Assembly (NCBI RefSeq): GCF_902459465.1
Contig: NC_047073.1
Coordinates: 12,648,001-12,712,000, forward strand
Length of the DNA: 64,000 nucleotides
Direction: 5' to 3'
DNA from: Asterias rubens
Lineage: Eukaryota
Positions 1 through 64,000 of the stretch are shown one piece after another; positions within the stretch are counted from its first letter, which is position 1; each line of letters begins with the position of its first letter. The translations under genes were made by a program, and so were the position numbers. Under the pieces are notes generated by a model. It saw only the letters and a list, made by a program, of their open reading frames with translations, was not told the DNA's origin and ran no database searches.

Positions 1-183
1 CAAGAACAATATTGCATTCAAATAATAGTACACATTTTGAAAACTATTGTTGCTTTTTGGTCACGGTTTTACCCTTTTCTGCATAAGTACAAAAACATAC
101 AGTTTGTAGTGTCATGTTTTTATTTATTTCGAAAACCTCGCAATACAAGCAGTTTACAAAATCCTTGTTTAACTTGTTTTCAG

Positions 184-519
184 GCGTGTCAGCAGTTGCA
201 GACTTTACTAGCGTGACAGCTTCTGGCCCTTTGCAGAACGACACATACGTATTCATCGCAAGTTATTTGGTGACTGGAGCAGGTGATGAGCCCACAGCAA
301 CCAAAAAAGAAGAGCTTGGTTTAACACGATTCATAAAGACGGGTACAGGTACCGGTATCACTGAGTGGACGGATTCTTCTGATTCTTTACCATCGACATT
401 GCCAGACAATGTGAAGAGGAATATGTATAAAGTTCTCAATGCCACTACAGGAAGCGTCGGTGTGTTCAACTGGACGTATGGCTCCAACACAGTGAAAACG
501 ATACGGATGAGATCCACAG
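184..519 (+). CDS. Gene 1 exon: Tie-like N-terminal Ig1 domain
   Basis: ttttcag|GC...ACAG|gtgagt, 336 nt, phase 1-1; ends VKTIRMRS, like the Tie2 Ig1 end IRTMKMRQ; paralog exon 46508-46843. Confidence 0.85.
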
Positions 520-3500
520 GTGAGTGATTCAAATAAAGAAAACATATAATGATTTATAATAAAAGTTGTGTCCTGGCCAGCAAAACTTTGCCTTCAAAAT
601 AAGGCATACGATTTACATCGATAATTAAGGTTATTAATTGTTAATAGCACAATTCATATGAAATCAACCTGCACAAACTGGGTTGTCATATGTTTAAATG
701 AAAAAGGGAATCAACATTACAATCAATATTGTCTTAAATACCGGATGGCATTGCTTTGTCGTAAATTAGTGTTGTTTTAACACATGACGTCAATTTGAAC
801 ACCCCAAATTTGCAGGGCAGGAACATAAAATCAAAATTATTATAAAAAAACCACAGTTTTAAGTGATCATCCTAAACACGATTCTAATGTGACAAAACAG
901 ACATTCTGGACATTGTCATAATAATTGTTTAAGAACGTTGCGAAGTAAGCATTGTGAAGGGCAATGTTCTAAGTGCAAATGTTGGCATAATTATATTTTA
1001 CGTAAACGATTTTCAACAATAACCAAGTTTCTGCGTGTTCGGTGTGACTAACTAAGTGCTCAATAGTTACGATACTTCAACTATAAATCTCAATTCCGAG
1101 ACTTGAACAGGTACTTTTTAACGAGAATGCTATTTAAACTTATTTATGGCGTGTTTGTTTACCATTTAAATGTGATATTTATATTGATTATAGGCAAACA
1201 CTTGTATTTTTTGTAATTGTCGATCGAGAATTTAGGAAGTTATTCCGGTGCCCTCCCTCGTATAAATTACATACCCAGTTTTAACGTTTTATGTTTGGCA
1301 TTGTATGGGTCATGATTGTATCATGCATGTTTTGTTTATTAGCGGTAGCACCGAGTGTGAAAAATTTGCGATTTCAAACGAAGACTTTATTTCAACCGCT
1401 AATAATATTTCGCTAAAAGCCACAGGACATATTTGGTAATATTGTCAAAGACCAGTCAATTTGAGCTAAATTGGTCGTCGAAGTTGCGAGATAATAGTGG
1501 AAGAAAAAATAACCTTGTCAACGTTTTAAACTAACAGCAGCTCTCCATTGCTCGTTACCAAGTAAGTTATTATGGCAGCAATTATATTGAGTAGTTACCA
1601 ATAGTGTCCTGTGCCTTTAAGTCATGTTGTGTGCTGGATTCTTTTTTTCTGCTCTAGCAATAACAAATTTCTTGCACTCGAACTAACTGTTTGAATTCGA
1701 AGTAATTATTTCGTGTGCACAAAGATTCACCAGTCTTGCTATCCGCACCACACACAAAATCCGTTCCTTTTCTTTGCACCGTCTCATGGCTCGAACGCGC
1801 GGTGACATCTTTATGAATATTTAATGAGCCGGAACCGTTCGTGAAATTTGGGTAGTTTCTCGGTTTGTAGACGTTGGTTCATTAAAATGTCCCACAATTG
1901 CTAAAATTAAGGGTATATCTTCCATTTTGCCTCGGAAAAAATGACTTTATTGACATTCAAGTGGTGTATTTTGATCGTCAACATTGGTTTCATAACAGAA
2001 AAACCCGAACACAATTACTTTACAATATTTCTCTCTTAAACATTCTCCCACACGCAAATACTTACATGAATGAATCGACAATGTCCTACTCTAAAATAGT
2101 ATAGTTGTTTTGTGCCTAATTTTGTGTAGTCCAGTCATAGTCCAAAATATGCTGACGCCATTTAAACACATCGTAACGAAAAAGGCCGCCATGATTGTAC
2201 ATGTAATTCCTGTATTCTGATTGGTGGAGACGGGTAGTGTGGGTGGCCCGGATGTCGCAAGGATCAATTTTAATAATTTTCCGTTTGGTCACCGGTCAGA
2301 ATCAGAACGAACCTTGTTTAAACGCTTTTAACGTGTACCTTTGTTGTCTTGTTCAATACTAAAACAAGCAACCTTTATCATTTTGTTCGCTTCAACAATC
2401 CTAATTACGGTATTGCAGGCTCTGTACATATTCTCGAGACTTGTTTATGTTGGATCCAAATGTTTTCGAGAGCATCGGAGTGAATGTCGTCAATCATAAT
2501 ATATACGCTTTAATACAAATGTATGTGTCATTATCAACTGCACCAACTCAAGGGACTTGAACACCTTCATATTAAAATCAAAATTTCAATTTTCAGCTTT
2601 AGTTTTTGGCTTTATTTGTGGTTTTCTAAAAGAAATGTAAACGGGTGTGTAACAATTTAATTTGCTTTAAGTAAAACTTAAATTATTTCCATCAAGTAAA
2701 CCTTTGATCACTGTGACGCTTTGCAAAAGACCGAGCTTCAGGTGAAAAAAAAAAAAACAGAGCGCCATACAAATCAAAACGGCATTGTCATGAAACAAGC
2801 ATCAAAGGTAATCAACATTCATCTAGTCCTCGATATGACTAAGTTTACCTCACAGTAAGGACTATAGATTAACACGGAACACAACTGAGTGTGCTTGTTC
2901 GGGTACAAATAATGTTGAGCGCACCAAATCTCAGCTCTACATAATATCTTGCTCTTGAACATTTATTTTGTGTGTCCTTTAAATCATTTTCTTCGATACA
3001 ATTATTTTGTGTTTTGGGACAAACGAATTGAGTCTAAGTGCACGAAATTAATCCCGAGTTTTGTTTAGTGCTAAAATTACTGTGTCCTTCGGCCTCGAGA
3101 AATAGGTCCCTCAGTCTGGTCACTCAAAGTCCCTCGGGGAATAGACGAACACTAGTTACCTCATTGCCAGTCAATATGTGTATAGTATCCCCCTTAAAGC
3201 CATCCGATATTATATAAATGGTAAACAGCAATGGAGAGATAATGATAGTGTAAACGGCTCCCTCTGAAGTAACGTAGTTTTCGAGAAAGAAGTAATTTTC
3301 CACGAATTTGATTACGATACCTCATAATTAGTTTTCAAGGTCCCGAAATCAAGCATCTGAAAGCACAAAACTTCAAGGTGACAAGGGTGTGTTTTTCTTC
3401 CATTATTATTTCGCAACTTCAACGACCAATTCAATTCAAATTTTCACAGATTTGTTATTTCGTCCATATGTTGAGACACACCAAGTGAAAAGACTGATCT

Positions 3501-6500
3501 TTGACAATAACCAAGGTGTCCTAAGCCTTTAAACGTGAATTCTTTTATTCTTGTTTTGTTGTGTCATGCCGTTGTAATTTTGAACTCCCCAGCAACCCTT
3601 CTACCCATTTTTGTCACCCGCACGGTGAACCTCAACGACAACGTAAGTCTGACAGTTAAACAAAAGATACCAGATGAACAGAATCAACAGAGCAGATGGA
3701 GAAAGGATGGCGGCGATGTGGTAAAACAAAATACCTTTAACTTCGATATAAACAATGCCAATACCGACGACAGCGGTATTTATGAGTGTCACTATCAGCA
3801 TAAACGTGGTGAAGGAAATCAAGCGCTACTGAGATTAATCGTCAGAGGTAAACCGAATAATTTTATGTTTTTATTTAGTGACGATTATATCTTATGAAGG
3901 TTCTTCGTGAGTTTTTGCTACAACGTTTTTGTTTAATTACTCACCCGATGTTCATCCACTACCATACATTCAAGCAACACAATACAGAAGCTGATATACT
4001 GCTGGCCTTGTCAAGTAACTTTGAACATTGCAAAATAAATTCAAAGGTTGGGATCACTGTTTAGTTTTTCACTGTCTATGCTTTCGCTCAAATTCCAGTC
4101 TCAGCATGCAAGAGCACTTCGACAAAATACTATCCTGGTTTGAGGCTACATGTATATGGATGAGACTTTGTTTTACCAGGGTCAGTCTCTTTAATGTCTT
4201 GTTTGTGGGAAGGGGGGGGGGGGGGCATAATGCTTGACAAAAAAAACCCTTCATACATTGTGAAAGACTTTTTGTGGGGGAGTTAACTTACAACAAAGAA
4301 TACGTTACTCACTGCAAGAATCATAAAGCAATCTTTTGTCTAAGATCTCACGATTACCGTTACCGTCACTTCACAAAACAAACCATCTCGGTATAACATT
4401 GCTGCACATTCATATCAAGGGGTGTTGACAACTTTTCCCCTATCAATGAACGCAAAAAAGGAAAATAACGTCCTCCATACAACTCCATCCATTGACTGTG
4501 ACCTGAATATCATCATAGTTCGATACAAATCTCGGTAAACCTACAATATTTACAAAGGGAAGCACACATTTTCTTGTAACAACGTTTAGCATGACGTATG
4601 CTGATCATACGAGGTTTGTTTCCTTCTTTTCTTTGTTTACAGGTTGTCCCAAAAATAAACATGGCCCTCCTGACTGTCGCGACGAGTGCCCGAGATGTCT
4701 CAATGGTGGCATTTGTGATGACGTTGGGGGTGGCTGCATTTGTCCACCAGGGTTTGGTGGTAGACTCTGTGGAAGAAGTACGATTTTTTTTTATAAAAGA
4801 GACGATATTGAACAGCGGTTGATATGAAAAAAATCCCTAAGCACAACACAACATAAATCATCAACTGAGTGTAATTGCAGAAGCATATCATAAACCAAAG
4901 ATCTTTACAAAACCGTAACAAAAAAAAACTATAGCCGCATGTAACTCTTGAGTCAGTGGAGGTCTAACTTTTTAAATGAATTTAACTTAATATTGGACAT
5001 TGGACATTCAACTGTATCGGTTTGCACAGCGAATATCAATGTTGTTTTTACGATATTGGATATTGGACATATCAGCAGTGCGAGGACCCAATATTTATTG
5101 AGTGTAATTGATTCGAAGTACGGAAAACAGTGTTACCATATTGCTTTTTATGCATTATACGTAATACCACCAGATATTCAATCTTTGTTGATATCTTGTG
5201 AATTGTAATTAGTTAAAGGACCGAACAGCTTTGGGCGTCGAGGGGGCCTCCGCTGTGACGCTGTTGGGTTGCCACACGATGGTTCTACCTGCAAAGGAAT
5301 GCTGTTCTGTTTACCGGATCCATACGGATGCAGCTGTGCCGCTGGGTACCAGGGACTTGAGTGCAAGACAGGTACACCTTTAACTCCCACATTCAGTAAC
5401 CATATTCAAGGTTGTTGCCGTGGGCAAACTTATAATATGACCTCAGAACACAAAATAATCCCTCAATCTTCAAACGGCAGCTCAAATTACACCCCTTCAA
5501 ACAAATATCTTAAATACTGGACTGTTGACTTTGGGAACCGGCGCCCTTGAATGGCATTTTCTTTGTCAGATACTGTGCGCTCTATACATGTAAGTGCTGT
5601 ATATTATTATTCTGTATTACTATTATTTTAAATTCATCAGTTAAACACACAACAGTGTTTTAAAGTACTAAAAACAAAACGTCATTTCGGTGAAGAAAAA
5701 AAAAATGCACACTACAACATATCTCCCCTCCCCGCTGTGTGCTTTAACTTTGTTCGTATCAAGGTGGTTGTGCGTCCAGGCCCATTGAAGCAGTACATGG
5801 ATGACGTCTCTATAATTGGGTGGAACTGTAGGGGAACGTTAACAATTCGCCAAAGTTATCTTCAGATACAACAACACGGACTTCATACCTTGTATTGAGA
5901 ACCGCTCAAGACAAATGTTTGTAATTTGTAAAACAATAATTTCAGCGGTAATAGATTCGATACGTGCGATATGAGCGTTACAAAGCGGTTATAAAAGACA
6001 CAGACAAACTTGCGCTCATTTGTTTAGAGCTTTATCTCTGGTTCTTTCTTAACTGGTTCAGGTTGTACTAATGGAACATACGGTGCCAACTGTGCCCAGA
6101 TATGTCACTGTGCCGAAGGGGTGTCATGTAATGGAACAACGGGTGAATGTGATGGAGACTGCGCAGCGGGATACAAAGGAGATAACTGTCAAAGTAAGAG
6201 GACATGCCTTCAGTTAACATTTGAAAATGTTGAGGAATTCAAACTATGATGTAATGATCTCTTTAGATTGTATCGATGGCAAATTTGGTGCAAACTGTGC
6301 CCAGAACTGTCACTGTGCCGACAGTGCGTCATGTGATGGAACAACGGGTGAATGTGATGGAAACTGTGCAGCGGGATACACAGGAGATAGCTGTCAATGT
6401 ACGGATTATAGCTGGATATTGGAAATTTAAGAAACACCGAATTTGATTTCAATTTCTACATTAATAATCATCATGTATCTATTCCTATTTCCCAGTACAA

Positions 6501-9500
6501 TGTACCTCTGGTGAATTCGGTTTGAACTGTGCCCAGACTTGTCACTGTGCGGACGCGTCATGTGATGGCACAACGGGTCGGTGTGACGGAGACTGTGCAT
6601 CGGGATACACAGGAGACAACTGCCAAGGTACGTGTCACTGGTTTTTACCTCTTTTAAATAATCAAGAGCCTACGACGTGGTTCGATTAAGAATATCGGAA
6701 TGTTTGCTAAGAAAGAAAACACAACAGACAGCAATTTAGTTAGATTCTCTTCTCTCTCAATTATAGTTATTATTATTATGAAAATTATCTCAATATCTCA
6801 ATATTAAAGATTCAACAAATACAATACAATACATTCAGTTATAAAAACAATCAATAAGGCAATGGTTCAAAATCATATTAACTCCTTCAGTATTATCAAC
6901 GGTTCACAACTGTGCGAAATTATATTTGAGTGGCAATTCACCAAGGTGAAACAACAAGTAAAAATACTCAACAACATATGAGTCTGAGGAAATATTAACA
7001 AATCGCAGGTTTGTAAAAGGAAACAACAATAAGAAATACTGAAGCAGTTAATGGCAACAATACACAATGATATATAATAGGTCTTAGCTGGTTTCGCGCT
7101 TCAAGTGGACTTGGTAGAGACTCTCATTGGAAGGTCGACATCAGATTGGCTCCGAAGTCCAAGAAGTGACTCTGACGAATTCCAGGAAGACGACGAAGGG
7201 GGTTTGAGAGCGGGACTGGCGAAAAGTTGAACCGTGTCAACTTCCCAAGCGAGGCCTGTGGGCTAGTCTGTATCAACAGAGCACGTGGTAAAGATGCAAG
7301 AAGGGGACTTAGGAACGTACTTAGGGAAGTAACAAATGTTCCAAACAAAATCTACGCAAAGTGTAATTATCTAAACACTTTCAAGAAGTCTTCCTTGCAC
7401 TAGGCCGATTTTCGCTCTGTTAAAAGTCTTAACTCATCATAAACAAATTCAACTATGACTTACACAAATATAAAGAACATACAATAAAATATAAAACACA
7501 GTAACACTCTTCCAGTGCATACTGATAACCTTCATGAAACTTAAACATAAGGGAACGATAAGAAATCGTCTATATGCGTACATGTGTATAACACGATAGT
7601 GGTCAATCCAGATCAAAGGTCACAACTGTTTACGTGCGTAACAGCAAACAGTCGTCTAGTCTATACTTAAATGGAAAGGAATGTGCTCGGACATCTTCAA
7701 GTGTGACAAGGGGTTATCTAAGGACAATGCTTGTCCAGCACAACTAAAGTTACGTATTGCCATGGTATTGCTTAGCAAAAATGTAGGAATATACCAATAA
7801 CAAAGTATATCATAAATACTAATCAGAAATAGTTCAATCACATAATAATCAAATGTGGAAGGCGCTATGAGTGAAATCACGGTATATAAAGTAACAGGTG
7901 TTTCGATAAACCAAATAGGTTCTATCAAACAGAAAAAAACGTATCGAACGGTAAAAGAATAGCACTGAGTGTAAAAATCTAACTGCTAACTAGCAATAAA
8001 TGCACTATACAACTAAATCATATCGGCAATAGAAAGTAAGAGGAATATACGATTAAATAGACGGAACTCCTAAAGCTTTTCCGTGCACATGATAAACAAC
8101 AAAAATATTACACAATAAAATACTCAAGGAATCTATACATCTTAGCAGCATTGTTCGAATAATCAACATAATTGTCTAAAACTCATATTGAACTGTACCA
8201 TCCATCTTGAGTCTTACTCCAACTACCTTGTCGAACAAATCTTTCAAAGTCAAATGCACAAGTGATCAATCTTATACAATAGAAAGAAATAATCAAAGCT
8301 TACCTGTATCAACAGAGCACGTGCAAGAAGGGGATTTAGGAACGTACTTAGGGAAGTAACACATGTTCCAAACAAAATCTACGCAAAGTGTAATTATCTA
8401 AACACTTTCAAGAAGTCTTCCTTGCACTAGGCCGATTTTCGCCCCGAGGATCCAGAGGAAAACGAGCCAGGATATACCAAGCTGGTCACGCACTCGGACA
8501 GGAAAGTTAAACTATGATTGGCCAGAAATATTAAAACAATAATATCCTGGTTGGGCTTGACCAATGAGAAAAGTATTAGTGGCCTAAGTTCCTAAGAAAA
8601 CGTGTGGGCAGCCAAAGAAAATCAAATCCGGGCACAATTCAAGGAAACTACTGACCTTACAACAGTTATTGCAACATAGCCTCACGTCATGTCCCTGGGG
8701 GCAACCAACTGCTATGTCTTATGGTCAAGGAATTTCTCAAGGATGTGGTACTATAAACAAATGTTTCTCAGAATTATAAAACTAAGAAAAACTAACACCC
8801 AAACAGGAGGTGAACGTTGAAGCAATGACTCTATAATAAACTTAAGAATCCTCGTTGGACAACTTAAACTAAATAAAATAATCTTCGTCGGACTATTAAC
8901 TAAAGAAAGATTTCTTCGTCGGACTAATACAAATATGTTATAATATGCAATTTATAACAGAGTCCGACATACGGAAAAATGCCTTCAACTGAATCTTGAA
9001 ATGTTAGGAAGTTCAATTTTACAATGTTTACTTTTCTGCTTCTCAGTGTGTATCGATGGCAAATTCGGCGTCAACTGTGCCCAGAACTGTCACTGTGCCG
9101 ACGGTGCGTCATGCGACGGTACAACGGGTGAATGTGATGGAGACTGTGCAGTGGGATACAAAGGAGATAGCTGTCAAGGTACGGATTATAGCTGGAAATT
9201 GGTAATTTAAGAACAACCAATTTGAGATGTAATTTCTACATTAATAGTCGTCATGTCTCTCTACTTATTTTTCAGTACAATGTGCATCTGGCCAATTCGG
9301 TTTGAACTGTAACCAGAACTGTCACTGTGCGGACGCGTCATGTGATGGAACAACAGGTGAATGCGAAGGAAATTGTGCAGCAGGATACACAGGAGATAAC
9401 TGTCAAGGTAAGGGAAGAGGACATGCCTTCAGTTAACATTTGAAATGTTCGGGATTTCAAAATATGCTGTAATGTTCTCTTTCCTACTCTTCAGATTGTA

Positions 9501-12500
9501 TCGATGGCAAATTCGGTGCTGACTGTGCCCAGACTTGCCACTGTGCCGACAGTGTGTCATGTGATGAAACAACAGGTCAATGTAGTGGAAGCTGTGCCGC
9601 AGGATACACTGGGAACATTTGTCAAGGTATTGAATACAATACTAAGTAAGCACAAACTTGGCTTCTACTAACTATTAATGTTGAGTTGGACATTGCCTTC
9701 ATAGTTTTTTTGTTTTTAAAAGGAACTTGGAGTAACTCAAGTGGTTTACTGGACCAAATAATTATAGGTGTCAACTAAAGGATTGTGACGGTGTTTTTCC
9801 ATTTTATGTTAAATGCTAAGGTTTTCTTAAACGGTCAATTATGTTATACATGTACATAAACATGTGTTGTGTGCAACTATACACCAACATAATGGAAATT
9901 TTAATTGAAAAGACGATGGCATTTTTTAGATATTGACGAAATTATGTAGCAAGTGTAATAAGAAAACACAATCACAGAAGTGCTACTGACATAAACGCTT
10001 CTCAGACTCGAATTGAAGGGAATAGCAACTGATCTTTTTACATAACATACATTACTTTGATGTGAAACGTTCTCAAAATGGTTTATGTTATCCAAAGTTG
10101 ATAAGTTGATGTATGAAGCTTACCGAAAGCTGTATGTTGCCAGAGTGATTACCAAACGTACGCATTCCCTTTATAAGTTGTTATAATGGTGTTTTTGATT
10201 CAACAGAGCAATGTCTTCCCTACGAATATAAGCTATCGTGCAGTACGACTTGTACAATATTAGGTAGGTTGCATTCATCTGCTGAACCCAGATATGTAGG
10301 CTTGTTCCCAACTCGATCTTCCCTATCTGTGATTCTTTTATGATGAAATTTAGATACTCGTTGTTAATCTTTAAATCAAAAAATGGTCTGATAAATTTTC
10401 TTCCCAATGTGTCTTCCCTATTTTAAACTTTTTTGGGGTCACATAATTGCTGATGTTTTTTGTTTGTTAGAGCAAAATATTATGACTTACTGTTTATATC
10501 CTGTTTATATCCTGCATTGCCTTTTGCATTATTCTTATTGTAGCTCAGTCGTGTCTCTCTGCATGGATGTATTATTAAAGTGAGGCGTGGTCTCCAAGGT
10601 CAATGTAATCATGACATTTAAGGGATTAGTTCATATACTGGTTCATTTTCACCCATTGAGCAGTGACTTTGTGAAGTGAGTTGTATACGCTCTTCACGAT
10701 CTTTTATACACTCGGAATGTTCCAATTGATTTCAGATCCCAACATCATACCCCAACGTCTCAATGTGTCTTCTTATTCTGCTGATGATTCATTCACTCAC
10801 ACATTATCATGGGAACCAGTAATGTGCCCATCAAAAGGCTTCAGTATTGTGAACTACGTATATAAGGTGCTTGATGGACGTGGGAGTGAAGTTGAACTAG
10901 TTGCAGTGGAGAGTACATCGGTCAGTCTTCACTTGACACATTGCACAAGATATCAACTCGAAGTTGCTGCACGAACGAGTAAAGGCATCGGAAATTTCGG
11001 CACAGCATCTTACACAACTAAATCAAAAGGTACAAAAAGATAACTTTCACATAAAGTGTTGTTTCTTTAGTTCAAGTTTACAATTAACCATAAATTTCCA
11101 GATTGATCGTCGATGGTATAGCGGCTTGCGCACTCTGCTCTTATCCAATGCTTTGGAACTGAAAGTCAGAAAGAATAGTAATGAACAAGTATAACTAGGC
11201 CACCTTGTGTTCTGCAAGTTCAGAACACAGTGCCCGACAAAACATGGGACACAAATAACGGGTATCATAGTTACTGTAGCTTTTTGTTTTCTATATATGA
11301 TCATGATGCATTATTAGCATGATTCTCCAAAGAACGGGAACTAAGATGTGACATGAAAATAAATATACCTTGGTATCACGCAGTAATTCTTTCTTTTTGT
11401 AATTTTAACCGTTTCTTCTGTAGTTCCCAATCAGGTAGCAAATGTAGCAGTATCTCCCATCGGTCATAATCAACTGACAGTATCATGGGATGCTCCTCTC
11501 ACCGACAATCAGAGTCCTTGTCCTGCCACTGACTACCTGGTGACCTATGACCTTATAAACCTTGAGCAGTGTCAGGAGGTTAGTAGAGATGTTGAAATAT
11601 TGACCACAACCTACACTACAATCACAATTAACAGACTTGATGCGTTCTCAACATACCGGGTGACCGTTACATCGAGAAACCAAGCTGGAAGTAGTACCCC
11701 CGTGTACAGAACTGTGAAAACGACACAATCAAGTAAGTAAGAGTTGATGTTACCATGGAAAGTTGTGTTTTCATTTCCTTCCATTGTGCAGAGTTTAGTT
11801 AATCATGGACTGTACCATTTTTCCTTAAAACTCCGCTCTTACGTTTGTTTTTCTTCTTATATAACTAATTGTAAATTTACGTGGTTTCATAACAGTACCA
11901 GGAGCACCAACTGTAATTGTCGACTCGACATCGACAGATTACATCGAGTTCGCATGGGAGCTTCCATGTGGAAGAACGGGTGGCAACATAACAGAGTACC
12001 CATACAAGTATAAAAAAGCAACAGACAATGAGTTCATCCAGCCTATCACAACAACGGATACACGTATAAGGATAACTTTCTTGACGCCATGCACTTCATA
12101 TGTATTTCAAGTGAGAGCTTTGAACAACATCGGAAGAGGACCGTGGTCCAATGAGGCTAGGCAAAATACAACACAAAAGGGTAATTTATGGTATATCCAA
12201 CGTCATAACAGCATAACAATAATTAATGAATCATTATTGCAATGCAAAACTATTTATTTATTACCAATAATGACGTTATTATAAACAACCGTGTTTATTG
12301 CGCGAGCTCTTTACATTCAAAGATTGAGTAGCTGTTCAAAAAAGTGATGTCATCATTACCGCAAGGGGATGCTAGCATTTTTAAAAGTGATACCTTTTTT
12401 TGTCCCTCATTCACACAATGCCACCAACAAAATTGTTTGAATAATTATTTGGTGGAATTAAAGTCGTTGAAAATTAACGTTTGTTGCTTAATTAGTAAAA

Positions 12501-15500
12501 CAGGTATACAGGTGTTAACCAATATAAATCTTGTTAATAGATTGTTAAAAGTCTTTCTGGATCTTTGGTACTTTTGGTGATTAATTGTGTGTTGCATTGC
12601 ATTTTATACAGAACCTTTGGGTGTCAAGAATTTAAGCGTTAAACCAGGCAGCCAAGGTATACTGGTTGCGTCTTGGGAAGACAAGGGAGTTGGCCATACA
12701 AAAAATCCGTGCCTCGCTTCTAACTACCATGTGACCTATGAACTCATCAATCTGGATCAATGTGGGGAGGGTGATCGATCCGGTGCCTCAAAGAACACTA
12801 AAGATACAACAACCACTGTCGAGGGTCTTCATCCATACTCTACCTATAGAATCAATGTAACATCGAGAAATGAAGCAGGTGATGGACCCACAAAATCCAA
12901 ATCAGCGATTACAACAGAAAGAAGTAAGTAAACTACCTGCTTGTTGTTGGCCATGTTTAGTGTATCTATTCCGTCAGCTCGTCGTAAGAGAGACGGAATG
13001 ACACCTTTGTTGTTGAAACATCTGCACATTTTCCGACTCCTCCTTATTATAAATGTGTTAATGGTCTCTTCCAACCAGGTTTCGGGATTGCGCCTACATT
13101 CAATAGCAGTAGAGTGACATCTAATACCATCAGCATCACCTGGAACCCCATCCCATGTGGTAGTAGAGGAGTTCGTATCACTAGTTACGTCGTGAGTTTG
13201 TCTCGACAAGACGGGCAGAGCAAGCGAGACAACCTAAAGCAAGTGCCAAACACTTCTGTATCTGCACAGTTTGACCAGTTATTCCCTTGTACAACATACA
13301 TTATCACCGTAACTACTATACAACTTAGGGGTGAAGGAACATCGTTTAGCCGTGAAATAGAAACAGACACAACCGGTACGTATGAAACGGACAGTTCATC
13401 GAAACTGATGATTCATACACACACAAAATGAAATCTGCGCAAGCGACTTATGAATGTATTAATAATGAATAACTTAATTATTCAATCATATATATATTTT
13501 TGTTTGTTTTTTGGTTGTTTTCATTTTTGTACTCGATCCAACCAGTCATATGGAGTTTATTTTGATGTATTGATATTAGTCTCTCGCGTGCATTGGCTGT
13601 TAATATTTCTTATGTTCAATAACCATGTTCCACGCTTTTGTGCATGATCATTCCAAAGTTCCAGAAGCTGTTACTGGCTTGACTATCAGTCGCATACGCC
13701 ATGATCAACTGGAAGTATCTTGGACAGCCCCTGGTACCAACACTGACAATCCATGCCTCGCCGCTGACTACCTGGTGACCTATGAACTCACCAATCTGGA
13801 GCAATGTCAGAAGGTTGATGATGCCGGTGTTTCATCACTGAACACTCCCGATACTTCAGTCATTATAGAAGGATTAAAAGCACACTCTACATATAGGGTC
13901 TATGTTACACCGAGAAATGAAGCTGGGAACGGAACAGCGACAACTAGTTCAAAGATTACCGGCGAAAAAAGTAAGTGTGTCAGAGTGGATGCATAATTGT
14001 AATGCATGTGTTATAATTGTTTACTTTACATACAACATAAACGCACATTTATCTTTTACAGAAAGTGAAATAAATTCACTACAGTATTAATTATTTTAGA
14101 GCATTGCAATGTACATTAAATGTTGGTGATTCCAGCCACACCATCTAGACCATGCAGATTATAGTGTCATCGTCATGTTTGATTCCAACACGGGCGTTTG
14201 ATTACAATACAGTTCGTGTGAGTTGGTTGAACCTCATCCGACCCTTGTGACTTGATAACAGCAACGCGGCATTTACATCACAAAGGCCATTTGAACACCC
14301 AGCAGGGTGGATATGTGCGCATTACAAGTCTTATTATCAATATTAATTTTTATTTGAACAATTAAATTTGAGCTAGCTCGTTCTTTAAGATCATCGGTGT
14401 GAGTTTCTGTACAACAACATTAACAAAGAAAGGGATGATATGAAGCATAAACGACTGCGTTTGGTGATTTACATTAGGCCCTCAAGCTGCGCCTACATTT
14501 AATAGAAGTGAAGTGACTGCCAGTAGCATCAGCATCACTTGGAACCCCATCCCATGTGGCAGCAGAGGAGGCAGTATCACAGGCTACATCTCAAAGTTGT
14601 TTTTAAAAGGAAATATCCAAATTCAAGATGACGTGATTGGTGAGAGTACGTCTGTACAGTTTGACGAGTTGGCTCCATGTACAAACTACACCATCGCTGT
14701 AACTACAGACGGAACAAGCATAGGCACATCATTTGAGCGGGAAGAGACCACATATACTGTCGGTATGTACATATAAATATAGAACTGTTTACCAAAATGA
14801 GTCTCAAACAAAAGGGAGTATAGGACCATGTAAAAAAGTATTAAAACAAGAAACGCATTACAAACAAAGCTTCACTGCATGGCACTTGGGGAAAATGGCT
14901 GAGACACGTACTTAACTATTGAAGATATAATTACTACCGGTTGCATGTTGAGTCCGATCCCCAAAACATGTCATCACTTTACAAAAAAATAAAATGCATA
15001 TTATGGTTCGTATTAGAGACCCCGAAGAGGAGCGACAGGCAGAGCTTCTTGATTATGTCACTAACACTGGAACAGGGCAATGTTCGCTGCTTCGTTTTTC
15101 TCCAAGGGATGCAATATTATACATGTATATTGAAACGTATAACGACGTCACATCTTTCTTACTAGCTCCAGGACGAGTGACCGTGCTACGGGCAAACCCA
15201 ACCTCAGACGCAACCCAGATCCATGTTACTTGGCTGAACCCCAACGCCAACGACTGTCCAGTCTCTAAGTACAAAGTAGAATACCAACTCCTGCACAGGT
15301 AGGAATTGAATTATCTGAGAAAGCAAACAAACACCGACGCTGAATTATAGGTCGTATCATGAGTTAATAATATTATAATTATGCATTTTTTTTTTCTTAT
15401 GTTCTTATTTTCTTACTTTTTTACTTTCTTGTGTACTGAAATTAGTTGGAATCTATTTTTAACTATATAAAATTATGCGTTTGGAAGATTTTGAAGTTTT

Positions 15501-18500
15501 TCATGATTTAGTCAAAAAGTATTTTCAAGTTAATACAAATTAACTTCCTTAAATGGGGTACATATTGTGATACTGTTTTGCAAGGTTTCATTCAAATTTC
15601 TGGACACTATTGGTAATTGACAAAGACCATCTCCCCACTTACTGCTGTATCTCAAAATATGCATAAAATAACAAAACCTGTGAAAATTTGAGCTCAATCG
15701 GTCATAAAAGTTGGGAGATAATAATGAAAGAAAAAAACATTGTCACACGAAATTGTGTGCTTTTATATGATTGATTTCGAGACTTCAAAATTTAAATCTG
15801 AGATATCGAAATCAAATTCGATGAAAATTACTTCTTTCTTGAAAACTACGTCACTTCAAAGGGAGCCGTTTGTCACAATGCTTTATACTATAAAAAGCTT
15901 CTCATTACTCGTTATTAGATAATGTATTGTGCTTATAATTATTTTGAGTTATTACCAATAGTGTCCACTGCCTTTAAACATGTGATGTTTAGTACAAGGT
16001 ATGATTGACAGCTCCAACTCGTCATCATTTTATATCGGTCGATTACTTTAAAATATATTACACTTACCAAAAAGCTACCTCGTTTTACTGTGAAAGTAAT
16101 AAATCCTTTAAACTGAACGATTTTCTGTAAAAGGGACCAGTGTGTCAGAGACGTACCACAGAATCGTGAGCAGTGGCTTGATGGCTCACAGTCACCAACA
16201 ACCATAACTGGATTATACCCACACTCTACGTATCATGTTTACGTCACGCCTTCTAACAGTGCAGGAGCAGGGGAAGAGGCATCAGTGCTGGTCACTACCA
16301 ACAGTACTGGTAGGTATATACAACATGTTTGTATGCTTTTATTATAGTAAAGAATTGGGTTAATGAAGCTTCAATCATGAAAATAACTCTCTTTCTTTCT
16401 TTGAAAAAACGCCAAGGTAAAAATTGTGGCAAAAGGGATGCAAAGGGGCAAGTGAAGAGTTAAGCTTAAAAAAATGTATAGGGCACCTGAGCTTGCAGCT
16501 CTGTCTGAAATTGGCGCATTATAAATCTTTGTTCATATTATTATCTTCATTGATCAAGGGAAGAAATTGTTCACGGTATAGTGTGTAAACAATTTAATAA
16601 ACACGGTTATGAAAGCATGTTTCACGGGATAACAAATGAATTGAACGTTTTATAAACGTGACTTTAATGTATTGTCCGTAATTTCGAATGTATTGACGGT
16701 AAGTATTCATGTTTGTATTAATGTTTTGTTTTTTTTCATTTTAGCACCTTCCGGTCCTCCAAGTGATTTGAAGTTTTTTGATGTTACCAACCAAACCATA
16801 TCGTTCTCATGGAAACGACCAGTGTGTGGTCAGCGTAACGGAATCATAACCCAGTATCATTACAGTCTCATTGACAGTGAAGAAGGAGTGTTCGAGGAAG
16901 ATACAACCTCTAGTACTGGGACAGAATTCACTGGCCTCGTTCCTTTTATGTCATACAAACTGTCTGTATCTGCAGAGAATCAGTTTGCTTCAGGGCCAGT
17001 TGCTTCAATTACGACTCCAACACAAGAAGGAAGTAAGCAAAACAATGTCGTTTAATTTCTACAAGCCTATAATAACACTACACAAAGACGATGATTGTTT
17101 TTACTATTTTCAGTCACCAACATGTAATATACAACTTGTGTACGTGGGTTACTATATTTTTCTCTTATAAGTCTAGATGTAACAATAAATAACATCTCTT
17201 CCGACTGCCCCTTCCCAAACGTTCAGTTTGTTCTCAGAACGGGAAAAAATGATTTCTCCCAACATACCTGACCCCCCAAAACACACAAACACAAGTTAAT
17301 TACACAACGATGGTGGCTTTGTCTTAATAGTTGAACCATTCTGGTGTACTTCATGTTTGCTTGAATATTTCTCTCACATGTTATTTTAGTGTGTGTTGCA
17401 TATTAGTATAGAAGTACTGGAAGTATTGTTAACACATTATTTCAGTTCCTCCTCCCCCAAGCAAAGTCACTTTTCCAGTTACGAGGAGCGACATGATCAC
17501 CGTAGCGTGGAACGCTCCTAGTCCTCCTCATGGCATCATCATCAGCTACGACCTTCGATATTGGAAGACAGGGTCAGGGAACCAGACATTGGGAGATACA
17601 GTGAGAATCACTAAGCAGCTTTCTAATCAGTACCAGAGGAGGAAGATCTCGAATTTGGAAGGAAGTATAAGCTACTCAGTCCAGGTAATACATTGTAAAA
17701 TTATTATGCATCCACAGCATGGAACAACATCCCTTCTTTCATTAAAGCCGCTAAATCCACTGACCAATTTAAACAACTTCTGAAAACACATCTCTTTCCT
17801 GTTCAATCTTTTCTCCTTTTCTCATTCTTTTCAAACATTGTGTATGTAGCTTTTCCGATAAGATTTTGTTGTTTATTGTGCATTTCAGTTTTTGTAAACG
17901 CTGTGATATAGTTTTCTATGGGGAGCGTCTCTAAATACCTGTTATTATTATTATGATTATTATTATTATTATTAAAAACACAAAACCAGTTCCGCTTGAT
18001 AATAAAACACGATATTATTTTTGGCTCCTGTTGAATATAGTTTTTGTTTGTAAATGCAAGTGCAAGGGTTAACTCTGCGGAGTGCCAGAAGTTTCGTAGC
18101 ATTTTCACAAGTGAACATTAACCTCAGCAATCAACTTGTGGTGTTTGTCGTGGCGATAAGTCGACTTTGAGAAGCAACATTTTCATGAAAAACCGTCTTT
18201 GAGATATAAATTGTCAGGACAAGTTGACATCTTAGTGTCAGTAAGTTGACTTTGAGAGTTAAATTATCAACCCAAGTCGACATCATAGTATTCATGTAAG
18301 TCAATTTGCAGATTTAAATAATCTCTTAATATTACTCTTCTGCAAAGACACCTGTTAAATTATAACTTATCCAAGTTTAATATCAACTGCATTCAAACTG
18401 AAGAAAAAAAAAAACCGAAAATACATAGAAGACAAAAGAAGAAGAAGAAAACAAAAATTATTCCTCTACAAAACAACCGTCAACAATTTAACAACCACAG

Positions 18501-21500
18501 CAAGACATGGTCCTGCAAGACCTATCTTCAATATGTATTACGAAATTTAAGCCCATAGACCAGTAGAATAGACACAATCAAAACATGCCTTTATCACCAA
18601 ATGAATACTGCCATGTCCAAGATTCAAGAAATCTCATCTTGTATTTTATTTAAATTTCACGTTTTGATAATTATCTTCCAGGTTCGAGCTGAGACAAGTG
18701 TTGGACATGGTCCATGGAGTGACATCTCAACCGTTACTACTGATGCCGGAGGTAATACCACTACTATTAATTTTGTTTTCGAATAATTGCTTTCTTTAAA
18801 CCATACGAAATGAAATCGTGCTAAGTAATTATGTCTTTGAAAACAATTTCATCGCTCTATCATGTTCCATAAATACACAAGTTTACCGAACCAACATGGC
18901 CACACAGCATCAGAAAGCCCTACTAAATATGACACTATCGATAAAAAAAGTGAAAACAAAACAACCCAGCATAATACCGTTAGTGGGGCTTAAACAAAGT
19001 GGGTCTTCTGACGAAAACGTATCATGCATATTGTTTAAATGGAAATGTATGAAATTACGGGCTCGGTGGTGTTTCATTGGATCATGTGGTCCCTATCATC
19101 CAGGTTATGTTCACCAACAACGAACGTATCGCACAGTGTGTTCACCACCCAGTGTTAAAGGGTCTATGTACTTTTTGTAGGACAAAAAAACGTATTTCCA
19201 TAACATTGTTTTACTCACCTCAGCAACTAACATTTTAACGTACGCTTTCTACTATCATTATCTTCAAACGGTGTAAGTTTAATAATGTAAATCTGTGGAC
19301 ATTGTGTTTTGTGTAACAAAAAGTACCCAAATCCTTTAAGAACAGAAACGGTTTGGAACATCTACATTGTATGGAACACAAACTTTATTAACGTATCCAC
19401 AACCGGTTTGGTGCAGTTAACTTCCTTGTTTATACCGCTATATCCAATCATGACACAATGCTGACGTGTACAAACATTTGGAAATGAGGAACAAAGTTAC
19501 AATATTATCATCTTGACATACGTTTCTTTCCACACAGAGCCAAGTCAACCGCGATCTCTGATCGCTACAGCGATAACCCAGACGAGCATCACACTCAGTT
19601 GGGAAAAACCACAATATCCAAATGGGAGGATCGTACATTATATTGTATGTATACGGTATTTTACTGGTTTTAGAACCCTCAGACCTGTCGAAATAATACA
19701 CATTCTTACAGCAGCAGTGGAGGTTGGCGACCGAAGTATAAAGTTTAAACGCAATATTTATTCTCAAGGCAGTGCTTCATCTCGAAATTAAGTTCTATAA
19801 ATGCACGCGTAAGAAGACATTATGAGTAACCCCCTCATATTGCTGCTTTGGAGCCTGGTTTGTACTAGACTTGTTTCAATTCCCATTCTCGTTCGGGAGG
19901 CCCCTCAGAGCATACCTGCCGCCGTCATGTAGCTCCTGTCGTCCCGAGAAGAGGTTGGGGAATGCAGAACATCACAAAATATTAGTTTTATGAGATTGGC
20001 ACGGGATTGGGACTTGAGTCAAGTCTGGTTTGTACCTAATTTAACATCTTTGCTGCTTACCTTTGCATACGTTTGATGGAAATCAGATTTCTAACTCAAC
20101 ACCCTGTTTTACACTTATTATGGAATGTCAATTAGATTTTGTGGATAATTATTATTTTATTTCAAATAATCATTTTGAAAACCTAAAATCTATTTATGAT
20201 AAAAAAGGACCCGATCGTCACTTTCGTTCGTTTGTACTCACACAGTCTACTCATTAAACCACAGGTTGAGCACCGTGTGTATGCCCGCCCATACGACCGT
20301 AGCTTCAACTTCTACAGTCACGCAGAATTTTGGAGTTCAAAAGTATTGGCTGCGCCTTTAATTACAGTTATCGGCGATTTAGAGCCTTCCACGCAGTATG
20401 AGGTTCGGGTTCAGGCAGTAAACAATGCCAATATAACTGGAAATATTACACAACTGGAAGTCTTCACTGAATTACCAACAGGTAAATAATATTGTAGATA
20501 TTGTTATGTAATGTTTTCACGTTAGAATATTTTGAGCATAACATTTTTACACTGTTTGNNNNNNNNNNNNNNNNNNNNNNNNNNNNNNNNNNNNNNNNNN
20601 NNNNNNNNNNNNNNNNNNNNNNNNNNNNNNNNNNNNNNNNNNNNNNNNNNNNNNNNNNNNNNNNNNNNNNNNNNNNNNNNNNNNNNNNNNNNNNNNNNNN
20701 NNNNNNNNNNNNNNNNNNNNNNNNNNNNNNNNNNNNNNNNNNNNNNNNNNNNNNNNNNNNNNNNNNNNNNNNNNNNNNNNNNNNNNNNNNNNNNNNNNNN
20801 NNNNNNNNNNNNNNNNNNNNNGTTTTTGGTTATTGTTGGTTTGTTTGTTTGTTGTTGTTGTTGTTTTCGGGTTTTTTAAGGGGGGGGTGGTTGGGTTGTG
20901 AGGGGCCATACAAAGGTTTTCGAGCTGAACACGATTGTTTTGTATTTCTGCCTATTTCTCGATCCTAGATCTTACTCCACCTGATAAGCCGGCTCTCATC
21001 GGGGCGGAGTCAAGTGTCACACATCTGACCCTCCGACTAGCCAGTACCAACACCTCTAAATATACCAGGTAAATTGCTTATAAATGGTTATGTCATGAGA
21101 GGGGTAAGTTTAAAGGTATCATCATCATTGAAATCTGCGAAAAATGCCGGGAACTCTACCGATGCTTTAAAATGTTTTGCAAGGAATGTGTACTTATCCA
21201 TGCAGTGACTCAAAGAAGGCCATTGATCAGAACACACTGACATTATTCCACTATAAATAAGGGAATACAAGTGTAGCGACGAGTTCTTAAACGGCCGTTT
21301 AAAGCCGCCAGGGTCGTTGCCGTGTGATAAAGTGTTTAAACGGACGAGTTTAAACGGACGTTTAAGAACGAGCCACTACTCTTTTATTCCCATTCATAAA
21401 TGCCCTTTTGTTAAAAAACGTTGAACAAAATTACGGACACTTTGACAGTTAAAAATTCGAGGATTGAACACGCGGAAGCCAGCCGGTTATAAACACTGGT

Positions 21501-24500
21501 CATTATCAACCGTTTAAACACCCCCACGTGACGCGCTCTCCACCAATAGGAGTAGAGAAACTGTCTGGGGTATTTATTAATGTTGTTTTATTCACAGTTG
21601 CTGGCTCATATGCTACGATATCCTAAGCTGGACCACGGCATTCGTCATTTAGGGGTGTCACTCAACGTGCGCGTCCGTGATTTGGTAAAGAGGGGGCACA
21701 ACAAATCTGTGTACACATCCTTTGTTTTCAAAACTCGTATGTCAAAATGACAATGGTGGATGAAACAAGATTATTCGAGGTTGCATTACCTGATGATGTA
21801 AACAGCACAAACAAATCGTTTAAGAATGGCAAAACGAACCATCTTAAACATGATAGGCACAATCGTGGACCCATATGCCTGATCTCGAACCGGCCCAGGG
21901 TATGTCATCATTGTTTCAAACTATTCTTCATGCTCATGTTTTTTATTTTTATTTGAAGTTCTTACCAGATTGGTGTGAAGAGCATTGCTGATGATTCGAC
22001 CTTGACTGGCAAAATATCCAAACGATCTGCGCCTGAATTTCTGCACCACGACAACAATCCTTCTGCTTATGTTGCTGCTGAATTACCTGGAAGACTCCCA
22101 GAAAAGTTTGTCGTTGGTGACAACAAAACCTACGGCGGGTACTGGAACCCACCGCTGCAAGAGGGCGCTGTGTACGAGATCTACGTCGGTGCTGTCAGCA
22201 GAATAAATGAAACGGTATGCCAAAGCAAGTTACTATACTATCGAAGAAACAAGATATAGCATTGTGTCTAGCTTTTAAAAAAAATAAAATAATAACAATA
22301 AAAATAATAATACCTGTTAAGTACTGTTATTACATGTATTTTAACTTGCATACTTAGTTTTCAACCCAAACCAATTGACAATGTGTACTGACCTTTTTTT
22401 TATATTTTATTTATACTGTTAACCGTTTATTTTGTTAATAAATTAACTGTTTATTTTTTTTATTTATTCTGCCACAGAAAGCGAGCGTGGTTTGGAATGA
22501 CGAACCATTGACAGTGGAAGGTGAGTTTGATTTTAATTTAGTTTAAAACAGTGTAAGATTGATCTCTGGTCAAGACAGTTGCTGCAAACACTTCCCCAAC
22601 TTCTCGCAAATAACGCACCATCCTTCCTAAATAAGATCGTGCGTTGCACAATCATCATGTTTTAAGAAAACAAGATTATGTAACTACTGGTGACTCTACC
22701 TGGCTAAATAAATCACATTCCGTCATGTTAATTCTTAATATATCGTTCATTCCTGAAGTGGATTCAACACGTAAAGTTTAAATATATTGTAATCGGAAAC
22801 TGTTAGCACCCGGGAAAACCATGTTGGTATGCCATTATAGGGGCAAGTGGTACCCCAAATGTTTCCATTCTTTGTTTTACATTATTTGACCAACCCCTAA
22901 AAGTCGTTAAAAGTTTGTGTAAGACATTCAAAGGCCACACTGAAGACTCCATCTTGCTCCATATCAAGCACAACATGAAGTAAAAACAAAGATGTCCTCT
23001 TTAACAAATATACAGTATAATCCGAACGAAGGTGCAATAAGCATGTCATCTGCTGTTCTTCGTAATGAAATATCATGCTCTTATTATTATCTCTCGTAGT
23101 GGATGGAGATTACTCGGAACCTAACGCTGCTGGATCGGTTGTTGCCGTGATACTCATTCTTCTGGTGTTAGTCATCATTGTTTTGCTCGCCGCTGTTTTC
23201 TTGTAAGTTTTGTTTTGGTTGTCTTTAGGCAAAAGTCAAAGTGTGTAAGAAAAAGATTGTTACGAATAACTATTCTTACCTACTGTGTCGTTGGTGAAAA
23301 CTGGCCTCCTTTGTGTTGATGGTCCGTATTACTCCAGTCGGATAACATGTAATGCTGCCTATAAATGAGGGCAAAACCAAAATGAAGGCTAATTAGTTTC
23401 ACGACAAAAATTAATGTGACGTCCTCTAGCGAGAATGTTGTTGTCTATAGGAGTTGTATAACTTTCAATTCAGTTCCCATCCAGCCTTTGTACGACATTT
23501 TACTAAAGGCTAACCCTAAGTAGTACAACTATAGTAACAACATCAGATTAAGACGTGTCTCTGTTTGAGTGTACAACAAATGATTATGGTGTAGGCCTAT
23601 TCCGGGTGTGCACAAAAGAAGTTAACTAAATGCTTAATTCCATTATATTAAGTTCTTTGGATCTCCGTGTAATAGTCCAAAGTGACTATTCACAGGTGAC
23701 ATTCCATAACAGTTACACAAAGGGGAAAGGCAACAGCCTCTTAATGTAAATCCCGATGAATAAGTTTGACAGTTGTTAAAGGAGCTTCGCTACTTTGTAT
23801 GCTGAGGTCATCAGTTGTTTAAGCCTACGATAAATATGTTTATAATAAAGTGAGGTTTGCGCAGACTCCGTGTAATTAAAATTTCCTTTGAGAAGATGGA
23901 ATAAGCATTTGTAAACTGCTTACCCAACCAGAAGGACCTAAGGCATGAATGCAAAATAACTAGTTAAATTATTGGTCTGACTTTTCTCGAAGACAAAATA
24001 AAATAGTAGCAAATAATTTATTTCCAAAACAATATATAAGTTATCAAACAACAACTTGTTTGGCATAAACATTCTTGAGAGTCTCAAGTAGGTCATTAAA
24101 TCCTTTTCATAAGCTCCTAGATGTCCCACCAAATGTATTATTTAAATTATGTGCTCAATTAACTCGTTGTATACTTGTTTTCATTTGAAGACGCAAGTGG
24201 AAAGAAGGAAAGGCAGTGGATGGACATAATGGTGTGAATGCAGCTTCTCAAAACCCACCAGACTATGAAGGTATGACGTTTCCAACAATTTACTAATTAA
24301 TAGTTCATTTTTTTTTCGAGGCAAATTTAAGGTGGCCTATGGGCCTAGACAATGTTGCAACAGTTACCTTTAAATATAAATACTCCCACTAAAAGGCTTT
24401 AATCACGAGTGTAGAGAGAAAACTTGGAAAAGTTTGAGAATGATCGAACAAATATTGTTCGCAACTTGTTTTATTGACTTTCAGACACGTATTACAAACC

Positions 24501-27500
24501 ACTTTAACCGACGTCGTCACACACAAGAAAATCTTTGTTGTGTTATTTGTTACTTAACGTGAAAAACAAAACAAAAAACCCAACAACAACAACAACAATT
24601 TAACTCCAAGAGGAACTTTACTTCTTCAGACATTGAGCTTTCAAACCGTGGCTGTGATGCATCCGCTGACAAAGTCTCCCGTTCATCTACCGACCATTCC
24701 TCCGGACAGTCAGCCAGTATCCCCGGCCCATCTGCACCGAAATCACCCACTAAGGATCAGTCTGGTGCCGGTCCGTCAACATCAACCAAGCCGACTATCA
24801 AACAGAAGCCGAATATTAGGTCCAGACCCAAGTCAAAGAGTGCTGTTAAGGGTGCATCTGGCTCATCAACAACGGGAGTCGTGACCATGACTGATCTAGC
24901 ACGGTTTATCAAAGCAAGAAAGTCTGGAAAGATCAATGCATTTCAGCAAGATTTTGAGGTACATTTAACCGGTGTCTAACATTCTCTGCTTCTTAAAAGG
25001 GGTCGCTAAGTTAAAATTCAGTTCTTTTACGAACAAACTTTCCACTAGATAGGTTCCTTTAGAAGGTGGGGAAATTACGCAGGTCTCCATATAAACCTTA
25101 TGTTAAAAGCCATCTTATTTAATTTAGTGGCCCAAGACTGCCAAACTTCGAAAATATATTTGCTTTGTTGATTAGGAACATTGAAATTAACATTCGATCA
25201 ATACAACAAGTGACTAAAACCTTTGACTCTTACAAACAAATGAATGTAAGAACGAGGTTGAACAAAAATACGTATACATTCCCTCAAAATATTACAATTT
25301 GTTCTGTAACTATTCGTTTTTATAAGACGCTCCCAGCTGTACCCAACCATCCCCAGACGGAAGCATTGGATGATGCGAACAAGAAGAAGAACAGATACAA
25401 AAATATCTCTGCATGTAAGTAAAAGTTTTAATCCAGAGGTCTTTGGTTAAAAAACAAGCTCCAGGTCTTTGTTCAACCCAACCTATTAAAAACTAGCCCA
25501 ATCACTTTCCACTGAGGCATATTAGTTACTATACTTAAAAAGTATGTTTGATAGATCCTTATTCAAATAAACATAAAATATAAAGCATGTATTGAATAAT
25601 AAACAAACAATAAATTCACGTCACATTGATCATACTTTTCTTTACAGTTAAATTTGAGTTTGCTGGTGACCTAATCAAAACAAATATTGACTAATATTGT
25701 GGTAGTTTTGGAAGGCCAGTGTCAGTGACACCAGTGTCAGTGACACTCTGCTTCAACTTACTGCACAGATTGCAACATTTGATGTCAAAGTTTACAATTA
25801 ATTAGTTATTCACTTCTTATGTGCAATAATGAATAACGGTAGGTAATTTTGTAAAATGTCTCATTGACATGTATAGCAAAATTAACAACAATGACCACTG
25901 TTTTGTTTGGCTTTTCCTCAAGTCATGCAACCTTCACTGTTTTTTATATATATTTTGTTTTCTTCTTCAGACGACCACTCACGTGTTGTGCTTGAGCCAC
26001 TTGAAGGACATCCACATTCGGACTACATCAATGCATGTTACATTGACGTATGTGTTAAGTTATTATTTTACCTTTTAGCAATAAATAATGACTATGTAAA
26101 TTTCTTGTTGAAAACTTAATTGATGTCTACTTTGAATTCTTTACAGGGATACAAGTACGATGCCAAGTATATTGCATGCCAAGGTGAGTCAAATTTAGAT
26201 TTTCAAACTACGAACTGTCAGTTTAGGGGTAAAAGACTCCTAAGTGATTTATTTTGTGAGAGCATGAATCGCCAAGGTCCGTTAAAGTAGCATTGCAATG
26301 AACTGAAACGGTTGGGTCTGAAACTTCTACATTTGTCGTAAGTTAAAACCGTCTTATATATCTTTTAACAGATTTTGGTACTTGTTGGTACTTTTTGTTA
26401 CACAAAACACAATGTCCACAGATTTACATTGAACTTACACCGTTTGAATAATAGCGGAAGTAGATGGCGTACCTTATTGGTTGCTGAGGTGTTGTAGTTT
26501 GTGAGAAATAAGTAAAACAATGTCATGAATACGCTTTTACATGCTCAAATCATTTTCGTCTAATGATAACTGAGACGACAATTATTTTTATGACATTGTT
26601 TTACTCATTTCTCAAAAAACACAGCACATCAGTATATAATATTTTCAGGGAAGCTTTCTACTATCATTATCTTCAAATTGTGTAAGTTTAGTGTAAATCT
26701 GAAGACATTGTGTTTGTTGTCCTACAAAAAGTACAAAGACCATTTTAAGAAGTAAAGCTGAGTTGTTTTAATGTTAAAATAAACATGATTTACGGTGATA
26801 CACTGGTCAAATTTGATATTCAACTTTTCCAAACCCTGGAAGCAACTTCCCACATAATTAATGTTGATGAGGTTCATGAAAAAAATAATACATGTTGTTT
26901 ATTCAGGTCCCAATCAGACGACCGTGATCGACATGTGGCGTATGGTATGGCAGGAACGTGTCGGAAAGATCATCATGCTCACAAACCTCGTGGAGAATGG
27001 AAAGGTGACAACATTTGTCATACGTCATAACCTAATAACTAGTTTGAATTGAATATGCAATCCACCATTAAACATAAACTGACAAACTTGTAGAAGTTTT
27101 GGGATCGATCGGCCATCTGGGTCACAAGAAAATAGTGAAAACCAATTACACATGTTGCATGACATCGATTTGGAAAAAAATAAATGAATAAGTCCCTTAA
27201 ATACAAACTGTATCGCAGTTATGTTTTTAGAACAACGTTACTTAAAACCATAGTCAAATCATTTCACGGACTTTTGTTGATGAGCGTGTACATGTCCAAT
27301 TGTTGTGAGTTATAAGAAGCGCATGTGCTCTACTGAGAAGTGGGTATTTTTAGGCGGGGTGGTTAAAGTCAGGCCATTTAGACAGACAACAGCAGTGTCT
27401 GGAGTCAGTACAAGGGATCGATAAATTAAATAAGTGAATGTTAAAACGTTTTTCTATAATGCAGGATAAATGTGAGAAATACTGGCCAGACGAAAAATTG

Positions 27501-30500
27501 TTCAATGATTATGGTGAAGTTTTTGTCAGAAATGTTGAAGAAAAGAAAAGTCCGACCTTCATCTTGAGGACTTTCCACTTGTCAAAGGTAAAGTATTGTT
27601 TTCTAAAGACACTGAACACCTTTGGTAACTATCAAAGACCAGTCTTCTCACTTGATGTATATCAAATATGCACAAAATAAAAAACCTGTGAAAATTTGAA
27701 CTCAATTGGTTGTCAAAGTTGCGAGATAATAGTGGAAGAAAAAACCCTTGTCACCACGAAGTTGTGTTTTTCATATGCTTGATTACGGGACCACAAAATA
27801 TAATTCTGAGGTCCGATATCAAATTCAAATAACATTTTAGTGGAGTATTACTTCTTTCTCGAGGACTACGTTTCTTGAGAGCGAGCCGTTTCTCACAATG
27901 TTTCATACTATCAACAGTTTTCCATCGTTTCAAAGTTGTATGCTTACAAATATTTTGTTGAGAACCAATTGATTGCTTATCGAAACTCACAGTCGGTGTA
28001 ATTGTATTGTCTCGCACTTGAACTTCTTTACTAAATGAGTTTGATTGTTCTCATTATATAATTTTCATCGTTCCAATATTGTTTCGAAAACTACAGGCTC
28101 CTTGTATCGTGTTTCTGTGTCTTTGATGTTTGAAGCTAATGTAGTCGTTATAATAAATGGTACCTTATTTCCACTGTTTACAGAGCAGCGAGCCCGAAGG
28201 CGAGTACCGTGAGGTTCTGCAGTATCATTACATCACATGGCCCGATATGAAGCCACCCGAGTCTTCATCCCTTCTACAGTTTATTGGACGAGTACACGCC
28301 TCAGAAACAACCCAACATGGTCCTACTATCGTGCACTGCAGGTATACTCACATCTAAAGACCTTTAGCATTATGCCACCATCTTTGTCATGTTATCTCTA
28401 TTCAATAACAGTGATGGGTGTCAATATTCATTGTACAAACAAGGACCAGACTATATTTTCCTACAGGCCTCGGTTTGGTTACATTGGTTGAAAAGGAGAA
28501 AATCAAGATGGCCTCCCAAATAAAGGTATATTGCTTTGTCCCATCGTATCAACAAAGTAAGTGAAAACAATGTGCCTTTCCTTTTACTGTTACTTACTAT
28601 TATAGCAACTATTGGAAACTGTTTTTTTTTTTTCTTTTTTTTTTCTTTTAACTAGTGCTGGGGTTGGCCGAACTGGAACCTACATAGCATTGGACGCCAT
28701 GATGGAACAGGCTCAGGCAGAAGGACAGGTCGATGTACTCAGCTTTGTGCGTAACATGAGGGACAAGCGCTACTTGATGGTTCAAACTGTGGTATGGGCA
28801 CAAACTTTAATAATTGTAATTAATCAATTAATTTATTAATTTTCATAAGTCATCTCCCCATGGAAGTTCGGGTGCTTTAGTTAAATGCGTTGACATAATT
28901 GCTTTGTTTAGATTAATCACGTGTTCAACATCCAACGAGAATCCCGTTCTTGACACTTGTGTCCTTGAGCAAGATGCCGTTCGGCAGCGGGGAGGGTATT
29001 ACCGGTGTCAGATGCAATTGTGTCCGCCATGCAATACTGTCCGCTCCGGACACTTTTGCATATGCAATCGTGTCTGGGGCTATGCAAAAACCGTCCGGTG
29101 GAAATGTACATGACACTGCGCGCGTAAGCAAGCACAACCGATTATGCAGCAGCGTCCGGGCGGACACGATTGCATATGCCAAACCGTCCGGCGGACATTA
29201 TTGCATATGCAATAATGTCCTCCGGGTAGTATTGCATAGAGGAGATCATTGCATGCGACACCGGCACTAGCTATTGCCAAACGCAACTGTTAACATAAAC
29301 TGATTGAACTTACTACTGAATAGCAAAAATGCAAAAAAGGTTATATTAAAAATGAACTGCTCTTTCACGCGGTCAGTGCCTCTTTCGTGTTTAACCAGAA
29401 CTTTTTTCCAAAGTTGCCGATGAGGAAACAAATTTAATATGTTGATTATTTTCTTTATTCATGTTAATTAGCACCATAAGTGATCAAGCCCTGTCCTGCT
29501 GGGAGAATTATTGACACTCCCCTTGAGATGTAATTATCGTAATCCTATGCAGTTTATTATACATTGTTTCGACTTAAAGCACGCCAATTGCCGCAATGAA
29601 AAGACAAATCGAACTGCACTCACTTCACGTTGATAATTTTTGTTTCGTTTTTATTTAATTTTTTTTTTTGGGGGTGGAATAATTGTCTTGGGTGTTTCAT
29701 GATCTGGTTTTGTGATCCTTAGGAGTCAGAGTAAAGAGTTCTATTAAACCTTGATAGTGACTTAAAAGAATACGTTATCATTTGAATTATTCAAATTTTC
29801 ATTTGTACAGGGTCAGTTCAAGTTCATCTACGAGGCTTTGTTGGAGTCCAGTCTGTCCGAGAACACTGCCATCTCAGTGGATCGATTCCCACAAGATCTA
29901 ATCAAACTGAAAAAGCGTGATAAGAAAACTGGAACAAACGGCATGGAAGACCAATTCCAGGTATACTATAAGTTTCAACGGATGAAGTTGTTCAATTGAC
30001 ATGGACAACAAACTATATTCTGCACATCCATGTGGAGAACGGTTGTTTTTCTTTGTGTTTTCCTGTGTTTGATATCCTTTAAATATCATTTGTACTTGGA
30101 GAGCACCACATAGTCTTTACAATGCACCTAATGTGAGCTTTGTGTGGTCATATTTTGTTTCTGTCTTCATAACGTGGTCGATAATTAAAGACAATTTCTA
30201 GTTGTATGCCTATTCTTTACCATTTACACTTGTTTGTCGTTGTAATGACTCACATGTTTAAAGCCAGTGGACACTATTGGTAATTGTCAAAGACTAGCCC
30301 TAACAGTTTGTGTATCTCAACATAAGCATAAAATAACAAACCTGTGAAAATTTGAGCTCAATCGGTCATCGAACTTGCGAGATAATAATGAAAGAAATAA
30401 ACACTCTTGTCACACGAAGTTGTGTGCGTTTAGATGGTTGATTTCGAGACCTCAAGTTCTAAATCTGAGGTCTCGAAATCAAATTCGTGGAAAATTACTT

Positions 30501-33500
30501 CTTTCTCAAAAACTATGGCTTTTCAGAGGGAGCCGTTTATTACAATGTTTTATACCATCAACCCCTCCCCATTACTCCTCACCAAGTAAGGTTTTATGAC
30601 AATAATTATTTTTAGTAATTACCAATAGTGTCCACTGCCTTTAATGATCAACCAAACTACTCTTGTTTTCGTAACAGATGTTGGATACTTTCACTGCATC
30701 AATGAGTGACGACCAGTGCTACGGAGGGAGGCAGCCTGACAACGCAGACAAGAACAGATTTGAGGATTGCATTCCAAGTATATTTTTAATATAAATATTT
30801 TTTTTTTCTGTTAGTATAGTGAACCAAGAAACACGAGCCGTCTAAAAAAAGACAAATTCATTTTTAAAGGCAGTGTACACTATTGGTAATTACTCAAAAT
30901 AATTATTAGCATAAATCTTTTCTTGGTGACGAGTAATGGGGAGAGGTTGATGGTATACAAAATTGTGAGAAACGGCTCCCTCTGAAGTGCCATAATTTTC
31001 GAGAAAGAAGTAATTTTCCACGAATTTGATATGGAAACCTCAGATTTAGAACTTGAGGTCTCTATATCGACCATCTAAATGTACACAACTTCGTGTGACA
31101 ACTTTGATGGCCAATTGAGCTTAAATTTTCACATGTTAGTTATTTTATGCATATGTGGAGATACACCAACTGTGAAGGCTAGTCTTTGACAATTACCAAT
31201 AGTGTCCACTGCCTTTAACATTGGTATCCGAGGCAGTCGAGGTAAACACTTCAACCTCGCATTATGTAAATCAAGTTGTTAAGAAACATCATCGAGCAGC
31301 AAAACAAACTTGTGATTAGACTGGAATTCATATCCATGACCAGTCGCCATATGCCCTGACTTCTTGGCAAAGTAACAACAAGTAAGCATAAAAGTAGTTA
31401 ATCAAACAACTTCTGAACTTTGCTTTCCGTATCGCATTTACTTTGAAAATTATAAAGCTGGGTAATAGAAAGTGTTAAAAAAGTTACAAAGGAAAAGCTA
31501 CATTTTGTGAACCCTGTCCTGCTTTTTGTTTCCCCATATACGCAACAACTTTTTCAAATGTCGGTCAAATCAACCCATCATTAAGATGCAATTTAAGCTA
31601 ACATGTAGTCTGATACCTTGCTAGGGGACAGCACCAGACCATACCTGATGACAACAGGTGACGAAGGTAGCACTAACTACATCAATGCTACATTCTTAGA
31701 GGTAAGTTAAAACCAAAAGGTTCATGACATCGACGGTGTCTGGCAAACTGGCTGGAGCAACTCAATGACTCCATCGATTGATCAGTTTGTATTTTGCTGA
31801 TTGTCTTAAAGGCAGTGGACACTATTGGTACTTACTCAAAATAATTATCAGCATAAAACCTCACTTCGGTAACGAGTAATGGGGAAAGGTTGATAGTATA
31901 AAACATTGTTAGAAACGGCTCTCTCTGAAGTGACGTAGTTTTCGAGAAAGAAGTAATTTTCCACGAATTTGATTTCGAGACCTCAAGTTTAGAACTTGAG
32001 GTCTCGAAATCAACCATCTAAAAGCACACAACTTCGTGTGACAAGGGTGTTTTTTCTTTCATTATTATCTCGCAACTCCGACGACCAATTGAGCTCAAAT
32101 TTTCACAGGTTTGTTATTTCATGCATATGTTGAGATACACCAAGTGATAAGACTGGTCTTTGACAATTACCAATAGTGTCCAGTGTCTGTAAACCAAAGG
32201 TGGGATTTTACACCATTGCTTCGTTCTTAGAGGTACAAACTAATAAAATGCCAATGACATTGATGGTATACAGCCAACTGACTGGAGCAGTTCGATTATT
32301 TTCACTTATGATCAGATTGTGGTTTGCTAAGACGATAATTTAATAAGGTCCAGTGATGCCCACTTGCTTGCCGTTCCACCTTCCAGGTTGAAAACTTATG
32401 TGGATAGAAGTTTCTCAGTTGCAGCCCCCGGGCCTGTGGAACGGCTTGCCTCTCACCCTTAGATCACATTACATGAAATTTCTTAATTCAAATCCAATCT
32501 CAAAACTTACTTCTTGAGTCAAGACTACCATTAATTTTTCCATTGGTCATATGAATAGTATTTTTTTTCTAGATACCAGCGCTTTATAAGATGTATTATT
32601 ATTATTTATTATTAAATATTATTCGAATGTTTGATTTACTTTGGCTATCCAGGGTTCCAGAGGCAAGCACTCCTACCTGGCCACACAAGCTCCCCTACCC
32701 AGCACGATGGGTGATATATGGCGGCTGGTGTTTGACTACAAATCATCCTGCATTATTATGCTCAACTCCATGGACAATGACCCGGTGTGTGAACAAACAT
32801 AAAATTTTCTTAAAAATGTATTATTTTAATTAAATTTATTTTGAACAGTAGTACTTCATAAACTAATTTCACTCCATTGACAAGATGACACATAACTTAC
32901 TATTAATTGTTGTTTTTTGCAATACAATAACTTCATTCTGGAAATAAACTGGAACAAATGTTATCTTTGAATAGCTTTGCCACATAATGCAATTTTTTGT
33001 TACTTTTGAAAAAATTTGAATCGTGACATTATTAAATAAGCATAATTTAAGTTGACTTTCAACTAAAGTTTTTTATTGCATTATTATTCCGAAAATCATT
33101 GCCGTAAAAAAAAAAGAGTCGTGAAGATCACAGATTTACTCAAAACTTCGGTCTAATGATGATGATAGTAGAAAACATCCCTTGAAATATTTCTGTCTGA
33201 AAATTAATATATGATGATAAATAAATAGTCTAACTTCGTGTTTGAAGTTTATTACCCAGTGAGCGTTTTATTCATTTTTATTTTGGCATCGATGCAATGC
33301 AAAATTTGTAATCGTTTTTTTACTATTTTCTCGTGACCCAGATGGCCGATCGATCTTAAACTTCTACAGGTTTTTCAGTTTATGTATAGTGTGGATTACA
33401 TAGAGTGCTTTCACTGCCAGCAACTGTTTTGTTAGCAAAACCAATTATGTAATGTTCCTTTAAGATAACGTGGGCTAGACTTTAATACCAGGTTGAAGTT

Positions 33501-36462
33501 AATGTCATTATTGTATTATATAAGTCGTTTTTTACTTATGAAATAAGTAAACAGAAATGACTCATCTATTGGTTTTGTTTGCCCCACTCATCAGCAGAGC
33601 ATCCCACAGTACTGGCCGGAGGAGGGCAGCATGAGCTTTGGACCACTGACTGTACAGTTACTGAGTGAGGATCAACGCGACGAGGACATGGTCGTGCGAC
33701 AATTCGGCATCACGTACCCACTTAGAAATGTCAGTATTTGTTGCAACAAACAATTGTAGCTATGTTAATGTTGTTTGTCTATTTTTTTGTAAACTTCTGT
33801 TTAGACTATTTCCGTGTGCTGTGTGAACGCACGTAAAAGAACCCAGTACACTTTCATTCATTCATTCATTTATTTTATTTTTACCACACACAAAGAAACG
33901 GTTATCGAAAAGATTGGCAGCATAATGCGCCATTGTTAACCATTACATTGTGCTATGTAAAAGGAATACGTAGGATTTGAAACTTTGCATGGTGGAAATA
34001 ACATGTACATGTAGAAGAGTTAGTGGTAACACCATGTAATGACTATCTCTAAATGAGTTGGGGTGGTTCTGAAAAGAATCATTGGCTTAACTCGACGTTT
34101 CGAGAGAGAGAAATACGTATCACAATCCAGTCCCATCATTGCAGGAAAATACGGTATGACTTTAAAATGTAAACCCAGTGACAGATGTGCACGCTATGTT
34201 ATAAGAAGCCACTCTTATTCAAACTATGTTGGAAAAAATCTTTCTCCTATTTGTGTAAAAACATAAAATAAAACTGTGGCTTTCCATCTGGTTTCTTAAT
34301 TAAATTTTAAGTAGGCCTACATTTGTTTTGACCTAATCTTGCACAAAACTTCTCGTGTAATTAATTTGTTTCATTCTAATTGAAAATATAAATTAGCAGA
34401 AAGAGGTGCAGACTGTATGCCATATCCAGTTCCTGCAGTGGCCCAAAAAGAAGGACATCCCCAGCTCGCCGTCTAGTCTCCTTAAATTGATTGAGGCTGT
34501 CAACACGTGGACGGAGGAGCATCCTGATGGACCACTCACAGTCCACTGCATGTAAGTATCGCTTAAAGGCAAGGGACACTATTGGTAATTGTCAAAGACT
34601 AGCCTTCACAGTTGGTGTATCTCAACATATGCATAAAATAACAAACCTGTGAAAATTTGAGCTCAATCGGTCATCGAAGTTGCGAGATAATAATGAAAGA
34701 AAAAAAAACACCCTTCTCACACGAAGTTGTGTGCGTTTAGATGGTTGATTTTGAGACCTCAAATTCTAAACTTGAGGTCTCGAAATCAAATTCATGGAAA
34801 ATTACTTCTTTCTCAAAAACTATGACACTTCAGAGGGAGCCGTTTCTCCCAATGTTTAATACCATCAACCTCTCCCCATTACTCGTCACCAAGAAAGGTT
34901 TTATGCTAATAATTATTTTGAGTAATTACCAATAGTGTCCACTGCCTTTAAAGGCAGTGGACACTATTGGTAGCTAGTTGCTCAAAACAGTTATTAGCAT
35001 GAAACCTTACTTGGTAACGAGTAATGGGGAGAGATTGCTAGTATAAACCCCTTGTGAGAAACGGCTCTCTCTGCAGTGACATATAGTTTTCGAAAAAGAA
35101 GTAGTTTTCCACGAATTAGACTTCGAGACCTCAGAATAAAATTTTGAGGTCTCGAAATCAAGCATCTGAAAGCACACAACTTCGTGTGACAAGGGTGTTT
35201 TTCTGTCATAGTTGTCTCGCAACTTCCACGACCAATTTAGCTCCAATTTTCACAAGGTTGTTGTTACTATATACATATGTTGAGATACAGCAGGTGAGAA
35301 GACTGGTCTTTGACAGTTACCAATAGTGTCCATTGTCTTTAACACCAGATTGGTTCTAAGTGTTTGGCTGGTGGCAAATGTGAACGATAAAACCAAAATA
35401 CATTTTGGGTAGCAACAAAAATCGCGTAAAAACCCAAAGGGAAACGGAATGGGTAATTTTAACAAGTACCTATTTTTTTAATTAAGGTTCAAAAAATAAA
35501 AATGTACTTAATAAATTGTATGGTCAATTTGGGTGTGACCCCTGGCTACGGCAGCTAAGGGTCTCGGGCTTCTGAATGTCACACAGAACAAAGTAATTTA
35601 CAACAGGTAAAACCCCATCCATATGGCTAGATAGCTCAGTTACTTAAACCTGAGGTCGTTGGTTCTAATTCCGTATTTGTCTTAGTTCAATCTTAAATCA
35701 TGTTTTAACAAGGTATTGTCAGTTGCCGAGTAACCAAACACTTGTTCTAGAGTTGTTCGATTATTTGCTACTACTATTATTCTCTTTATCAGTGACGGAG
35801 AGGGTTGCAGTGGGACATTCTGCACCCTGGTCACCCTCTTAGATCGCCTAGAGCAGGATGGGGTCATTGACGTCTTCCAGGCAGTTAAGAAACTCCGCTC
35901 AACTCGAGCTGGAATGGTCAAGACATTGGTAAGAATATTCAAAATATTACGGTCCTGCATAAAACAGTACAACAACAACATTTGACCTAGCTGAAGAAAA
36001 TCAGTAAGTCTAAAATTTTGGTCGACTGTATTTTTTTTGAGAAAACAAAAAGATGTTGCTGTTGCAAAGAAGTAAAATGTGTAAAATAACTGCACAAAAA
36101 CATGATTTGTGTGGGCTTCCCCAATATGAAATTAAACTGATAGTTTAAGTTGTCCTGCTTAATTAAACTGGGTCAAGAGTGATACTTGCTAAAGAGCCCG
36201 ACGGATTGCCAACAACAAACATTGTTCACCATATTTTGTTTATACTAAAATGTAATGTTTGCCTTGAAATTACTGGAAGGCGTGAGAATAATCTAACCGT
36301 CAAAATTTGTTGTTGAAATGCATTTTTATGTTAAGTTAGTTATTTTGTTTTTCAATCTGTGGTTCTTTATTTTAGGCTCAGTACCAGCTGTGCTATCAAG
36401 TGGTCAAGTCGTATCTGGATGAAGCTTCATCGTCAACTATCTATGAGAACGTACACCGTTAA
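184..36462 (+). CDS. Gene 1: receptor-type protein tyrosine phosphatase with Tie-like (Ig-Ig-EGF) ectodomain, 6 extra EGF repeats, 11 FN3 plus a juxtamembrane FN3-like domain, TM and tandem PTP D1/D2; 5'-partial
   Basis: 45 exons traced by hand, all GT-AG with compatible phases, 7595 coding nt in window ending in TAA at 36460-36462. Motifs: [11 protein letters not shown] (Tie EGF), [26 protein letters not shown] (PTP). Signal-peptide exon lies upstream of position 1 (gene 2 has it). Confidence 0.9.
1414..1620. mobile_element. Kolobok-type MITE family A, internally deleted copy
   Basis: Ends ...gtgtcctgtgcc|ttaa; orthologous copy at 47706-47913. Confidence 0.7.
3194..3532. mobile_element. Kolobok-type MITE family A
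   Basis: TTAA at both ends; internal ggctccctctgaagt...gaaagaagtaattttccacgaatttg shared with other copies. Confidence 0.75.
3593..3847 (+). CDS. Gene 1 exon: Tie-like Ig2 domain
   Basis: ccccag|CA...AGAG|gtaaac, 255 nt; RTVNLNDNV...W.K.G...DSGIYEC...ALLRLIVR matches the Tie Ig2 pattern. Confidence 0.9.
4643..5371 (+). CDS. Gene 1 exons: Tie-type EGF1 (4643-4777) and EGF2 (5213-5371)
   Basis: CLNGGIC...CICPPGFGG and [22 protein letters not shown]; 135 and 159 nt phase 1-1 exons with GT-AG. Confidence 0.92.
6062..9626 (+). CDS. Gene 1: six tandem 132-nt EGF-like (8-Cys, MEGF/laminin-EGF-like) exons
   Basis: Exons 6062-6193, 6267-6398, 6496-6627, 9047-9178, 9276-9407, 9495-9626; each 44 codons, phase 1-1, consensus C..G.FG.NC.Q.CHCA...SC...TG.C.G.CA.GY.G..CQ. 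Confidence 0.92.
6633..8969. mobile_element. 2337-bp insertion with TGTC...GACA ends and a 4-bp TSD (LTR-retroelement-like, non-coding)
   Basis: TACG at 6629-6632 and 8970-8973; removing the insert restores gtacggaaaaatgcc, the uninterrupted intron start seen in gene 2 at 53238. Confidence 0.75.
7268..8442. repeat. About 140-bp direct repeat inside the 2.3-kb insertion
   Basis: 7268-7415 and 8304-8442 (ctgtatcaacagagcacgtg...ccgattttcgc), near-identical apart from a short indel. Confidence 0.9.
10736..17032 (+). CDS. Gene 1: nine alternating Cys-bearing FN3 domains
   Basis: Exons 10736-11029, 11424-11732, 11896-12180, 12612-12923, 13079-13375, 13659-13970, 14478-14762, 15166-15298 + 16134-16309 (one domain), 16745-17032; FN3 W and L.P.T.Y.V.V motifs; all domain boundaries phase 1. 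Confidence 0.9.
15596..15977. mobile_element. Kolobok-type MITE family A (gene 1 only)
   Basis: ggacactattggtaatt...ttaccaatagtgtccactgcc|ttaa; absent from the paralogous intron 61277-61898. Confidence 0.8.
17446..20481 (+). CDS. Gene 1: two Cys-free FN3 domains, each split over two exons
   Basis: 17446-17684 + 18682-18751 and 19538-19644 + 20265-20481; phase-0 internal junctions; motifs W.AP..P.G.I..Y and [13 protein letters not shown]. Confidence 0.88.
20559..20821. other. Assembly gap (263 N) in a gene 1 intron
   Basis: Run of N; flanking exons are phase-compatible, so no exon is required, but a hidden symmetric phase-1 exon cannot be excluded. Confidence 0.99.
20969..22520 (+). CDS. Gene 1: membrane-proximal FN3-like domain of RPTP type
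   Basis: Exons 20969-21068, 21959-22214, 22478-22520 give SSYQIGV...YVAAEL...[17 protein letters not shown]...YEIYVGAVS, the conserved juxtamembrane module of R2-type RPTPs. Confidence 0.85.
23100..24958 (+). CDS. Gene 1: transmembrane exon and Ser/Pro-rich intracellular juxtamembrane region
   Basis: 23100-23202 encodes [23 protein letters not shown], followed by RKWK (24191-24270); 24630-24958 is S/P/K-rich and ends FQQDFE. Confidence 0.88.
25327..29960 (+). CDS. Gene 1: PTP domain D1, predicted catalytically active
   Basis: Exons 25327-25414, 25971-26047, 26147-26183, 26907-27004, 27465-27587, 28184-28341, 28656-28791, 29811-29960: [52 protein letters not shown]. Confidence 0.95.
26345..26750. 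mobile_element. Long-TIR MITE-like repeat
   Basis: 26385-26470 is roughly the reverse complement of 26650-26735 (gtactttttg.tacacaaaacacaatgtc...); a forward copy lies at about 19205-19345. Boundaries approximate. Confidence 0.55.
27603..27960. mobile_element. Kolobok-type MITE family A, diverged copy
   Basis: Left end and core recognisable; right end decayed, boundary approximate. Confidence 0.6.
28999..29272. mobile_element. GC-rich TIR element with internal palindromic repeats (superfamily unassigned)
   Basis: Ends ccggtgtcagatgcaat / attgcatgcgacaccgg; repeated ttgcatatgc and ccgtccgg units. Confidence 0.65.
30258..30644. mobile_element. Kolobok-type MITE family A
   Basis: TTAA|AGCCAGTGGACACTATTGGTAATT ... 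AATTACCAATAGTGTCCACTGCCT|TTAA; TTAA TSD with RR...YY termini is the Kolobok signature. Confidence 0.85.
30678..36462 (+). CDS. Gene 1: PTP domain D2 (pseudophosphatase) and C-terminal tail
   Basis: Exons 30678-30777, 31625-31701, 32653-32784, 33598-33729, 34400-34551, 35793-35928, 36376-36462: KNRF, NYINA, QYWP, WPK instead of WPD, VHCIDGEGCSG lacking the catalytic Arg; ends STIYENVHR*. Confidence 0.92.
30864..31218. mobile_element. Kolobok-type MITE family A, opposite orientation to 30258-30644
   Basis: Same TIRs and TTAA flanks; internal sequence reverse-complemented. Confidence 0.85.
31806..32192. mobile_element. Kolobok-type MITE family A
   Basis: TTAA|AGGCAGTGGACACTATTGG...CCAATAGTGTCCAGTGTCT|GTAA. 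Confidence 0.85.
33085..33463. mobile_element. Kolobok-type MITE family B, reverse orientation
   Basis: Ends tatgtaatgttcct|ttaa; contains gtgacccagatggccgatcgatc; left boundary approximate. Confidence 0.65.
34563..35342. mobile_element. Two family A MITEs in inverted tandem sharing one TTAA
   Basis: Copies 34563-34951 and 34948-35342; junction gtgtccactgcctttaaaggcagtggacac. Confidence 0.88.
35624..35675 (+). mobile_element. Degenerate tRNA-derived SINE head
   Basis: A-box-like tagctcagt and B-box-like ggttctaattcc; cannot fold as a tRNA. Confidence 0.3.
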
Positions 36463-37209
36463 ACGGGATCACATATTTTTCATGCATTAAAGTATCGGTT
36501 TGGCTGCGTAAATTGATCATTATCCTTATCAAGTATTGTCTATGCATATAACAAGTTTTTTTTTATATAATTAAGATTAAGTGTATTGATTAAAAAGTAT
36601 ATACATTTGCATATACAAGATTGGTTAGTTACAATAAGTTAAAGTCATATGCTTAATTGCTATAATAACCATTTTTTTATGTTGACCATTACACAAATGA
36701 TTACCAAGGAATTGTTCTAAATCATGAGAAGTCAGTCCGTTTCCCCTACTGAAAAACCGAAATGGTTATGCCAAGGCAAAACAGTGTATGCTTAGTCTCT
36801 GATATGCATTGATAAGCTGAAGTGTCAAGTATCAGCAGTGTGAACAATTTTCATGGAAAAGTAATTTGTCTCAATACTGAAAACTGAGATCACAACTTTG
36901 ATACTCGTAGACCTATTGTTGTCACAGCGCTGTAATTATTCACGTTTCCAGGGGGAATAGAACCGCGTGTGTATACAACCAATGGAGGAATCTGTAGTCA
37001 ATCTAAAGTGACAGTCCAACAAAATCAAAATGAAATGATTGTTTATTCGTAGACGATTATTGCTTGGCGGTTCATAGTGATAGTAAAACAACAAAATTAT
37101 TAAAATGATTTGAGCAAAATCACATTAGGTTAGACTACGATGATGACATTTTACCTAGGCATAATATCGAATTTTATATGTACTCTCGCTTAATCAAGAA
37201 CACATAAGA

Positions 37210-37734
37210 TTAAAGTCACCTGGAAGTGGTATTTTTCAAAATAAAGCTTTTGTCACTAATAGATGTATTTTGATGAGTGGAATGTGAATAAACAGTTAAC
37301 TAAGGTTTTAACAAAATAGTTATTATGTTATTTACACATTTAAGAGTAGGTCCCGACCCGAGAGGGCGCTGTTTGTGACGTCAATCGTGGCAGACTTTAC
37401 ATAATTATTTTCGGCAATGCCGACCAGGTGTATTGCTGCTGAATGCAGAAAAACACTCATTGAAACGTACAAACTCACGACCTGGACCGTACATGCACTT
37501 TGCACGTGTGTTTACGCTACGCATTGCAGGCAAAGTCTGCCTCGATTGCCGTCACAAAAGGGGTAGGCGGAGTCAGCCCCCCAAAAAACTTAAAATAAAA
37601 AAAAATAAAAAAATCGATATATATTTTAAACATATAAATCGTGACAAACAATTACTAAAACATATGTTTTATTATTTATAATCATATACTTTTATGTTTG
37701 AAAGACACAAATATATATTTCCAGGTGACTTTAA
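37210..37734. mobile_element. Kolobok-type non-autonomous element, family D (517 bp)
   Basis: TTAA|AGTCACCTGGAA ... TTCCAGGTGACT|TTAA. Confidence 0.8.
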
Positions 37735-38622
37735 AGAGTTCAATTGCATGTCAATGCCGTGCACAATCACAGCTAAACAACTTTAAAGGTTGAGTTGAGT
37801 GATTGTGTTAAACACAAACAAGACAGTTGAGGGCGGTATGCTTACGGGGACTTTCGTACAGTGACGCCAAAAAGGACGTGTGGATCTAGCAAAACAAAAG
37901 GGGAAGATGAACATAATTATTTTTGAAGTGAATTTAAAATTGATAATAGTGGATATGATATACTTGCATAAACAACTTTATTTCATATGCTTTAAGACAT
38001 GTTTGAATGCATAATACGCAGACGCATTGAATAAACCATAATAATTATGTAAATCATAACTCGGCTTAAAATTGTTTCTTTCTTAGCTATACTTCGTTTA
38101 TTGTTCTGGAGTGTTTTTTGTTTTCTTCTTCTTGGAGGGGGTGGGGTGATTAAAGTGAATATTAATTTTGTATTATCCAGTCCATTATCTGTTTTGCACA
38201 CACGCTGTGTTAGCTTCGTTTGAGCGGGTGTGAGCCATATACTTACATAGATTGTACATACAGCGTCTTAAGGCTGTATCAAGACACATTTATTCAGGAT
38301 ATATAATAGTCCTTGTGTTTTACATTTAACTTTTACTCAGATGTAGTTAGAGTAATGTGCAGTATTTTAAAGCAAACATGAAAACGAACACTTTCATCTT
38401 ATAAATGGAAAAACTGTTTTTTGTAAAGAATTGTGAGGTATGCTTACATTTGGGGTAGAAGAAGAACATGTGTTGTGTATAACAAGCTATGCCTGAATAA
38501 AGAATCGGATTGTTTATAAAAAAAATAAGTTTGGTTCATATTTCAGAGAGTTGTTAACAGGCTGATATAAAGCTACAATGGCAGTTAGAGTGTCACAGTC
38601 TGTTTTAATAGTCACAAACTAT

Positions 38623-38986
38623 TTAAAGGCAGTGGACAATATTGGTAATTAGTTAAAATAAAAATCAGCATAAAACCTCACTTGGTAACGAGTAATGGGG
38701 AGAGGTTGATGGTATAAAACATTGTGAGAATTGGCTCCCTCTGAAGTGACGTAGTTTTCGAGAAAGAAGTAATTTAGTAAGTTGAGAACTTGAGGTCTCG
38801 AAATCAACCATCTAAACGCACACAACTACGTGTGACAAGGATGTTTTTTCTTTCATTATTATCTCGCAACTTCGACGACCAATTGAGCTCAAATTTCCAC
38901 AGGTTTGTTATTACATGCATATGTTGAGATACATCAAGTGAGAAGACAGGTCCTTGACAATTACCAATAGTGTCCACTGTCTTTAA
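38623..38986. mobile_element. Kolobok-type MITE family A (intergenic)
   Basis: TIRs and TTAA flanks intact. Confidence 0.85.
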
Positions 38987-39180
38987 ACTGATATTACGGA
39001 TTCAGGAACCCAGTATTAGTGTCGCACCTACTCACAACAACATAATGGTAGGGGTTAATCAATTGGACAATCTTTAATGGGAGTACATTTATTGTTGCAC
39101 TAGCCAAGGGTTTTATTTGAGCAATTTAACAAAATTTAAATACCAACTATAATTGTTTACCATAGAATTGAATTTGAGCA

Positions 39181-39426
39181 TTAAAGGGACATTACAGAAT
39201 TGTGTTTTCTTTTTGCTAACAAAACAGTTGCTGGCAGTGTAAGCACTTTATGTAATCCACCATATACATAATTTGACCAACCTGTAGAAGTTCGAGATCG
39301 ATCGGCCGTCTGGGTCACGAGATAAACATGAAAAACCAATTACAAATTTTGCATTGCATCGAGGCCAAAACAAAAATTAATAAAACGCTTACTGTGTTTC
39401 TTACCAACTCTGTAACGTTCCTTTAA
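39181..39426. mobile_element. Kolobok-type MITE family B
   Basis: TTAA|AGGGACATTACAGA...TCTGTAACGTTCCT|TTAA; related copies at about 33085-33463 (reverse), 44316-44640 and a fragment near 27065-27240 share gatcgatcggcc.tctgggtcac. Confidence 0.75.
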
Positions 39427-40167
39427 GTGTACTGTATAGGGTAGATGGCATTAGCTTTCGATCCGAACTGGACCTTATTTTTAAACGTTTATTTACCGCT
39501 TTTCTTCTTGGACGTTCATTGTACCAGCTAACAATAAACCGTGTTCGATTTCAGCATTATAAATTTGCGTGGTGGGTGTGTTAGATTTATAAGCGTCTCT
39601 TTCTGTAATTTTTTTTTTCTGATGATTTATTATGGCGTAAAAAAAAAATAATAATAAAAAAATAAATAAATAAACCAACAACAACAACAACAAGCCGACA
39701 ATGTTCAAATTATAGGCCTTCTGTGAATTACATTATTAAGAGAAAGATCGCCCCCACTTTTTGAGCACAAAATACCACGATGAATCCAAAAGCGAAAAAA
39801 TTTACTACTAATTTATTGAGTCCAATATTCAACTCTGTTGAGAACTTGCGTCTGTATATACAGAGACGATAAAGGAATTGATAGCTTTCTGCTTATCTCG
39901 ACAATCAGTGTGTGTTCAGTTGTCTTTGAGGAAGTCGCAGTATTTACAAGATGAACAATGGTTGTTTGAATTAGTTTAAATTATCAAAACGTCTTGTGTC
40001 AACTAAAATACAATTACAAAGGATGTTATTTTGTTTTATTCCAACTGCAAAACTGATTTATGAACCGGGCACCATTTTGTCACCACATCCCTGTCGCAGT
40101 CAGCTCTATCAGAGGGGCGTGCTTAAAGTGTGTCATTGAACCACCTCATCAAATGACGGGTCTCTTT

Positions 40168-40556
40168 TTAAAGGCAGTGGACACTGTTGGTAATTGTCAA
40201 AGACTAGCCTTCACAGTTGGTGTATCTCACCATATGCATAAAATAACAAACCTGTGAAAATTTGAGCTCAATCGGTCATCGAACTTGCGAGATAATAATG
40301 AAAGAAAAAAAAGCACCCTTGTCACACGAAGATGTGTGCGTTCAGATGGTTGATTTCGAGACCTCAAGTTCTAAATCTGAGGTCTCGAAATCAAATTCGT
40401 GGAAAATTACTTCTTTCTCGAAAACTACGTCACTTCAGAGGGAGCCGTTTCTCACAATGTTTTATATTATCAACCTCTCCCCATTACTCGTCACCAATAA
40501 AGGTTTTATGATAATAATTATTTTGAGTAATTACCAATAGTGTCCACTTCCTTTAA
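40168..40556. mobile_element. Kolobok-type MITE family A (intergenic)
   Basis: TIRs and TTAA flanks intact. Confidence 0.85.
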
Positions 40557-40689
40557 GCCAAATATATTGCTTACAATTTTTGTAAATTCCAGTATATATG
40601 TTATTATTTAATACTCTCTTTGTATATGGTTATATCAATGCAAAGCTGAACTGTTCCTCTTTAAAATGATATCACATTTGCAATGTATA

Positions 40690-41501
40690 CATGTTGCTGA
40701 ACTTGGCTACACGAATAACAATGAGGCAAAGTCACAAATCAAATGTGCAAAAATTACCGTTGTCTGTGAACGGTCAATAGGTAATGCTCAATAATCAAAC
40801 CGATCAAGCTTTTTAGAACCATAAATGGCTTACAAAATGGTTTGAACCAGTGAGCTCCTCGGACATAAACCCTCATCTCATGAAAAACACCTTGTTTGAT
40901 GGGTATTTGCAAGACGATATTCTACAGCCGAATGCAATCCCATATTTGCAGACTCTTGGATCAAATGCCATCTTTCAAGATGACAACGCTCGCCCCCATC
41001 GAGCCCTACCGTTGACTGACTACCCGAAAAATGTTGGGGTGCACCGGATGGATTGGCCCGCTAACAGTCCAAACCTGAATCCCATGGAACATCTGTTGGA
41101 CCAGCTTGGCATCGCTGTCCACGCCAAAACCACCAACACATCAACTGTGGCTGACCTAACCAGGTTCCTTAATGAAGAATGGAATGCCATCCCTCATCAT
41201 CAGCGCATCACAAGACTTGTGTGCAGCATGAGAAGGTGCCAGGCTGTCATCAACGCCTTCGGATCATCCACTTGTTACTGAACTTTTTGATTCAATAAAG
41301 TGTATTAAGATCAGTAAGTTGTCTTGCTCTATACCAAACGTCTTGTCTCAATAAAGTGGATTATGATCAGGAAGTTGTCTTGCTTGTTTGAATTACAGTG
41401 TCAAGTTGATTGTTCACACAGTAACACAAATTTCTAATTTTGGCACATTTGATTTGTGACGTTGTCTCATTCTCATTAACGTGGTCAAGTCCAGCAACAT
41501 A
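40690..41501 (+). mobile_element. Internally deleted Tc1/mariner transposon
   Basis: TA flanks; imperfect TIRs of about 60 bp (catgttgctgaacttgg...gtcacaaatcaaatgtgc / reverse at about 41440-41501); ORF remnant 40850-41281 with FQDDNARPHRA...DWPANSPNLNPMEHL (Tc1 catalytic C-terminus, SPDL changed to SPNL). Confidence 0.88.
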
Positions 41502-41569
41502 TATACCATATACAAAGAGAGTATTAAATAATAACAAGTATACTGGATTAACAAAAAGTTTCCTTACTT

Positions 41570-41886
41570 TTTGTGAGCAGTTTATATCAAATAACAAACC
41601 TGTGAAAATTTAGGCTCAATCGGTCATCGGAGTCGGGAGAAAATAACGGGAAAACACACCCTCGTATCCGCGCGTTTCGCCGTGTCATGACATGTGTTTT
41701 CAAGAAATCCGTAATTCTCGACAACGAGAATTGATATTGTTTTACTGTTTTCTCAAAAAGTAAAGCATTTCATGGAATAATATTTCAAGAGAAGTCTTTC
41801 ACCACTACCTTCTGTAAACCCTGTTAGTTATTTGTAAATCTGTGAACTTTTTTGTGTCTGTACCGAAAGGGTCCAATGGCTTTTAA
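41570..41886. mobile_element. Kolobok-type MITE family C, left end missing
   Basis: Ends ccgaaagggtccaatggct; body nearly identical to 57671-57998. Confidence 0.75.
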
Positions 41887-42021
41887 ATTAACTCATCTCA
41901 CTCAATCGTGTACTTGTTAGTGTGGTCTTCTGCGTAACAATGCTATATGCGTGACATGGTATGATGGAACACTATACTGCTATTTTATCCCATTATAGCA
42001 GAACTTACATTTTGTTACCTG

Positions 42022-42250
42022 GGCCCAATTTCATAGAAGTGCTAAGCACAATAACTTGCTCAGCATGACTTTTCTTCATTAATAAAAACAAGATTACCAA
42101 CCAAGTTTCCGTTTGTTGAATATTGCTGGTTACTGATTCAGCTGCTGAAAGTCACGTGAAAATTAGTTGGCAATCCTGTTTTTATCAAGGCAAACATTTC
42201 ATGCTGAGCACATTTTTGTGTTGAGCAGCTCTATGAAAATGGTGCGCCCC
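42022..42250. mobile_element. PIF/Harbinger-like MITE, diverged copy
   Basis: ggcccaatttcatag...agcagctctatgaaaatgg. Confidence 0.7.
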
Positions 42251-43508
42251 GGTGCACCCCTTGTTGAATAGCCTAAACAAAAATTAATGTAGACACGCCC
42301 TCTAGATCAAAGTAAGCAAAGATTCCTGCATCATCGTCGGGTTTATCGAGCAGCTTCATTTAACCATCTCGTGTTAATTGTTCTGTTCAATTCAATATAT
42401 AAATTTATTTCAATGTTGATCTATAGATTAAAACATCTCAGAAATTCTACCTTTACGCGTATTACAATAATGTGTCGTTTCAATATTTGGCTTCACAAAT
42501 GAGAAAAAATGGCTCAAAACCAAGAAATCTAAGTCAACGAATTGTTCTTGAAGAGTGAGGTGACTTTTACCAACCTACAAGAGATTCAAATTTGACAAAG
42601 ACATCAGTTATAGCATGCATTAGAAAGATCGTAAATGTTAAACTTGTCGTATTAGTATAGATTTGATCAAATGGATAATGACTTTGTCTTCTATTCTGAT
42701 GTTAGAACAGTGTTAACACGTACACAACGAGTTAAAACAAATTGTCACCAATTTGTTGTTCTTCTTGTTTGTCAAAGGATTCGTAGGAATTTATGATTAA
42801 TTTATTCACCACAATAATATTAATATTGCAAAGAAATATATTTTTGTTTTGTTTCTGTGTTCGCTGCCGGCCCTGCGCTGCGTACTGATTTGTTTGTATT
42901 ACTCAGCCTTTCTATGTACAAATTATCTGATGGGCTTGTGTCGACCTCCCTTTTTGACAAGGAAGATGATGTCAGGTAGGTCACATAACTTCTGATCTAC
43001 TAACAATATTGAGATTAGATCATTCCTCTCATTTCATTAATTGGTCAAGTCATACGCCTTTCAAAAGGCAAGATGTTTACCAAAAAATTTTGTGGTAAAT
43101 TGTATTCCCTTATTCCCGGTTCGTTTTGCTGTCAATTTTAATTCTGGGAGCAACAAATTGTAATAAAATGTATCCCGTTTCATGCTAAATGAACGTTTGC
43201 ATGCGTATTCATGTATAAATCTGGTTCAATGTCTTAGCTAGACTAATTGAGGAACCATGGTATTCTAATGATGTGCAATTCAAAAGCAACATTTCCGGAA
43301 TTTATGTTTTGATAACATCTTTTAAAAAAACAACATACACCAGGATTGCCTGCCCTTTTCTCAAAGGAGGAACTATCCAAGTTGTTTAACAACGATTAAG
43401 CAAATTTGGCAGATGGTCAACTTTCACAATCTTCATCTAAAAAATAATAATTATCCTTCATTGGTCAACAATAAATTCCATAAGTTCCTTATTCAATTGT
43501 ATGAGTAA

Positions 43509-43514
43509 TATAAA
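43509..43514 (+). promoter_or_regulatory. Possible TATA box of gene 2
   Basis: TATAAA about 70 nt upstream of the ATG. The motif is common in AT-rich DNA, and a ttacag just before the ATG could instead be an acceptor for an upstream UTR exon. Confidence 0.25.
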
Positions 43515-43582
43515 TGATGTTCCTTCTCAGAGTGGATTACAATAGGCAAGAGGGAGCAGTCAGTGTCGCCTTACAGACAGTC

Positions 43583-43643
43583 ATGGCGGGACAACTTCAT
43601 GTGAAACTCAAGCTGCTTTTCATATTGTTAGGAGTGTTTGAAG
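43583..43643 (+). CDS. Gene 2 first coding exon: signal peptide
   Basis: acagtcATGG context; MAGQLHVKLKLLFILLGVFE then G|gtatag phase-1 donor, splicing in frame to G-VSA-VVDF; plausible cleavage after VSA. Confidence 0.8.
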
Positions 43644-46600
43644 GTATAGTCCTTTCTTTATAGTTTGTTGTTTACGCTTTCTTGAATGTCATGACGTCGC
43701 CATGATATTAAAAAGGAAACAATCGTAAACTTAAATAAAAGGGTTAAATCTTAGCTGCAAGTTTTAATAGTCACTACTTACTGTTTTATATATATATAAA
43801 AAGTATTTAAGTTGTTTTCCAAATGTTTTTATTTTTATTTTTACATAAAATATTGCAAGAGGAAAACAGTGCACTTTTGGTGCACTTTTAAAAATGTTGC
43901 TGACATGTATAACTGTAAGCAACATTTAACATAATGCGTTAAGTGTTAGCATTTACATTGTGTGGTATATGAGCACGCAGGGGGGCCCTGATTGTATCTT
44001 TGTGCGAAACCCTTGGTGGAGATTGAGTGGGGGGGAGATTCACAAGAACGTTTTTTGGTTTAAGCATGTCCTGAGTGGCTCGTTGACAAGCTCTACATTC
44101 AAATAAATATTTACTTACATACTATGTTAAAAGATCTTGGATTTGGTTTTATTCTCGGAAGCTTTTGGATTTTGACATTGTATGACCAGGGATGACTCTC
44201 CATCTGTGCGCTTGATAACCGTTGTTTGTATTCTGTGTTGTTAGTGGCTCTGTGTGTGCGTCTTGATTTACATATACTCTTGTCCAAAGTAGGCACATTG
44301 GTTGCACACCTTAGTTTAAAGGAACATTACAGTATCGGTTTTGCTACAAACAAAAAAACAGTTATGGCAGTGTCAGCACTTTATGTAATACACCATACAT
44401 AAACTGACAAACCTGAAGAAGTTTGAGATCGATCGGCCATCTGGGTCACCAGAAAATAGTAACAGACGATTACACGTAAATTTGCATGGCAATGATGCAA
44501 AACAAAAATAATAATAACACGCTCACTGAGCGATAAACTCCAAACGCATAGCTAAATTTATTTCTCATCAAATTATGACATTTCAGTGAGAAATATTTCA
44601 AGGCGGCAACACGTTAAGCATTCGTTAATGGAACCTTTTTTGTTCCTTGAAACTAGCCGAAATGGGGATAAAACAAGAACAAAGTTCAAGTTACCCTGCC
44701 CTGCCCCAAACAAACGTTGTTGTAGGCACATTGTTTTCGAGCACACAGAATTATCGCAAATGTATAAAATATGGCATGTCAAACAATTTAAAGCTTAATA
44801 TAAATCGAATTTATAAAAAAAAAAAAAAAAAAAAAAACATAAAAAAAAAATGCAACCGAGTGTTTCATACGCGGGATTTTTGGTTAACCTTGCCCTCGTG
44901 AATGGGTCTTTATTTTCTTCCGAACAAAACGAAACGTTTGATTCTTGGACGGTTATGAGCTTTTTTTGTAACTTGGCATTTTTGTCCATATTTACACTGC
45001 TTGAAAATGTCCATTGTTGACATGAGGAATGCAAAAGTGTTGAAATCGACGTATTTATGTGTTGTTAAGTACGCACTGTAACAGCAGAACATAAATGTTC
45101 GAGACCGTCCAAGTTGATATCGAAATTTGAATATCGTATATTGCTAAACATCTTGCATTTCTAGCTTCTAGAATAGTTACATACAAAAATATATTGTATG
45201 AGCTATTTACAAGCCAGGGCACTATACATAAGGTTCATTTTTCTGCCCGTCGGATTCCTTTCCAGACTGTCTTCTCTAACCGGGAGAACACGAATACATC
45301 TTCAATATTGTATACAATAACACGTTTTCAATAACACGGTTTTGAATTAGAAAGACTTGTTTAGAACGTTCTCCTTCTGTTGTCCACTCTTTGGAGGCTT
45401 TTTACTTGTGTTCTAAAATTAAATAATCAAATTCACACTACTTTCGCTCTTAAGAATTTATACCAAAATGCACATTTTGTTCATCACTGCTTTCTATGTA
45501 GTTTATTTATTCATAGGCAGTGGACACTATTGGTAATTACTTTAAAAAATCATCATTATAAAACCTTTCTTGATTACGAGTAATGGGGAGAGGTTGATAA
45601 AATAAACTTTCTGAGAAACAGCTCCCTCTGAAGTGACGTAGTTTTCGAGAAAGAAGTCATTTTTCACGAATTCGATTTCGAGACCTCAGATTTAGAATTT
45701 GAGGTCTCGAAATCAAGCATCTGAAAGCACACAACTTTGTTTGACCATGGTGCGACAAGGGTGTTTTTTCTTTCATTATTATCTCGCAACTTTGACATAA
45801 CAACCGAATGAGCTCAAATTTTCAGAGGTTTGTTATTATATGTTTATGTTGAGATACATTAAGTGAGAAGACTGGTCTTTGACAATTACAACACGTGCTC
45901 AGTGGCTTTAACTATTAATGGTTTGATCTGTGTCACTAAACAACAATTTTTTCAAAATACAAATAACAATATTGCATTAAAATAATAGTACACATTTTGA
46001 AAACTATTGTTGCTTTTTGGTCGCGGTTTAACCTTGTTCTAATCGTACAAATGTTGTTGTGCATAACAACAACAAAATATAGTTTGTAGTGCCGTTTTTT
46101 TTTTTTTTTATAAAACCTCGCAATACAAGCAGTTTACAAAATCCATGTTTAAAGGGAGGGTACACGTTTGGTAATTGTCAAAGACCAGTCTTTTTCACAA
46201 GCCTGTGAAAATTTGGGCTCAATTGGTCATTGAAAATGCGAGAAAATATATGATAGAAAAAAACACCCTTGTTGGACGAACTTGTGTGCTTTCAGATAAG
46301 AATAAAATACCTCTAGCTAGAAGTATTTTATTATTTTAGTGAGAAATTACCTCTTTCTCAAAAAATACGTTACTTCAGTGGGAGTCGTTTCCCACAATGT
46401 TTTATATTATTAACATCTCCCCAATGTTCGTTACCAAGTCAGTTTTTAAGTTAATATTTGTTTTGAGTAATTACCAAACATGTACTTTCCCTCAAACTTG
46501 TTTTCAGGCGTGTCAGCAGTGGTAGACTTTACCAGCGTGACAGCTTCTGGCCCTTCGAGTCCGTATAACAACCTACACGTATTCATTGCAAGTTATTTGG

Positions 46601-49600
46601 TGACTGGTGATGAGCCCACAGCAACCAAAAAAGAAGAGCTTGGTTTAACACGATTCATACGGACGGGTACAGGTACCGACATGACTGGGTGGACGAATTC
46701 TTCTGATTCTTTACCATCGACATTGCCAGACAATGTAAAGAGTAAGATATATAAAGTTCCCAATGCCACTACAGGAAGCGTCGGTGTGTTCGAATGGAGG
46801 TATGGCTCTAACACAGTGAAAACGATACGGATGAGATCCACAGGTGAGTGATTCAAATAAACAAAACATATAATGATTTATAATAAAAGTTGTGTCCTGG
46901 CCAGCAAAACTTTGCCTTCAAAATAAGGCATACTATTTACATCGATAATTAAGGTTAATAGTTGTTAATAGCACAATTCATATGAAATCAACCTGCACAA
47001 ACTGGGTTGTCATTGTTTAAATGAAAAAGGGAATCAACATTAACATCAATATTGTCTTAAATGTTGTTCTAACACATGACGTCAATTTTAACACCCCAGA
47101 TTTGCAGGGCAGGAACATAAAATCAAAATTATTATAATGAAACCACAGTTTTAAGTGATCATCCTTAACACGATTCTAATGCGACAAAACAGACATTCTG
47201 GACATTGTCATAATAATTGTTTAAGAACGTTGCGAAGTAAGCATTGTGAAGGCCAATGTTCTAGTGCAAATGTTGGCATATATTATATTTTACGTAAACG
47301 ATTTCCAACAATAACCAAGTTTCTGCGTGTTCGGTGTGACTAACTAAGTGCTCAATAGCTTCGATACTTCAACTATAAATCTCAAATCCGAGACTTGAAC
47401 AGGTACTTTTTAACGAGAATGCTATTTAAACTTATTTATGGCGTGTTTGTTTACCATTTAAATGTGATATTTATATTGATTGTAGGCATACACTTGTATT
47501 TTTTGTAATTGTCGATCGAGAATTTAGGAAGTTATTCCGGTGCCCTCCCTCGTATAAATTACATACCCAGTTTTAACGTTTTATGTTTGGCATTGTATGG
47601 ATCATGATTGTATCCATGAATGTTTTGTTTATTATCGGTAGCGTCGAGTGTGAACAATTTGCGATTTCAAACGAAGACTTTATTTCAACCGCTAATAATA
47701 TTTCGCTAAAAGACACAGGACATATTTGGTAATATTGTCAAAGACCAGTCAATTTGAGCTAAATTGGTCGTCGAAGTTTCGAGATAATAGTGGAAGAAAA
47801 AATAACCTTGTCAACGTTGTATACTAACAGCAGCTCTCCATTGCTCATTACCAAGTAAGTTATTATGGCAGCATTTATATTGAGTAGTTACCAATAGTGT
47901 CCTGTGCCTTTAAGTAATTTTGTGTGCTCGATTTTTTTTCTTCTGCTCTAGCAATAAAATATTTCTTGCACTCGAACTAACTGTTTGAATTCGAAGTAAT
48001 TATTCCGTGTGCACAAAGATTCACCAGTTCGTGAAATTTGGGTAGTTTCTCGATTTGTAGACGTTAGTTCATTAAAATGTCCCACAATTGCTAAAATTAG
48101 GGGTATATCTTCCATTTTGCCTTGGAAATAAATTACTTTATTGACATTCAAGTGGTGTATTTTGATCGTCAACGTTGGTTTCATAACAGAAAAACCCGAA
48201 CACAATTACTTTACAATATTTCTCTCTTAAACATTCTCCCACACGCAAATACTTACATAAATGAATAGACAATGTCCTACTCTAAAATAGTGTAGTTGGT
48301 TTGTGCCTAATTTTGTGTAGTCCAGTCAGAGTGCAAAATATGCTGACGCTAATTAAACGCATCGTAACGTAAAAGGCCGCCATGATTGTACATGTAATTC
48401 CCGTATTCTGATTGGTGGAGACGGGTAGTGTGGGTGGCCCGGATGTCGCAAGAATCAATTTTAATCATTTTCCGATTGGTCACCGGTCAGAATCAGAATG
48501 AACCTTGTTTAAACGCTTTTATCGTGTATCTTTGTTGTCTTGTTCAATACTGAAACAAGCAACCTTAATAATTTCGTTCGCTTCTGAATCGAAACAATCC
48601 TCATACCTAATTACGGTATTGCAGGCTTTGTACATAATTATTCTCAAAACTTGATGATGTTGGATCCAAAAGTTTTCCAGAGAATTGGAGTGAATGCGTC
48701 AATCATGTATAACGCTTTAAATCAATATTGTGTGTGTCATTATCAGCTGCAACAACTCGAGGGACTTGCCACTGCTGGGTAGAACACCTTCATCTTATTT
48801 AATTGCAAAATGTCATTTTCAGCTTTTGTTCAATTGTTTTTAGTCAACATAAAATGTGAACTTTCCACAAAAAAAAACATAAAGAAAGTACAAATTTAAA
48901 GCTTGGAAATAATGTGTACTTTTCGCGAAAACGTCTTAAAACTTAAAAGTTTATGCTAAATTTCTCAGACGGGTAATTAAAAGAAATATTTGTAAAGCTT
49001 CCATTTTTTTTTCTTTGCATAATATGTCTCGGCGGCACCCTAGCATCTGTATAATATGTAGCCCTCAATTAAAGTAAACTGTCAAGTAACCCTCAAGTAA
49101 AGTAAAACATGTAGCCCTACAGTACGCAAACTAAACTATCGACCTAAATAAAACAAAATAAAATATGCAATTTTTCGTCTAAAACAAAATGAATCACTAA
49201 AGCACTAAATGGTCATTATACACTAGGTTTAAATTAGTATAAGCCACCAAACAAGTAAGAGTCCAATCAATTATAGACACGAAGTTTGTTTCCATTGTAG
49301 TAACTGGGTATATAGTTATCCTAAAAACGTAATGTTATTGTGCCATTAACAACGTGCCGTTAATGACAATGTGAGCTTAATCATTCCGTCTGTTTTTTTT
49401 TTTTTTTTGGGGGGGGGGGGGCGCTTAATTTGACATCCACAGCATCCCTTGTACCAGCCTTCGTAAGCCGTACTGTCAACATCGGCGATGATGTTGCTCT
49501 GACCGTTACCAGAAACACAGAGGATATAACGATTTCAAAAAGCAAATGGAAGAAAGACAACGGTATTACGATGAACGCGGACATCCTGGACTTCAACATA

Positions 49601-52600
49601 GCCAATGCTAGTACCAACGACAGTGGTATTTATGAGTGCCATTATAAACATGAACGTGGCAAAGGAAACCAGGCGCTACTGAGATTGATTGTTAGAGGTA
49701 AGCAAAATGATTCATTTATTTATTTATAATGAAAAAGAATATGTTGTTTCACATCTCTCCCATTCTACATAATCCCAACTGGATACCCGTTTATTTCATA
49801 ATACAATATGAGATCATTCTTCTGACATTCAAGGCTCTCCATGGACTAGCCCGTACCTACATACAGAGCATGCTTCAGCCCCGTAGTGTCAGGCCGAGTC
49901 TGAGGTCATCGGGCAGCATGCTTTATGTTCCTCTGACCTGTTTATCCAGCTATGTATGGCCTTTAGTAACATTTCAACCAATCTCTGGAACTCTCTGCCT
50001 CAACATCTCAAGGATACACATGACATCTCACGATTCCAACAATCTCTTAAGACCAATGTCTTCAGATTAGCCTATAAACATGAGTGAAATTGTATTCTTG
50101 TTCTTGACCAGCGCCGTTGAATGTCATACAGATAAAGTGCGCTTTACAAATTATGTTTTATTATCATATTATTATAACTGTCTAGATATGAATACTTTCA
50201 CTTAACTCTGCAATACAATACAGCAGACCAAAACACTGTGCATTAGGCAGTCTATGAAAATAATGGATAATTAACACACACTAATACACTACACAAACGG
50301 GGGTTTAATTGCTGCATAAAATGGACTCTGGGCATCCCCAACACCCTTGAGATGGTCTAGAGATACTAAAACAATTCCCCCATACCATGCTTGCCTGCAG
50401 AGAATCCATCATGTATTCTAAATAAGGCATAGTCCCCACACTAACGACATTGGTCAACGCAAGTCAATGGGGGAAATCTCCATAATACCTTGGACCAGTG
50501 CCAGGGTAAACCAGATGAGCTAGGTTACTCAAACTCTCCATTATGTTTATCAATCGTATAATGGAGGAAGTCAAGAAAAAAACAGCTTCCTACTTTATTA
50601 ATAAGAGGAGTAGATAACAAAAACTGTTGATTTTGTGCCATGAAAACCATGGTTAAACTAGAACCAGACTTCAATGAACATATGTTAGCAACTACTTCTC
50701 TCTAAAACATCAGAGACACAATTAAATAGGTATATGCTCCATCTAACTGCATCCGAAGCCCATTGCGATCACCAGGCCTTGGTCAACGTGCCGTTAGCTT
50801 GAACTGCGAAGGACGGAATTTTTCACAAAGTAAATGCGAATGTTTTATAACTGGGGATTGGTGATAACGTTTAGTCAGCCGTCACCCAAACAAACTCAAG
50901 CTCAAAACACCAAAGGACGATCAGAGACGACAGACACCTGTTTTTTATAAAGACATGTCGTACATTTCTACTAAAAGGTTCAAGCCAAACTATTTGTTTT
51001 ACGTTTCGTTTGTTTTATTATTTTTAATAGATAGTGATTTAATTTGCTAGTAAGCCTATATTTAGTTGCTGCTTACTTTTGTTCGCACTCACTGATTGGT
51101 TTACAGACAATTATATGGGCGCACGACATTGCAAATCCACACAGGTCGACTGCGAATAAATGTCCGCCTAGTGGAAACACGTTGGCGTAAGAATAGTTAT
51201 ATTGTCCCCCTCTGTTTTCGTTTAGAATGGCAACTAATGCCAATCGTCTTAACTTCACTGTAGTTATAAGTTATAACTTGAGGCCGGTAACAATCTGTAG
51301 CAGAATATTCCCGGCAGTCTAAGAAGCTCAGGCAAATCATCGATTGCTGACTATTCCTGTGTCATCGTAAAGTTGATCGACCAGCTTGCGGCTTAAATAT
51401 GCGGAATGGAGGGTTAAATATAAAAAAGAACAAGTATTTGTATGCTGGTTTGAATGCTAACGTATGCCATGTTTTTCTTTGTGAAAACAGGATGCCCACA
51501 ACATAAATATGACCTAACGGATTGTAGCAACAAGTGTCCGAGATGTCTTAATGGTGGCGTTTGTTCTGACGTTGATGGTGACTGCATTTGTCCACCTGGG
51601 TTTGGTGGTAAAATTTGTGGAGAAGGTGAGCAGAAAAAATATGAACATTTTATAGCACTTTACTTAAAACAAAACTAATACACCCTAGTGAAACAAAGTT
51701 TCTAAATAAAAATCTTGCAACCTGAAAGGCTGAGCCATGTCTATACTATGTTGGCATTTAGGCATAGGTACCTATATATTAACCTTGGTAAATATACCGT
51801 TCATATGTTTCAGACCATATTAAGTCATATTATGGTATTTTGCTAATCAACCTGGGCCCAATTTCATAGAGCTGCTGAGCACAACAATTTGCTTAGCTTG
51901 AAATTTCTTCCTTGATAAAAACAGGTTTACCAACCAAATTTCCATGTGATTTTCAGGATAGGCAAATACAAGCTGAATACCAGACAAGCACTATGCAACA
52001 AATGGAAATTTGGCTGGTAATCCTGTTTTTATCTGGGAAGAAATTTCATGCTTAGCAGATTTTTGTGCTTAGCAGCTCTATGAAATTGGGCCCTGGTTGG
52101 AGACCACACTAAACTGCATGCTAAAGTTGTGATTTTTGGAAGAGTTGTTGGAGCCACGTGCCACCAATCTGGTTGTTTATTACCACCCCCCCAAAAGACC
52201 GCGTGATTACACTGTTCTTAAGAAGTATCATCCATATCATGCACCACAGTAATTAATTAGGTGTTCATCACGTTGCGTTCAACTGATCACCGTGTTTTTG
52301 TAATAAACAAAAAACTCTATGTCTAGTTGTTGTTGGTATCATGATGCATTAGTAAAAGGACCGAACCGCTTTGGCCAAAAAGGGAGCCTCCGCTGCGATG
52401 CTGTTGGGTTGCCTCACGATGGTTCTACCTGCAAAGGAATGCTGTTCTGTTTACCGGATCCATACGGATGCAGCTGTGCCGCTGGGTACCAGGGACTTGA
52501 GTGCAAGACAGGTACACTTTAAACTCAAACAATCAGAAAACATCACCAAACAATGTGCCATTGATAAAATAACATATTCATAGGCTAAACGCAAACAATA

Positions 52601-55600
52601 TTTTCAAAAGCCAAGAACAAAATACAGCTTCCAAAGAAAACATAAATGCACAAAGAGTACACCTATCCCTTCCCCCACTGTCTTGAACGACTATGTTAGA
52701 TCCAACCACGCGAACTTTATTACCATGGGTTTAGAATCCCTATAGAAACAAAATTTCATTCGGTGTACGTTTTCTGGGCAAAAAGCTTCAATGTACCAGG
52801 AGTTGATAAACAGACAGCCAGCGTTCGGTTTGTTTTTAGCACTTTGCTTTGGTTCTTTCATAACTGGTTCAGATTGTCACGATGGAACTTACGGTGCCAA
52901 CTGTGACCAGAACTGTCACTGTGCCGACAGTGCGTCATGTGATGGAACAACGGGTGAATGTGATGGAGACTGTGCAGCGGGATACAAAGGAGACAACTGC
53001 CAAGGTACGGATTATAGCTGGAAACTGGACATTTAAGAAACACCGAATTTGATATTCAGTGTCTACATTAATAATCATCATGTATCTTTTCCTATTTCCC
53101 AGTACAATGTACCTCTGGTGAATTTGGTTTGAACTGTAACCAGACTTGTCACTGTGCGGACGTGGAATCATGTAATGGAACAACGGGTCGGTGTATCGGA
53201 GACTGTGCATCGGGATACAAAGGAGATAACTGTCAAGGTACGGAAAAATGCCTTCATCTGAATCTTGAAATGTAAGGAAGTTCAATTTTACAATGTTCTC
53301 TTTTCTGCTTTTCAGTGTGTATCGATGGCAATTTCGGTGTCAACTGTGCCCAGAACTGTCACTGTGCTGTTACTGGACCAAATAATTATAGGTGTCAACT
53401 AAAGGATTGTGACGGTGCTTTTCCATTTTAGGTTAAATGCTAAGGTTTTCTTAAACGGTAAATTATGTTATACATGTACATAAACATGTGTTGTGTGCAA
53501 CTATACACCAACATAATGGACATTTTAATTGAAAAGACGATGGCATTTTTTAGATATTGACGAAATTATGGAGCAAGTGTAATAAGAAAACACAATCACA
53601 GAAGTGCTACTGACATTAAACGCTTCTCAGATTCCAATTGCAGGGAATAGCAACTGATCTTTTTACATAACATACATTACTTTGATGTGAAACGTTCTCA
53701 AAATGTTTTATGTTATCCAAAGTTGATAAGTTGATGTATGAAGCTTACCGAAAGCTGTATATTGCCAGAGTGATTACCAAACGTACGCATTCCCTTTATA
53801 AGTTGTTATAATGGTGTTTTTGATTCAACAGAGCAATGTCTTCTCTACGAATATAAGCTATCGTGCAGTACGACTTGTACAATATTAGGTAGGTTGCATT
53901 CATCTGCTGAACCCAGATATGTAGGCTTGTTCCCAACTCGATCTTCCCTATCTGTGATTCTTTTATGATGAAATTTAGATACTCGTTGTTAATCTTTAAA
54001 TCAAAAAATGGTCTGATAAATTTTCTTCCCAATGTGTCTTCCCTATTTTAAACTTTTTTGGGGTCACATATTTGCTGATGTTTTTTGTTTGTTAGAGCAA
54101 AATATTATGACTAACTGTTTATATCCTGTTTATATCCTGCATTGCCTTTTGCATTATTCTTATTGTAGCTCAGTCCTGTCTCTCTGCATGGATGTATTAA
54201 AGTGAGGCGTGGTCTCCAAGGTCAATGTAATCATGACATTTAAGGGATTAGTTCCATGGTTCATTTTCACCCATTGAGCAGTGACTTTGTGAAGTGAGTT
54301 GTATACGCTCTTCACGATCTTTTATACACTCGGAATGTTCCAATTGATTTCAGATCCCAACATGATACCCCGACGTCTCAGTGTGTCTTCTTATTCTGCT
54401 GACGATTCATTCACTCACACATTATCATGGGAACCAGTAATCTGCCCAGCAAAAGGCTTCAGTATTGTGAACTACGTATATAAGGTCCTTGATGGACGTG
54501 GGAGTGAAGTTGAACCTGTTGAAATCGAGGGTACTTCTGTCAACCTTCACTTGACTAATTGCACAAGATATCAACTCGAAGTTGCTGCACGAACGAGTAA
54601 AGGCATCGGGATTTACAGTGAAGAAATCTACACGACTAAATCAACGGGTAAATAATCTCTTAAATAAGTCAGTTCGGTATATGTTATAATTATTGTGTGT
54701 TTAGTTGTGAGTTTAAGTTTGCATTTAACCATAGTTTCATATTAATCATTGCTGACACAATGGCGTGCATTTAGCCCTCGGGGCGCTGGCAGTTGTTTAT
54801 GGACAAGTAGCAGTAGGCCTACTGAGATACCTTGTGATCTACAAGCCTGATTATGATACGGTACACGGCAAAACACGAGACAAGACGCTTGATGTGCAAA
54901 TAATTATTGTTTGTGTAAGTTCCGGCACAATTTTCAAAAAAATACAAAGTGAAATATAAGTGAGCAGCATTAAACTTAATATTACTACAATTTGCAACTT
55001 GCAACTAAGCGCAAAATGTGGCTATAGTTTCATACATCTTCTACTCAGGTCAGTAATAATGTTTCAAAATAAAGAAGATTAACGTCGTAGCATGAAATTG
55101 TCATGGGTGTTATTATAGCCTTCTTTTCTTGTATTTGTTTGTTTTTGAAGTTCCCAATCCTGTAGCAAGCGTAACCGTGTCTCCAACAAGCCATAATCAA
55201 CTTGCAGTATCATGGGATACTCCTCTTACCGACAATCAGAGTCCTTGTCATGCCACTGAATACCTGGTGACATATGACCTTATACAACTTGAGCAGTGTG
55301 AGGTGGCAAGTAGAGGTATTGAAACATTGACCACAACCAACACTACACTCACAATTGAGAGACTTGAAGCGTACTCAACATACTGGGTGACTGTTACATC
55401 GAAAAACCAAGCTGGAAGTAGTACCCCCGTCTCCACAACTATGACGACAAAAGAAACAAGTAAGTAAGAGTCACTTTTTGTGCTTAACTGCTCAACAACA
55501 AGAGCAAACTAACCATCTTCAAATCAACCGTATAATCAATTATATTGTATGGCTCGGATACATGGACAGTCACCCGGGAACTTGAAGAGAAACTGGATGG

Positions 55601-58600
55601 GTGCTATACAAAACTCATGCGGAAACGCTTCAACGTTCACTGGAGTCAACACATGACAGATACAGAAATGTACGGTAAGGAGCCAAAACTATCCACCAAA
55701 ATACAACAGCATCGTCTGAGACTAGCAGGGCATTCATACAGAAGCACCAGAGAACCTGTCTCTCAGCCTATGACCTGGTCACCGAAACATGGAAGGAGAA
55801 ACAGGGGAAGACAAATGGCTCAGCTATACAGATGTAGTTGCTAGGGACATCGGGGTGCTTCCAGCTGATCTTCCCAACCTAATGAGACCTAGAGAGGGAT
55901 GGGCGAGCCTCAACATGATTCCGACCTCGGTCGACTAGAGACAGAGTGAGAGAGAGAGAGAGACGGGGGGGGGGGGGGGTTAGAGAAGGGTCGATGTTAC
56001 TATGGAAAGTTGTGTTTTACTTTGCTTCTATTGTGCAGAGTTTAGTTGATCTGTAAGGACTGTACCATTATTCTATAGAACTCCGCTTGTAGAGTTTTTT
56101 TTGTCTTATGATATTTTAAATTAAATCGTTTACTGTGGTTTCATAACAGAACCAGAAGCACCAACTGTAATTGTCGACTCGACATCGACAGATTACATCG
56201 AGTTCGCATGGGAGCTTCCATGTGGAAGAACGGGTGGCAACATAACAGAGTACCGATACAAGTATAAAAAAGCAACAGACAATAAGTTCATGCAGACTAC
56301 CACAACAACGGATACACGTATAAGGATAACTTCCTTAACGCCATGCACTTCATATGTATTTCAAGTGACAGCTTTGAACAGCATTGGAAAGGGAACGTGG
56401 TCCAATGAGACTAGGCAAAATACAACACAAAAGGGTAATTTATGGTATATCCAACGTCATAACAGCATAACAATAATTAATAAAGCATTATTGCAATGCA
56501 AAACTATTTTTTGTATTACCAATAATGACGTTATTATAAAAAAAACCGTGTTTATTGTGCGAGCTCTTTACATTCAAAGATTGAGTAGCTGTTTGTTCAA
56601 AAAAGTGATGTCATCATTACCGCAAAGGGATGCTAGCATTTTTAAAAGTTCTACCTTCTCATTTCCCTCATTCACACAATGCCACCAACAAAATTGTTCG
56701 AATAATTATTTAGGGGAATTCAAGTCGTAGAAAAATAACTTTTGTTGCTTAATTAATAAAACAGGTATACAGGTGTTAACCAATATAAATTTTGTTAATA
56801 GATTGTTAAAAGTCTTACTGGATCTTTGGTACTTTTGGTGAATAATTGTGTGTTGCATTGCATTTTATACAGAACCTTTGGGTGTCAGGAATTTAAGCGT
56901 TGAACCAGGCAGCCAAGGTATACTGGTTGCGTCTTGGGAAGACAGAGGAGTTGGCCATACAAATAATCCGTGCCTCGCTTCTAACTACCTTGTGACCTAT
57001 GAACTCATCAATCTGGATCAATGTGGGGAGGGTGATCAATCTGATGGCTCACTGAGCACTACAGATACAACCATCACTGTCGAGGGTCTTCACCCATACT
57101 CTACATACAAAATAAGTGTAACATCGAGAAATGAAGCTGGCGATGGACCCACGAAATCCAAATCAGCGATTACAACAGAAAGAAGTAAGTAAAATACCTG
57201 CTTGTTGTTGGCCATGTTTAGTGCATCTATTCCGTCAGCTCGTCGTAAGAGAGACGCAATGACACCTTTGTTGTTGAAAGATCTGCACATTTTCCGACTC
57301 CTCCTTATTATAAATGTGTTAATGGTCTCTTCCAACCAGGTTTCGGGATTGCGCCTACATTCAATAGCAGTAGAGTGACATCAACTAGCATCCGCATCAC
57401 GTGGAACCCCATCCCATGTGGTAGTAGAGGAGTTCGTATCACTGGTTACGGCGTGAGTTTGTCTCGACAAAACGGGCAGAGCAAGCGAGACAACCTACAG
57501 CAAGTGCCAAACACTTCTGTATCTGCACAGTTTGACCAGTTATTCCACTGTACAACATACATTATCACCGTAACTACTACACGACTTAGGGGTGAAGGGA
57601 CATCGTTTAGCCGTGAAATAGAAACTGACTCAATTGGTACGTATGGAATGGGCAGTTTAAAAACTTATGTTTAAAGCCATTGGACCCTTTCGGTAAACAC
57701 TATTGTCCAAGGCCCAGCCTTCGTGTATCACAATTTCTATATCAAATAACAAACCTGTGAAAATTTAGGCTCAATCGGTCATCGGAGTCTGGAGAAAATA
57801 ACGGGAAAACCCACCCGTGTATCCGCGCGTTTCGCCGTGTCATGACATGTGTTTAAAATAAATCCGTAATTCTCGCTAACGAGAATTGATATTGTTTTAC
57901 TGTTTTCTCAAAAAGTGAAGCATTTCATGGAATAATATTTCAAGGGAAGTCTTTCACCACTACCTTCTGTAAATCCTGTAAGTTAATCCTGTAAGTTATG
58001 GGAGCTTCCCTGTGGAAGAACAGGTGGCAACATAACGGAGTACCGATACAAGTATAAAACAGAAGCAGACAATGACCTCATCCACCTTAACACAACAACG
58101 GATAAACGTATAAGGATAACTTTCTTGACGCCATGCACTTCATATGTATTTCAAGTGAGAGCTATCAACAGCATTGGAAGAGGACCGTGGTCCAATGAGA
58201 CTAGGCAAAATACATTACAAAAGGGTAATACATGTTATATACAACGTCATAACATCATAACTATAATTAATTAATCATTATTGCAATGCAAAACTATTTA
58301 TTTTATTACCAGTATGACGTTATTATAAACAACCTATTCTGTTTATTGTGCAAGCTCTTTACATTCAAAGATTGAGTAGCTGTTTGTTCAAAAAAGTGAT
58401 GTCATCATTACCGCAAAGGGATGCTAGCATTTTTAAAAGTTCTACCTTCTCATTTCCCTCATTCACACAATGCCACCAACAAAATTGTTCGAATAATTAT
58501 TTAGGGGAATTCAAGTCGTAGAAAAATAACTTTTGTTGCTTAATTAATAAAACAGGTATACAGGTGTTAACCAATATAAATTTTGTTAATAGATTGTTAA

Positions 58601-61600
58601 AAGTCTTACTGGATCTTTGGTACTTTTGGTGATTAATTGTGTGTTGCATTGCATTTTATACAGAACCTTTGGGTGTCAAGAATTTAAGCGTTGAACCAGG
58701 CAGCCAAGGTATACTGGTTGCGTCTTGGAAAGACAGAGGAGTTGGCCATAAAAATAAAACGTGCCTTGCTTCTAGTTATTATGTGACCTATGAACTCATC
58801 AATCTGGATCAATGTGGGGAGGGTGATCAATCTGATGGCTCATTGAACACTACAGACACAACAACCACTGTCGAGGGTCTTCATCCATACTCTACGTACA
58901 AGATAAGTGTAACATCGAGAAATGAAGCTGGCGATGGCCCCACGAAATCCAAATCAGCGACTACAGCAGAAAGAAGTAAGTCAAATACTAAATGCTTGTT
59001 GATGTGCCCATGTTTAGTGTATCTATTCCGTCAGCTCGTCGTAAGAGAGACGCAATGACACCATTGTTGTTGAAAGATCTGCACATTTTCCGACTCCTCC
59101 TTACTATAAATGTGATAATGGTCTCTTCCAACCAGGTCTCGGGATTGCGCCTACATTTAATAGAAGTGAAGTGACTGCTAGTAGCATCAGCATCACTTGG
59201 AACCCCATCCCATGTGGCAGCAGAGGAGGCAGTATCACAGGCTACATCTCAAAGTTGTTTTTAAAAGGAAATATCCAAATTCAAGATGACGTGATTGGTG
59301 AGAGTACGTCTGTACAGTTTGACGAGTTGGCTCCATGTACAAACTACACCATCGCTGTAACTACAGACGGAGCAAGCATAGGCACATCATTTGAGCGGGA
59401 AGAGACCACATTTACTGTCGGTATGTACATATAAATATAGAACTGTTTACCAAAATGAGTCTCAAACAAAAGGGAGTATAGGACCATGTAAAAAAGTATT
59501 AAAACAAAAAACGCATTACAAACAAAGCTTCACTGCATGGCACTTGGGGAAAATGGCTGAGACGCGTACTTAACTATTGAAGATATAATTAATAAAGCAT
59601 TATTGCAATGCAAAACTATTTTTTGTATTACCAATAATGACGTTATTATAAAAAAACCGTGTTTATTGTGCGAGCTCTTTACATTCAAAGATTGAGTAGC
59701 TGTTTGTTCAAAAAAGTGATGTCATCATTACCGCAAAGGGATGCTAGCATTTTTAAAAGTTCTACCTTCTCATTTCCCTCATTCACACAATGCCACCAAC
59801 AAAATTGTTCGAATAATTATTTAGGGGAATTCAAGTCGTAAAAAAATAACTTTTGTTGCTTAATTAATAAAACAGGTATACAGGTGTTAACCAATATAAA
59901 TTTTGTTAATAGATTGTTAAAAGTCTTACTGGATCTTTGGTACTTTTGGTGATTAATTGTGTGTTGCATTGCATTTTATACAGAACCTTTGGGTGTCAAG
60001 AATTTAAGCGTTGAACCAGGCAGCCAAGGTATACTGGTTGCGTCTTGGAAAGACAGAGGAGTTGGCCATAAAAATAAAACGTGCCTTGCTTCTAGTTATT
60101 ATGTGACCTATGAACTCATCAATCTGGATCAATGTGGGGAGGGTGATCAATCTGATGGCTCATTGAACACTACAGACACAACAACCACTGTCGAGGGTCT
60201 TCATCCATACTCTACGTACAAGATAAGTGTAACATCGAGAAATGAAGCTGGCGATGGCCCCACGAAATCCAAATCAGCGACTACAGCAGAAAGAAGTAAG
60301 TCAAATACTTAATGCTTGTTGATGTGCCCATGTTTAGTGTATCTATTCCGTCAGCTCGTCGTAAGAGAGACGCAATGACACCATTGTTGTTGAAAGATCT
60401 GCACATTTTCCGACTCCTCCTTACTATAAATGTGATAATGGTCTCTTCCAACCAGGTCTCGGGATTGCGCCTACATTTAATAGAAGTGAAGTGACTGCCA
60501 GTAGCATCAGCATCACTTGGAACCCCATCCCATGTGGCAGCAGAGGAGGCAGTATCACAGGCTACATCTCAAAGTTGTTTTTAAAAGGAAACATCCAAAT
60601 TCAAGATGACGTGATTGGTGAGAGTACGTCTGTACAGTTTGACGAGTTGGCTCCATGTACAAACTACACCATCGCTGTAACTACAGACGGAGCAAGCATA
60701 GGCACATCATTTGAGCGGGAAGAGACCACATATACTGTCGGTATGTACATATAAATATAGAACTGTTTACCAAAATGAGTCTCAAACAAAAGGGAGTAAA
60801 GGACCATGTAAAAAGTATTAAAACAAAAAACGCATTACAAACAAAGCTTCACTGCATGGCACTTGGGGAAAATGGCTGAGACGCGTACTTAACTATTGAA
60901 GATATAATTACTACCGGTTGCATGTTGAGTCCGATCCCCAAAACATTTCATCACTTTACAAAAAAATAAAATGCATATTATGGTTCGTATTAAGGCACCC
61001 CGAAGAGGAGCGACAGGCAGAGCTTCTTGATTATGTCAATAACACTGGAACAGGGCAATGTTCGCTGCTTCGTTTTTCTCCAAGGGATGCAATATTATAC
61101 ATGTATATTGAAACGTATAACGACGTCACATCTTTTTTACTAGCTCCAGGAAGAGTGACCGTGCTACGAGCAAACCCAACCCCAGACGCAACCCAGATCC
61201 ATGTTACTTGGCTGAACCCCAACGCCAACAACTGCCCAGTTTCTAAGTACAAAGTAGAATATCAACTTACGAACAGGTAGGAATTGTATGATCTAAGTAA
61301 ACAAACAAACACCAACGCTGTATTATAGGTTGTATCATGTTTAAATAAATTTTATATATGCATGTGTTTTCCCATCTTCTTATTTTCTTACTTCTTTATT
61401 TGCTTGTTTTACTGAAATTAGTTCGTGTCTATTTTTAACTATATAAATATGCGTTTGTTTTTCTGTTGTTCTTTTTTTCTCAGATGTGGATTTTTTCATG
61501 ATTTAGTCAAAAGTACTTTCAAGTTAATACAAATTAACTTCCTTGAATGAAAGTACATGTTGTTTCTTAGTGAACTGTTTTACCAGTTGCAATCAAATAT

Positions 61601-63463
61601 ACCGATGAATAGCAATAGTGATTTGTGTTAGTATATGCATAGTTTGACAGCTTCAACTCGTCATAATTTTGTCTCGGTCGATGGGACGCCATTTATAATA
61701 ATAATAATAATATTGTACAGCTTTTATATAGCGCTTCACACAAACGACCTCGAAGCGCTTTTAATACAAGAAAAACAACAATACAAAAGAAAAACTTCAT
61801 TACTTCATTACTTCAAAATATGTAACACTTACCAAAAGGCCACCTCGTTTTACTGTGACAGTAATAATTTCTCTAAATTGATTGATTTTCTGTAAAAGGG
61901 ACCAGTGTGACAGAGACGTAACCCAGAATCGTGAGCAGTGGCTTGATGGCTCCCAGTCACCAACAACCATAACTGGATTAGACCCTCACTCCACGTATCG
62001 TGTATACGTCACGCCTTCTAACAGTGCAGGAGCAGGGGAAGAAGTATCAGTGACAGTCAATACCAACAATACTGGTAGGTTTTTAAAACGGGTTTGTATG
62101 TTTTTGTTATAGTAAAGATTTGGGTTAATGAAGCTTCAATCATGAAAATAACTCTCTTTCTTTCTTTGAAAAAACGCCAAGGTTAGTAAAAAATTGTGGC
62201 AAAAGGGATGCAGAGGGGCAAGTGAAGGGGTAAGCTTTATCAAAAAATGTGTAGGGCACCTGAGCTTGCAGCTCTGTCTGAAATTGGCGCATTATAAATC
62301 TTTGTTCATATTATTATCTTCATTTATCAAGGGAAAAAATTGTTCACGGTATAGTGTGTAAATAATTTAATAAACACGGTTATGAAAGCATGTTACACGG
62401 GATAACAAATAAATTGAACGTTTTAAAAAACGTTACTTGAATGTATTGTCCGTAATTTCGAATGTATTGACGGTAATTATTCAAGTTTGTATTAATGTTT
62501 TTTTTTTTTTTTTTTCATTTTAGCACCTTCCGGTCCTCCAAGAGATTTGAAGTTTTTTGATGTTACCAACCAAACCATATCATTCTCATGGAAACGACCA
62601 GTGTGTGGTCAGCGTAACGGAATCATAACCCAGTATCATTACAGACTCATCGACAGTGAAGAGGAAGTACTCGAGGAAGATACAACCTCTAGTACTGGGA
62701 CAGAATTCACTGGCCTCGTTCCTTTTATGTCATACAATTTGTCAGTATCTGCAGAGAATCAGTTTGCTTCAGGACCAGTTGCTTCAATTACGACTCGAAC
62801 ACAAGAAGGAAGTAAGCAAAACAATGTCGTTTAATTTCTATCAGCCTATAATAACACTACACAAAGACGATAATTGTTTTTACTATTTTCAGTCACCAAC
62901 TGTGTAATATACAACTTGTGTACATAGCTTACTATTTTTTCTCTTATAAGTCTAGATGTAACAATAAATAACATCTCCTCCGACTGCCCCTTCCCAAACA
63001 TTCAGTTTATTCTCAGAATGTGAAGACATGATTTCCCCCAACATACCTGACCCCAAGAAACACACAAACACAAATTAATTACACAACGATGATGGCTTTG
63101 TCTTAATAGTTGAACCATTCTGGTGTACTTCATGTTTGCTTGAATATTTCTCTCACATATTATTATAGTGTGTGTTGCATATTAGTATAGTAGTACTGGA
63201 AGTATTTTTAACACGTCATTTCAGTTCCTCCGCCCCCAAGCAAAGTCATTTTTTCAGTTACGAGGAGCGACAGGATCACCGTAGCGTGGAACGCTCCTAG
63301 TCCTCCTCATGGCACCATCATCAGCTACGAGATCCGCTATTGGAAGACGGGGTCAGGGAACCAGACATCGGATGATACAGTGAAAATCACAAAGCAGCTT
63401 GCTAGTCGGGGCCAGACGAAGAGGATCTCTAGTTTGGAAGGGAGTATCAGTTACTCAGTCCAG
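43583..63463 (+). CDS. Gene 2: tandem paralog of gene 1 (Tie-like ectodomain RPTP), 3'-partial
   Basis: Signal exon 43583-43643; Ig1 46508-46843; Ig2 49443-49697; EGF 51491-51625, 52353-52511, 52873-53004, 53103-53237; FN3 54354-54647, 55151-55459, 56150-56434, 56873-57184, 57340-57636, 58664-58975, 59136-59420, 59984-60295, 60456-60740, 61144-61276 + 61899-62074, 62524-62811, 63225-63463. TM and PTP exons would lie beyond the window (inferred). Confidence 0.88.
44316..44640. mobile_element. Kolobok-type MITE family B
   Basis: TTAA|AGGAACATTACAG start and shared core; right end degenerate. Confidence 0.7.
45515..45911. mobile_element. Kolobok-type MITE family A (gene 2 intron 1)
   Basis: aggcagtggacactattggtaatt start; degenerate right TIR ending ctttaa. 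Confidence 0.8.
46149..46496. mobile_element. Kolobok-type MITE related to family A, inserted just upstream of the gene 2 Ig1 acceptor
   Basis: Gene 1 has the empty site gtttaacttgttttcag; gene 2 has TTAA|agggagggtacacgtttggtaatt...ttaccaaacatgtactttccct|caaa cttgttttcag. Confidence 0.85.
47706..47913. mobile_element. Family A MITE, orthologous to 1414-1620
   Basis: Same deleted structure at the same intronic position in both paralogs. Confidence 0.7.
49745..50175 (+). mobile_element. 3' fragment of an L2/CR1-group LINE
   Basis: Translates as NWIPV...ILLTFKALHGLA..Y...L.P...R.SLRSS..LYVP, then tggaactctctgcc (WNSLP); ends gcgctttacaaat plus a (tta)-rich tail. Confidence 0.8.
51855..52092. 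mobile_element. PIF/Harbinger-like MITE (238 bp)
   Basis: TIR GGCCCAATTTCATAGAGCTGCT / AGCAGCTCTATGAAATTGGGCC with 3-bp CTG duplication; diverged copy at about 42022-42250. Confidence 0.75.
53316..53431 (+). pseudogene. Gene 2 truncated EGF exon (acceptor kept, donor deleted)
   Basis: First 52 nt match gene 1 exon 9047-9098, then join sequence matching the gene 1 intron from 9746; read-through stops at TAG 53429-53431. Confidence 0.8.
55473..55985 (+). mobile_element. 5'-truncated RTE-clade LINE in a gene 2 intron
   Basis: ORF 55545-55844 YGSDTWT...LDGCYTKL.R...W..H.T...RLRLAGH...W.PKHG.RNRGR; (GA)n/G tail; absent from gene 1 intron at 11733; candidate TSD aagagtc/aagggtc. Confidence 0.85.
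57671..57998. mobile_element. Kolobok-type MITE family C, right end deleted
   Basis: TTAA|AGCCATTGGACCCTTTCGG start; body stops at a 13-bp tandem duplication and joins an FN3 exon interior. Confidence 0.8.
57998..58224 (+). pseudogene. Gene 2 FN3 pseudo-exon lacking its 5' end and acceptor
   Basis: Copy of the exon at 56150-56434 starting internally at (A)TGG GAG CTT CC; donor intact at 58225; fused directly to a truncated MITE. Confidence 0.85.
58270..60909 (+). repeat. 1320-bp tandem duplication carrying two FN3 exons
   Basis: Exons 58664/59984 and 59136/60456 are exactly 1320 nt apart and nearly identical; junction near 59589. Confidence 0.92.
61695..61765 (-). mobile_element. 3' tail of an L2-related LINE/SINE
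   Basis: Minus strand reads aagcgcttcgag...gtgaagcgctatataaaag...tattattattatt; part of an insert absent from gene 1. Confidence 0.6.
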
Positions 63464-63924
63464 GTAATTCACTGTGTCACTTGATTAAAAACACAAAACC
63501 GGTGTCGAATTGTTGACATCACACAATATTCTTTTTTTTCTGTTGAATATATATTTATTTTGTTTCATGCCGTTCAAACGTGCAAGGGTTAACTCTGCGG
63601 AGTGCCAGGAGTGTCGTAGCATTTTCACGAGTATAATTATTAACCTCAGCAATCAACTTGTGGCGATTTCTTAGTTTACGCATAGAGAAAGGACCATTAT
63701 GTAAGTCGACTTTAAGAAGAAACATTTTAATGAAAAATCGACTTTGAGATACAAATTGTCTGGACAAGTTGACACCTTAGTGTCAGTAAGTTGACCTTGA
63801 GAGTTAATTGTCAACCCAAATCGACATCATAGTGTTCATGTAAGTAAATTTGTAGATTTAAATCATCTCTTAAGCTTAATATGACACTCCTGCAAAGACA
63901 CCCGTTAAATTATAACTTATCCAA

Positions 63925-63968
63925 GTTTCCTGACGATGACTAGAGCAAGCTAGTCGAAACGTTGAGAC
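63925..63968 (+). ncRNA. Minimal type I hammerhead ribozyme motif of Penelope-like-element type
   Basis: CTGACGA core (63930-63936), stem II GACTAG/CTAGTC, GAAA, palindromic stem III AACGTT, GUU cleavage triplet, stem I GTTTC/GAGAC. It starts an insertion absent from gene 1 (ccaagttt|aatatc near 18378). Confidence 0.75.
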
Positions 63969-64000
63969 CAATTCAGAACTGACTCCGCGGCAGTACAGTT

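Follow-up and report, generated by a model that had tools for sequence, protein, structure and literature searches.

Receptor tyrosine kinases are usually kept apart from receptor tyrosine phosphatases, each family being credited with ectodomains of its own, and the targeting of receptor phosphatases to particular kinases is an old open question; we know of no ligand for most receptor phosphatases. VE-PTP (PTPRB), a receptor phosphatase with a long ectodomain, is coupled in its function to Tie2. Its outside consists of FN3 repeats only, it has a single PTP domain (R3) and it possesses no head in common with Tie2, whereas the starfish phosphatase described here and its kinase siblings share the whole ectodomain.

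The starfish gene (gene 1) was compared with two further groups of described receptors. With vertebrate Tie1 and Tie2 its product shares the order and motifs of the Ig2, EGF1, EGF2 and EGF3 domains, which follow an Ig1 with a profile-level match to Tie Ig1, and also an FN3 stalk and a single transmembrane helix. In contrast to the Tie receptors, however, it is without Ig3 and has four or five extra EGF repeats, it has 12 Fn3-type domains instead of three, its cytoplasmic part is a tandem phosphatase with no kinase detected by Pfam where Tie has a kinase, and its Ig2 is without the conserved angiopoietin-binding motif of Tie2. With the classical tandem receptor phosphatases (R2B PTPRK/M/T/U; PTPRA; LAR/PTPRS) it has in common a first phosphatase domain (D1) with intact motifs followed by a degenerate second one (D2), a membrane-proximal Fn3_PTPRU-type domain with a dibasic site and a long juxtamembrane stretch. 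Unlike R2B and LAR it has neither a MAM domain nor a LAR-type Ig head, the N-terminus being of the Tie Ig-EGF type.

Structure of gene 1 and continuity across the assembly gap

The window is the whole stretch of Asterias rubens DNA that was analysed (64,000 nucleotides; G+C ~37%). On its + strand, 45 exons between positions 184 and 36462 give the one open frame of gene 1. A full-library protein search using the Ig1 exon returned the NCBI model of the gene 1 product, P0002 (2428 aa), which carries the name 'receptor-type tyrosine-protein phosphatase F-like [Asterias rubens]'. This model was mapped to 45 + strand exons from 423 to 36459, and for all 44 of the 44 junctions there was a single GT..AG solution that gave back the protein. 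Its start is a Met internal to the Ig1 exon; the exon itself extends from 184 (acceptor ttttcag/G) to 519 (donor CAG/gtgagt), and with the full Ig1 exon the frame is open for 2508 codons up to a stop codon at 36460-36462. The signal-peptide exon of gene 1 lies upstream of the window. All exons bounding Ig, EGF and FN3 domains are in phase 1/1, and the encoded parts are, in order, a Tie-type head (Ig1, Ig2 and EGF1-3), another four or five EGF repeats, eleven FN3 domains, an Fn3_PTPRU-type domain, the transmembrane segment, the juxtamembrane region, D1 and D2.

Following the head, which is treated in the next section, an extra EGF exon of 132 nt (6267-6398, + strand) was recognised from its open reading frame; it is in phase 1/1 with intact AG and GT sites, is unused by the NCBI model and may be a cassette exon. 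The exon map places four EGF exons of the Tie EGF3/MEGF type (6496-6627, 9047-9178, 9276-9407 and 9495-9626; + strand, spanning 6496-9626) where Tie has Ig3, and a short cysteine-rich exon (10207-10263, + strand) between the EGF repeats and the FN3 stalk. The stalk (10736-20481, + strand) comprises eleven FN3 domains in 14 exons, of which the domain-bounding ones are in phase 1 (exon map), and Pfam recognised fn3 in 10 stretches. The membrane-proximal Fn3 domain is of the receptor-phosphatase type and is encoded at 20969-22520 (+ strand; exons 20969-21068, 21959-22214 and 22478-22520); it matched Pfam Fn3_PTPRU both as an exon (E 8e-12) and within the protein (E 4.6e-11), and contains the dibasic site SKRS at 22017-22037. 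The transmembrane exon (23100-23202), identified from its sequence and from an RNA joint at its 3' end, is followed by two exons coding for the long juxtamembrane region (24191-24958), likewise delimited by RNA joints, both on the + strand.

The phosphatase part was assigned using Pfam Y_phosphatase, motifs and, for D1, matches to PDB entries. D1 is encoded by eight exons (25327-29960, + strand) with KNRY at 25387-25404, WPD at 28238-28258, (HC)SAGVGRTG at 28654-28677 and QTV..Q from 28783 all intact, and with all catalytic motifs in place it is predicted to be active. The exons for D2, the C-terminus and the stop codon, which was read directly, occupy 30678-36462 (+ strand). D2 has WPK in place of WPD (34439-34456) and a P-loop without arginine (35797-35817), and without the general-acid Asp and the P-loop Arg it looks inactive. 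The D1-D2 tandem had PTPRA (E 3.9e-134), PTPRS and LAR as its best PDB matches, while D1 alone scored 259 with PTPRK, 258 with PTPRT and 243 with PTPRM, PTPRG being close at 240 bits, and these PDB scores by themselves do not fix the subtype. A Pfam search of the spliced protein bore out its assignment as a receptor phosphatase, returning ten fn3 stretches, the Fn3_PTPRU-type domain and two Y_phosphatase domains (E 2.7e-145); there was no Pfam match to a MAM domain in the gene 1 protein. Because Pfam finds nothing Tie-specific, the NCBI name of the model is uninformative, and automatic names such as 'phosphatase F-like' and 'sidekick-like' hide the architecture.

An assembly gap, a run of N at 20559-20821, lies inside intron 24 (20482-20968), 77 nt past its donor and 147 nt ahead of its acceptor, and therewith inside the finding itself. 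It had to be considered whether gene 1 is a fusion of two neighbouring genes, one for an Ig/EGF/FN3 protein and one for a phosphatase, that arose in annotation or through a wrong join at the gap, a reading to which the ectodomain-only 'sidekick-like' models of A. amurensis (P0007, P0013, P0015, P0016 and P0018) also lend something. Across the gap the frame is kept, with phase 1 at the end of exon 24 and again at the start of exon 25; the former exon completes an FN3 domain and the latter opens the next domain. The junction (...EVFTELPT/DLTPPDKP...) is the same in proteins of A. amurensis, which come from a separate assembly, and is present in a diverged form in Acanthaster. In RNA contig X1 record 2, moreover, 20265-20479 is joined directly to 20967-21068. 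Given the phases, the domain boundary, the junction of the relatives and the RNA contig, no exon is hidden in the gap and both of its sides belong to one transcript; a hidden exon, which was considered as a candidate, was ruled out by the phase continuity, the RNA contig and the relatives' junction.

Further contigs from two RNA runs contained the joints 22213>22477, 22518>23098, 23202>24191, 24268>24628 and 24956>25325, all of them GT..AG, which chain exons 26-31 from the membrane-proximal Fn3 domain through the transmembrane and juxtamembrane parts into D1. The same runs contain words from the head and EGF exons of gene 1. The RNA contigs were 97-100% identical to the window, and their source could be an allele or a near-identical paralog. 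The RNA-joined stretches do not include the head-to-stalk introns, a point in favour of a merger, and the head-to-stalk junctions are those predicted by gene models and splice logic. Over the whole of gene 1, however, frame and phases are continuous, the exon chain between the parts contains no stop, transmembrane exon or start, and a signal-peptide exon, that of gene 2, comes only after the gene 1 stop. Models joining the head with a tandem phosphatase are also found in A. amurensis, Patiria, Acanthaster, sea urchins and sea cucumbers, and the same architecture recurs in independent assemblies of other genera. With an RNA contig joining the exons that flank the gap and others running from the stalk to D1, the merger of two genes is already largely refuted, and we regard it as highly improbable. 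The concern that the Ig/EGF and PTP exons might belong to separate genes joined by the N gap was in this way largely settled in favour of one gene, and the analysis shows that gene 1 of A. rubens is real, is transcribed and codes for a receptor tyrosine phosphatase of type I.

Downstream, at 43583-64000 (+ strand), lies gene 2, a tandem paralog (NCBI model P0012) that extends beyond the end of the window. In gene 2 the exon for the signal peptide is present (43583-43643; MAGQLHVKLKLLFILLGVFE) and is in phase with that for Ig1.

The Tie-type head and its ligand

The motifs by which the initial annotation had recognised a Tie-like ectodomain were all located on the + strand and in the expected order, VKTIRMRS at 492-515, ALLRLIVR at 3823-3846, the EGF1 motif at 4735-4770 and the EGF2 motif at 5305-5337. 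They fall into the exons for Ig1 (184-519; phase 1/1, without cysteines, defined by its splice sites and by a profile-profile match to Tie Ig1), Ig2 (3593-3847; ending in ALLRLIVR, colinear with Tie2 Ig2 and the counterpart of the ligand-binding domain of Tie2), EGF1 (4643-4777; defined by splice sites, best PDB match Tie2 2gy5 with E 3.6e-9) and EGF2 (5213-5371; best PDB match Tie2 with E 7e-7, at EGF2 of Tie2). The EGF3 exon (6062-6193, like the others on the + strand) is the last part colinear with Tie2, the alignment ending where EGF3 ends.

The spliced head (query positions 24-259) aligned with Tie2 chain positions 91-319 in one colinear stretch (PDB phmmer, E 1.2e-37) that covers the last strand of Ig1 through Ig2, EGF1, EGF2 and EGF3 at 34% identity. 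Among the best 120 of 780 matches to the head, proteins of 385-1225 aa, every vertebrate one was Tie1 or Tie2, at E about 1e-37 and with a coverage of 87-97%. Using 43 homologs, AlphaFold gave a confident model for residues 1-306, with a pLDDT of 88.8 and a pTM of 0.82. The only multi-domain PDB matches of this model in Foldseek were three Tie2 ectodomain entries (2gy5: E 3e-21, TM 0.68, rmsd 3.1 A, 247 columns); the next matches were single Ig domains at E 3e-5.

The individual exons contribute unequally. The Ig2 exon alone gave a generic Ig match in Pfam and matched contactins, NCAM and CD22 rather than Tie2, the Tie signal being owed to the EGF exons and to the colinear alignment of several domains and not to the Ig2 exon alone. 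For the Ig1 exon alone there was no Pfam match, including to Ig_Tie2_1, and no PDB sequence match; AlphaFold predicted a beta sandwich (pLDDT 70) for which Foldseek returned generic Ig matches only. A HMMER search with this exon over 1.8 billion proteins yielded five hits, namely close paralog exons, P0002 and P0003, the last of which was rejected as a relative of Ig1, being a false, low-complexity match. When an ambulacrarian Ig1 profile with the gene 1 exon as master was compared with a profile of vertebrate Tie1/2 Ig1, hhalign gave a probability of 93.5% (E 2.3e-7) over 90 columns, the whole domain. The link of Ig1 to Tie comes solely from this profile-profile comparison, and Ig1 is much more diverged than the rest of the head. 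No Ig3 was detected after EGF3 by Pfam or in the exon map of gene 1, where more EGF repeats and then 12 Fn3-type domains follow. By these comparisons of the predicted protein, the outer tip of gene 1 was confirmed to be built like the head of a vertebrate Tie receptor, and the proposal that a Tie-type head is placed on a tandem phosphatase held, with the Tie2 alignment at one end and two Y_phosphatase domains after the transmembrane exon at the other.

It had further been proposed that this head recognises the same class of fibrinogen-domain ligands as the Tie kinases, in which case the phosphatase would be the inhibitory counterpart of a Tie kinase with angiopoietin-like ligands. The modelled Tie2-like fold of Ig2 and EGF1-3 would be compatible with this, and Tie-family kinases are encoded in the same genome, among them a canonical Tie (P0279) that matches Pfam Ig_Tie2_1. 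In Tie2 both angiopoietins bind Ig2 via the Phe161-Glu169 motif, and the substitutions F161A and P166A each abolish angiopoietin binding (PMC8294587). This motif is not conserved in gene 1, which is six residues shorter than Tie2 in the F161-E169 stretch and in which F161 aligns with Asp and P166 with Val. It is equally missing from Tie1, which is not known to bind angiopoietins, and neither the other heads from starfish nor the canonical Tie kinases of echinoderms have it. Since the motif is not conserved here and is also absent from canonical echinoderm Tie and Tie1, the fold of the head is uninformative on a fibrinogen-type ligand, and since Ig3 is missing as well such a ligand is unsupported. 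With the motif shortened and unconserved, no Ig3, and the head a cassette that echinoderms and amphioxus use in many proteins, the proposal was not supported, and an angiopoietin-like ligand is in our judgement improbable. Angiopoietin binding cannot be inferred from the presence of a Tie head.

Kinase siblings and the proposed role

An ectodomain of this kind also occurs on kinases. The A. amurensis protein P0017 (2095 aa) is 75% identical to the gene 1 product over residues 1-1663, that is, over the whole ectodomain. Beyond it, P0017 has a transmembrane segment unlike that of gene 1 and then a kinase, which shares 83% identity with P0084, a Tie-like kinase of starfish, and 46% with vertebrate Tie1/2. 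The P0017 locus has its kinase-type transmembrane exon 1.2 kb downstream of the final ectodomain exon, and the phase-1 boundary used is that of gene 1. A check of the DNA found no phosphatase-like sequence anywhere in the 47 kb of this locus, on which ground P0017 was rejected as a read-through chimera that skips phosphatase exons. The head of P0017 is 92% identical to that of the phosphatase P0014, 86% to that of gene 2 and 68% to that of gene 1. The Patiria proteins P0037, a kinase, and P0036, a phosphatase, are 74% identical over about 1180 ectodomain residues and 86% identical in the head. Both kinase twins, P0017 and P0037, are gene predictions, with the DNA checked at one locus (P0017). 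Over an ectodomain made up of head, EGF repeats, FN3 stalk and Fn3_PTPRU domain they are 74-75% identical to phosphatase paralogs, but from the transmembrane exon on they are Tie-family kinases where gene 1 is a tandem phosphatase. The swap between kinase and phosphatase takes place at the phase-1 intron that immediately precedes the transmembrane exon.

In A. rubens itself, the head type of gene 2 is that found on a kinase in A. amurensis. An A. rubens kinase with F5/8C, a Tie head and Fn3_PTPRU (P0305) is located on the same 17 Mb contig; this and the A. rubens kinases P0279, P0225 and P0247 have other or more distant ectodomains. Neither a kinase with gene 1's own head type nor an A. rubens ortholog of P0017 was found among the matches listed. 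The initial annotation had proposed a paired kinase/phosphatase receptor system, and this part of it gained support for the family, in which the heads of P0017/P0014 (92%) and P0037/P0036 (86%) are matched, but not yet for the head type of gene 1.

Our preferred reading, to which we assign a probability of roughly 0.55, is that gene 1 is a receptor phosphatase of which the kinase and phosphatase siblings bind the same partner or associate with each other, D1 acting on phosphotyrosines of the kinase sibling. The head would give recognition, either by ligand or by contact. Because the ectodomains are nearly the same, the kinase and phosphatase siblings could be expected to bind the same partner or to associate in the membrane, the latter by analogy with the association of Tie1 with Tie2 and of VE-PTP with Tie2. 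D1 would then remove phosphotyrosines made by the kinase sibling, and binding would either oppose the kinase or, by clustering, shut the phosphatase off. The phosphatase may be an 'inhibitory half', and starfish may possess matched on/off receptor pairs.

Alternatively, gene 1 could be a stand-alone phosphatase for recognition or adhesion whose head is a popular cassette, the shared ectodomains being a by-product of exon shuffling with no tie to kinase siblings. It would then act by homophilic or matrix contact, or in immune-type recognition within a fast-evolving cluster. The same head occurs on many architectures, many of them without an enzyme, the genes are tandemly expanded with a mosaic divergence centred on Ig2, and no kinase partner was found for the head type of gene 1, all of which would fit a stand-alone function. 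A likeness to the homophilic R2B phosphatases is seen in Fn3_PTPRU and in the top PDB matches of D1 alone (PTPRK, T and M), although the MAM domain is missing. On the other hand, in two starfish genera ectodomains of 1200-1660 residues are 74-75% identical and heads 86-92% identical between kinase and phosphatase. Such identity exceeds what shuffling alone would predict if no selection kept the pairs matched, and we consider the stand-alone function possible without favouring it.

These receptors offer a tractable test case, since one of the species concerned, Patiria miniata, is an experimental model. It can be asked whether a phosphatase is led to its kinase by an ectodomain common to both, and whether the two give the same or the opposite response to a ligand.

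Family spread and exchange between paralogs

The combination of the head with a tandem phosphatase is predicted in starfish (Asterias, Patiria, Acanthaster), sea urchins, sea cucumbers, amphioxus, spiders, ticks, a sea spider and a barnacle, with N-terminal additions that vary within the family (F5/8C, PAN or LCCL). Transcript-like contigs of 5.5-6 kb from assembled sequencing runs, grouping with spiders/ticks, contain head and phosphatase in one ORF, and because the two are found in such single ORFs the architecture exists in transcripts. The same head was also found with C-type lectin, SRCR, CUB, F5/8C, PAN, LCCL, ZP and VWD/fibrinogen domains, in many cases without an enzyme domain, and on Tie-family kinases. 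The Tie head is more ancient than the vertebrate Tie/angiopoietin system and is in wider use. The suspicion that similar proteins already exist as uncharacterised predictions in invertebrate genomes proved justified, as such models were found. A full-text literature search, the scope of which excluded the sea urchin phosphatase survey (Byrum 2006), yielded no description of a Tie-headed receptor phosphatase, and these receptors are so far only uncharacterised predictions.

A phylogenetic tree of 100 head sequences required at least seven changes between kinase and phosphatase and contained four well-supported mixed clades, being a quick tree with a weak backbone. Kinase and phosphatase receptors appear to have been built on the same ectodomain several times. 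Among the predicted proteins, the comparisons show a starfish-expanded family in which one ectodomain cassette is placed on either a tandem phosphatase or a Tie-family kinase.

More tentatively, matched pairs with a Tie-type head and FN3 stalk on a kinase or a phosphatase could be a general feature of starfish, and perhaps of echinoderms and amphioxus, maintained by exon exchange at a phase-1 intron and by gene conversion while Ig2 diversifies into distinct types. KIR, Ly49, SIRP and PIR are paired activating/inhibitory immune receptors of vertebrates. They have in common with the starfish receptors clustered, fast-evolving paralogs, near-identical ectodomains, opposite signalling tails and mosaic exchange, but they recruit kinases or phosphatases via ITAM adaptors or ITIM motifs whereas in the starfish receptors the enzymes are fused. 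The starfish receptors, were such general pairing true, would represent an enzyme-fused counterpart of the vertebrate paired receptors, possibly with a role in immune or self/non-self recognition.

Divergence between gene 1 and gene 2 was distributed unevenly along the coding sequence, with a dS of 1.21 for Ig2, 0.44 for EGF1 and 0.05-0.27 for the other exons. Positive selection on Ig2 was considered and is not shown, the dN/dS of this exon between gene 1 and gene 2 being 0.25; by this crude measure the exon is anciently diverged (dS 1.2) and not fast-evolving. D1 of gene 1 is 98% identical to that of a paralog in A. amurensis whose head is of the other type. From the contrast in dS and the 98% identity of D1 it follows that homogenisation has reached most of the length of the genes and that distinct Ig2 types have been kept, and these comparisons show that the paralogs exchange sequence and that Ig2 and EGF1 retain old, distinct types.

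Divergence of Ig2 between the tandem genes

The Ig2 exons of the tyrosine phosphatase receptor gene with the Tie-type head (gene 1, 3592-3849) and of its tandem paralog (gene 2, 49442-49699) were separated by a dS of 1.21, whereas dS between the two genes was 0.05-0.27 for most of the other exons. This disparity points to the persistence of old Ig2 types within tandem genes that are homogenised elsewhere, via gene conversion or exon replacement. The two genes are also unequal in stalk length, since gene 2 (56872-60739) carries additional, almost identical FN3 exon pairs at 58663-59419 and 59983-60739. A transposase remnant with the motifs DDNARPH and NPMEH is located between gene 1 and gene 2 at 40817-41278; its match to Pfam DDE_3 (E 4e-4) falls short of the cut-off. 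Short repeated elements coding for ...[18 protein letters not shown]... were present in several introns.

Ig1 exons and 5' ends of the gene models

All NCBI models in the Asterias clade of gene 1 and gene 2 begin at an internal methionine of Ig1 and are therefore 5'-truncated. For gene 2 (model P0012) a signal-peptide exon was located at 43583-43643 with an in-phase join to Ig1 (46510-46842). The Ig1 domain of the Asterias clade (186-518 in gene 1) is devoid of cysteines, whereas the relatives in Patiria and Acanthaster retain DFTC...FAC.

Candidate cassette exon and possible ectodomain processing in gene 1

The stretch from EGF3 to the following EGF exon of gene 1 contains a further, 132-nt EGF exon of phase 1/1 (6267-6398) with intact splice sites (acceptor tctctttag, donor gtacgg), which is skipped by the NCBI model and may thus be a cassette exon. 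Within the membrane-proximal domain of Fn3_PTPRU type, positions 22017-22037 encode a dibasic site with the sequence [10 protein letters not shown]. Proprotein convertases cleave the R2B (PTPRK/M/T/U) and LAR receptor phosphatases in this place, and by analogy the ectodomain of the gene 1 product may be processed as well.

Related proteins in other echinoderms

Five A. amurensis models named 'sidekick-like' (P0007, P0013, P0015, P0016, and P0018) are copies of the gene 1 receptor type comprising the ectodomain only. Truncation of the models may account for this, or the proteins may be soluble or act as decoys. In the sea cucumber Apostichopus japonicus, P0055 and P0056 are single chains with a Tie-type head at the N-terminus together with VWD/TIL and a fibrinogen C domain.

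Follow-up and report, generated by a model that had tools for sequence, protein, structure and literature searches.

A mosaic receptor phosphatase gene with a Tie-type head in a mixed kinase/phosphatase array of the starfish Asterias rubens

Introduction

Receptor tyrosine kinases and receptor tyrosine phosphatases are usually viewed as separate families with unrelated ectodomains. In a 64,000-nucleotide stretch of the Asterias rubens genome (NC_047073.1, positions 12,648,001 to 12,712,000 of the forward strand; referred to here as the window), two long receptor genes, gene 1 and gene 2, follow each other in tandem. A sequence-only reading of this DNA had taken the different numbers of EGF and FN3 modules in the two genes as the mark of a concertina-like array, in which unequal crossing-over generates receptors of different heights and specificities. 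This locus raises the question of how the ectodomain of gene 2 was put together, and which of its features set it apart from its neighbors. We describe here a gene cluster in which kinases and phosphatases, against the usual view, have a single ectodomain design in common and continue to exchange it.

Results

Gene 2 is a true tandem paralog of gene 1

Exact mapping of RefSeq proteins to the genome identified gene 1 as XP_033636860.1, with its final coding base at 36459, and gene 2 as XP_033636809.1, which starts at 43583 and runs past the end of the window to about +84112. Both genes lie on one strand with 7.1 kb between the stop codon of gene 1 and the ATG of gene 2, in keeping with the spacing of about 7 kb and the shared orientation noticed earlier. 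The proposed start at 43583 was borne out as well; at this position lies the ATG of a conserved exon that encodes the signal peptide and whose phase-1 donor splices in frame to 46508 (Table 1). This exon is absent from the RefSeq model of gene 2. Its counterpart upstream of gene 1 is 98% identical, and homologs precede the neighboring kinase genes A and B and occur in a third phosphatase gene, gene 3. A search of the whole library with the N-terminal exon yielded five matches only, one of which was an irrelevant low-complexity sequence.

The coding sequence of gene 2 comprises 2,517 open codons in addition to the signal-peptide exon upstream of them. The features of a type I topology are present, namely the in-frame signal peptide and one transmembrane segment, a lone hydrophobic stretch of 22 residues that begins at residue 1799 of the model and is identical to that of gene 1. 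Since the models of both genes are annotated and open, chance is not at issue for their architecture. One might suspect that gene 2 is a decaying duplicate that is turning into a pseudogene, given its two relic exons, the insertion of a retroelement and a repeat into its introns, and a RefSeq model without a first exon. We regard this as very unlikely in view of the open coding sequence with its conserved in-frame signal-peptide exon, the intact catalytic motifs of the first PTP domain (D1), the transmembrane segment shared with gene 1, and dN/dS values relative to gene 1 of 0.18 for D1 and 0.09 for the second PTP domain (D2), which are indicative of purifying selection. We take gene 2 to be a genuine and functional tandem paralog, one of several genes arrayed on the same strand.

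Table 1. Features of gene 2, and of gene 1 for comparison, in window coordinates.
Feature	Coordinates	Strand	Remark
Gene 1 last coding exon, followed by stop codon	36376..36459	+	Exact protein-to-genome map
Gene 2 exon 1 (ATG and signal peptide; donor in phase 1)	43583..43643	+	Homologous exons in array; not in RefSeq
Gene 2 exon 2 (phase 1-1): Ig1-like domain at the N terminus of the Tie-type head	46508..46843	+	Domain end matches end of Tie2 Ig1 in gene 3 protein
Gene 2 Ig2 exon	49443..49697	+	Amino acid identity 57% to gene 1, 82% to kinase A
Gene 2 Tie-type EGF1 exon (51491-51625) and EGF2 exon (52353-52511)	51491..52511	+	EGF2 exon 100% amino acid identical to that of kinase A
Gene 2 intact EGF-repeat exons: 52873-53004 (44 aa), 53103-53237 (45 aa)	52873..53237	+	Colinear with kinase B EGF repeats 1-2
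Gene 2 third EGF-repeat exon, relic: acceptor and first 52 nt	53316..53367	+	Skipped by RefSeq model
Gene 2 linker exon, 19 aa	53832..53888	+	Exon table
Gene 2 FN1 (54354-54647), FN2 (55151-55459), FN3 (56150-56434), FN4 (56873-57184), FN5 (57340-57636)	54354..57636	+	Exon table
Retroelement fragment (RTE-like reverse-transcriptase tail) in FN2-FN3 intron	55536..55935	+	In gene 2 and kinase B, not in gene 1
Highly repeated element where FN unit 1 meets unit 2	57738..58014	.	Second copy at 41583-41856; extreme word depth in 4/4 runs
FN3 relic exon without first 58 nt and acceptor, donor retained	57998..58224	+	Skipped by RefSeq
FN4' (58664-58975) and hybrid FN5/7' exon (59136-59420)	58664..59420	+	Crossover zone 59146-59238 matches gene 1 FN5 and FN7
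Tandem-duplication junction	59585..59591	+	58262-59594 vs 59584-60913
FN4'' (59984-60295) and hybrid FN5/7'' (60456-60740)	59984..60740	+	Exon table
FN8 (61144-61276 and 61899-62074), FN9 (62524-62811), FN10 first exon (63225-63463)	61144..63463	+	TM, PTP D1 and D2 beyond window
Gene 1 EGF-repeat exons, n=6, each 132 nt (44 aa): 6062-6193, 6267-6398, 6496-6627, 9047-9178, 9276-9407, 9495-9626	6062..9626	+	Exon table
Gene 1 Cys-type FN3 modules, n=9	10736..17032	+	Exon table

Module number differs between the genes, ectodomain length hardly does

The module counts of the sequence-only reading were recovered in the exon structure. Gene 2 possesses two EGF-repeat exons against six in gene 1, and 11 Cys-type FN3 modules (54354-62811, in the order FN1, 2, 3, 4, 5, 4', 5/7', 4'', 5/7'', 8, 9) against nine; the truncated EGF exon and the FN3 exon that has lost its 5' part come on top of these numbers in gene 2. 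The reported phase symmetry (1-1) holds for all module borders from exon 2 through to FN9, and FN8, FN10, FN11 and FN12, each of which is split by one internal intron, have outer borders in phase 1. Because nearly all modules are phase 1-1 exons, a deletion, duplication or transfer at the scale of exons stays in frame, and damaged exons are skipped.

The notion that gene 1 and gene 2 encode receptors of different heights had to be given up: the loss of four EGF repeats and the gain of two FN3 modules add up to a net difference of only about +24 residues in the ectodomain of gene 2. A true spread in length exists only across the wider array, whose ectodomains range from about 680 to 1,800 residues with 4-14 FN3 modules and differing numbers of EGF repeats.

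Length could also vary at the level of the RNA, with each gene making isoforms through the skipping of phase 1-1 exons in the manner of CD45 and genomic copy number being secondary. In line with this, the RefSeq model of gene 1 omits the second of the six EGF exons (6267-6398), which is intact and flanked by good splice sites. The support, however, is a single computed model, and the paralogs differ by large, real genomic changes regardless of splicing; we consider this explanation unlikely.

The ectodomain of gene 2 is a mosaic

Gene 1 and gene 2 are 92-98% identical across many blocks, introns included, and an N gap lies within gene 1. Logan unitigs from four runs, inspected over positions 56100-62099, were all short; none of them crossed the duplication junction, their depth was uninformative, and they lend the structure no independent support. 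On these grounds, one might take gene 2 for a second haplotype of gene 1 that had escaped collapsing, or for a chimera of wrongly joined paralogs. However, the similarity between the two genes is patchy (dS 0.03 to 1.3), their module orders differ, FN10-FN11 are just 82-87% identical, and no alignment to gene 1 DNA can be made for the Ig2-EGF region of gene 2, which matches kinase A instead. Moreover, each gene has its own flanks and its own RefSeq model, the variants specific for either copy of the internal duplication of gene 2 are both present in unitigs of run X1, and the independently assembled genome of A. amurensis carries at least four such phosphatase paralogs on one contig. An assembly artefact is largely refuted by the sequence already, and we attach next to no probability to it; gene 1 and gene 2 are paralogs, as had been assumed, and not uncollapsed alleles.

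The origin of the patches can be read from the neighboring genes. Ig2, the domain through which Tie family members bind angiopoietins (fibrinogen-related ligands), is the most diverged module among the paralogs, and its exon differs between gene 2 and gene 1 with a dS of 1.3 and a dN/dS of 0.23. Positions 54500-56500 of gene 2 are 97-99.6% identical to kinase B, across a retroelement insertion that the two genes share and that is reflected in an FN2-FN3 intron of about 690 bp in both, compared with 163 bp in gene 1. Positions 60500-62000, corresponding to the FN7-FN8 segment, are 98-99% identical to kinase B. The ectodomain of gene 2 is a mosaic whose Ig2-EGF head is nearest to kinase A, and whose FN2-FN3 and FN7-FN8 segments are 98-99.6% identical to kinase B. 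The near-identity of the kinase B-like FN segments points to interlocus gene conversion or crossover; polishing of the assembly with short reads could account for part of such near-identity patches, but not for structural features such as the shared insertion and indels. A difference in specificity had been attributed to EGF and FN3 copy number. Instead, the main difference likely to matter is the Ig2 head, an old lineage (dS 1.3) that gene 2 has in common with a neighboring kinase.

Modules were gained and lost by more than one route

Unequal crossing-over had been proposed as the process that remodels these genes. This stands for two events: an in-register crossover between FN5 and FN7, which left the hybrid FN5/7 exon with a crossover zone of 93 bp, and a tandem duplication of 1,322 bp, the two copies of which are 98.4% identical with 22 differences between them. 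It does not stand for several others, which are non-homologous deletions or junctions. At the breakpoint in the EGF zone (53367/53370), the sequence resumes at the gene 1 equivalent of position 9746, so that 647 bp are missing in gene 1 terms. Untidy deletions of this kind left relic exons behind in gene 2, and transposon-filled junctions were found as well. Taken together, exon sets of gene 2 are repeated in tandem without loss of frame and bear the junctions of recombination, as seen in the hybrid exon, the duplication and the phase-1 borders. We also considered EGF repeat 1 of gene 2 as a hybrid of repeats 1 and 2 of gene 1 and rejected this idea; both repeats of gene 2 are colinear with the first two of kinase B, and it is gene 1 that carries an extra copy.

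Kinases and phosphatases share one ectodomain scaffold

The sequence-only reading had envisaged a larger receptor cluster but had missed its mixed nature. When the locus was extended, at least three, and probably four, Tie-type kinase genes were found upstream, and a third phosphatase gene downstream. The array occupies about 12.50-12.76 Mb of A. rubens contig C13 on a single strand, the kinases coming first and the three receptor tyrosine phosphatases thereafter; the part of the cluster at 12.36-12.57 Mb is known from match coordinates only. Its members have a common scaffold, in which a signal peptide and a Tie-like Ig1-Ig2-EGF1-EGF2 head precede EGF repeats and then FN3 modules, both variable in number, and a PTPRU-type FN3 domain lies next to the membrane. 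This description covers all members of the array except kinase Z, the 5' part of which was not seen.

In the protein of gene 3, residues 104-313 can be aligned to the ligand-binding region of Tie2 (residues 76-279; PDB 2GY5; E = 8e-31), EGF2 of gene 2 is 83% identical to that of gene 3, and the head of gene 1 matches a mammalian Tie2 (P0124). The Tie-type kinase domain is confined to the neighbors Z, A and B; its best matches among natural PDB entries are Tie2, and the transmembrane and kinase reading frames of A and B are open. Neither kinase A nor kinase B is present among the annotated A. rubens proteins. Genes 1-3 carry PTP domains, a tandem that is nearest to those of PTPRA, PTPRS and LAR and is recognized by the Pfam Y_phosphatase model in two stretches (E = 1.9e-145). 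The ten-residue D1 signature (HC(X5)R) and the WPD loop are present in genes 1, 2 and 3. The D2 signature, HCIDGEGCS, is devoid of the catalytic arginine, and the corresponding loop reads WPE; D2 is probably catalytically inactive, as judged from these motifs. RefSeq names imply an R2A (LAR) or R4 (PTP-alpha) subtype that the ectodomain does not bear out. The ectodomain of gene 2 consists of a Tie-type Ig-Ig-EGF head, EGF repeats and 14 FN3 modules, and only the cytoplasmic part of the protein is PTPRA/PTPRS/LAR-like. A homodimer prediction for the membrane-proximal FN11-FN12 pair scored 0.00 and gave no verdict either way.

Clustered genes with similar ectodomains end in opposite tails. For the kinase genes A and B and the phosphatase genes 1 and 2, which lie in tandem, ectodomain segments are 82-100% identical at the amino acid level and up to 99.6% at the DNA level.

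Related arrays in other species

Module number varies among all the paralogs and is not fixed across species, in agreement with what had been expected of a variable array. In the sister species A. amurensis, we counted 1-5 EGF repeats and 10-16 FN3 modules, and a different pair of modules is triplicated. The best match between A. rubens and A. amurensis changes from module to module. In A. amurensis, the ectodomains of phosphatase P0011 and kinase P0013 are 82% identical over about 1,700 residues. RefSeq holds unnamed Tie-headed phosphatase proteins from several echinoderms and from amphioxus.

Contigs resembling RNA from other organisms end at gene 2 exon borders and have 5-10% mismatches; they represent transcription of the family in relatives, not expression of gene 2 itself. 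For contigs encoding the gene 1 protein, the search has none on record. Tie-2-like, phosphatase F-like and phosphatase alpha-like proteins have been reported from the coelomocyte surface (PMC13409769); these are not products of the array but correspond to XP_033637070.1, XP_033636339.1 and XP_033636369.1. Our literature search for Tie-headed phosphatases, mixed arrays, or kinase and phosphatase receptors with one ectodomain returned nothing specific. Separately from this search, choanoflagellate kinases and phosphatases are said to have similar ectodomains.

Discussion

We favor the view, with a probability of about 0.7, that gene 2 is a functional paralog in a kinase/phosphatase array, and that it was assembled by exon-scale exchange; the similar heads encoded in this array would see related ligands while their tails give opposite outputs. 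Its head segment would have come from the lineage nearest to kinase A, and its FN segments from interlocus gene conversion or crossover with kinase B; an in-register FN5xFN7 crossover would have created the hybrid exon, and a recent 1.3-kb tandem duplication together with two untidy deletions in the EGF zone would have given the gene its present shape. Kinases and phosphatases with similar heads may bind the same or related ligands and answer with phosphorylation and dephosphorylation, respectively. Such pairs with opposite outputs would resemble, by analogy, paired inhibitory and activating receptors, and the number of modules may adjust reach or spacing. As a whole, the cluster has the look of a family in rapid change whose receptors are possibly matched as on and off switches.

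A rival account would have real genes in which module turnover and patchy conversion are neutral by-products of symmetric tandem exons, with neither tuning nor pairing. The untidiness of several events with their relic exons and transposon-filled junctions, the nearly unchanged net length of the gene 2 ectodomain relative to gene 1, and the dN/dS of the FN modules, which is relaxed (0.3-0.65) but does not exceed 1, are all consistent with this account. However, every event in gene 2 left the frame and the alternation of A-type and B-type FN3 modules undisturbed, the PTP domains are strongly constrained, kinase/phosphatase pairs with near-identical ectodomains recur in A. amurensis, and Tie-headed phosphatases are found in amphioxus. 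We hold neutral turnover to be possible but doubtful, and prefer exchange within a functional array of opposite outputs.

On a wider scale, we would suggest, tentatively and as the less probable case, that starfish, and perhaps deuterostomes at large, possess enzymatic paired receptors in which Tie-type kinases and tandem-domain phosphatases exchange the exons of one ectodomain. If so, one extracellular cue could be read as 'phosphorylate' or as 'dephosphorylate', and the type of head and the number of modules would change fast, in the manner of immune receptor clusters. The parallels that the sequence-only reading drew with immune or allorecognition clusters, and with phosphatase exclusion as in CD45, are a conjecture for this array. 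The array provides a clear case in which exon-phase symmetry permits rapid in-frame remodelling. It also offers a natural system in which to ask what the ectodomain of a receptor phosphatase is for, and whether ligand binding sets an 'off' enzyme opposite its 'on' counterpart.

Among known systems, Tie1/Tie2 (TEK), the angiopoietin receptor tyrosine kinases, supplies the closest relative of the head: the end of Ig1, Ig2, EGF1 and EGF2, together with a motif of 11 residues, are homologous to the ligand-binding region of Tie2, the EGF repeats are similar to EGF number three of Tie and are succeeded by FN3 modules, and the neighbors A and B carry a Tie2-like kinase. The array departs from Tie1/Tie2 in that genes 1-3 bear tandem PTP domains in place of the kinase, the third Ig domain, which in Tie comes after the EGFs, was not detected, there are 4-14 FN3 modules here instead of three with a variable EGF-repeat number, and a PTPRU-type domain is found next to the membrane. 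A canonical Tie ortholog is encoded elsewhere in the A. rubens genome (XP_033637070.1). VE-PTP (PTPRB) is a receptor phosphatase that serves the Tie system specifically and counteracts the kinase there (PMC2711575). The array may likewise set a phosphatase against a Tie-type kinase; VE-PTP, however, is an R3 enzyme with an FN3-only ectodomain, a single PTP domain and no Tie head, whereas the array phosphatases have a D1-D2 tandem nearest to PTPRA, PTPRS and LAR.

CD45 (PTPRC) resembles the array in its Cys-containing FN3 domains, its D1-D2 tandem, of which D2 is inactive, and the variable size of its ectodomain. In CD45, however, size varies by alternative splicing of mucin-like exons in one gene, a Tie head is missing, and among PTP-domain matches CD45 ranks only ninth, after PTPRA, PTPRS, PTPRE, LAR and PTPRG chains. 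CR1, with its long homologous repeats, and LPA, with kringle IV-2, are intragenic copy-number concertinas. The array resembles them in its in-frame tandem duplication of exon sets, high identity and unequal recombination, and differs in that exchange also takes place between different genes, and in that differences in copy number are seen here between paralogs and between species. The KIR, LILR, SIRP and Ly49 families are tandem genes with near-identical ectodomains and opposite tails, whose exons are moved by gene conversion and unequal crossing-over. The array shares with them the tandem arrangement of similar ectodomains, the opposite tails and the exchange of ectodomain exons among its members, but its outputs are intrinsic enzymes rather than ITAM-adaptor and ITIM signaling, and its ectodomains are far longer.

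Gene Models of the Tandem Phosphatase Paralogs

The window (C13:12,648,001-12,712,000, forward strand) lies in a 417.6-Mb sea star genome. We reassembled the coding sequences of gene 1 and gene 2, two tandem paralogs with a Tie-like head and a receptor tyrosine phosphatase (PTP D1, D2) tail, exon by exon, and their translations are exactly those of the database proteins. Gene 2 is XP_033636809.1 (2,517 aa; exact map from 46681), which carries the same database name as the gene 1 model, while a third, shorter paralog, gene 3, is XP_033636810.1 (1,382 aa). For genes 1 and 2, RefSeq lacks the signal-peptide exon, and both models begin at internal methionines. The gene 2 ATG is present at 43583 in a 61-nt exon (43583-43643; donor phase 1) that splices in frame to exon 2 at 46508; counterparts of this exon precede gene 1 (98% identical; about 2.4 kb before the window start), gene 3, and two genes farther upstream. 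About 3 kb of DNA upstream of genes 1 and 2 (43147-46152 in the latter) is 92-97% identical.

The description of gene 2 in the sequence-only reading was confirmed in every particular: it starts about 7 kb after gene 1 in the same orientation (7.1 kb from stop to ATG, both on the forward strand), possesses two EGF-repeat exons (132 and 135 nt) versus six (132 nt each) and eleven Cys-type FN3 modules versus nine, and phase 1-1 holds at every module border between exon 2 and FN9. Gene 2 additionally contains a 52-nt EGF-repeat relic and one 5'-truncated FN3 relic. The second EGF-repeat exon of gene 1 (6267-6398), an intact 132-nt phase 1-1 exon with AG/GT sites, is omitted from the gene 1 model XP_033636860.1, perhaps as an alternative cassette exon, perhaps through an oversight in the annotation. 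The gene 1 intron that follows the FN11 exon contains a 263-N gap (20559-20821), at whose edge the alignment with kinase A, an upstream receptor kinase gene (see below), ends.

A Mixed Array of Tie-Type Kinases and Phosphatases

We extended the locus by 80 kb upstream and 60 kb downstream of the window. The N-terminal exon type occurs four times in the whole genome, always in tandem at this locus. Two upstream units, kinases A and B, are devoid of PTP exons; their FN3 modules are followed by a TM exon and a full tyrosine-kinase exon set with the motifs GxGxFGxV, AAIK, HRDLAA/SRN, DFG, and SDVWS in open, stop-terminated reading frames. For the kinase domain of the ortholog from the sister species A. 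amurensis, the nearest natural solved structure is Tie2 (E ~8e-80; RET, PDGFR, and FGFR follow at ~1e-65 to 1e-68), and the tandem PTP domains most resemble those of PTPRA, PTPRS, and LAR. In the gene 3 protein, residues 104-313 can be aligned with the ligand-binding ectodomain of Tie2 (PDB 2GY5, residues 76-279; E = 8e-31), a stretch spanning the Ig1 end, Ig2, EGF1, and EGF2. Taken together, the kinase exons, the Tie2-like domain and head matches, and the PTP domains show a mixed array in which at least three, probably four, Tie-type kinases precede three phosphatases, all on the forward strand (Table). One Tie-headed ectodomain is common to all members save kinase Z, of which the 3' part was covered. 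Tie-type EGF2 exons and PTP exons are also matched farther upstream, at 12.36-12.49 Mb, which suggests additional array members there.

A kinase-domain search of the annotated A. rubens proteins did not find kinases A and B (C13:12,584,981-12,638,564), two apparently intact Tie-type genes with open TM and kinase reading frames. Missing annotation, split models, or a pseudogene flag could each account for this. A PTP D1-like exon match outside the window, at C13:12,427,784, is interrupted by three stop codons and could be a decayed gene belonging to this extended cluster.

Table. Coordinates, module numbers, and best matches of array features (window coordinates unless C13 is given; negative positions lie upstream of the window start)
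Feature	Position	Strand	EGF repeats	FN3 modules	Content or best match
Kinase Z	ends at -72790	+			3' part; kinase exons
Kinase A	-63022 to -44628	+	1	4	TM and kinase exons
Kinase B	-32017 to -9436	+	4	~10	TM and kinase exons
Fourth kinase exon	C13:12,504,849				95% identical
Gene 1		+	6	12	
Gene 2	43583 to ~+84112 (past window end)	+	2 + relic	14	
Gene 3	+90157 to +114308	+	1	~4	
Gene 2, promoter, exons 1-2	43.5-48.5 kb				Gene 1, 92-96%
Gene 2, Ig2, EGF1, EGF2	48.5-52.5 kb				Kinase A, 85-97%; gene 1 unalignable
Gene 2, FN1 end, FN2, FN3	54.5-56.5 kb				Kinase B, 97-99.6%
Gene 2, FN5/7'', FN8	60.5-62 kb				Kinase B, 98-99%
Gene 2, FN12, TM, PTP domains	67-84 kb				Gene 1, 92-98%
FN zone unit 1	55986-57657				FN3-FN4-FN5
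Very abundant repeat	57738-58014				Between FN units 1 and 2
FN zone unit 2	57998-59238				FN3 relic, FN4', first 103 nt of FN5
~390-bp repeat copies	3252-3535, 15600-15978, 27604-27969, 30256-30644, 30863-31218, 31806-32194, 34563-34952, 38623-38987, 40167-40556, 45510-45911				

Genes 1 and 2 Are Neither Alleles Nor Is Gene 2 a Pseudogene

The similarity between genes 1 and 2 is patchy: 92-98% in the promoter and first intron, in parts of the FN zone, and in the entire 3' half, and 82-87% in FN10-FN11, with no alignable DNA around Ig2 and EGF1 in the comparison of both genes. dS ranges from 0.03 (FN12 and stalk) up to 1.3 (Ig2). This pattern largely refutes the possibility that the two genes are uncollapsed alleles of one locus. 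dN/dS values of 0.18 (D1) and 0.09 (D2) indicate that both copies have been under purifying selection; in the FN modules dN/dS is 0.3-0.65. D1 retains its ten-residue signature and WPD, and in D2 (HCIDGEGCS) the catalytic arginine is missing; selection on the PTP domains and the retained D1 motifs argue strongly against gene 2 being a pseudogene.

The 22-residue TM segments of both genes are identical, and the FN12/stalk DNA, where dS is 0.03, is also 98.6% identical to kinase A; hence, the membrane-proximal part was most recently homogenised.

Mosaic Origin and Breakpoints of Gene 2

When successive 500-bp pieces of gene 2 were compared with the other genes, the best match switched between kinases and gene 1 (Table). 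Its Ig2 shares 82% protein identity with kinase A and 57% with gene 1, and its EGF2 is 100% identical to that of kinase A. With kinase B, gene 2 has in common a retroelement fragment (55536-55935) absent from gene 1, in an FN2-FN3 intron of about 690 bp versus 163 bp in gene 1. Blocks of 1.7-3.4 kb with >93% identity also join kinase B to gene 1 and kinase A to gene 1. Kinase and phosphatase genes thus share ectodomain sequence with divergence down to <1%, and the simplest reading is that gene conversion or crossover between loci has recurred over time.

The sequence-only reading had attributed the altered module numbers to unequal crossing-over; this is partly borne out, several of the events being non-homologous deletions or junctions. 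The two intact EGF repeats of gene 2 are colinear with the first two of kinase B (91%), and a 2.3-kb intron segment of gene 1 and kinase B is missing. Next come the end of an intron and 52 nt from the start of a third repeat (together 53239-53367); at 53367/53370 the sequence jumps to 120 bp beyond the last EGF repeat of gene 1, a non-homologous deletion that measures 647 bp against gene 1 and 417 bp against kinase B. In FN unit 2, the FN3 relic lacks its first 58 nt and the acceptor; 59146-59238 matches FN5 and FN7 of gene 1 equally, and the rest of the exon is FN7. This is an in-register crossover between two same-type modules that eliminated FN6. The post-FN3 intron reappears at 59585-59591, where a 1,322-bp tandem copy begins (FN4'', FN5/7'', the latter a further FN5-FN7 hybrid) that is 98.4% identical (22 differences); both sets of copy-specific variants are present in unitigs of the probable source sample, which are short, none bridging the junction. 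The two FN3 types still alternate throughout gene 2, both relic exons are skipped by RefSeq, and kinase B has lost FN4 through a 414-bp deletion.

Several repeats accompany these genes. A short element (57500-58100 and 41583-41856) has a word depth of 1e5-1e7 in all four sequencing runs, from several organisms, and is thus a very abundant repeat; the copy at 57500-58100 sits exactly on the junction of the older FN duplication. A dispersed ~390-bp repeat is found in both orientations in introns and spacers of genes 1 and 2 (copies 75-94% identical; Table). Partners of a ~240-bp repeat (42017-42253 in the spacer; 51850-52097 in the EGF1-EGF2 intron of gene 2) match in both orientations, so that it is internally palindromic (MITE-like). 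In the spacer, an open 154-aa stretch (40817-41278) is also similar to the C-terminal DDE region of Tc1/mariner transposases.

Ectodomain Length and Distribution

The proposal that the receptors differ in height does not apply to genes 1 and 2, whose ectodomains are only about 24 residues apart because four fewer EGF repeats (~176 aa) are offset by two more FN3 modules (~199 aa); it does apply across the array, where modelled lengths range from ~680 residues (gene 3) up to ~1,800 (genes 1 and 2).

Module numbers are not fixed across species. In A. amurensis, phosphatases on one contig have EGF-repeat/FN3 counts of 5/12, 5/12, and 2/16, kinases 4/12 and 1/7, and five ectodomain-only models 2-5/10-13. 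In the 2/16 model FN2-FN3 is triplicated, which is not the pair expanded in A. rubens gene 2; the architecture of gene 2 was found in none of the A. amurensis models. For genes 1 and 2, the closest A. amurensis counterpart changes from one module to the next among phosphatase, kinase, and ectodomain-only genes. The branches of an FN4 tree form an unresolved comb, in which some sequences pair within a species. The ectodomains of phosphatase P0011 and kinase P0013 of A. amurensis are 82% identical over ~1,700 residues and one EGF repeat apart. A Tie2-like head (E = 2.6e-48) is likewise present in a PTP-domain protein of a lancelet (amphioxus), and the head is matched by many RefSeq proteins of echinoderms whose tails are PTP or kinase domains; this chimeric design is thus old and widely distributed, although it has no name.

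Discussion

Whole-exon deletions, duplications, and transfers of phase-symmetric modules stay in frame, and damaged exons are lost by skipping. The array makes free use of this in-frame remodelling, also across the kinase/phosphatase divide. We assign this genomic account of the array a probability of about 0.9.

Proteomics of A. rubens coelomocytes (PMC13409769) found a canonical Tie-2-like kinase along with F-like and alpha-like phosphatases; by accession and length, these are other genes than those of the array.

A paired function of the kinase and phosphatase receptors is a tentative proposal, less likely than not. Receptors with the same head and opposite enzymes would read one extracellular cue in opposite senses, and FN3 and EGF numbers may set their reach. 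Such an arrangement would be comparable to paired activating and inhibitory immune receptors, or to VE-PTP opposing Tie2 (PMC2711575).

Follow-up and report, generated by a model that had tools for sequence, protein, structure and literature searches.

The Tie-like ectodomains of a six-gene cluster in the starfish Asterias rubens form a recombination mosaic, in which tracts of about 1.5-4 kb have been traded between receptor kinase and receptor phosphatase genes. We put at about 0.7 the probability of the reading that explains the data best as a whole: a mosaic cluster with three old blocks spanning the second Ig domain (Ig2) and the first EGF domain (EGF1), a patch within Ig2 that keeps changing, and a role of the block in ligand specificity that we infer. 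The window is a stretch of 64,000 nucleotides (GCF_902459465.1, NC_047073.1, positions 12,648,001-12,712,000, forward strand), and all coordinates refer to it (Table 1).

Organization of the cluster

The six genes lie in tandem on the same strand. The first three (P0, P1, and P2) encode Tie-type receptor tyrosine kinases and lie upstream of the window. They are followed by the genes of three receptor tyrosine phosphatases whose head is Tie-like, A and B inside the window and P5 downstream of it. Downstream of the heads of A, B, and P5 are a transmembrane exon and the exons of phosphatase domains D1 and D2 (PF00102; five exons of the A/B phosphatase part matched, E 1e-9 to 3e-12), the active-site motif of D1 (VHC / SAGVGRTG) being spread across two exons. 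With a signal-peptide exon and one hydrophobic segment of 26 residues as the single transmembrane segment, followed by D1-D2, genes A and B are predicted to encode classical receptor-type protein tyrosine phosphatases. The preliminary description had implied a Tie2 label for both genes, which is wrong: in place of the cytoplasmic tyrosine kinase of the Tie family they carry two PF00102 domains, and the Tie-type kinase is their partner P1. The kinase genes P0, P1, and P2 differ from the phosphatase genes in their transmembrane segment and contain exons for a kinase (glycine-rich loop, HRDLAARN, DFG); in P1 and P2 these match PF07714 (E 2e-11), with the Tie2 kinase as the best four PDB matches (E 1e-10). 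Their own transmembrane and kinase exons rule out P1 and P2 as truncated pseudogenes or secreted decoys.

The cluster is rich in repeats and gene A contains an assembly gap (20559-20821), as might be expected if uncollapsed haplotypes, mis-assembled repeats, or dead pseudogene partners inflating dN/dS had created the patterns described below. Such an artefact is highly improbable: the copies are unlike in domain content (kinase or phosphatase), in EGF and FN3 number, and in their unique introns; all four copies retain an intact signal peptide, intact splice sites, and intact reading frames; and derived changes are heavier on B (12) than on P1 (7). Furthermore, a spliced transcript contig from another sample (X9, record 25) joins Ig1, Ig2, EGF1, and EGF2 of gene B, the part for which exon joining in one mRNA was seen, and matches gene B exactly outside Ig2. 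A search of RNA runs with an intron-rich query matched no RNA dataset.

Table 1 Features of genes A and B (window coordinates)
Feature	Position	Strand	Remarks
Gene A tract matching B (Ig1 exon 184-519, intron 2)	171..2250	+	94-97% identical to B
Gene A Ig1 exon	184-519	+	Inside matching tract 171..2250
Gene A island (intron 2 end, Ig2, intron 3, EGF1, intron 4)	2605..5207	+	Without intron homolog in B or P1; short 78-85% stretch common with P2
Gene A Ig2 exon, beta-type module	3593..3847	+	Best whole-genome matches 57-63% identical; without close relative in assembly
Gene B signal-peptide exon	43583..43643	+	DNA 98% identical to gene A counterpart, 2.4 kb before window start
Gene B tract (Ig1 exon, most of intron 2)	46495..48440	+	94-97% identical to gene A 171-2250; K2P 0.036
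Gene B 'Ig1' exon	46508..46843	+	Splice sites, transcript contig
Gene B tract (intron 2 end, Ig2, intron 3, EGF1, intron 4, EGF2, EGF3)	48543..53056	+	Introns match kinase gene P1 only
Gene B Ig2 exon, alpha-type putative recognition module	49443..49697	+	85 codons, phase 1-1, AG/GT boundaries, transcript contig
Hypervariable patch of gene B Ig2	49508..49609	+	Residues 22-55; strand B end, BC loop, strands C and C', strand E (model)
Gene B EGF1 exon	51491..51625	+	Best PDB match Tie2 196-229; transcript contig
Gene B EGF2 exon, Tie-specific cysteine motif	52353..52511	+	Best PDB match Tie2 251-277; transcript contig
Gene B tract (FN1 exon end, FN2 exon, next FN3 exon start, introns)	54450..56400	+	88-99.6% identical to kinase gene P2; K2P 0.003-0.025

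Tie-likeness of the ectodomain

The top PDB matches of the EGF1 and EGF2 exons are both to Tie2 (residues 196-229, E 5e-7, and 251-277, E 4e-8, respectively), with which the two domains are collinear; as in the Tie ectodomain, this EGF1-EGF2 pair has Tie-type cysteine spacing and comes directly after the second Ig domain. Ig2 itself gave generic weak Pfam Ig matches, and its structure model (pLDDT 84.5) superposed on Tie2 123-209 (VIA; Z 10.9, rmsd 2.3 A) at 28% identity, the highest among the matches listed, the match being tied with many unrelated Ig domains. When Ig2 alone was searched by sequence against the PDB, generic Ig domains were returned, Tie2 not among them. For Ig1 there was no Pfam match and no PDB sequence match, and the predicted structure had a pLDDT of 35.

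In Tie2, residues 161-169 of Ig2 bind angiopoietins, which for their part use their fibrinogen-related domain to bind the receptor (PMC8294587). By offset, Tie2 161-169 corresponds to about residues 38-46 of the hypervariable patch. The position of Ig2, the collinear EGF1 and EGF2, and the non-specific fold match suggest that Ig2 may be the ligand-binding domain that sets specificity, as in Tie2. In the literature collection searched, nothing relevant was found on echinoderm Tie clusters or on phosphatases with a Tie head.

Divergence between A and B at Ig2

Both Ig2 exons are 255 nt long, in phase 1-1, and flanked by AG/GT. As the preliminary description had reported, they are identical at 48/85 residues (56%; 47/84 full codons and a shared split codon), but at only 6/28 in the central patch (residues 22-49 in our numbering, 23-50 in that description). 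Its other comparisons between the two genes also held: Ig1 was given as roughly 80% identical (81-83.5% at the amino-acid level), many FN3 exons and introns as far more alike (exons: 71-98% protein and 85-99% DNA identity across FN3, juxtamembrane, and phosphatase segments), and intron homology as running from the window start to ~2590. We obtained 2-2604 = 45962-48830 for this homology, at 94-97% identity to about 48440 and ~80% thereafter. Across Ig2-EGF1 homology is lost, as claimed, with no alignable A-B intron and the exons alone aligning at 79-80%. Resumption at EGF2 is true of the EGF2 exon and ~30 flanking bases (5208-5403 = 52348-52543, 91%), but intron homology returns only from ~6023 = 52835, and is 97-99% from 9746 = 53250 onward.

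Synonymous divergence (dS) between A and B was 1.33 in Ig2, 0.45 in EGF1, and 0-0.34 in 18 other exon segments; the contrast at Ig2 is far beyond chance. Silent divergence in Ig2 is thus high and its dN/dS has an ordinary value (0.23), and the contrast therefore reflects the age and genealogy of the block, not rapid protein change: the Ig2 difference between A and B is old, not fast-evolving. Divergence between paralogs is not readable as fast evolution without silent sites and introns.

Exchange of tracts between kinase and phosphatase genes

Gene P1 sits 110 kb upstream of B, and the Ig2-EGF1 block of B with its introns (about 48.5-52.7 kb) matches P1 and no other sequence, at 80-97% identity in sliding windows (82.7-87.9% in blastn HSPs, the longest match quoted spanning 2.7 kb). 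Intron 2 of B matches only A (96%), and the first FN3 exons of B with their introns match kinase gene P2 at up to 99.7%. The segment 46860-48440 occurs genome-wide in A and B alone; about 100-170 nt of it are repetitive, and a transposon was rejected as its identity. Intron K2P distances were 0.036 and 0.017 for A-B, 0.054-0.081 for B-P1, and 0.003-0.025 for B-P2; the tracts linking B to P1 and P2, kinase and phosphatase genes in the same cluster, are 88-99.7% identical, introns included.

Per-exon trees, which the preliminary description had recommended, were incongruent: Ig2+EGF1 grouped B with P1 (100/99) and FN1 grouped B with P2 (87/91). Informative sites agreed, favouring (B,P1) by 21:4:2 in Ig2 and (B,P2) by 9:1:1 in FN1 (Fisher p = 7e-6). 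Congruent exon trees together with an ordinary Ig2 dN/dS had been named in advance as evidence against the proposal; dN/dS is indeed ordinary, and the trees disagree. The proposal that the Ig2 module was swapped with another family member is supported by the match of the B block to P1, by flanks matching A or P2, and by the incongruent trees, and so is a swap or mosaic within the cluster. Exchange, by ectopic recombination or gene conversion, was repeated, and each gene is therefore a patchwork.

A donor is known for B's block and none for A's, and many introns of A and B, like their phosphatase exons, are 96-99% identical. These observations are compatible with one recent import, in which A and B would be young duplicates from a beta-bearing ancestor, B would have received a single ~4 kb tract from P1, and nothing would resist homogenisation. 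We regard this history as possible but on the unlikely side. The B-P1 block (K 0.054-0.081) is more divergent than the A-B flanks (0.017-0.036), so that its exchange seems to predate the last homogenisation of A and B, which went no further than the two edges of the block. A private block is likewise retained by P2, amid flanks nearly identical to A or B.

Three Ig2 lineages

The Ig2-EGF1 blocks fall into three deep lineages with saturated silent sites: alpha (phosphatase B and kinase P1), beta (phosphatase A), and gamma (kinase P2). Ig2 pS was 0.62, comparable to that of the B-P5 phosphatase exons (0.51). The three lineages persist while other ectodomain segments have been homogenised; P2 has flanks that match A or B at 95-99.7% identity, and its gamma block is private. 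No donor or closer Ig2 for the block of A or P2 was found in the whole 418-Mb assembly. When 1.84 billion proteins were searched with an Ig2 profile, giant multi-Ig proteins swamped the list and family members were not recovered, and a homologous-protein search gave no match with A's Ig2 and one 97-residue fragment (P0151) with B's. The preliminary description had offered, as a second possibility, that Ig2 escapes homogenisation under diversifying selection. Three persistent lineages, with no donor for the block of A or of P2, agree with this, but the A-B dN/dS is not raised, and signs of selection appear only in young comparisons.

A hypervariable patch in Ig2

Between B and P1, the patch of 34 residues had a pN of 0.242 and a pS of 0.207 (4 changes), compared with a pN of 0.017 in the framework and a divergence of 0.057 in the flanking intron; replacement divergence in the patch is thus 4x that of the intron (p = 9e-8). 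The B-P1 dN/dS for the whole exon (1.25) was not significantly >1. All of the B-P1 amino-acid differences (16/16) are at sites also variable among the deep lineages (p = 2e-6). The X9 transcript allele differs from B at 10-11 places in Ig2, nine of them within the patch and none silent among those translated, and at 0 of 553 nt in adjacent exons (p = 3e-6). The fragment P0151 represents a third haplotype, resembling P1 at residues 26-33 and B at residues 40-55; this pattern would fit a stepwise intermediate as well as a recombinant.

Patch pS is also raised (0.21, 4 changes), and imports from unsampled donors could therefore partly explain the excess without selection on point mutations; diversifying selection on the patch is plausible, not proven. 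The raised silent sites would also suit a neutral origin of the island, in which tracts fall at random, a block past ~20% divergence is shut out by mismatch rejection, and the patch is an unconstrained loop with occasional short imports. The A-B dN/dS fits as well, and Ig loops generally tolerate change. However, relaxed constraint alone never exceeds the neutral rate, and replacement divergence in the patch is 4x that of the flanking intron; both the X9 differences, confined to Ig2, and the reuse in B and P1 of sites variable in the deep lineages also argue against this origin, which we judge unlikely.

Discussion

Kinase and phosphatase genes of the cluster have repeatedly traded exons and introns of their ectodomains, and most of the ectodomain evolves in concert. 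In the mosaic reading that we favour, a single exchange of the alpha block from one type of gene to the other would have left a matched pair (P1 and B) with the same putative recognition module; judging by its domains, the pair consists of an 'off' phosphatase and an 'on' kinase with a common Ig2-EGF1 block. A patch of ~34 residues would keep changing, through amino-acid replacements and, probably, through exchange of very short tracts. Selection for distinct specificities may keep the three blocks apart, and high divergence may also block homology-dependent repair inside the block.

This yields a testable model of one recognition module on enzymes of opposite activity, with three old module types side by side. 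Should ligand choice depend on the module, Tie signalling in starfish would be regulated by ligand-matched kinase/phosphatase pairs, a logic known for vertebrate immune paired receptors, but not for receptor kinase/phosphatase pairs. The cluster is also a clean natural case of the limits of gene conversion, since exchange ends at both edges of a probable binding module.

Comparison with known systems

Paired activating/inhibitory immune receptors (Siglec-11/16, PMC5701461; CEACAM, PMC2832619, PMC5112662; KIR2DS4/KIR3DL2, PMC2768862) are likewise reported to be neighbouring genes with near-identical ectodomains and opposite signalling parts. Their ectodomain likeness is reportedly also kept by tract-wise gene conversion, with the Ig domain that binds the ligand standing out as fast or unusual. 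The starfish cluster similarly has linked genes with near-identical ectodomain segments, opposite signalling domains, and phylogenetic incongruence along the gene. It differs from these systems in having catalytic outputs (Tie-type kinase vs tandem phosphatase) instead of ITAM-adaptor vs ITIM tails, and in its Tie-like ectodomain (Ig-Ig-EGF-FN3) and echinoderm host. A bolder and distinctly improbable reading would make this an invertebrate paired-receptor system, with a ligand-sensing Tie head deliberately common to kinase (on) and phosphatase (off); alpha, beta, and gamma would be distinct specificities under balancing or diversifying selection, the copies would serve as mutual cassette donors in short conversions that diversify the binding patch, and the ligands might be fibrinogen-domain lectins.

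Like vertebrate Tie2 (TEK; PDB 2GY5, 2GY7, 4K0V; PMC8294587), the starfish genes have EGF1 and EGF2 at collinear positions, with the cysteine motifs specific to Tie, an Ig domain of 84-87 residues directly before EGF1 whose model superposes on Tie2 123-209, and, in the neighbours P1 and P2, a Tie-like kinase. Unlike Tie2, A and B have two phosphatase domains at their end. Furthermore, starfish EGF number is ~3 to 7, FN3 repeats are far more numerous, no third Ig domain was seen in the starfish genes, and Ig2 likeness is too weak for sequence search.

In vertebrates, VE-PTP (PTPRB) is the receptor phosphatase that acts on Tie2. It has a long FN3 stalk and a single phosphatase domain, and is functionally coupled to the Tie kinase without a Tie-like head. 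VE-PTP and starfish A and B are thus all receptor tyrosine phosphatases with an FN3 stalk, but the starfish genes have a Tie-like head and two phosphatase domains; unlike VE-PTP, the starfish phosphatases could themselves be direct sensors of the ligand that the kinase recognizes.

Divergence of Ig2 between genes A and B

The preliminary description had placed the divergence between genes A and B, two paralogs in the window, mainly in Ig2, and its counts hold: 48 of 85 residues are identical (47 of the 84 complete codons, with the split first codon, common to both, as the 48th), only 6 of 28 are identical in the central stretch (residues 23-50), and Ig1, given as about 80% identical, was measured at 81-83.5%. 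Self-comparison of the window showed 2-2604 to correspond to 45962-48830, with 94-97% identity to about 48440 and about 80% beyond; across Ig2 and EGF1 the introns could not be aligned. The start of the intron homology and its gap at Ig2-EGF1 were therefore correctly described, but at EGF2 only the exon aligns (5208-5403 = 52348-52543), intron homology being back at 6023 = 52835 and reaching 97-99% from 9746 = 53250.

Nei-Gojobori estimates over 20 A-B exon segments gave a dS of 1.33 for Ig2, 0.45 for EGF1, and 0-0.34 for the remaining 18. The dN/dS of Ig2 was 0.23, below that of several FN3 exons, and its proportion of silent differences (0.62) is no lower than that separating the phosphatase exons of B from those of P5, a downstream and clearly older paralog (0.51). 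The A-B divergence of Ig2 is old, not fast.

Gene identities and cluster layout

In gene B the FN3 exons are followed by one exon each for the transmembrane and juxtamembrane segments and by tyrosine-phosphatase exons (PF00102) in two sets, and gene A and P5 are built likewise; because of these exon sets, A and B code for receptor tyrosine phosphatases and not for Tie2 kinases. The earlier Tie2 label suits the head but not the whole genes. Human Tie2 residues 196-229 and 251-277 are the top solved-structure matches of the EGF1 and EGF2 exons, respectively, and are collinear; judged by sequence similarity, the head is Tie-like. In 140 kb of flanks examined around the window, the three upstream genes P0, P1, and P2 have heads of the same kind, joined to a tyrosine-kinase domain and to a transmembrane segment unlike that of the phosphatase genes. 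Their kinase exons carry the glycine-rich loop, HRDLAARN, and DFG motifs and match Pfam PF07714 (E = 2e-11), and the four best PDB matches are Tie2 kinase. The cluster thus runs from three kinase genes (P0, P1, P2) to three phosphatase genes (A, B, P5), with all six genes in + orientation (table below), and a genome search returned at least 20 further loci with a Tie-like head, most on the same contig.

After EGF2, the copies differ in their count of laminin-type EGF repeats (window 6064-9406 and 52875-53374; P1 and P2 loci), with one in P1, two and one partial in B, four in P2, and five in A. The juxtamembrane exon of P1 and P2 (L036:754-1155, L039:6198-6635) has, shortly before the kinase glycine loop, a long proline-rich run and several tyrosine motifs, e.g., SVYEPV and PTYEDV. 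Within gene B, an approximately 1.3-kb unit covering two FN3 exons is triplicated (56208-60913). The introns and intergenic DNA of the cluster very often contain a dispersed repeat, about 390 nt long, whose copies are 74-94% identical and lie in both orientations. Between A and B, a 154-residue open frame (40817-41278, +) is, from one motif, a putative Tc1/mariner-type transposase fragment. An assembly gap of 263 N lies inside gene A (20559-20821).

Coordinates of features in and around the window (window positions unless a contig is named)
Feature	Coordinates	Strand	Remarks
Cluster	C13:12568001-12772000 = window -80000 to 124000	+	flanks and window
Kinase exons, three upstream genes	about -77.0, -49.2, -13.8 kb of window	+	
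Ig2 exon, gene A	3593-3847	+	255 nt, phase 1-1, AG/GT boundaries
Ig2 exon, gene B	49443-49697	+	255 nt, phase 1-1, AG/GT boundaries
Gene B, intron 2	46.8-48.4 kb		matches gene A only; K2P 0.036; restricted to A and B genome-wide
Gene B, Ig2, EGF1, and introns	48.5-52.7 kb		matches kinase P1 only; 2.7-kb HSP 87.9%; intron K2P 0.054-0.081
Gene B	53.25-54.3 kb		matches A (97-99%) and P2
Gene B	54.45-56.4 kb		matches kinase P2; windows 88-99.6%; intron K2P 0.003-0.025
Gene B, triplicated unit copies	56208-57449, 57998-59245, 59585-60565		last two 98% identical with introns
Dispersed repeat, about 390 nt	15600-15977, 30256-30644, 31806-32194, 34563-34951, 40167-40556, 45515-45911, and others		

Mosaic structure and history of the Ig2-EGF1 block

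Each part of gene B was assigned to a paralog by sliding-window blastn and pairwise intron alignments. The Ig2-EGF1 block matches only P1, 110 kb upstream, and its flanks match A or P2, which supports the proposal that the module was swapped in from another family member. Identity to P2 is 95-99% over 6.3-9.7 kb of gene A, and the last ectodomain exons of P1 are 95-97% identical to those of gene A. The introns of the gene A block are without a homolog in B and P1, and the block has only one short stretch in common with P2 (78-85%), and no Ig2 closer than 63% to that of gene A was found in a whole-genome search. Parsimony-informative sites favored (B,P1) in Ig2 (21:4:2) and (B,P2) in FN1 (9:1:1; Fisher P = 7e-6), and maximum-likelihood trees grouped B with P1 for Ig2+EGF1 (100/99) and with P2 for FN1 (87/91), EGF2 giving a star. 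Incongruent per-exon trees had been named beforehand as the sign of recombination, and those of Ig2+EGF1 and FN1 are incongruent. The gene cluster is a mosaic. Kinase and phosphatase genes exchange ectodomain tracts with each other, and homology stops about 0.4-0.9 kb 5′ of the transmembrane exon.

Divergence is greater in the B-P1 block (K about 0.05-0.08) than in the A-B flanks (0.02-0.04) or in the tracts that B has in common with P2 (0.003-0.025). In the simplest reading, the block of B and P1 (alpha) would have become common to one kinase and one phosphatase gene at some earlier time, and later conversions would have homogenized both its flanks, halting at the block edges. P2 shows a like pattern, with a private block (gamma). 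One recent import of the block into gene B is less probable and fits the relative ages more poorly than older exchange followed by flank conversion. Once formed, the island may persist for a neutral reason, because high divergence itself would exclude recombination.

X9, a transcript contig of 876 nt from a public run on another sample, is the spliced Ig1-Ig2-EGF1-EGF2 of gene B, with junctions exactly as predicted. Its first junction has an 8-base ambiguity because the same octamer, ATCCACAG, ends the Ig1 exon (46836-46843) and precedes the Ig2 acceptor (49435-49442). P1 and P2 both have ATCCACAG on the acceptor side; on the donor side P2 has it too, and P1 has the one-base variant ACCCACAG. 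These copies could be microhomology used in the exchanges, or chance. Gene B, and not gene A, also has a run of about 15 T and then about 14 G (49397-49422), 20 bases 5′ of the Ig2 acceptor, at which reads seem to be cut.

A hypervariable patch in Ig2

The 16 amino-acid differences between B and P1 all fall between residues 26 and 72, with 14 confined to residues 26-54, and all 16 sites are also variable among the deep lineages (P = 2e-6). In residues 22-55, hereafter the patch, pN was 0.242 and pS 0.207 (from only four changes), compared with a pN of 0.017 in the framework and a divergence of 0.057 in flanking introns (patch replacement vs. intron: P = 9e-8). Replacement in excess of local neutral divergence points to positive selection or to short diverged tracts having been imported, and the raised silent value, resting on those four changes, favors some import. 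Pseudogene decay was ruled out as a source of the patch divergence, since derived changes are more numerous on B (12) than on P1 (7), and the kinase gene P1 is intact.

X9 differs from the reference gene B at 10-11 bases in Ig2 and at none of 553 bases in Ig1, EGF1, and EGF2 (P = 3e-6); translated, ten of the differences change six residues (K36R, G40S, I41G, T42V, I47M, K73L), with no silent change. Several other contigs cease to fit gene B at about 49520-49570. P0151, a protein fragment of 97 residues from an environmental assembly, resembles P1 at residues 26-33 and B at residues 40-55, as a recombinant or an intermediate would. The diversifying selection proposed earlier is plausible in these young comparisons only; the A-B dN/dS of Ig2 speaks against it.

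In the predicted structure of Ig2 (pLDDT 84.5; strands A, A′, B, C, C′, E, F, and G), the variation falls in the BC loop, in strands C, C′, and E and their associated loops, and in some of the FG loop, with conservation in strands A, A′, B, F, and G. This model superimposes on Tie2 residues 123-209, exactly Tie2 Ig2 (Z = 10.9, rmsd 2.3 Å, 28% identity), although many unrelated Ig domains score equally. For the "Ig1" exon, an Ig fold was not confirmed by Pfam, PDB sequence search, or a low-confidence model (pLDDT 35). Tie2 Ig2 binds angiopoietin, chiefly through residues 161-169 (PMC8294587), which by simple offset would fall approximately at starfish Ig2 residues 38-46, inside the patch; starfish Ig2 may likewise bind a ligand.

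Comparison with paired receptors

A search of a limited library for Tie-headed phosphatases or Tie clusters in echinoderms found no description of such an arrangement. In vertebrate paired immune receptors, activating and inhibitory members are reported to keep like ectodomains by gene conversion, as in Siglec-11/16 (PMC5701461), CEACAM (PMC2832619, PMC5112662), and KIR (PMC2768862). The starfish cluster behaves in the same way. It differs from the Siglec, CEACAM, and KIR pairs in that it sets a Tie-type kinase against a tandem phosphatase, which is one new twist; a second is that the segment which is probably the binding module is the only one exempt from homogenization.
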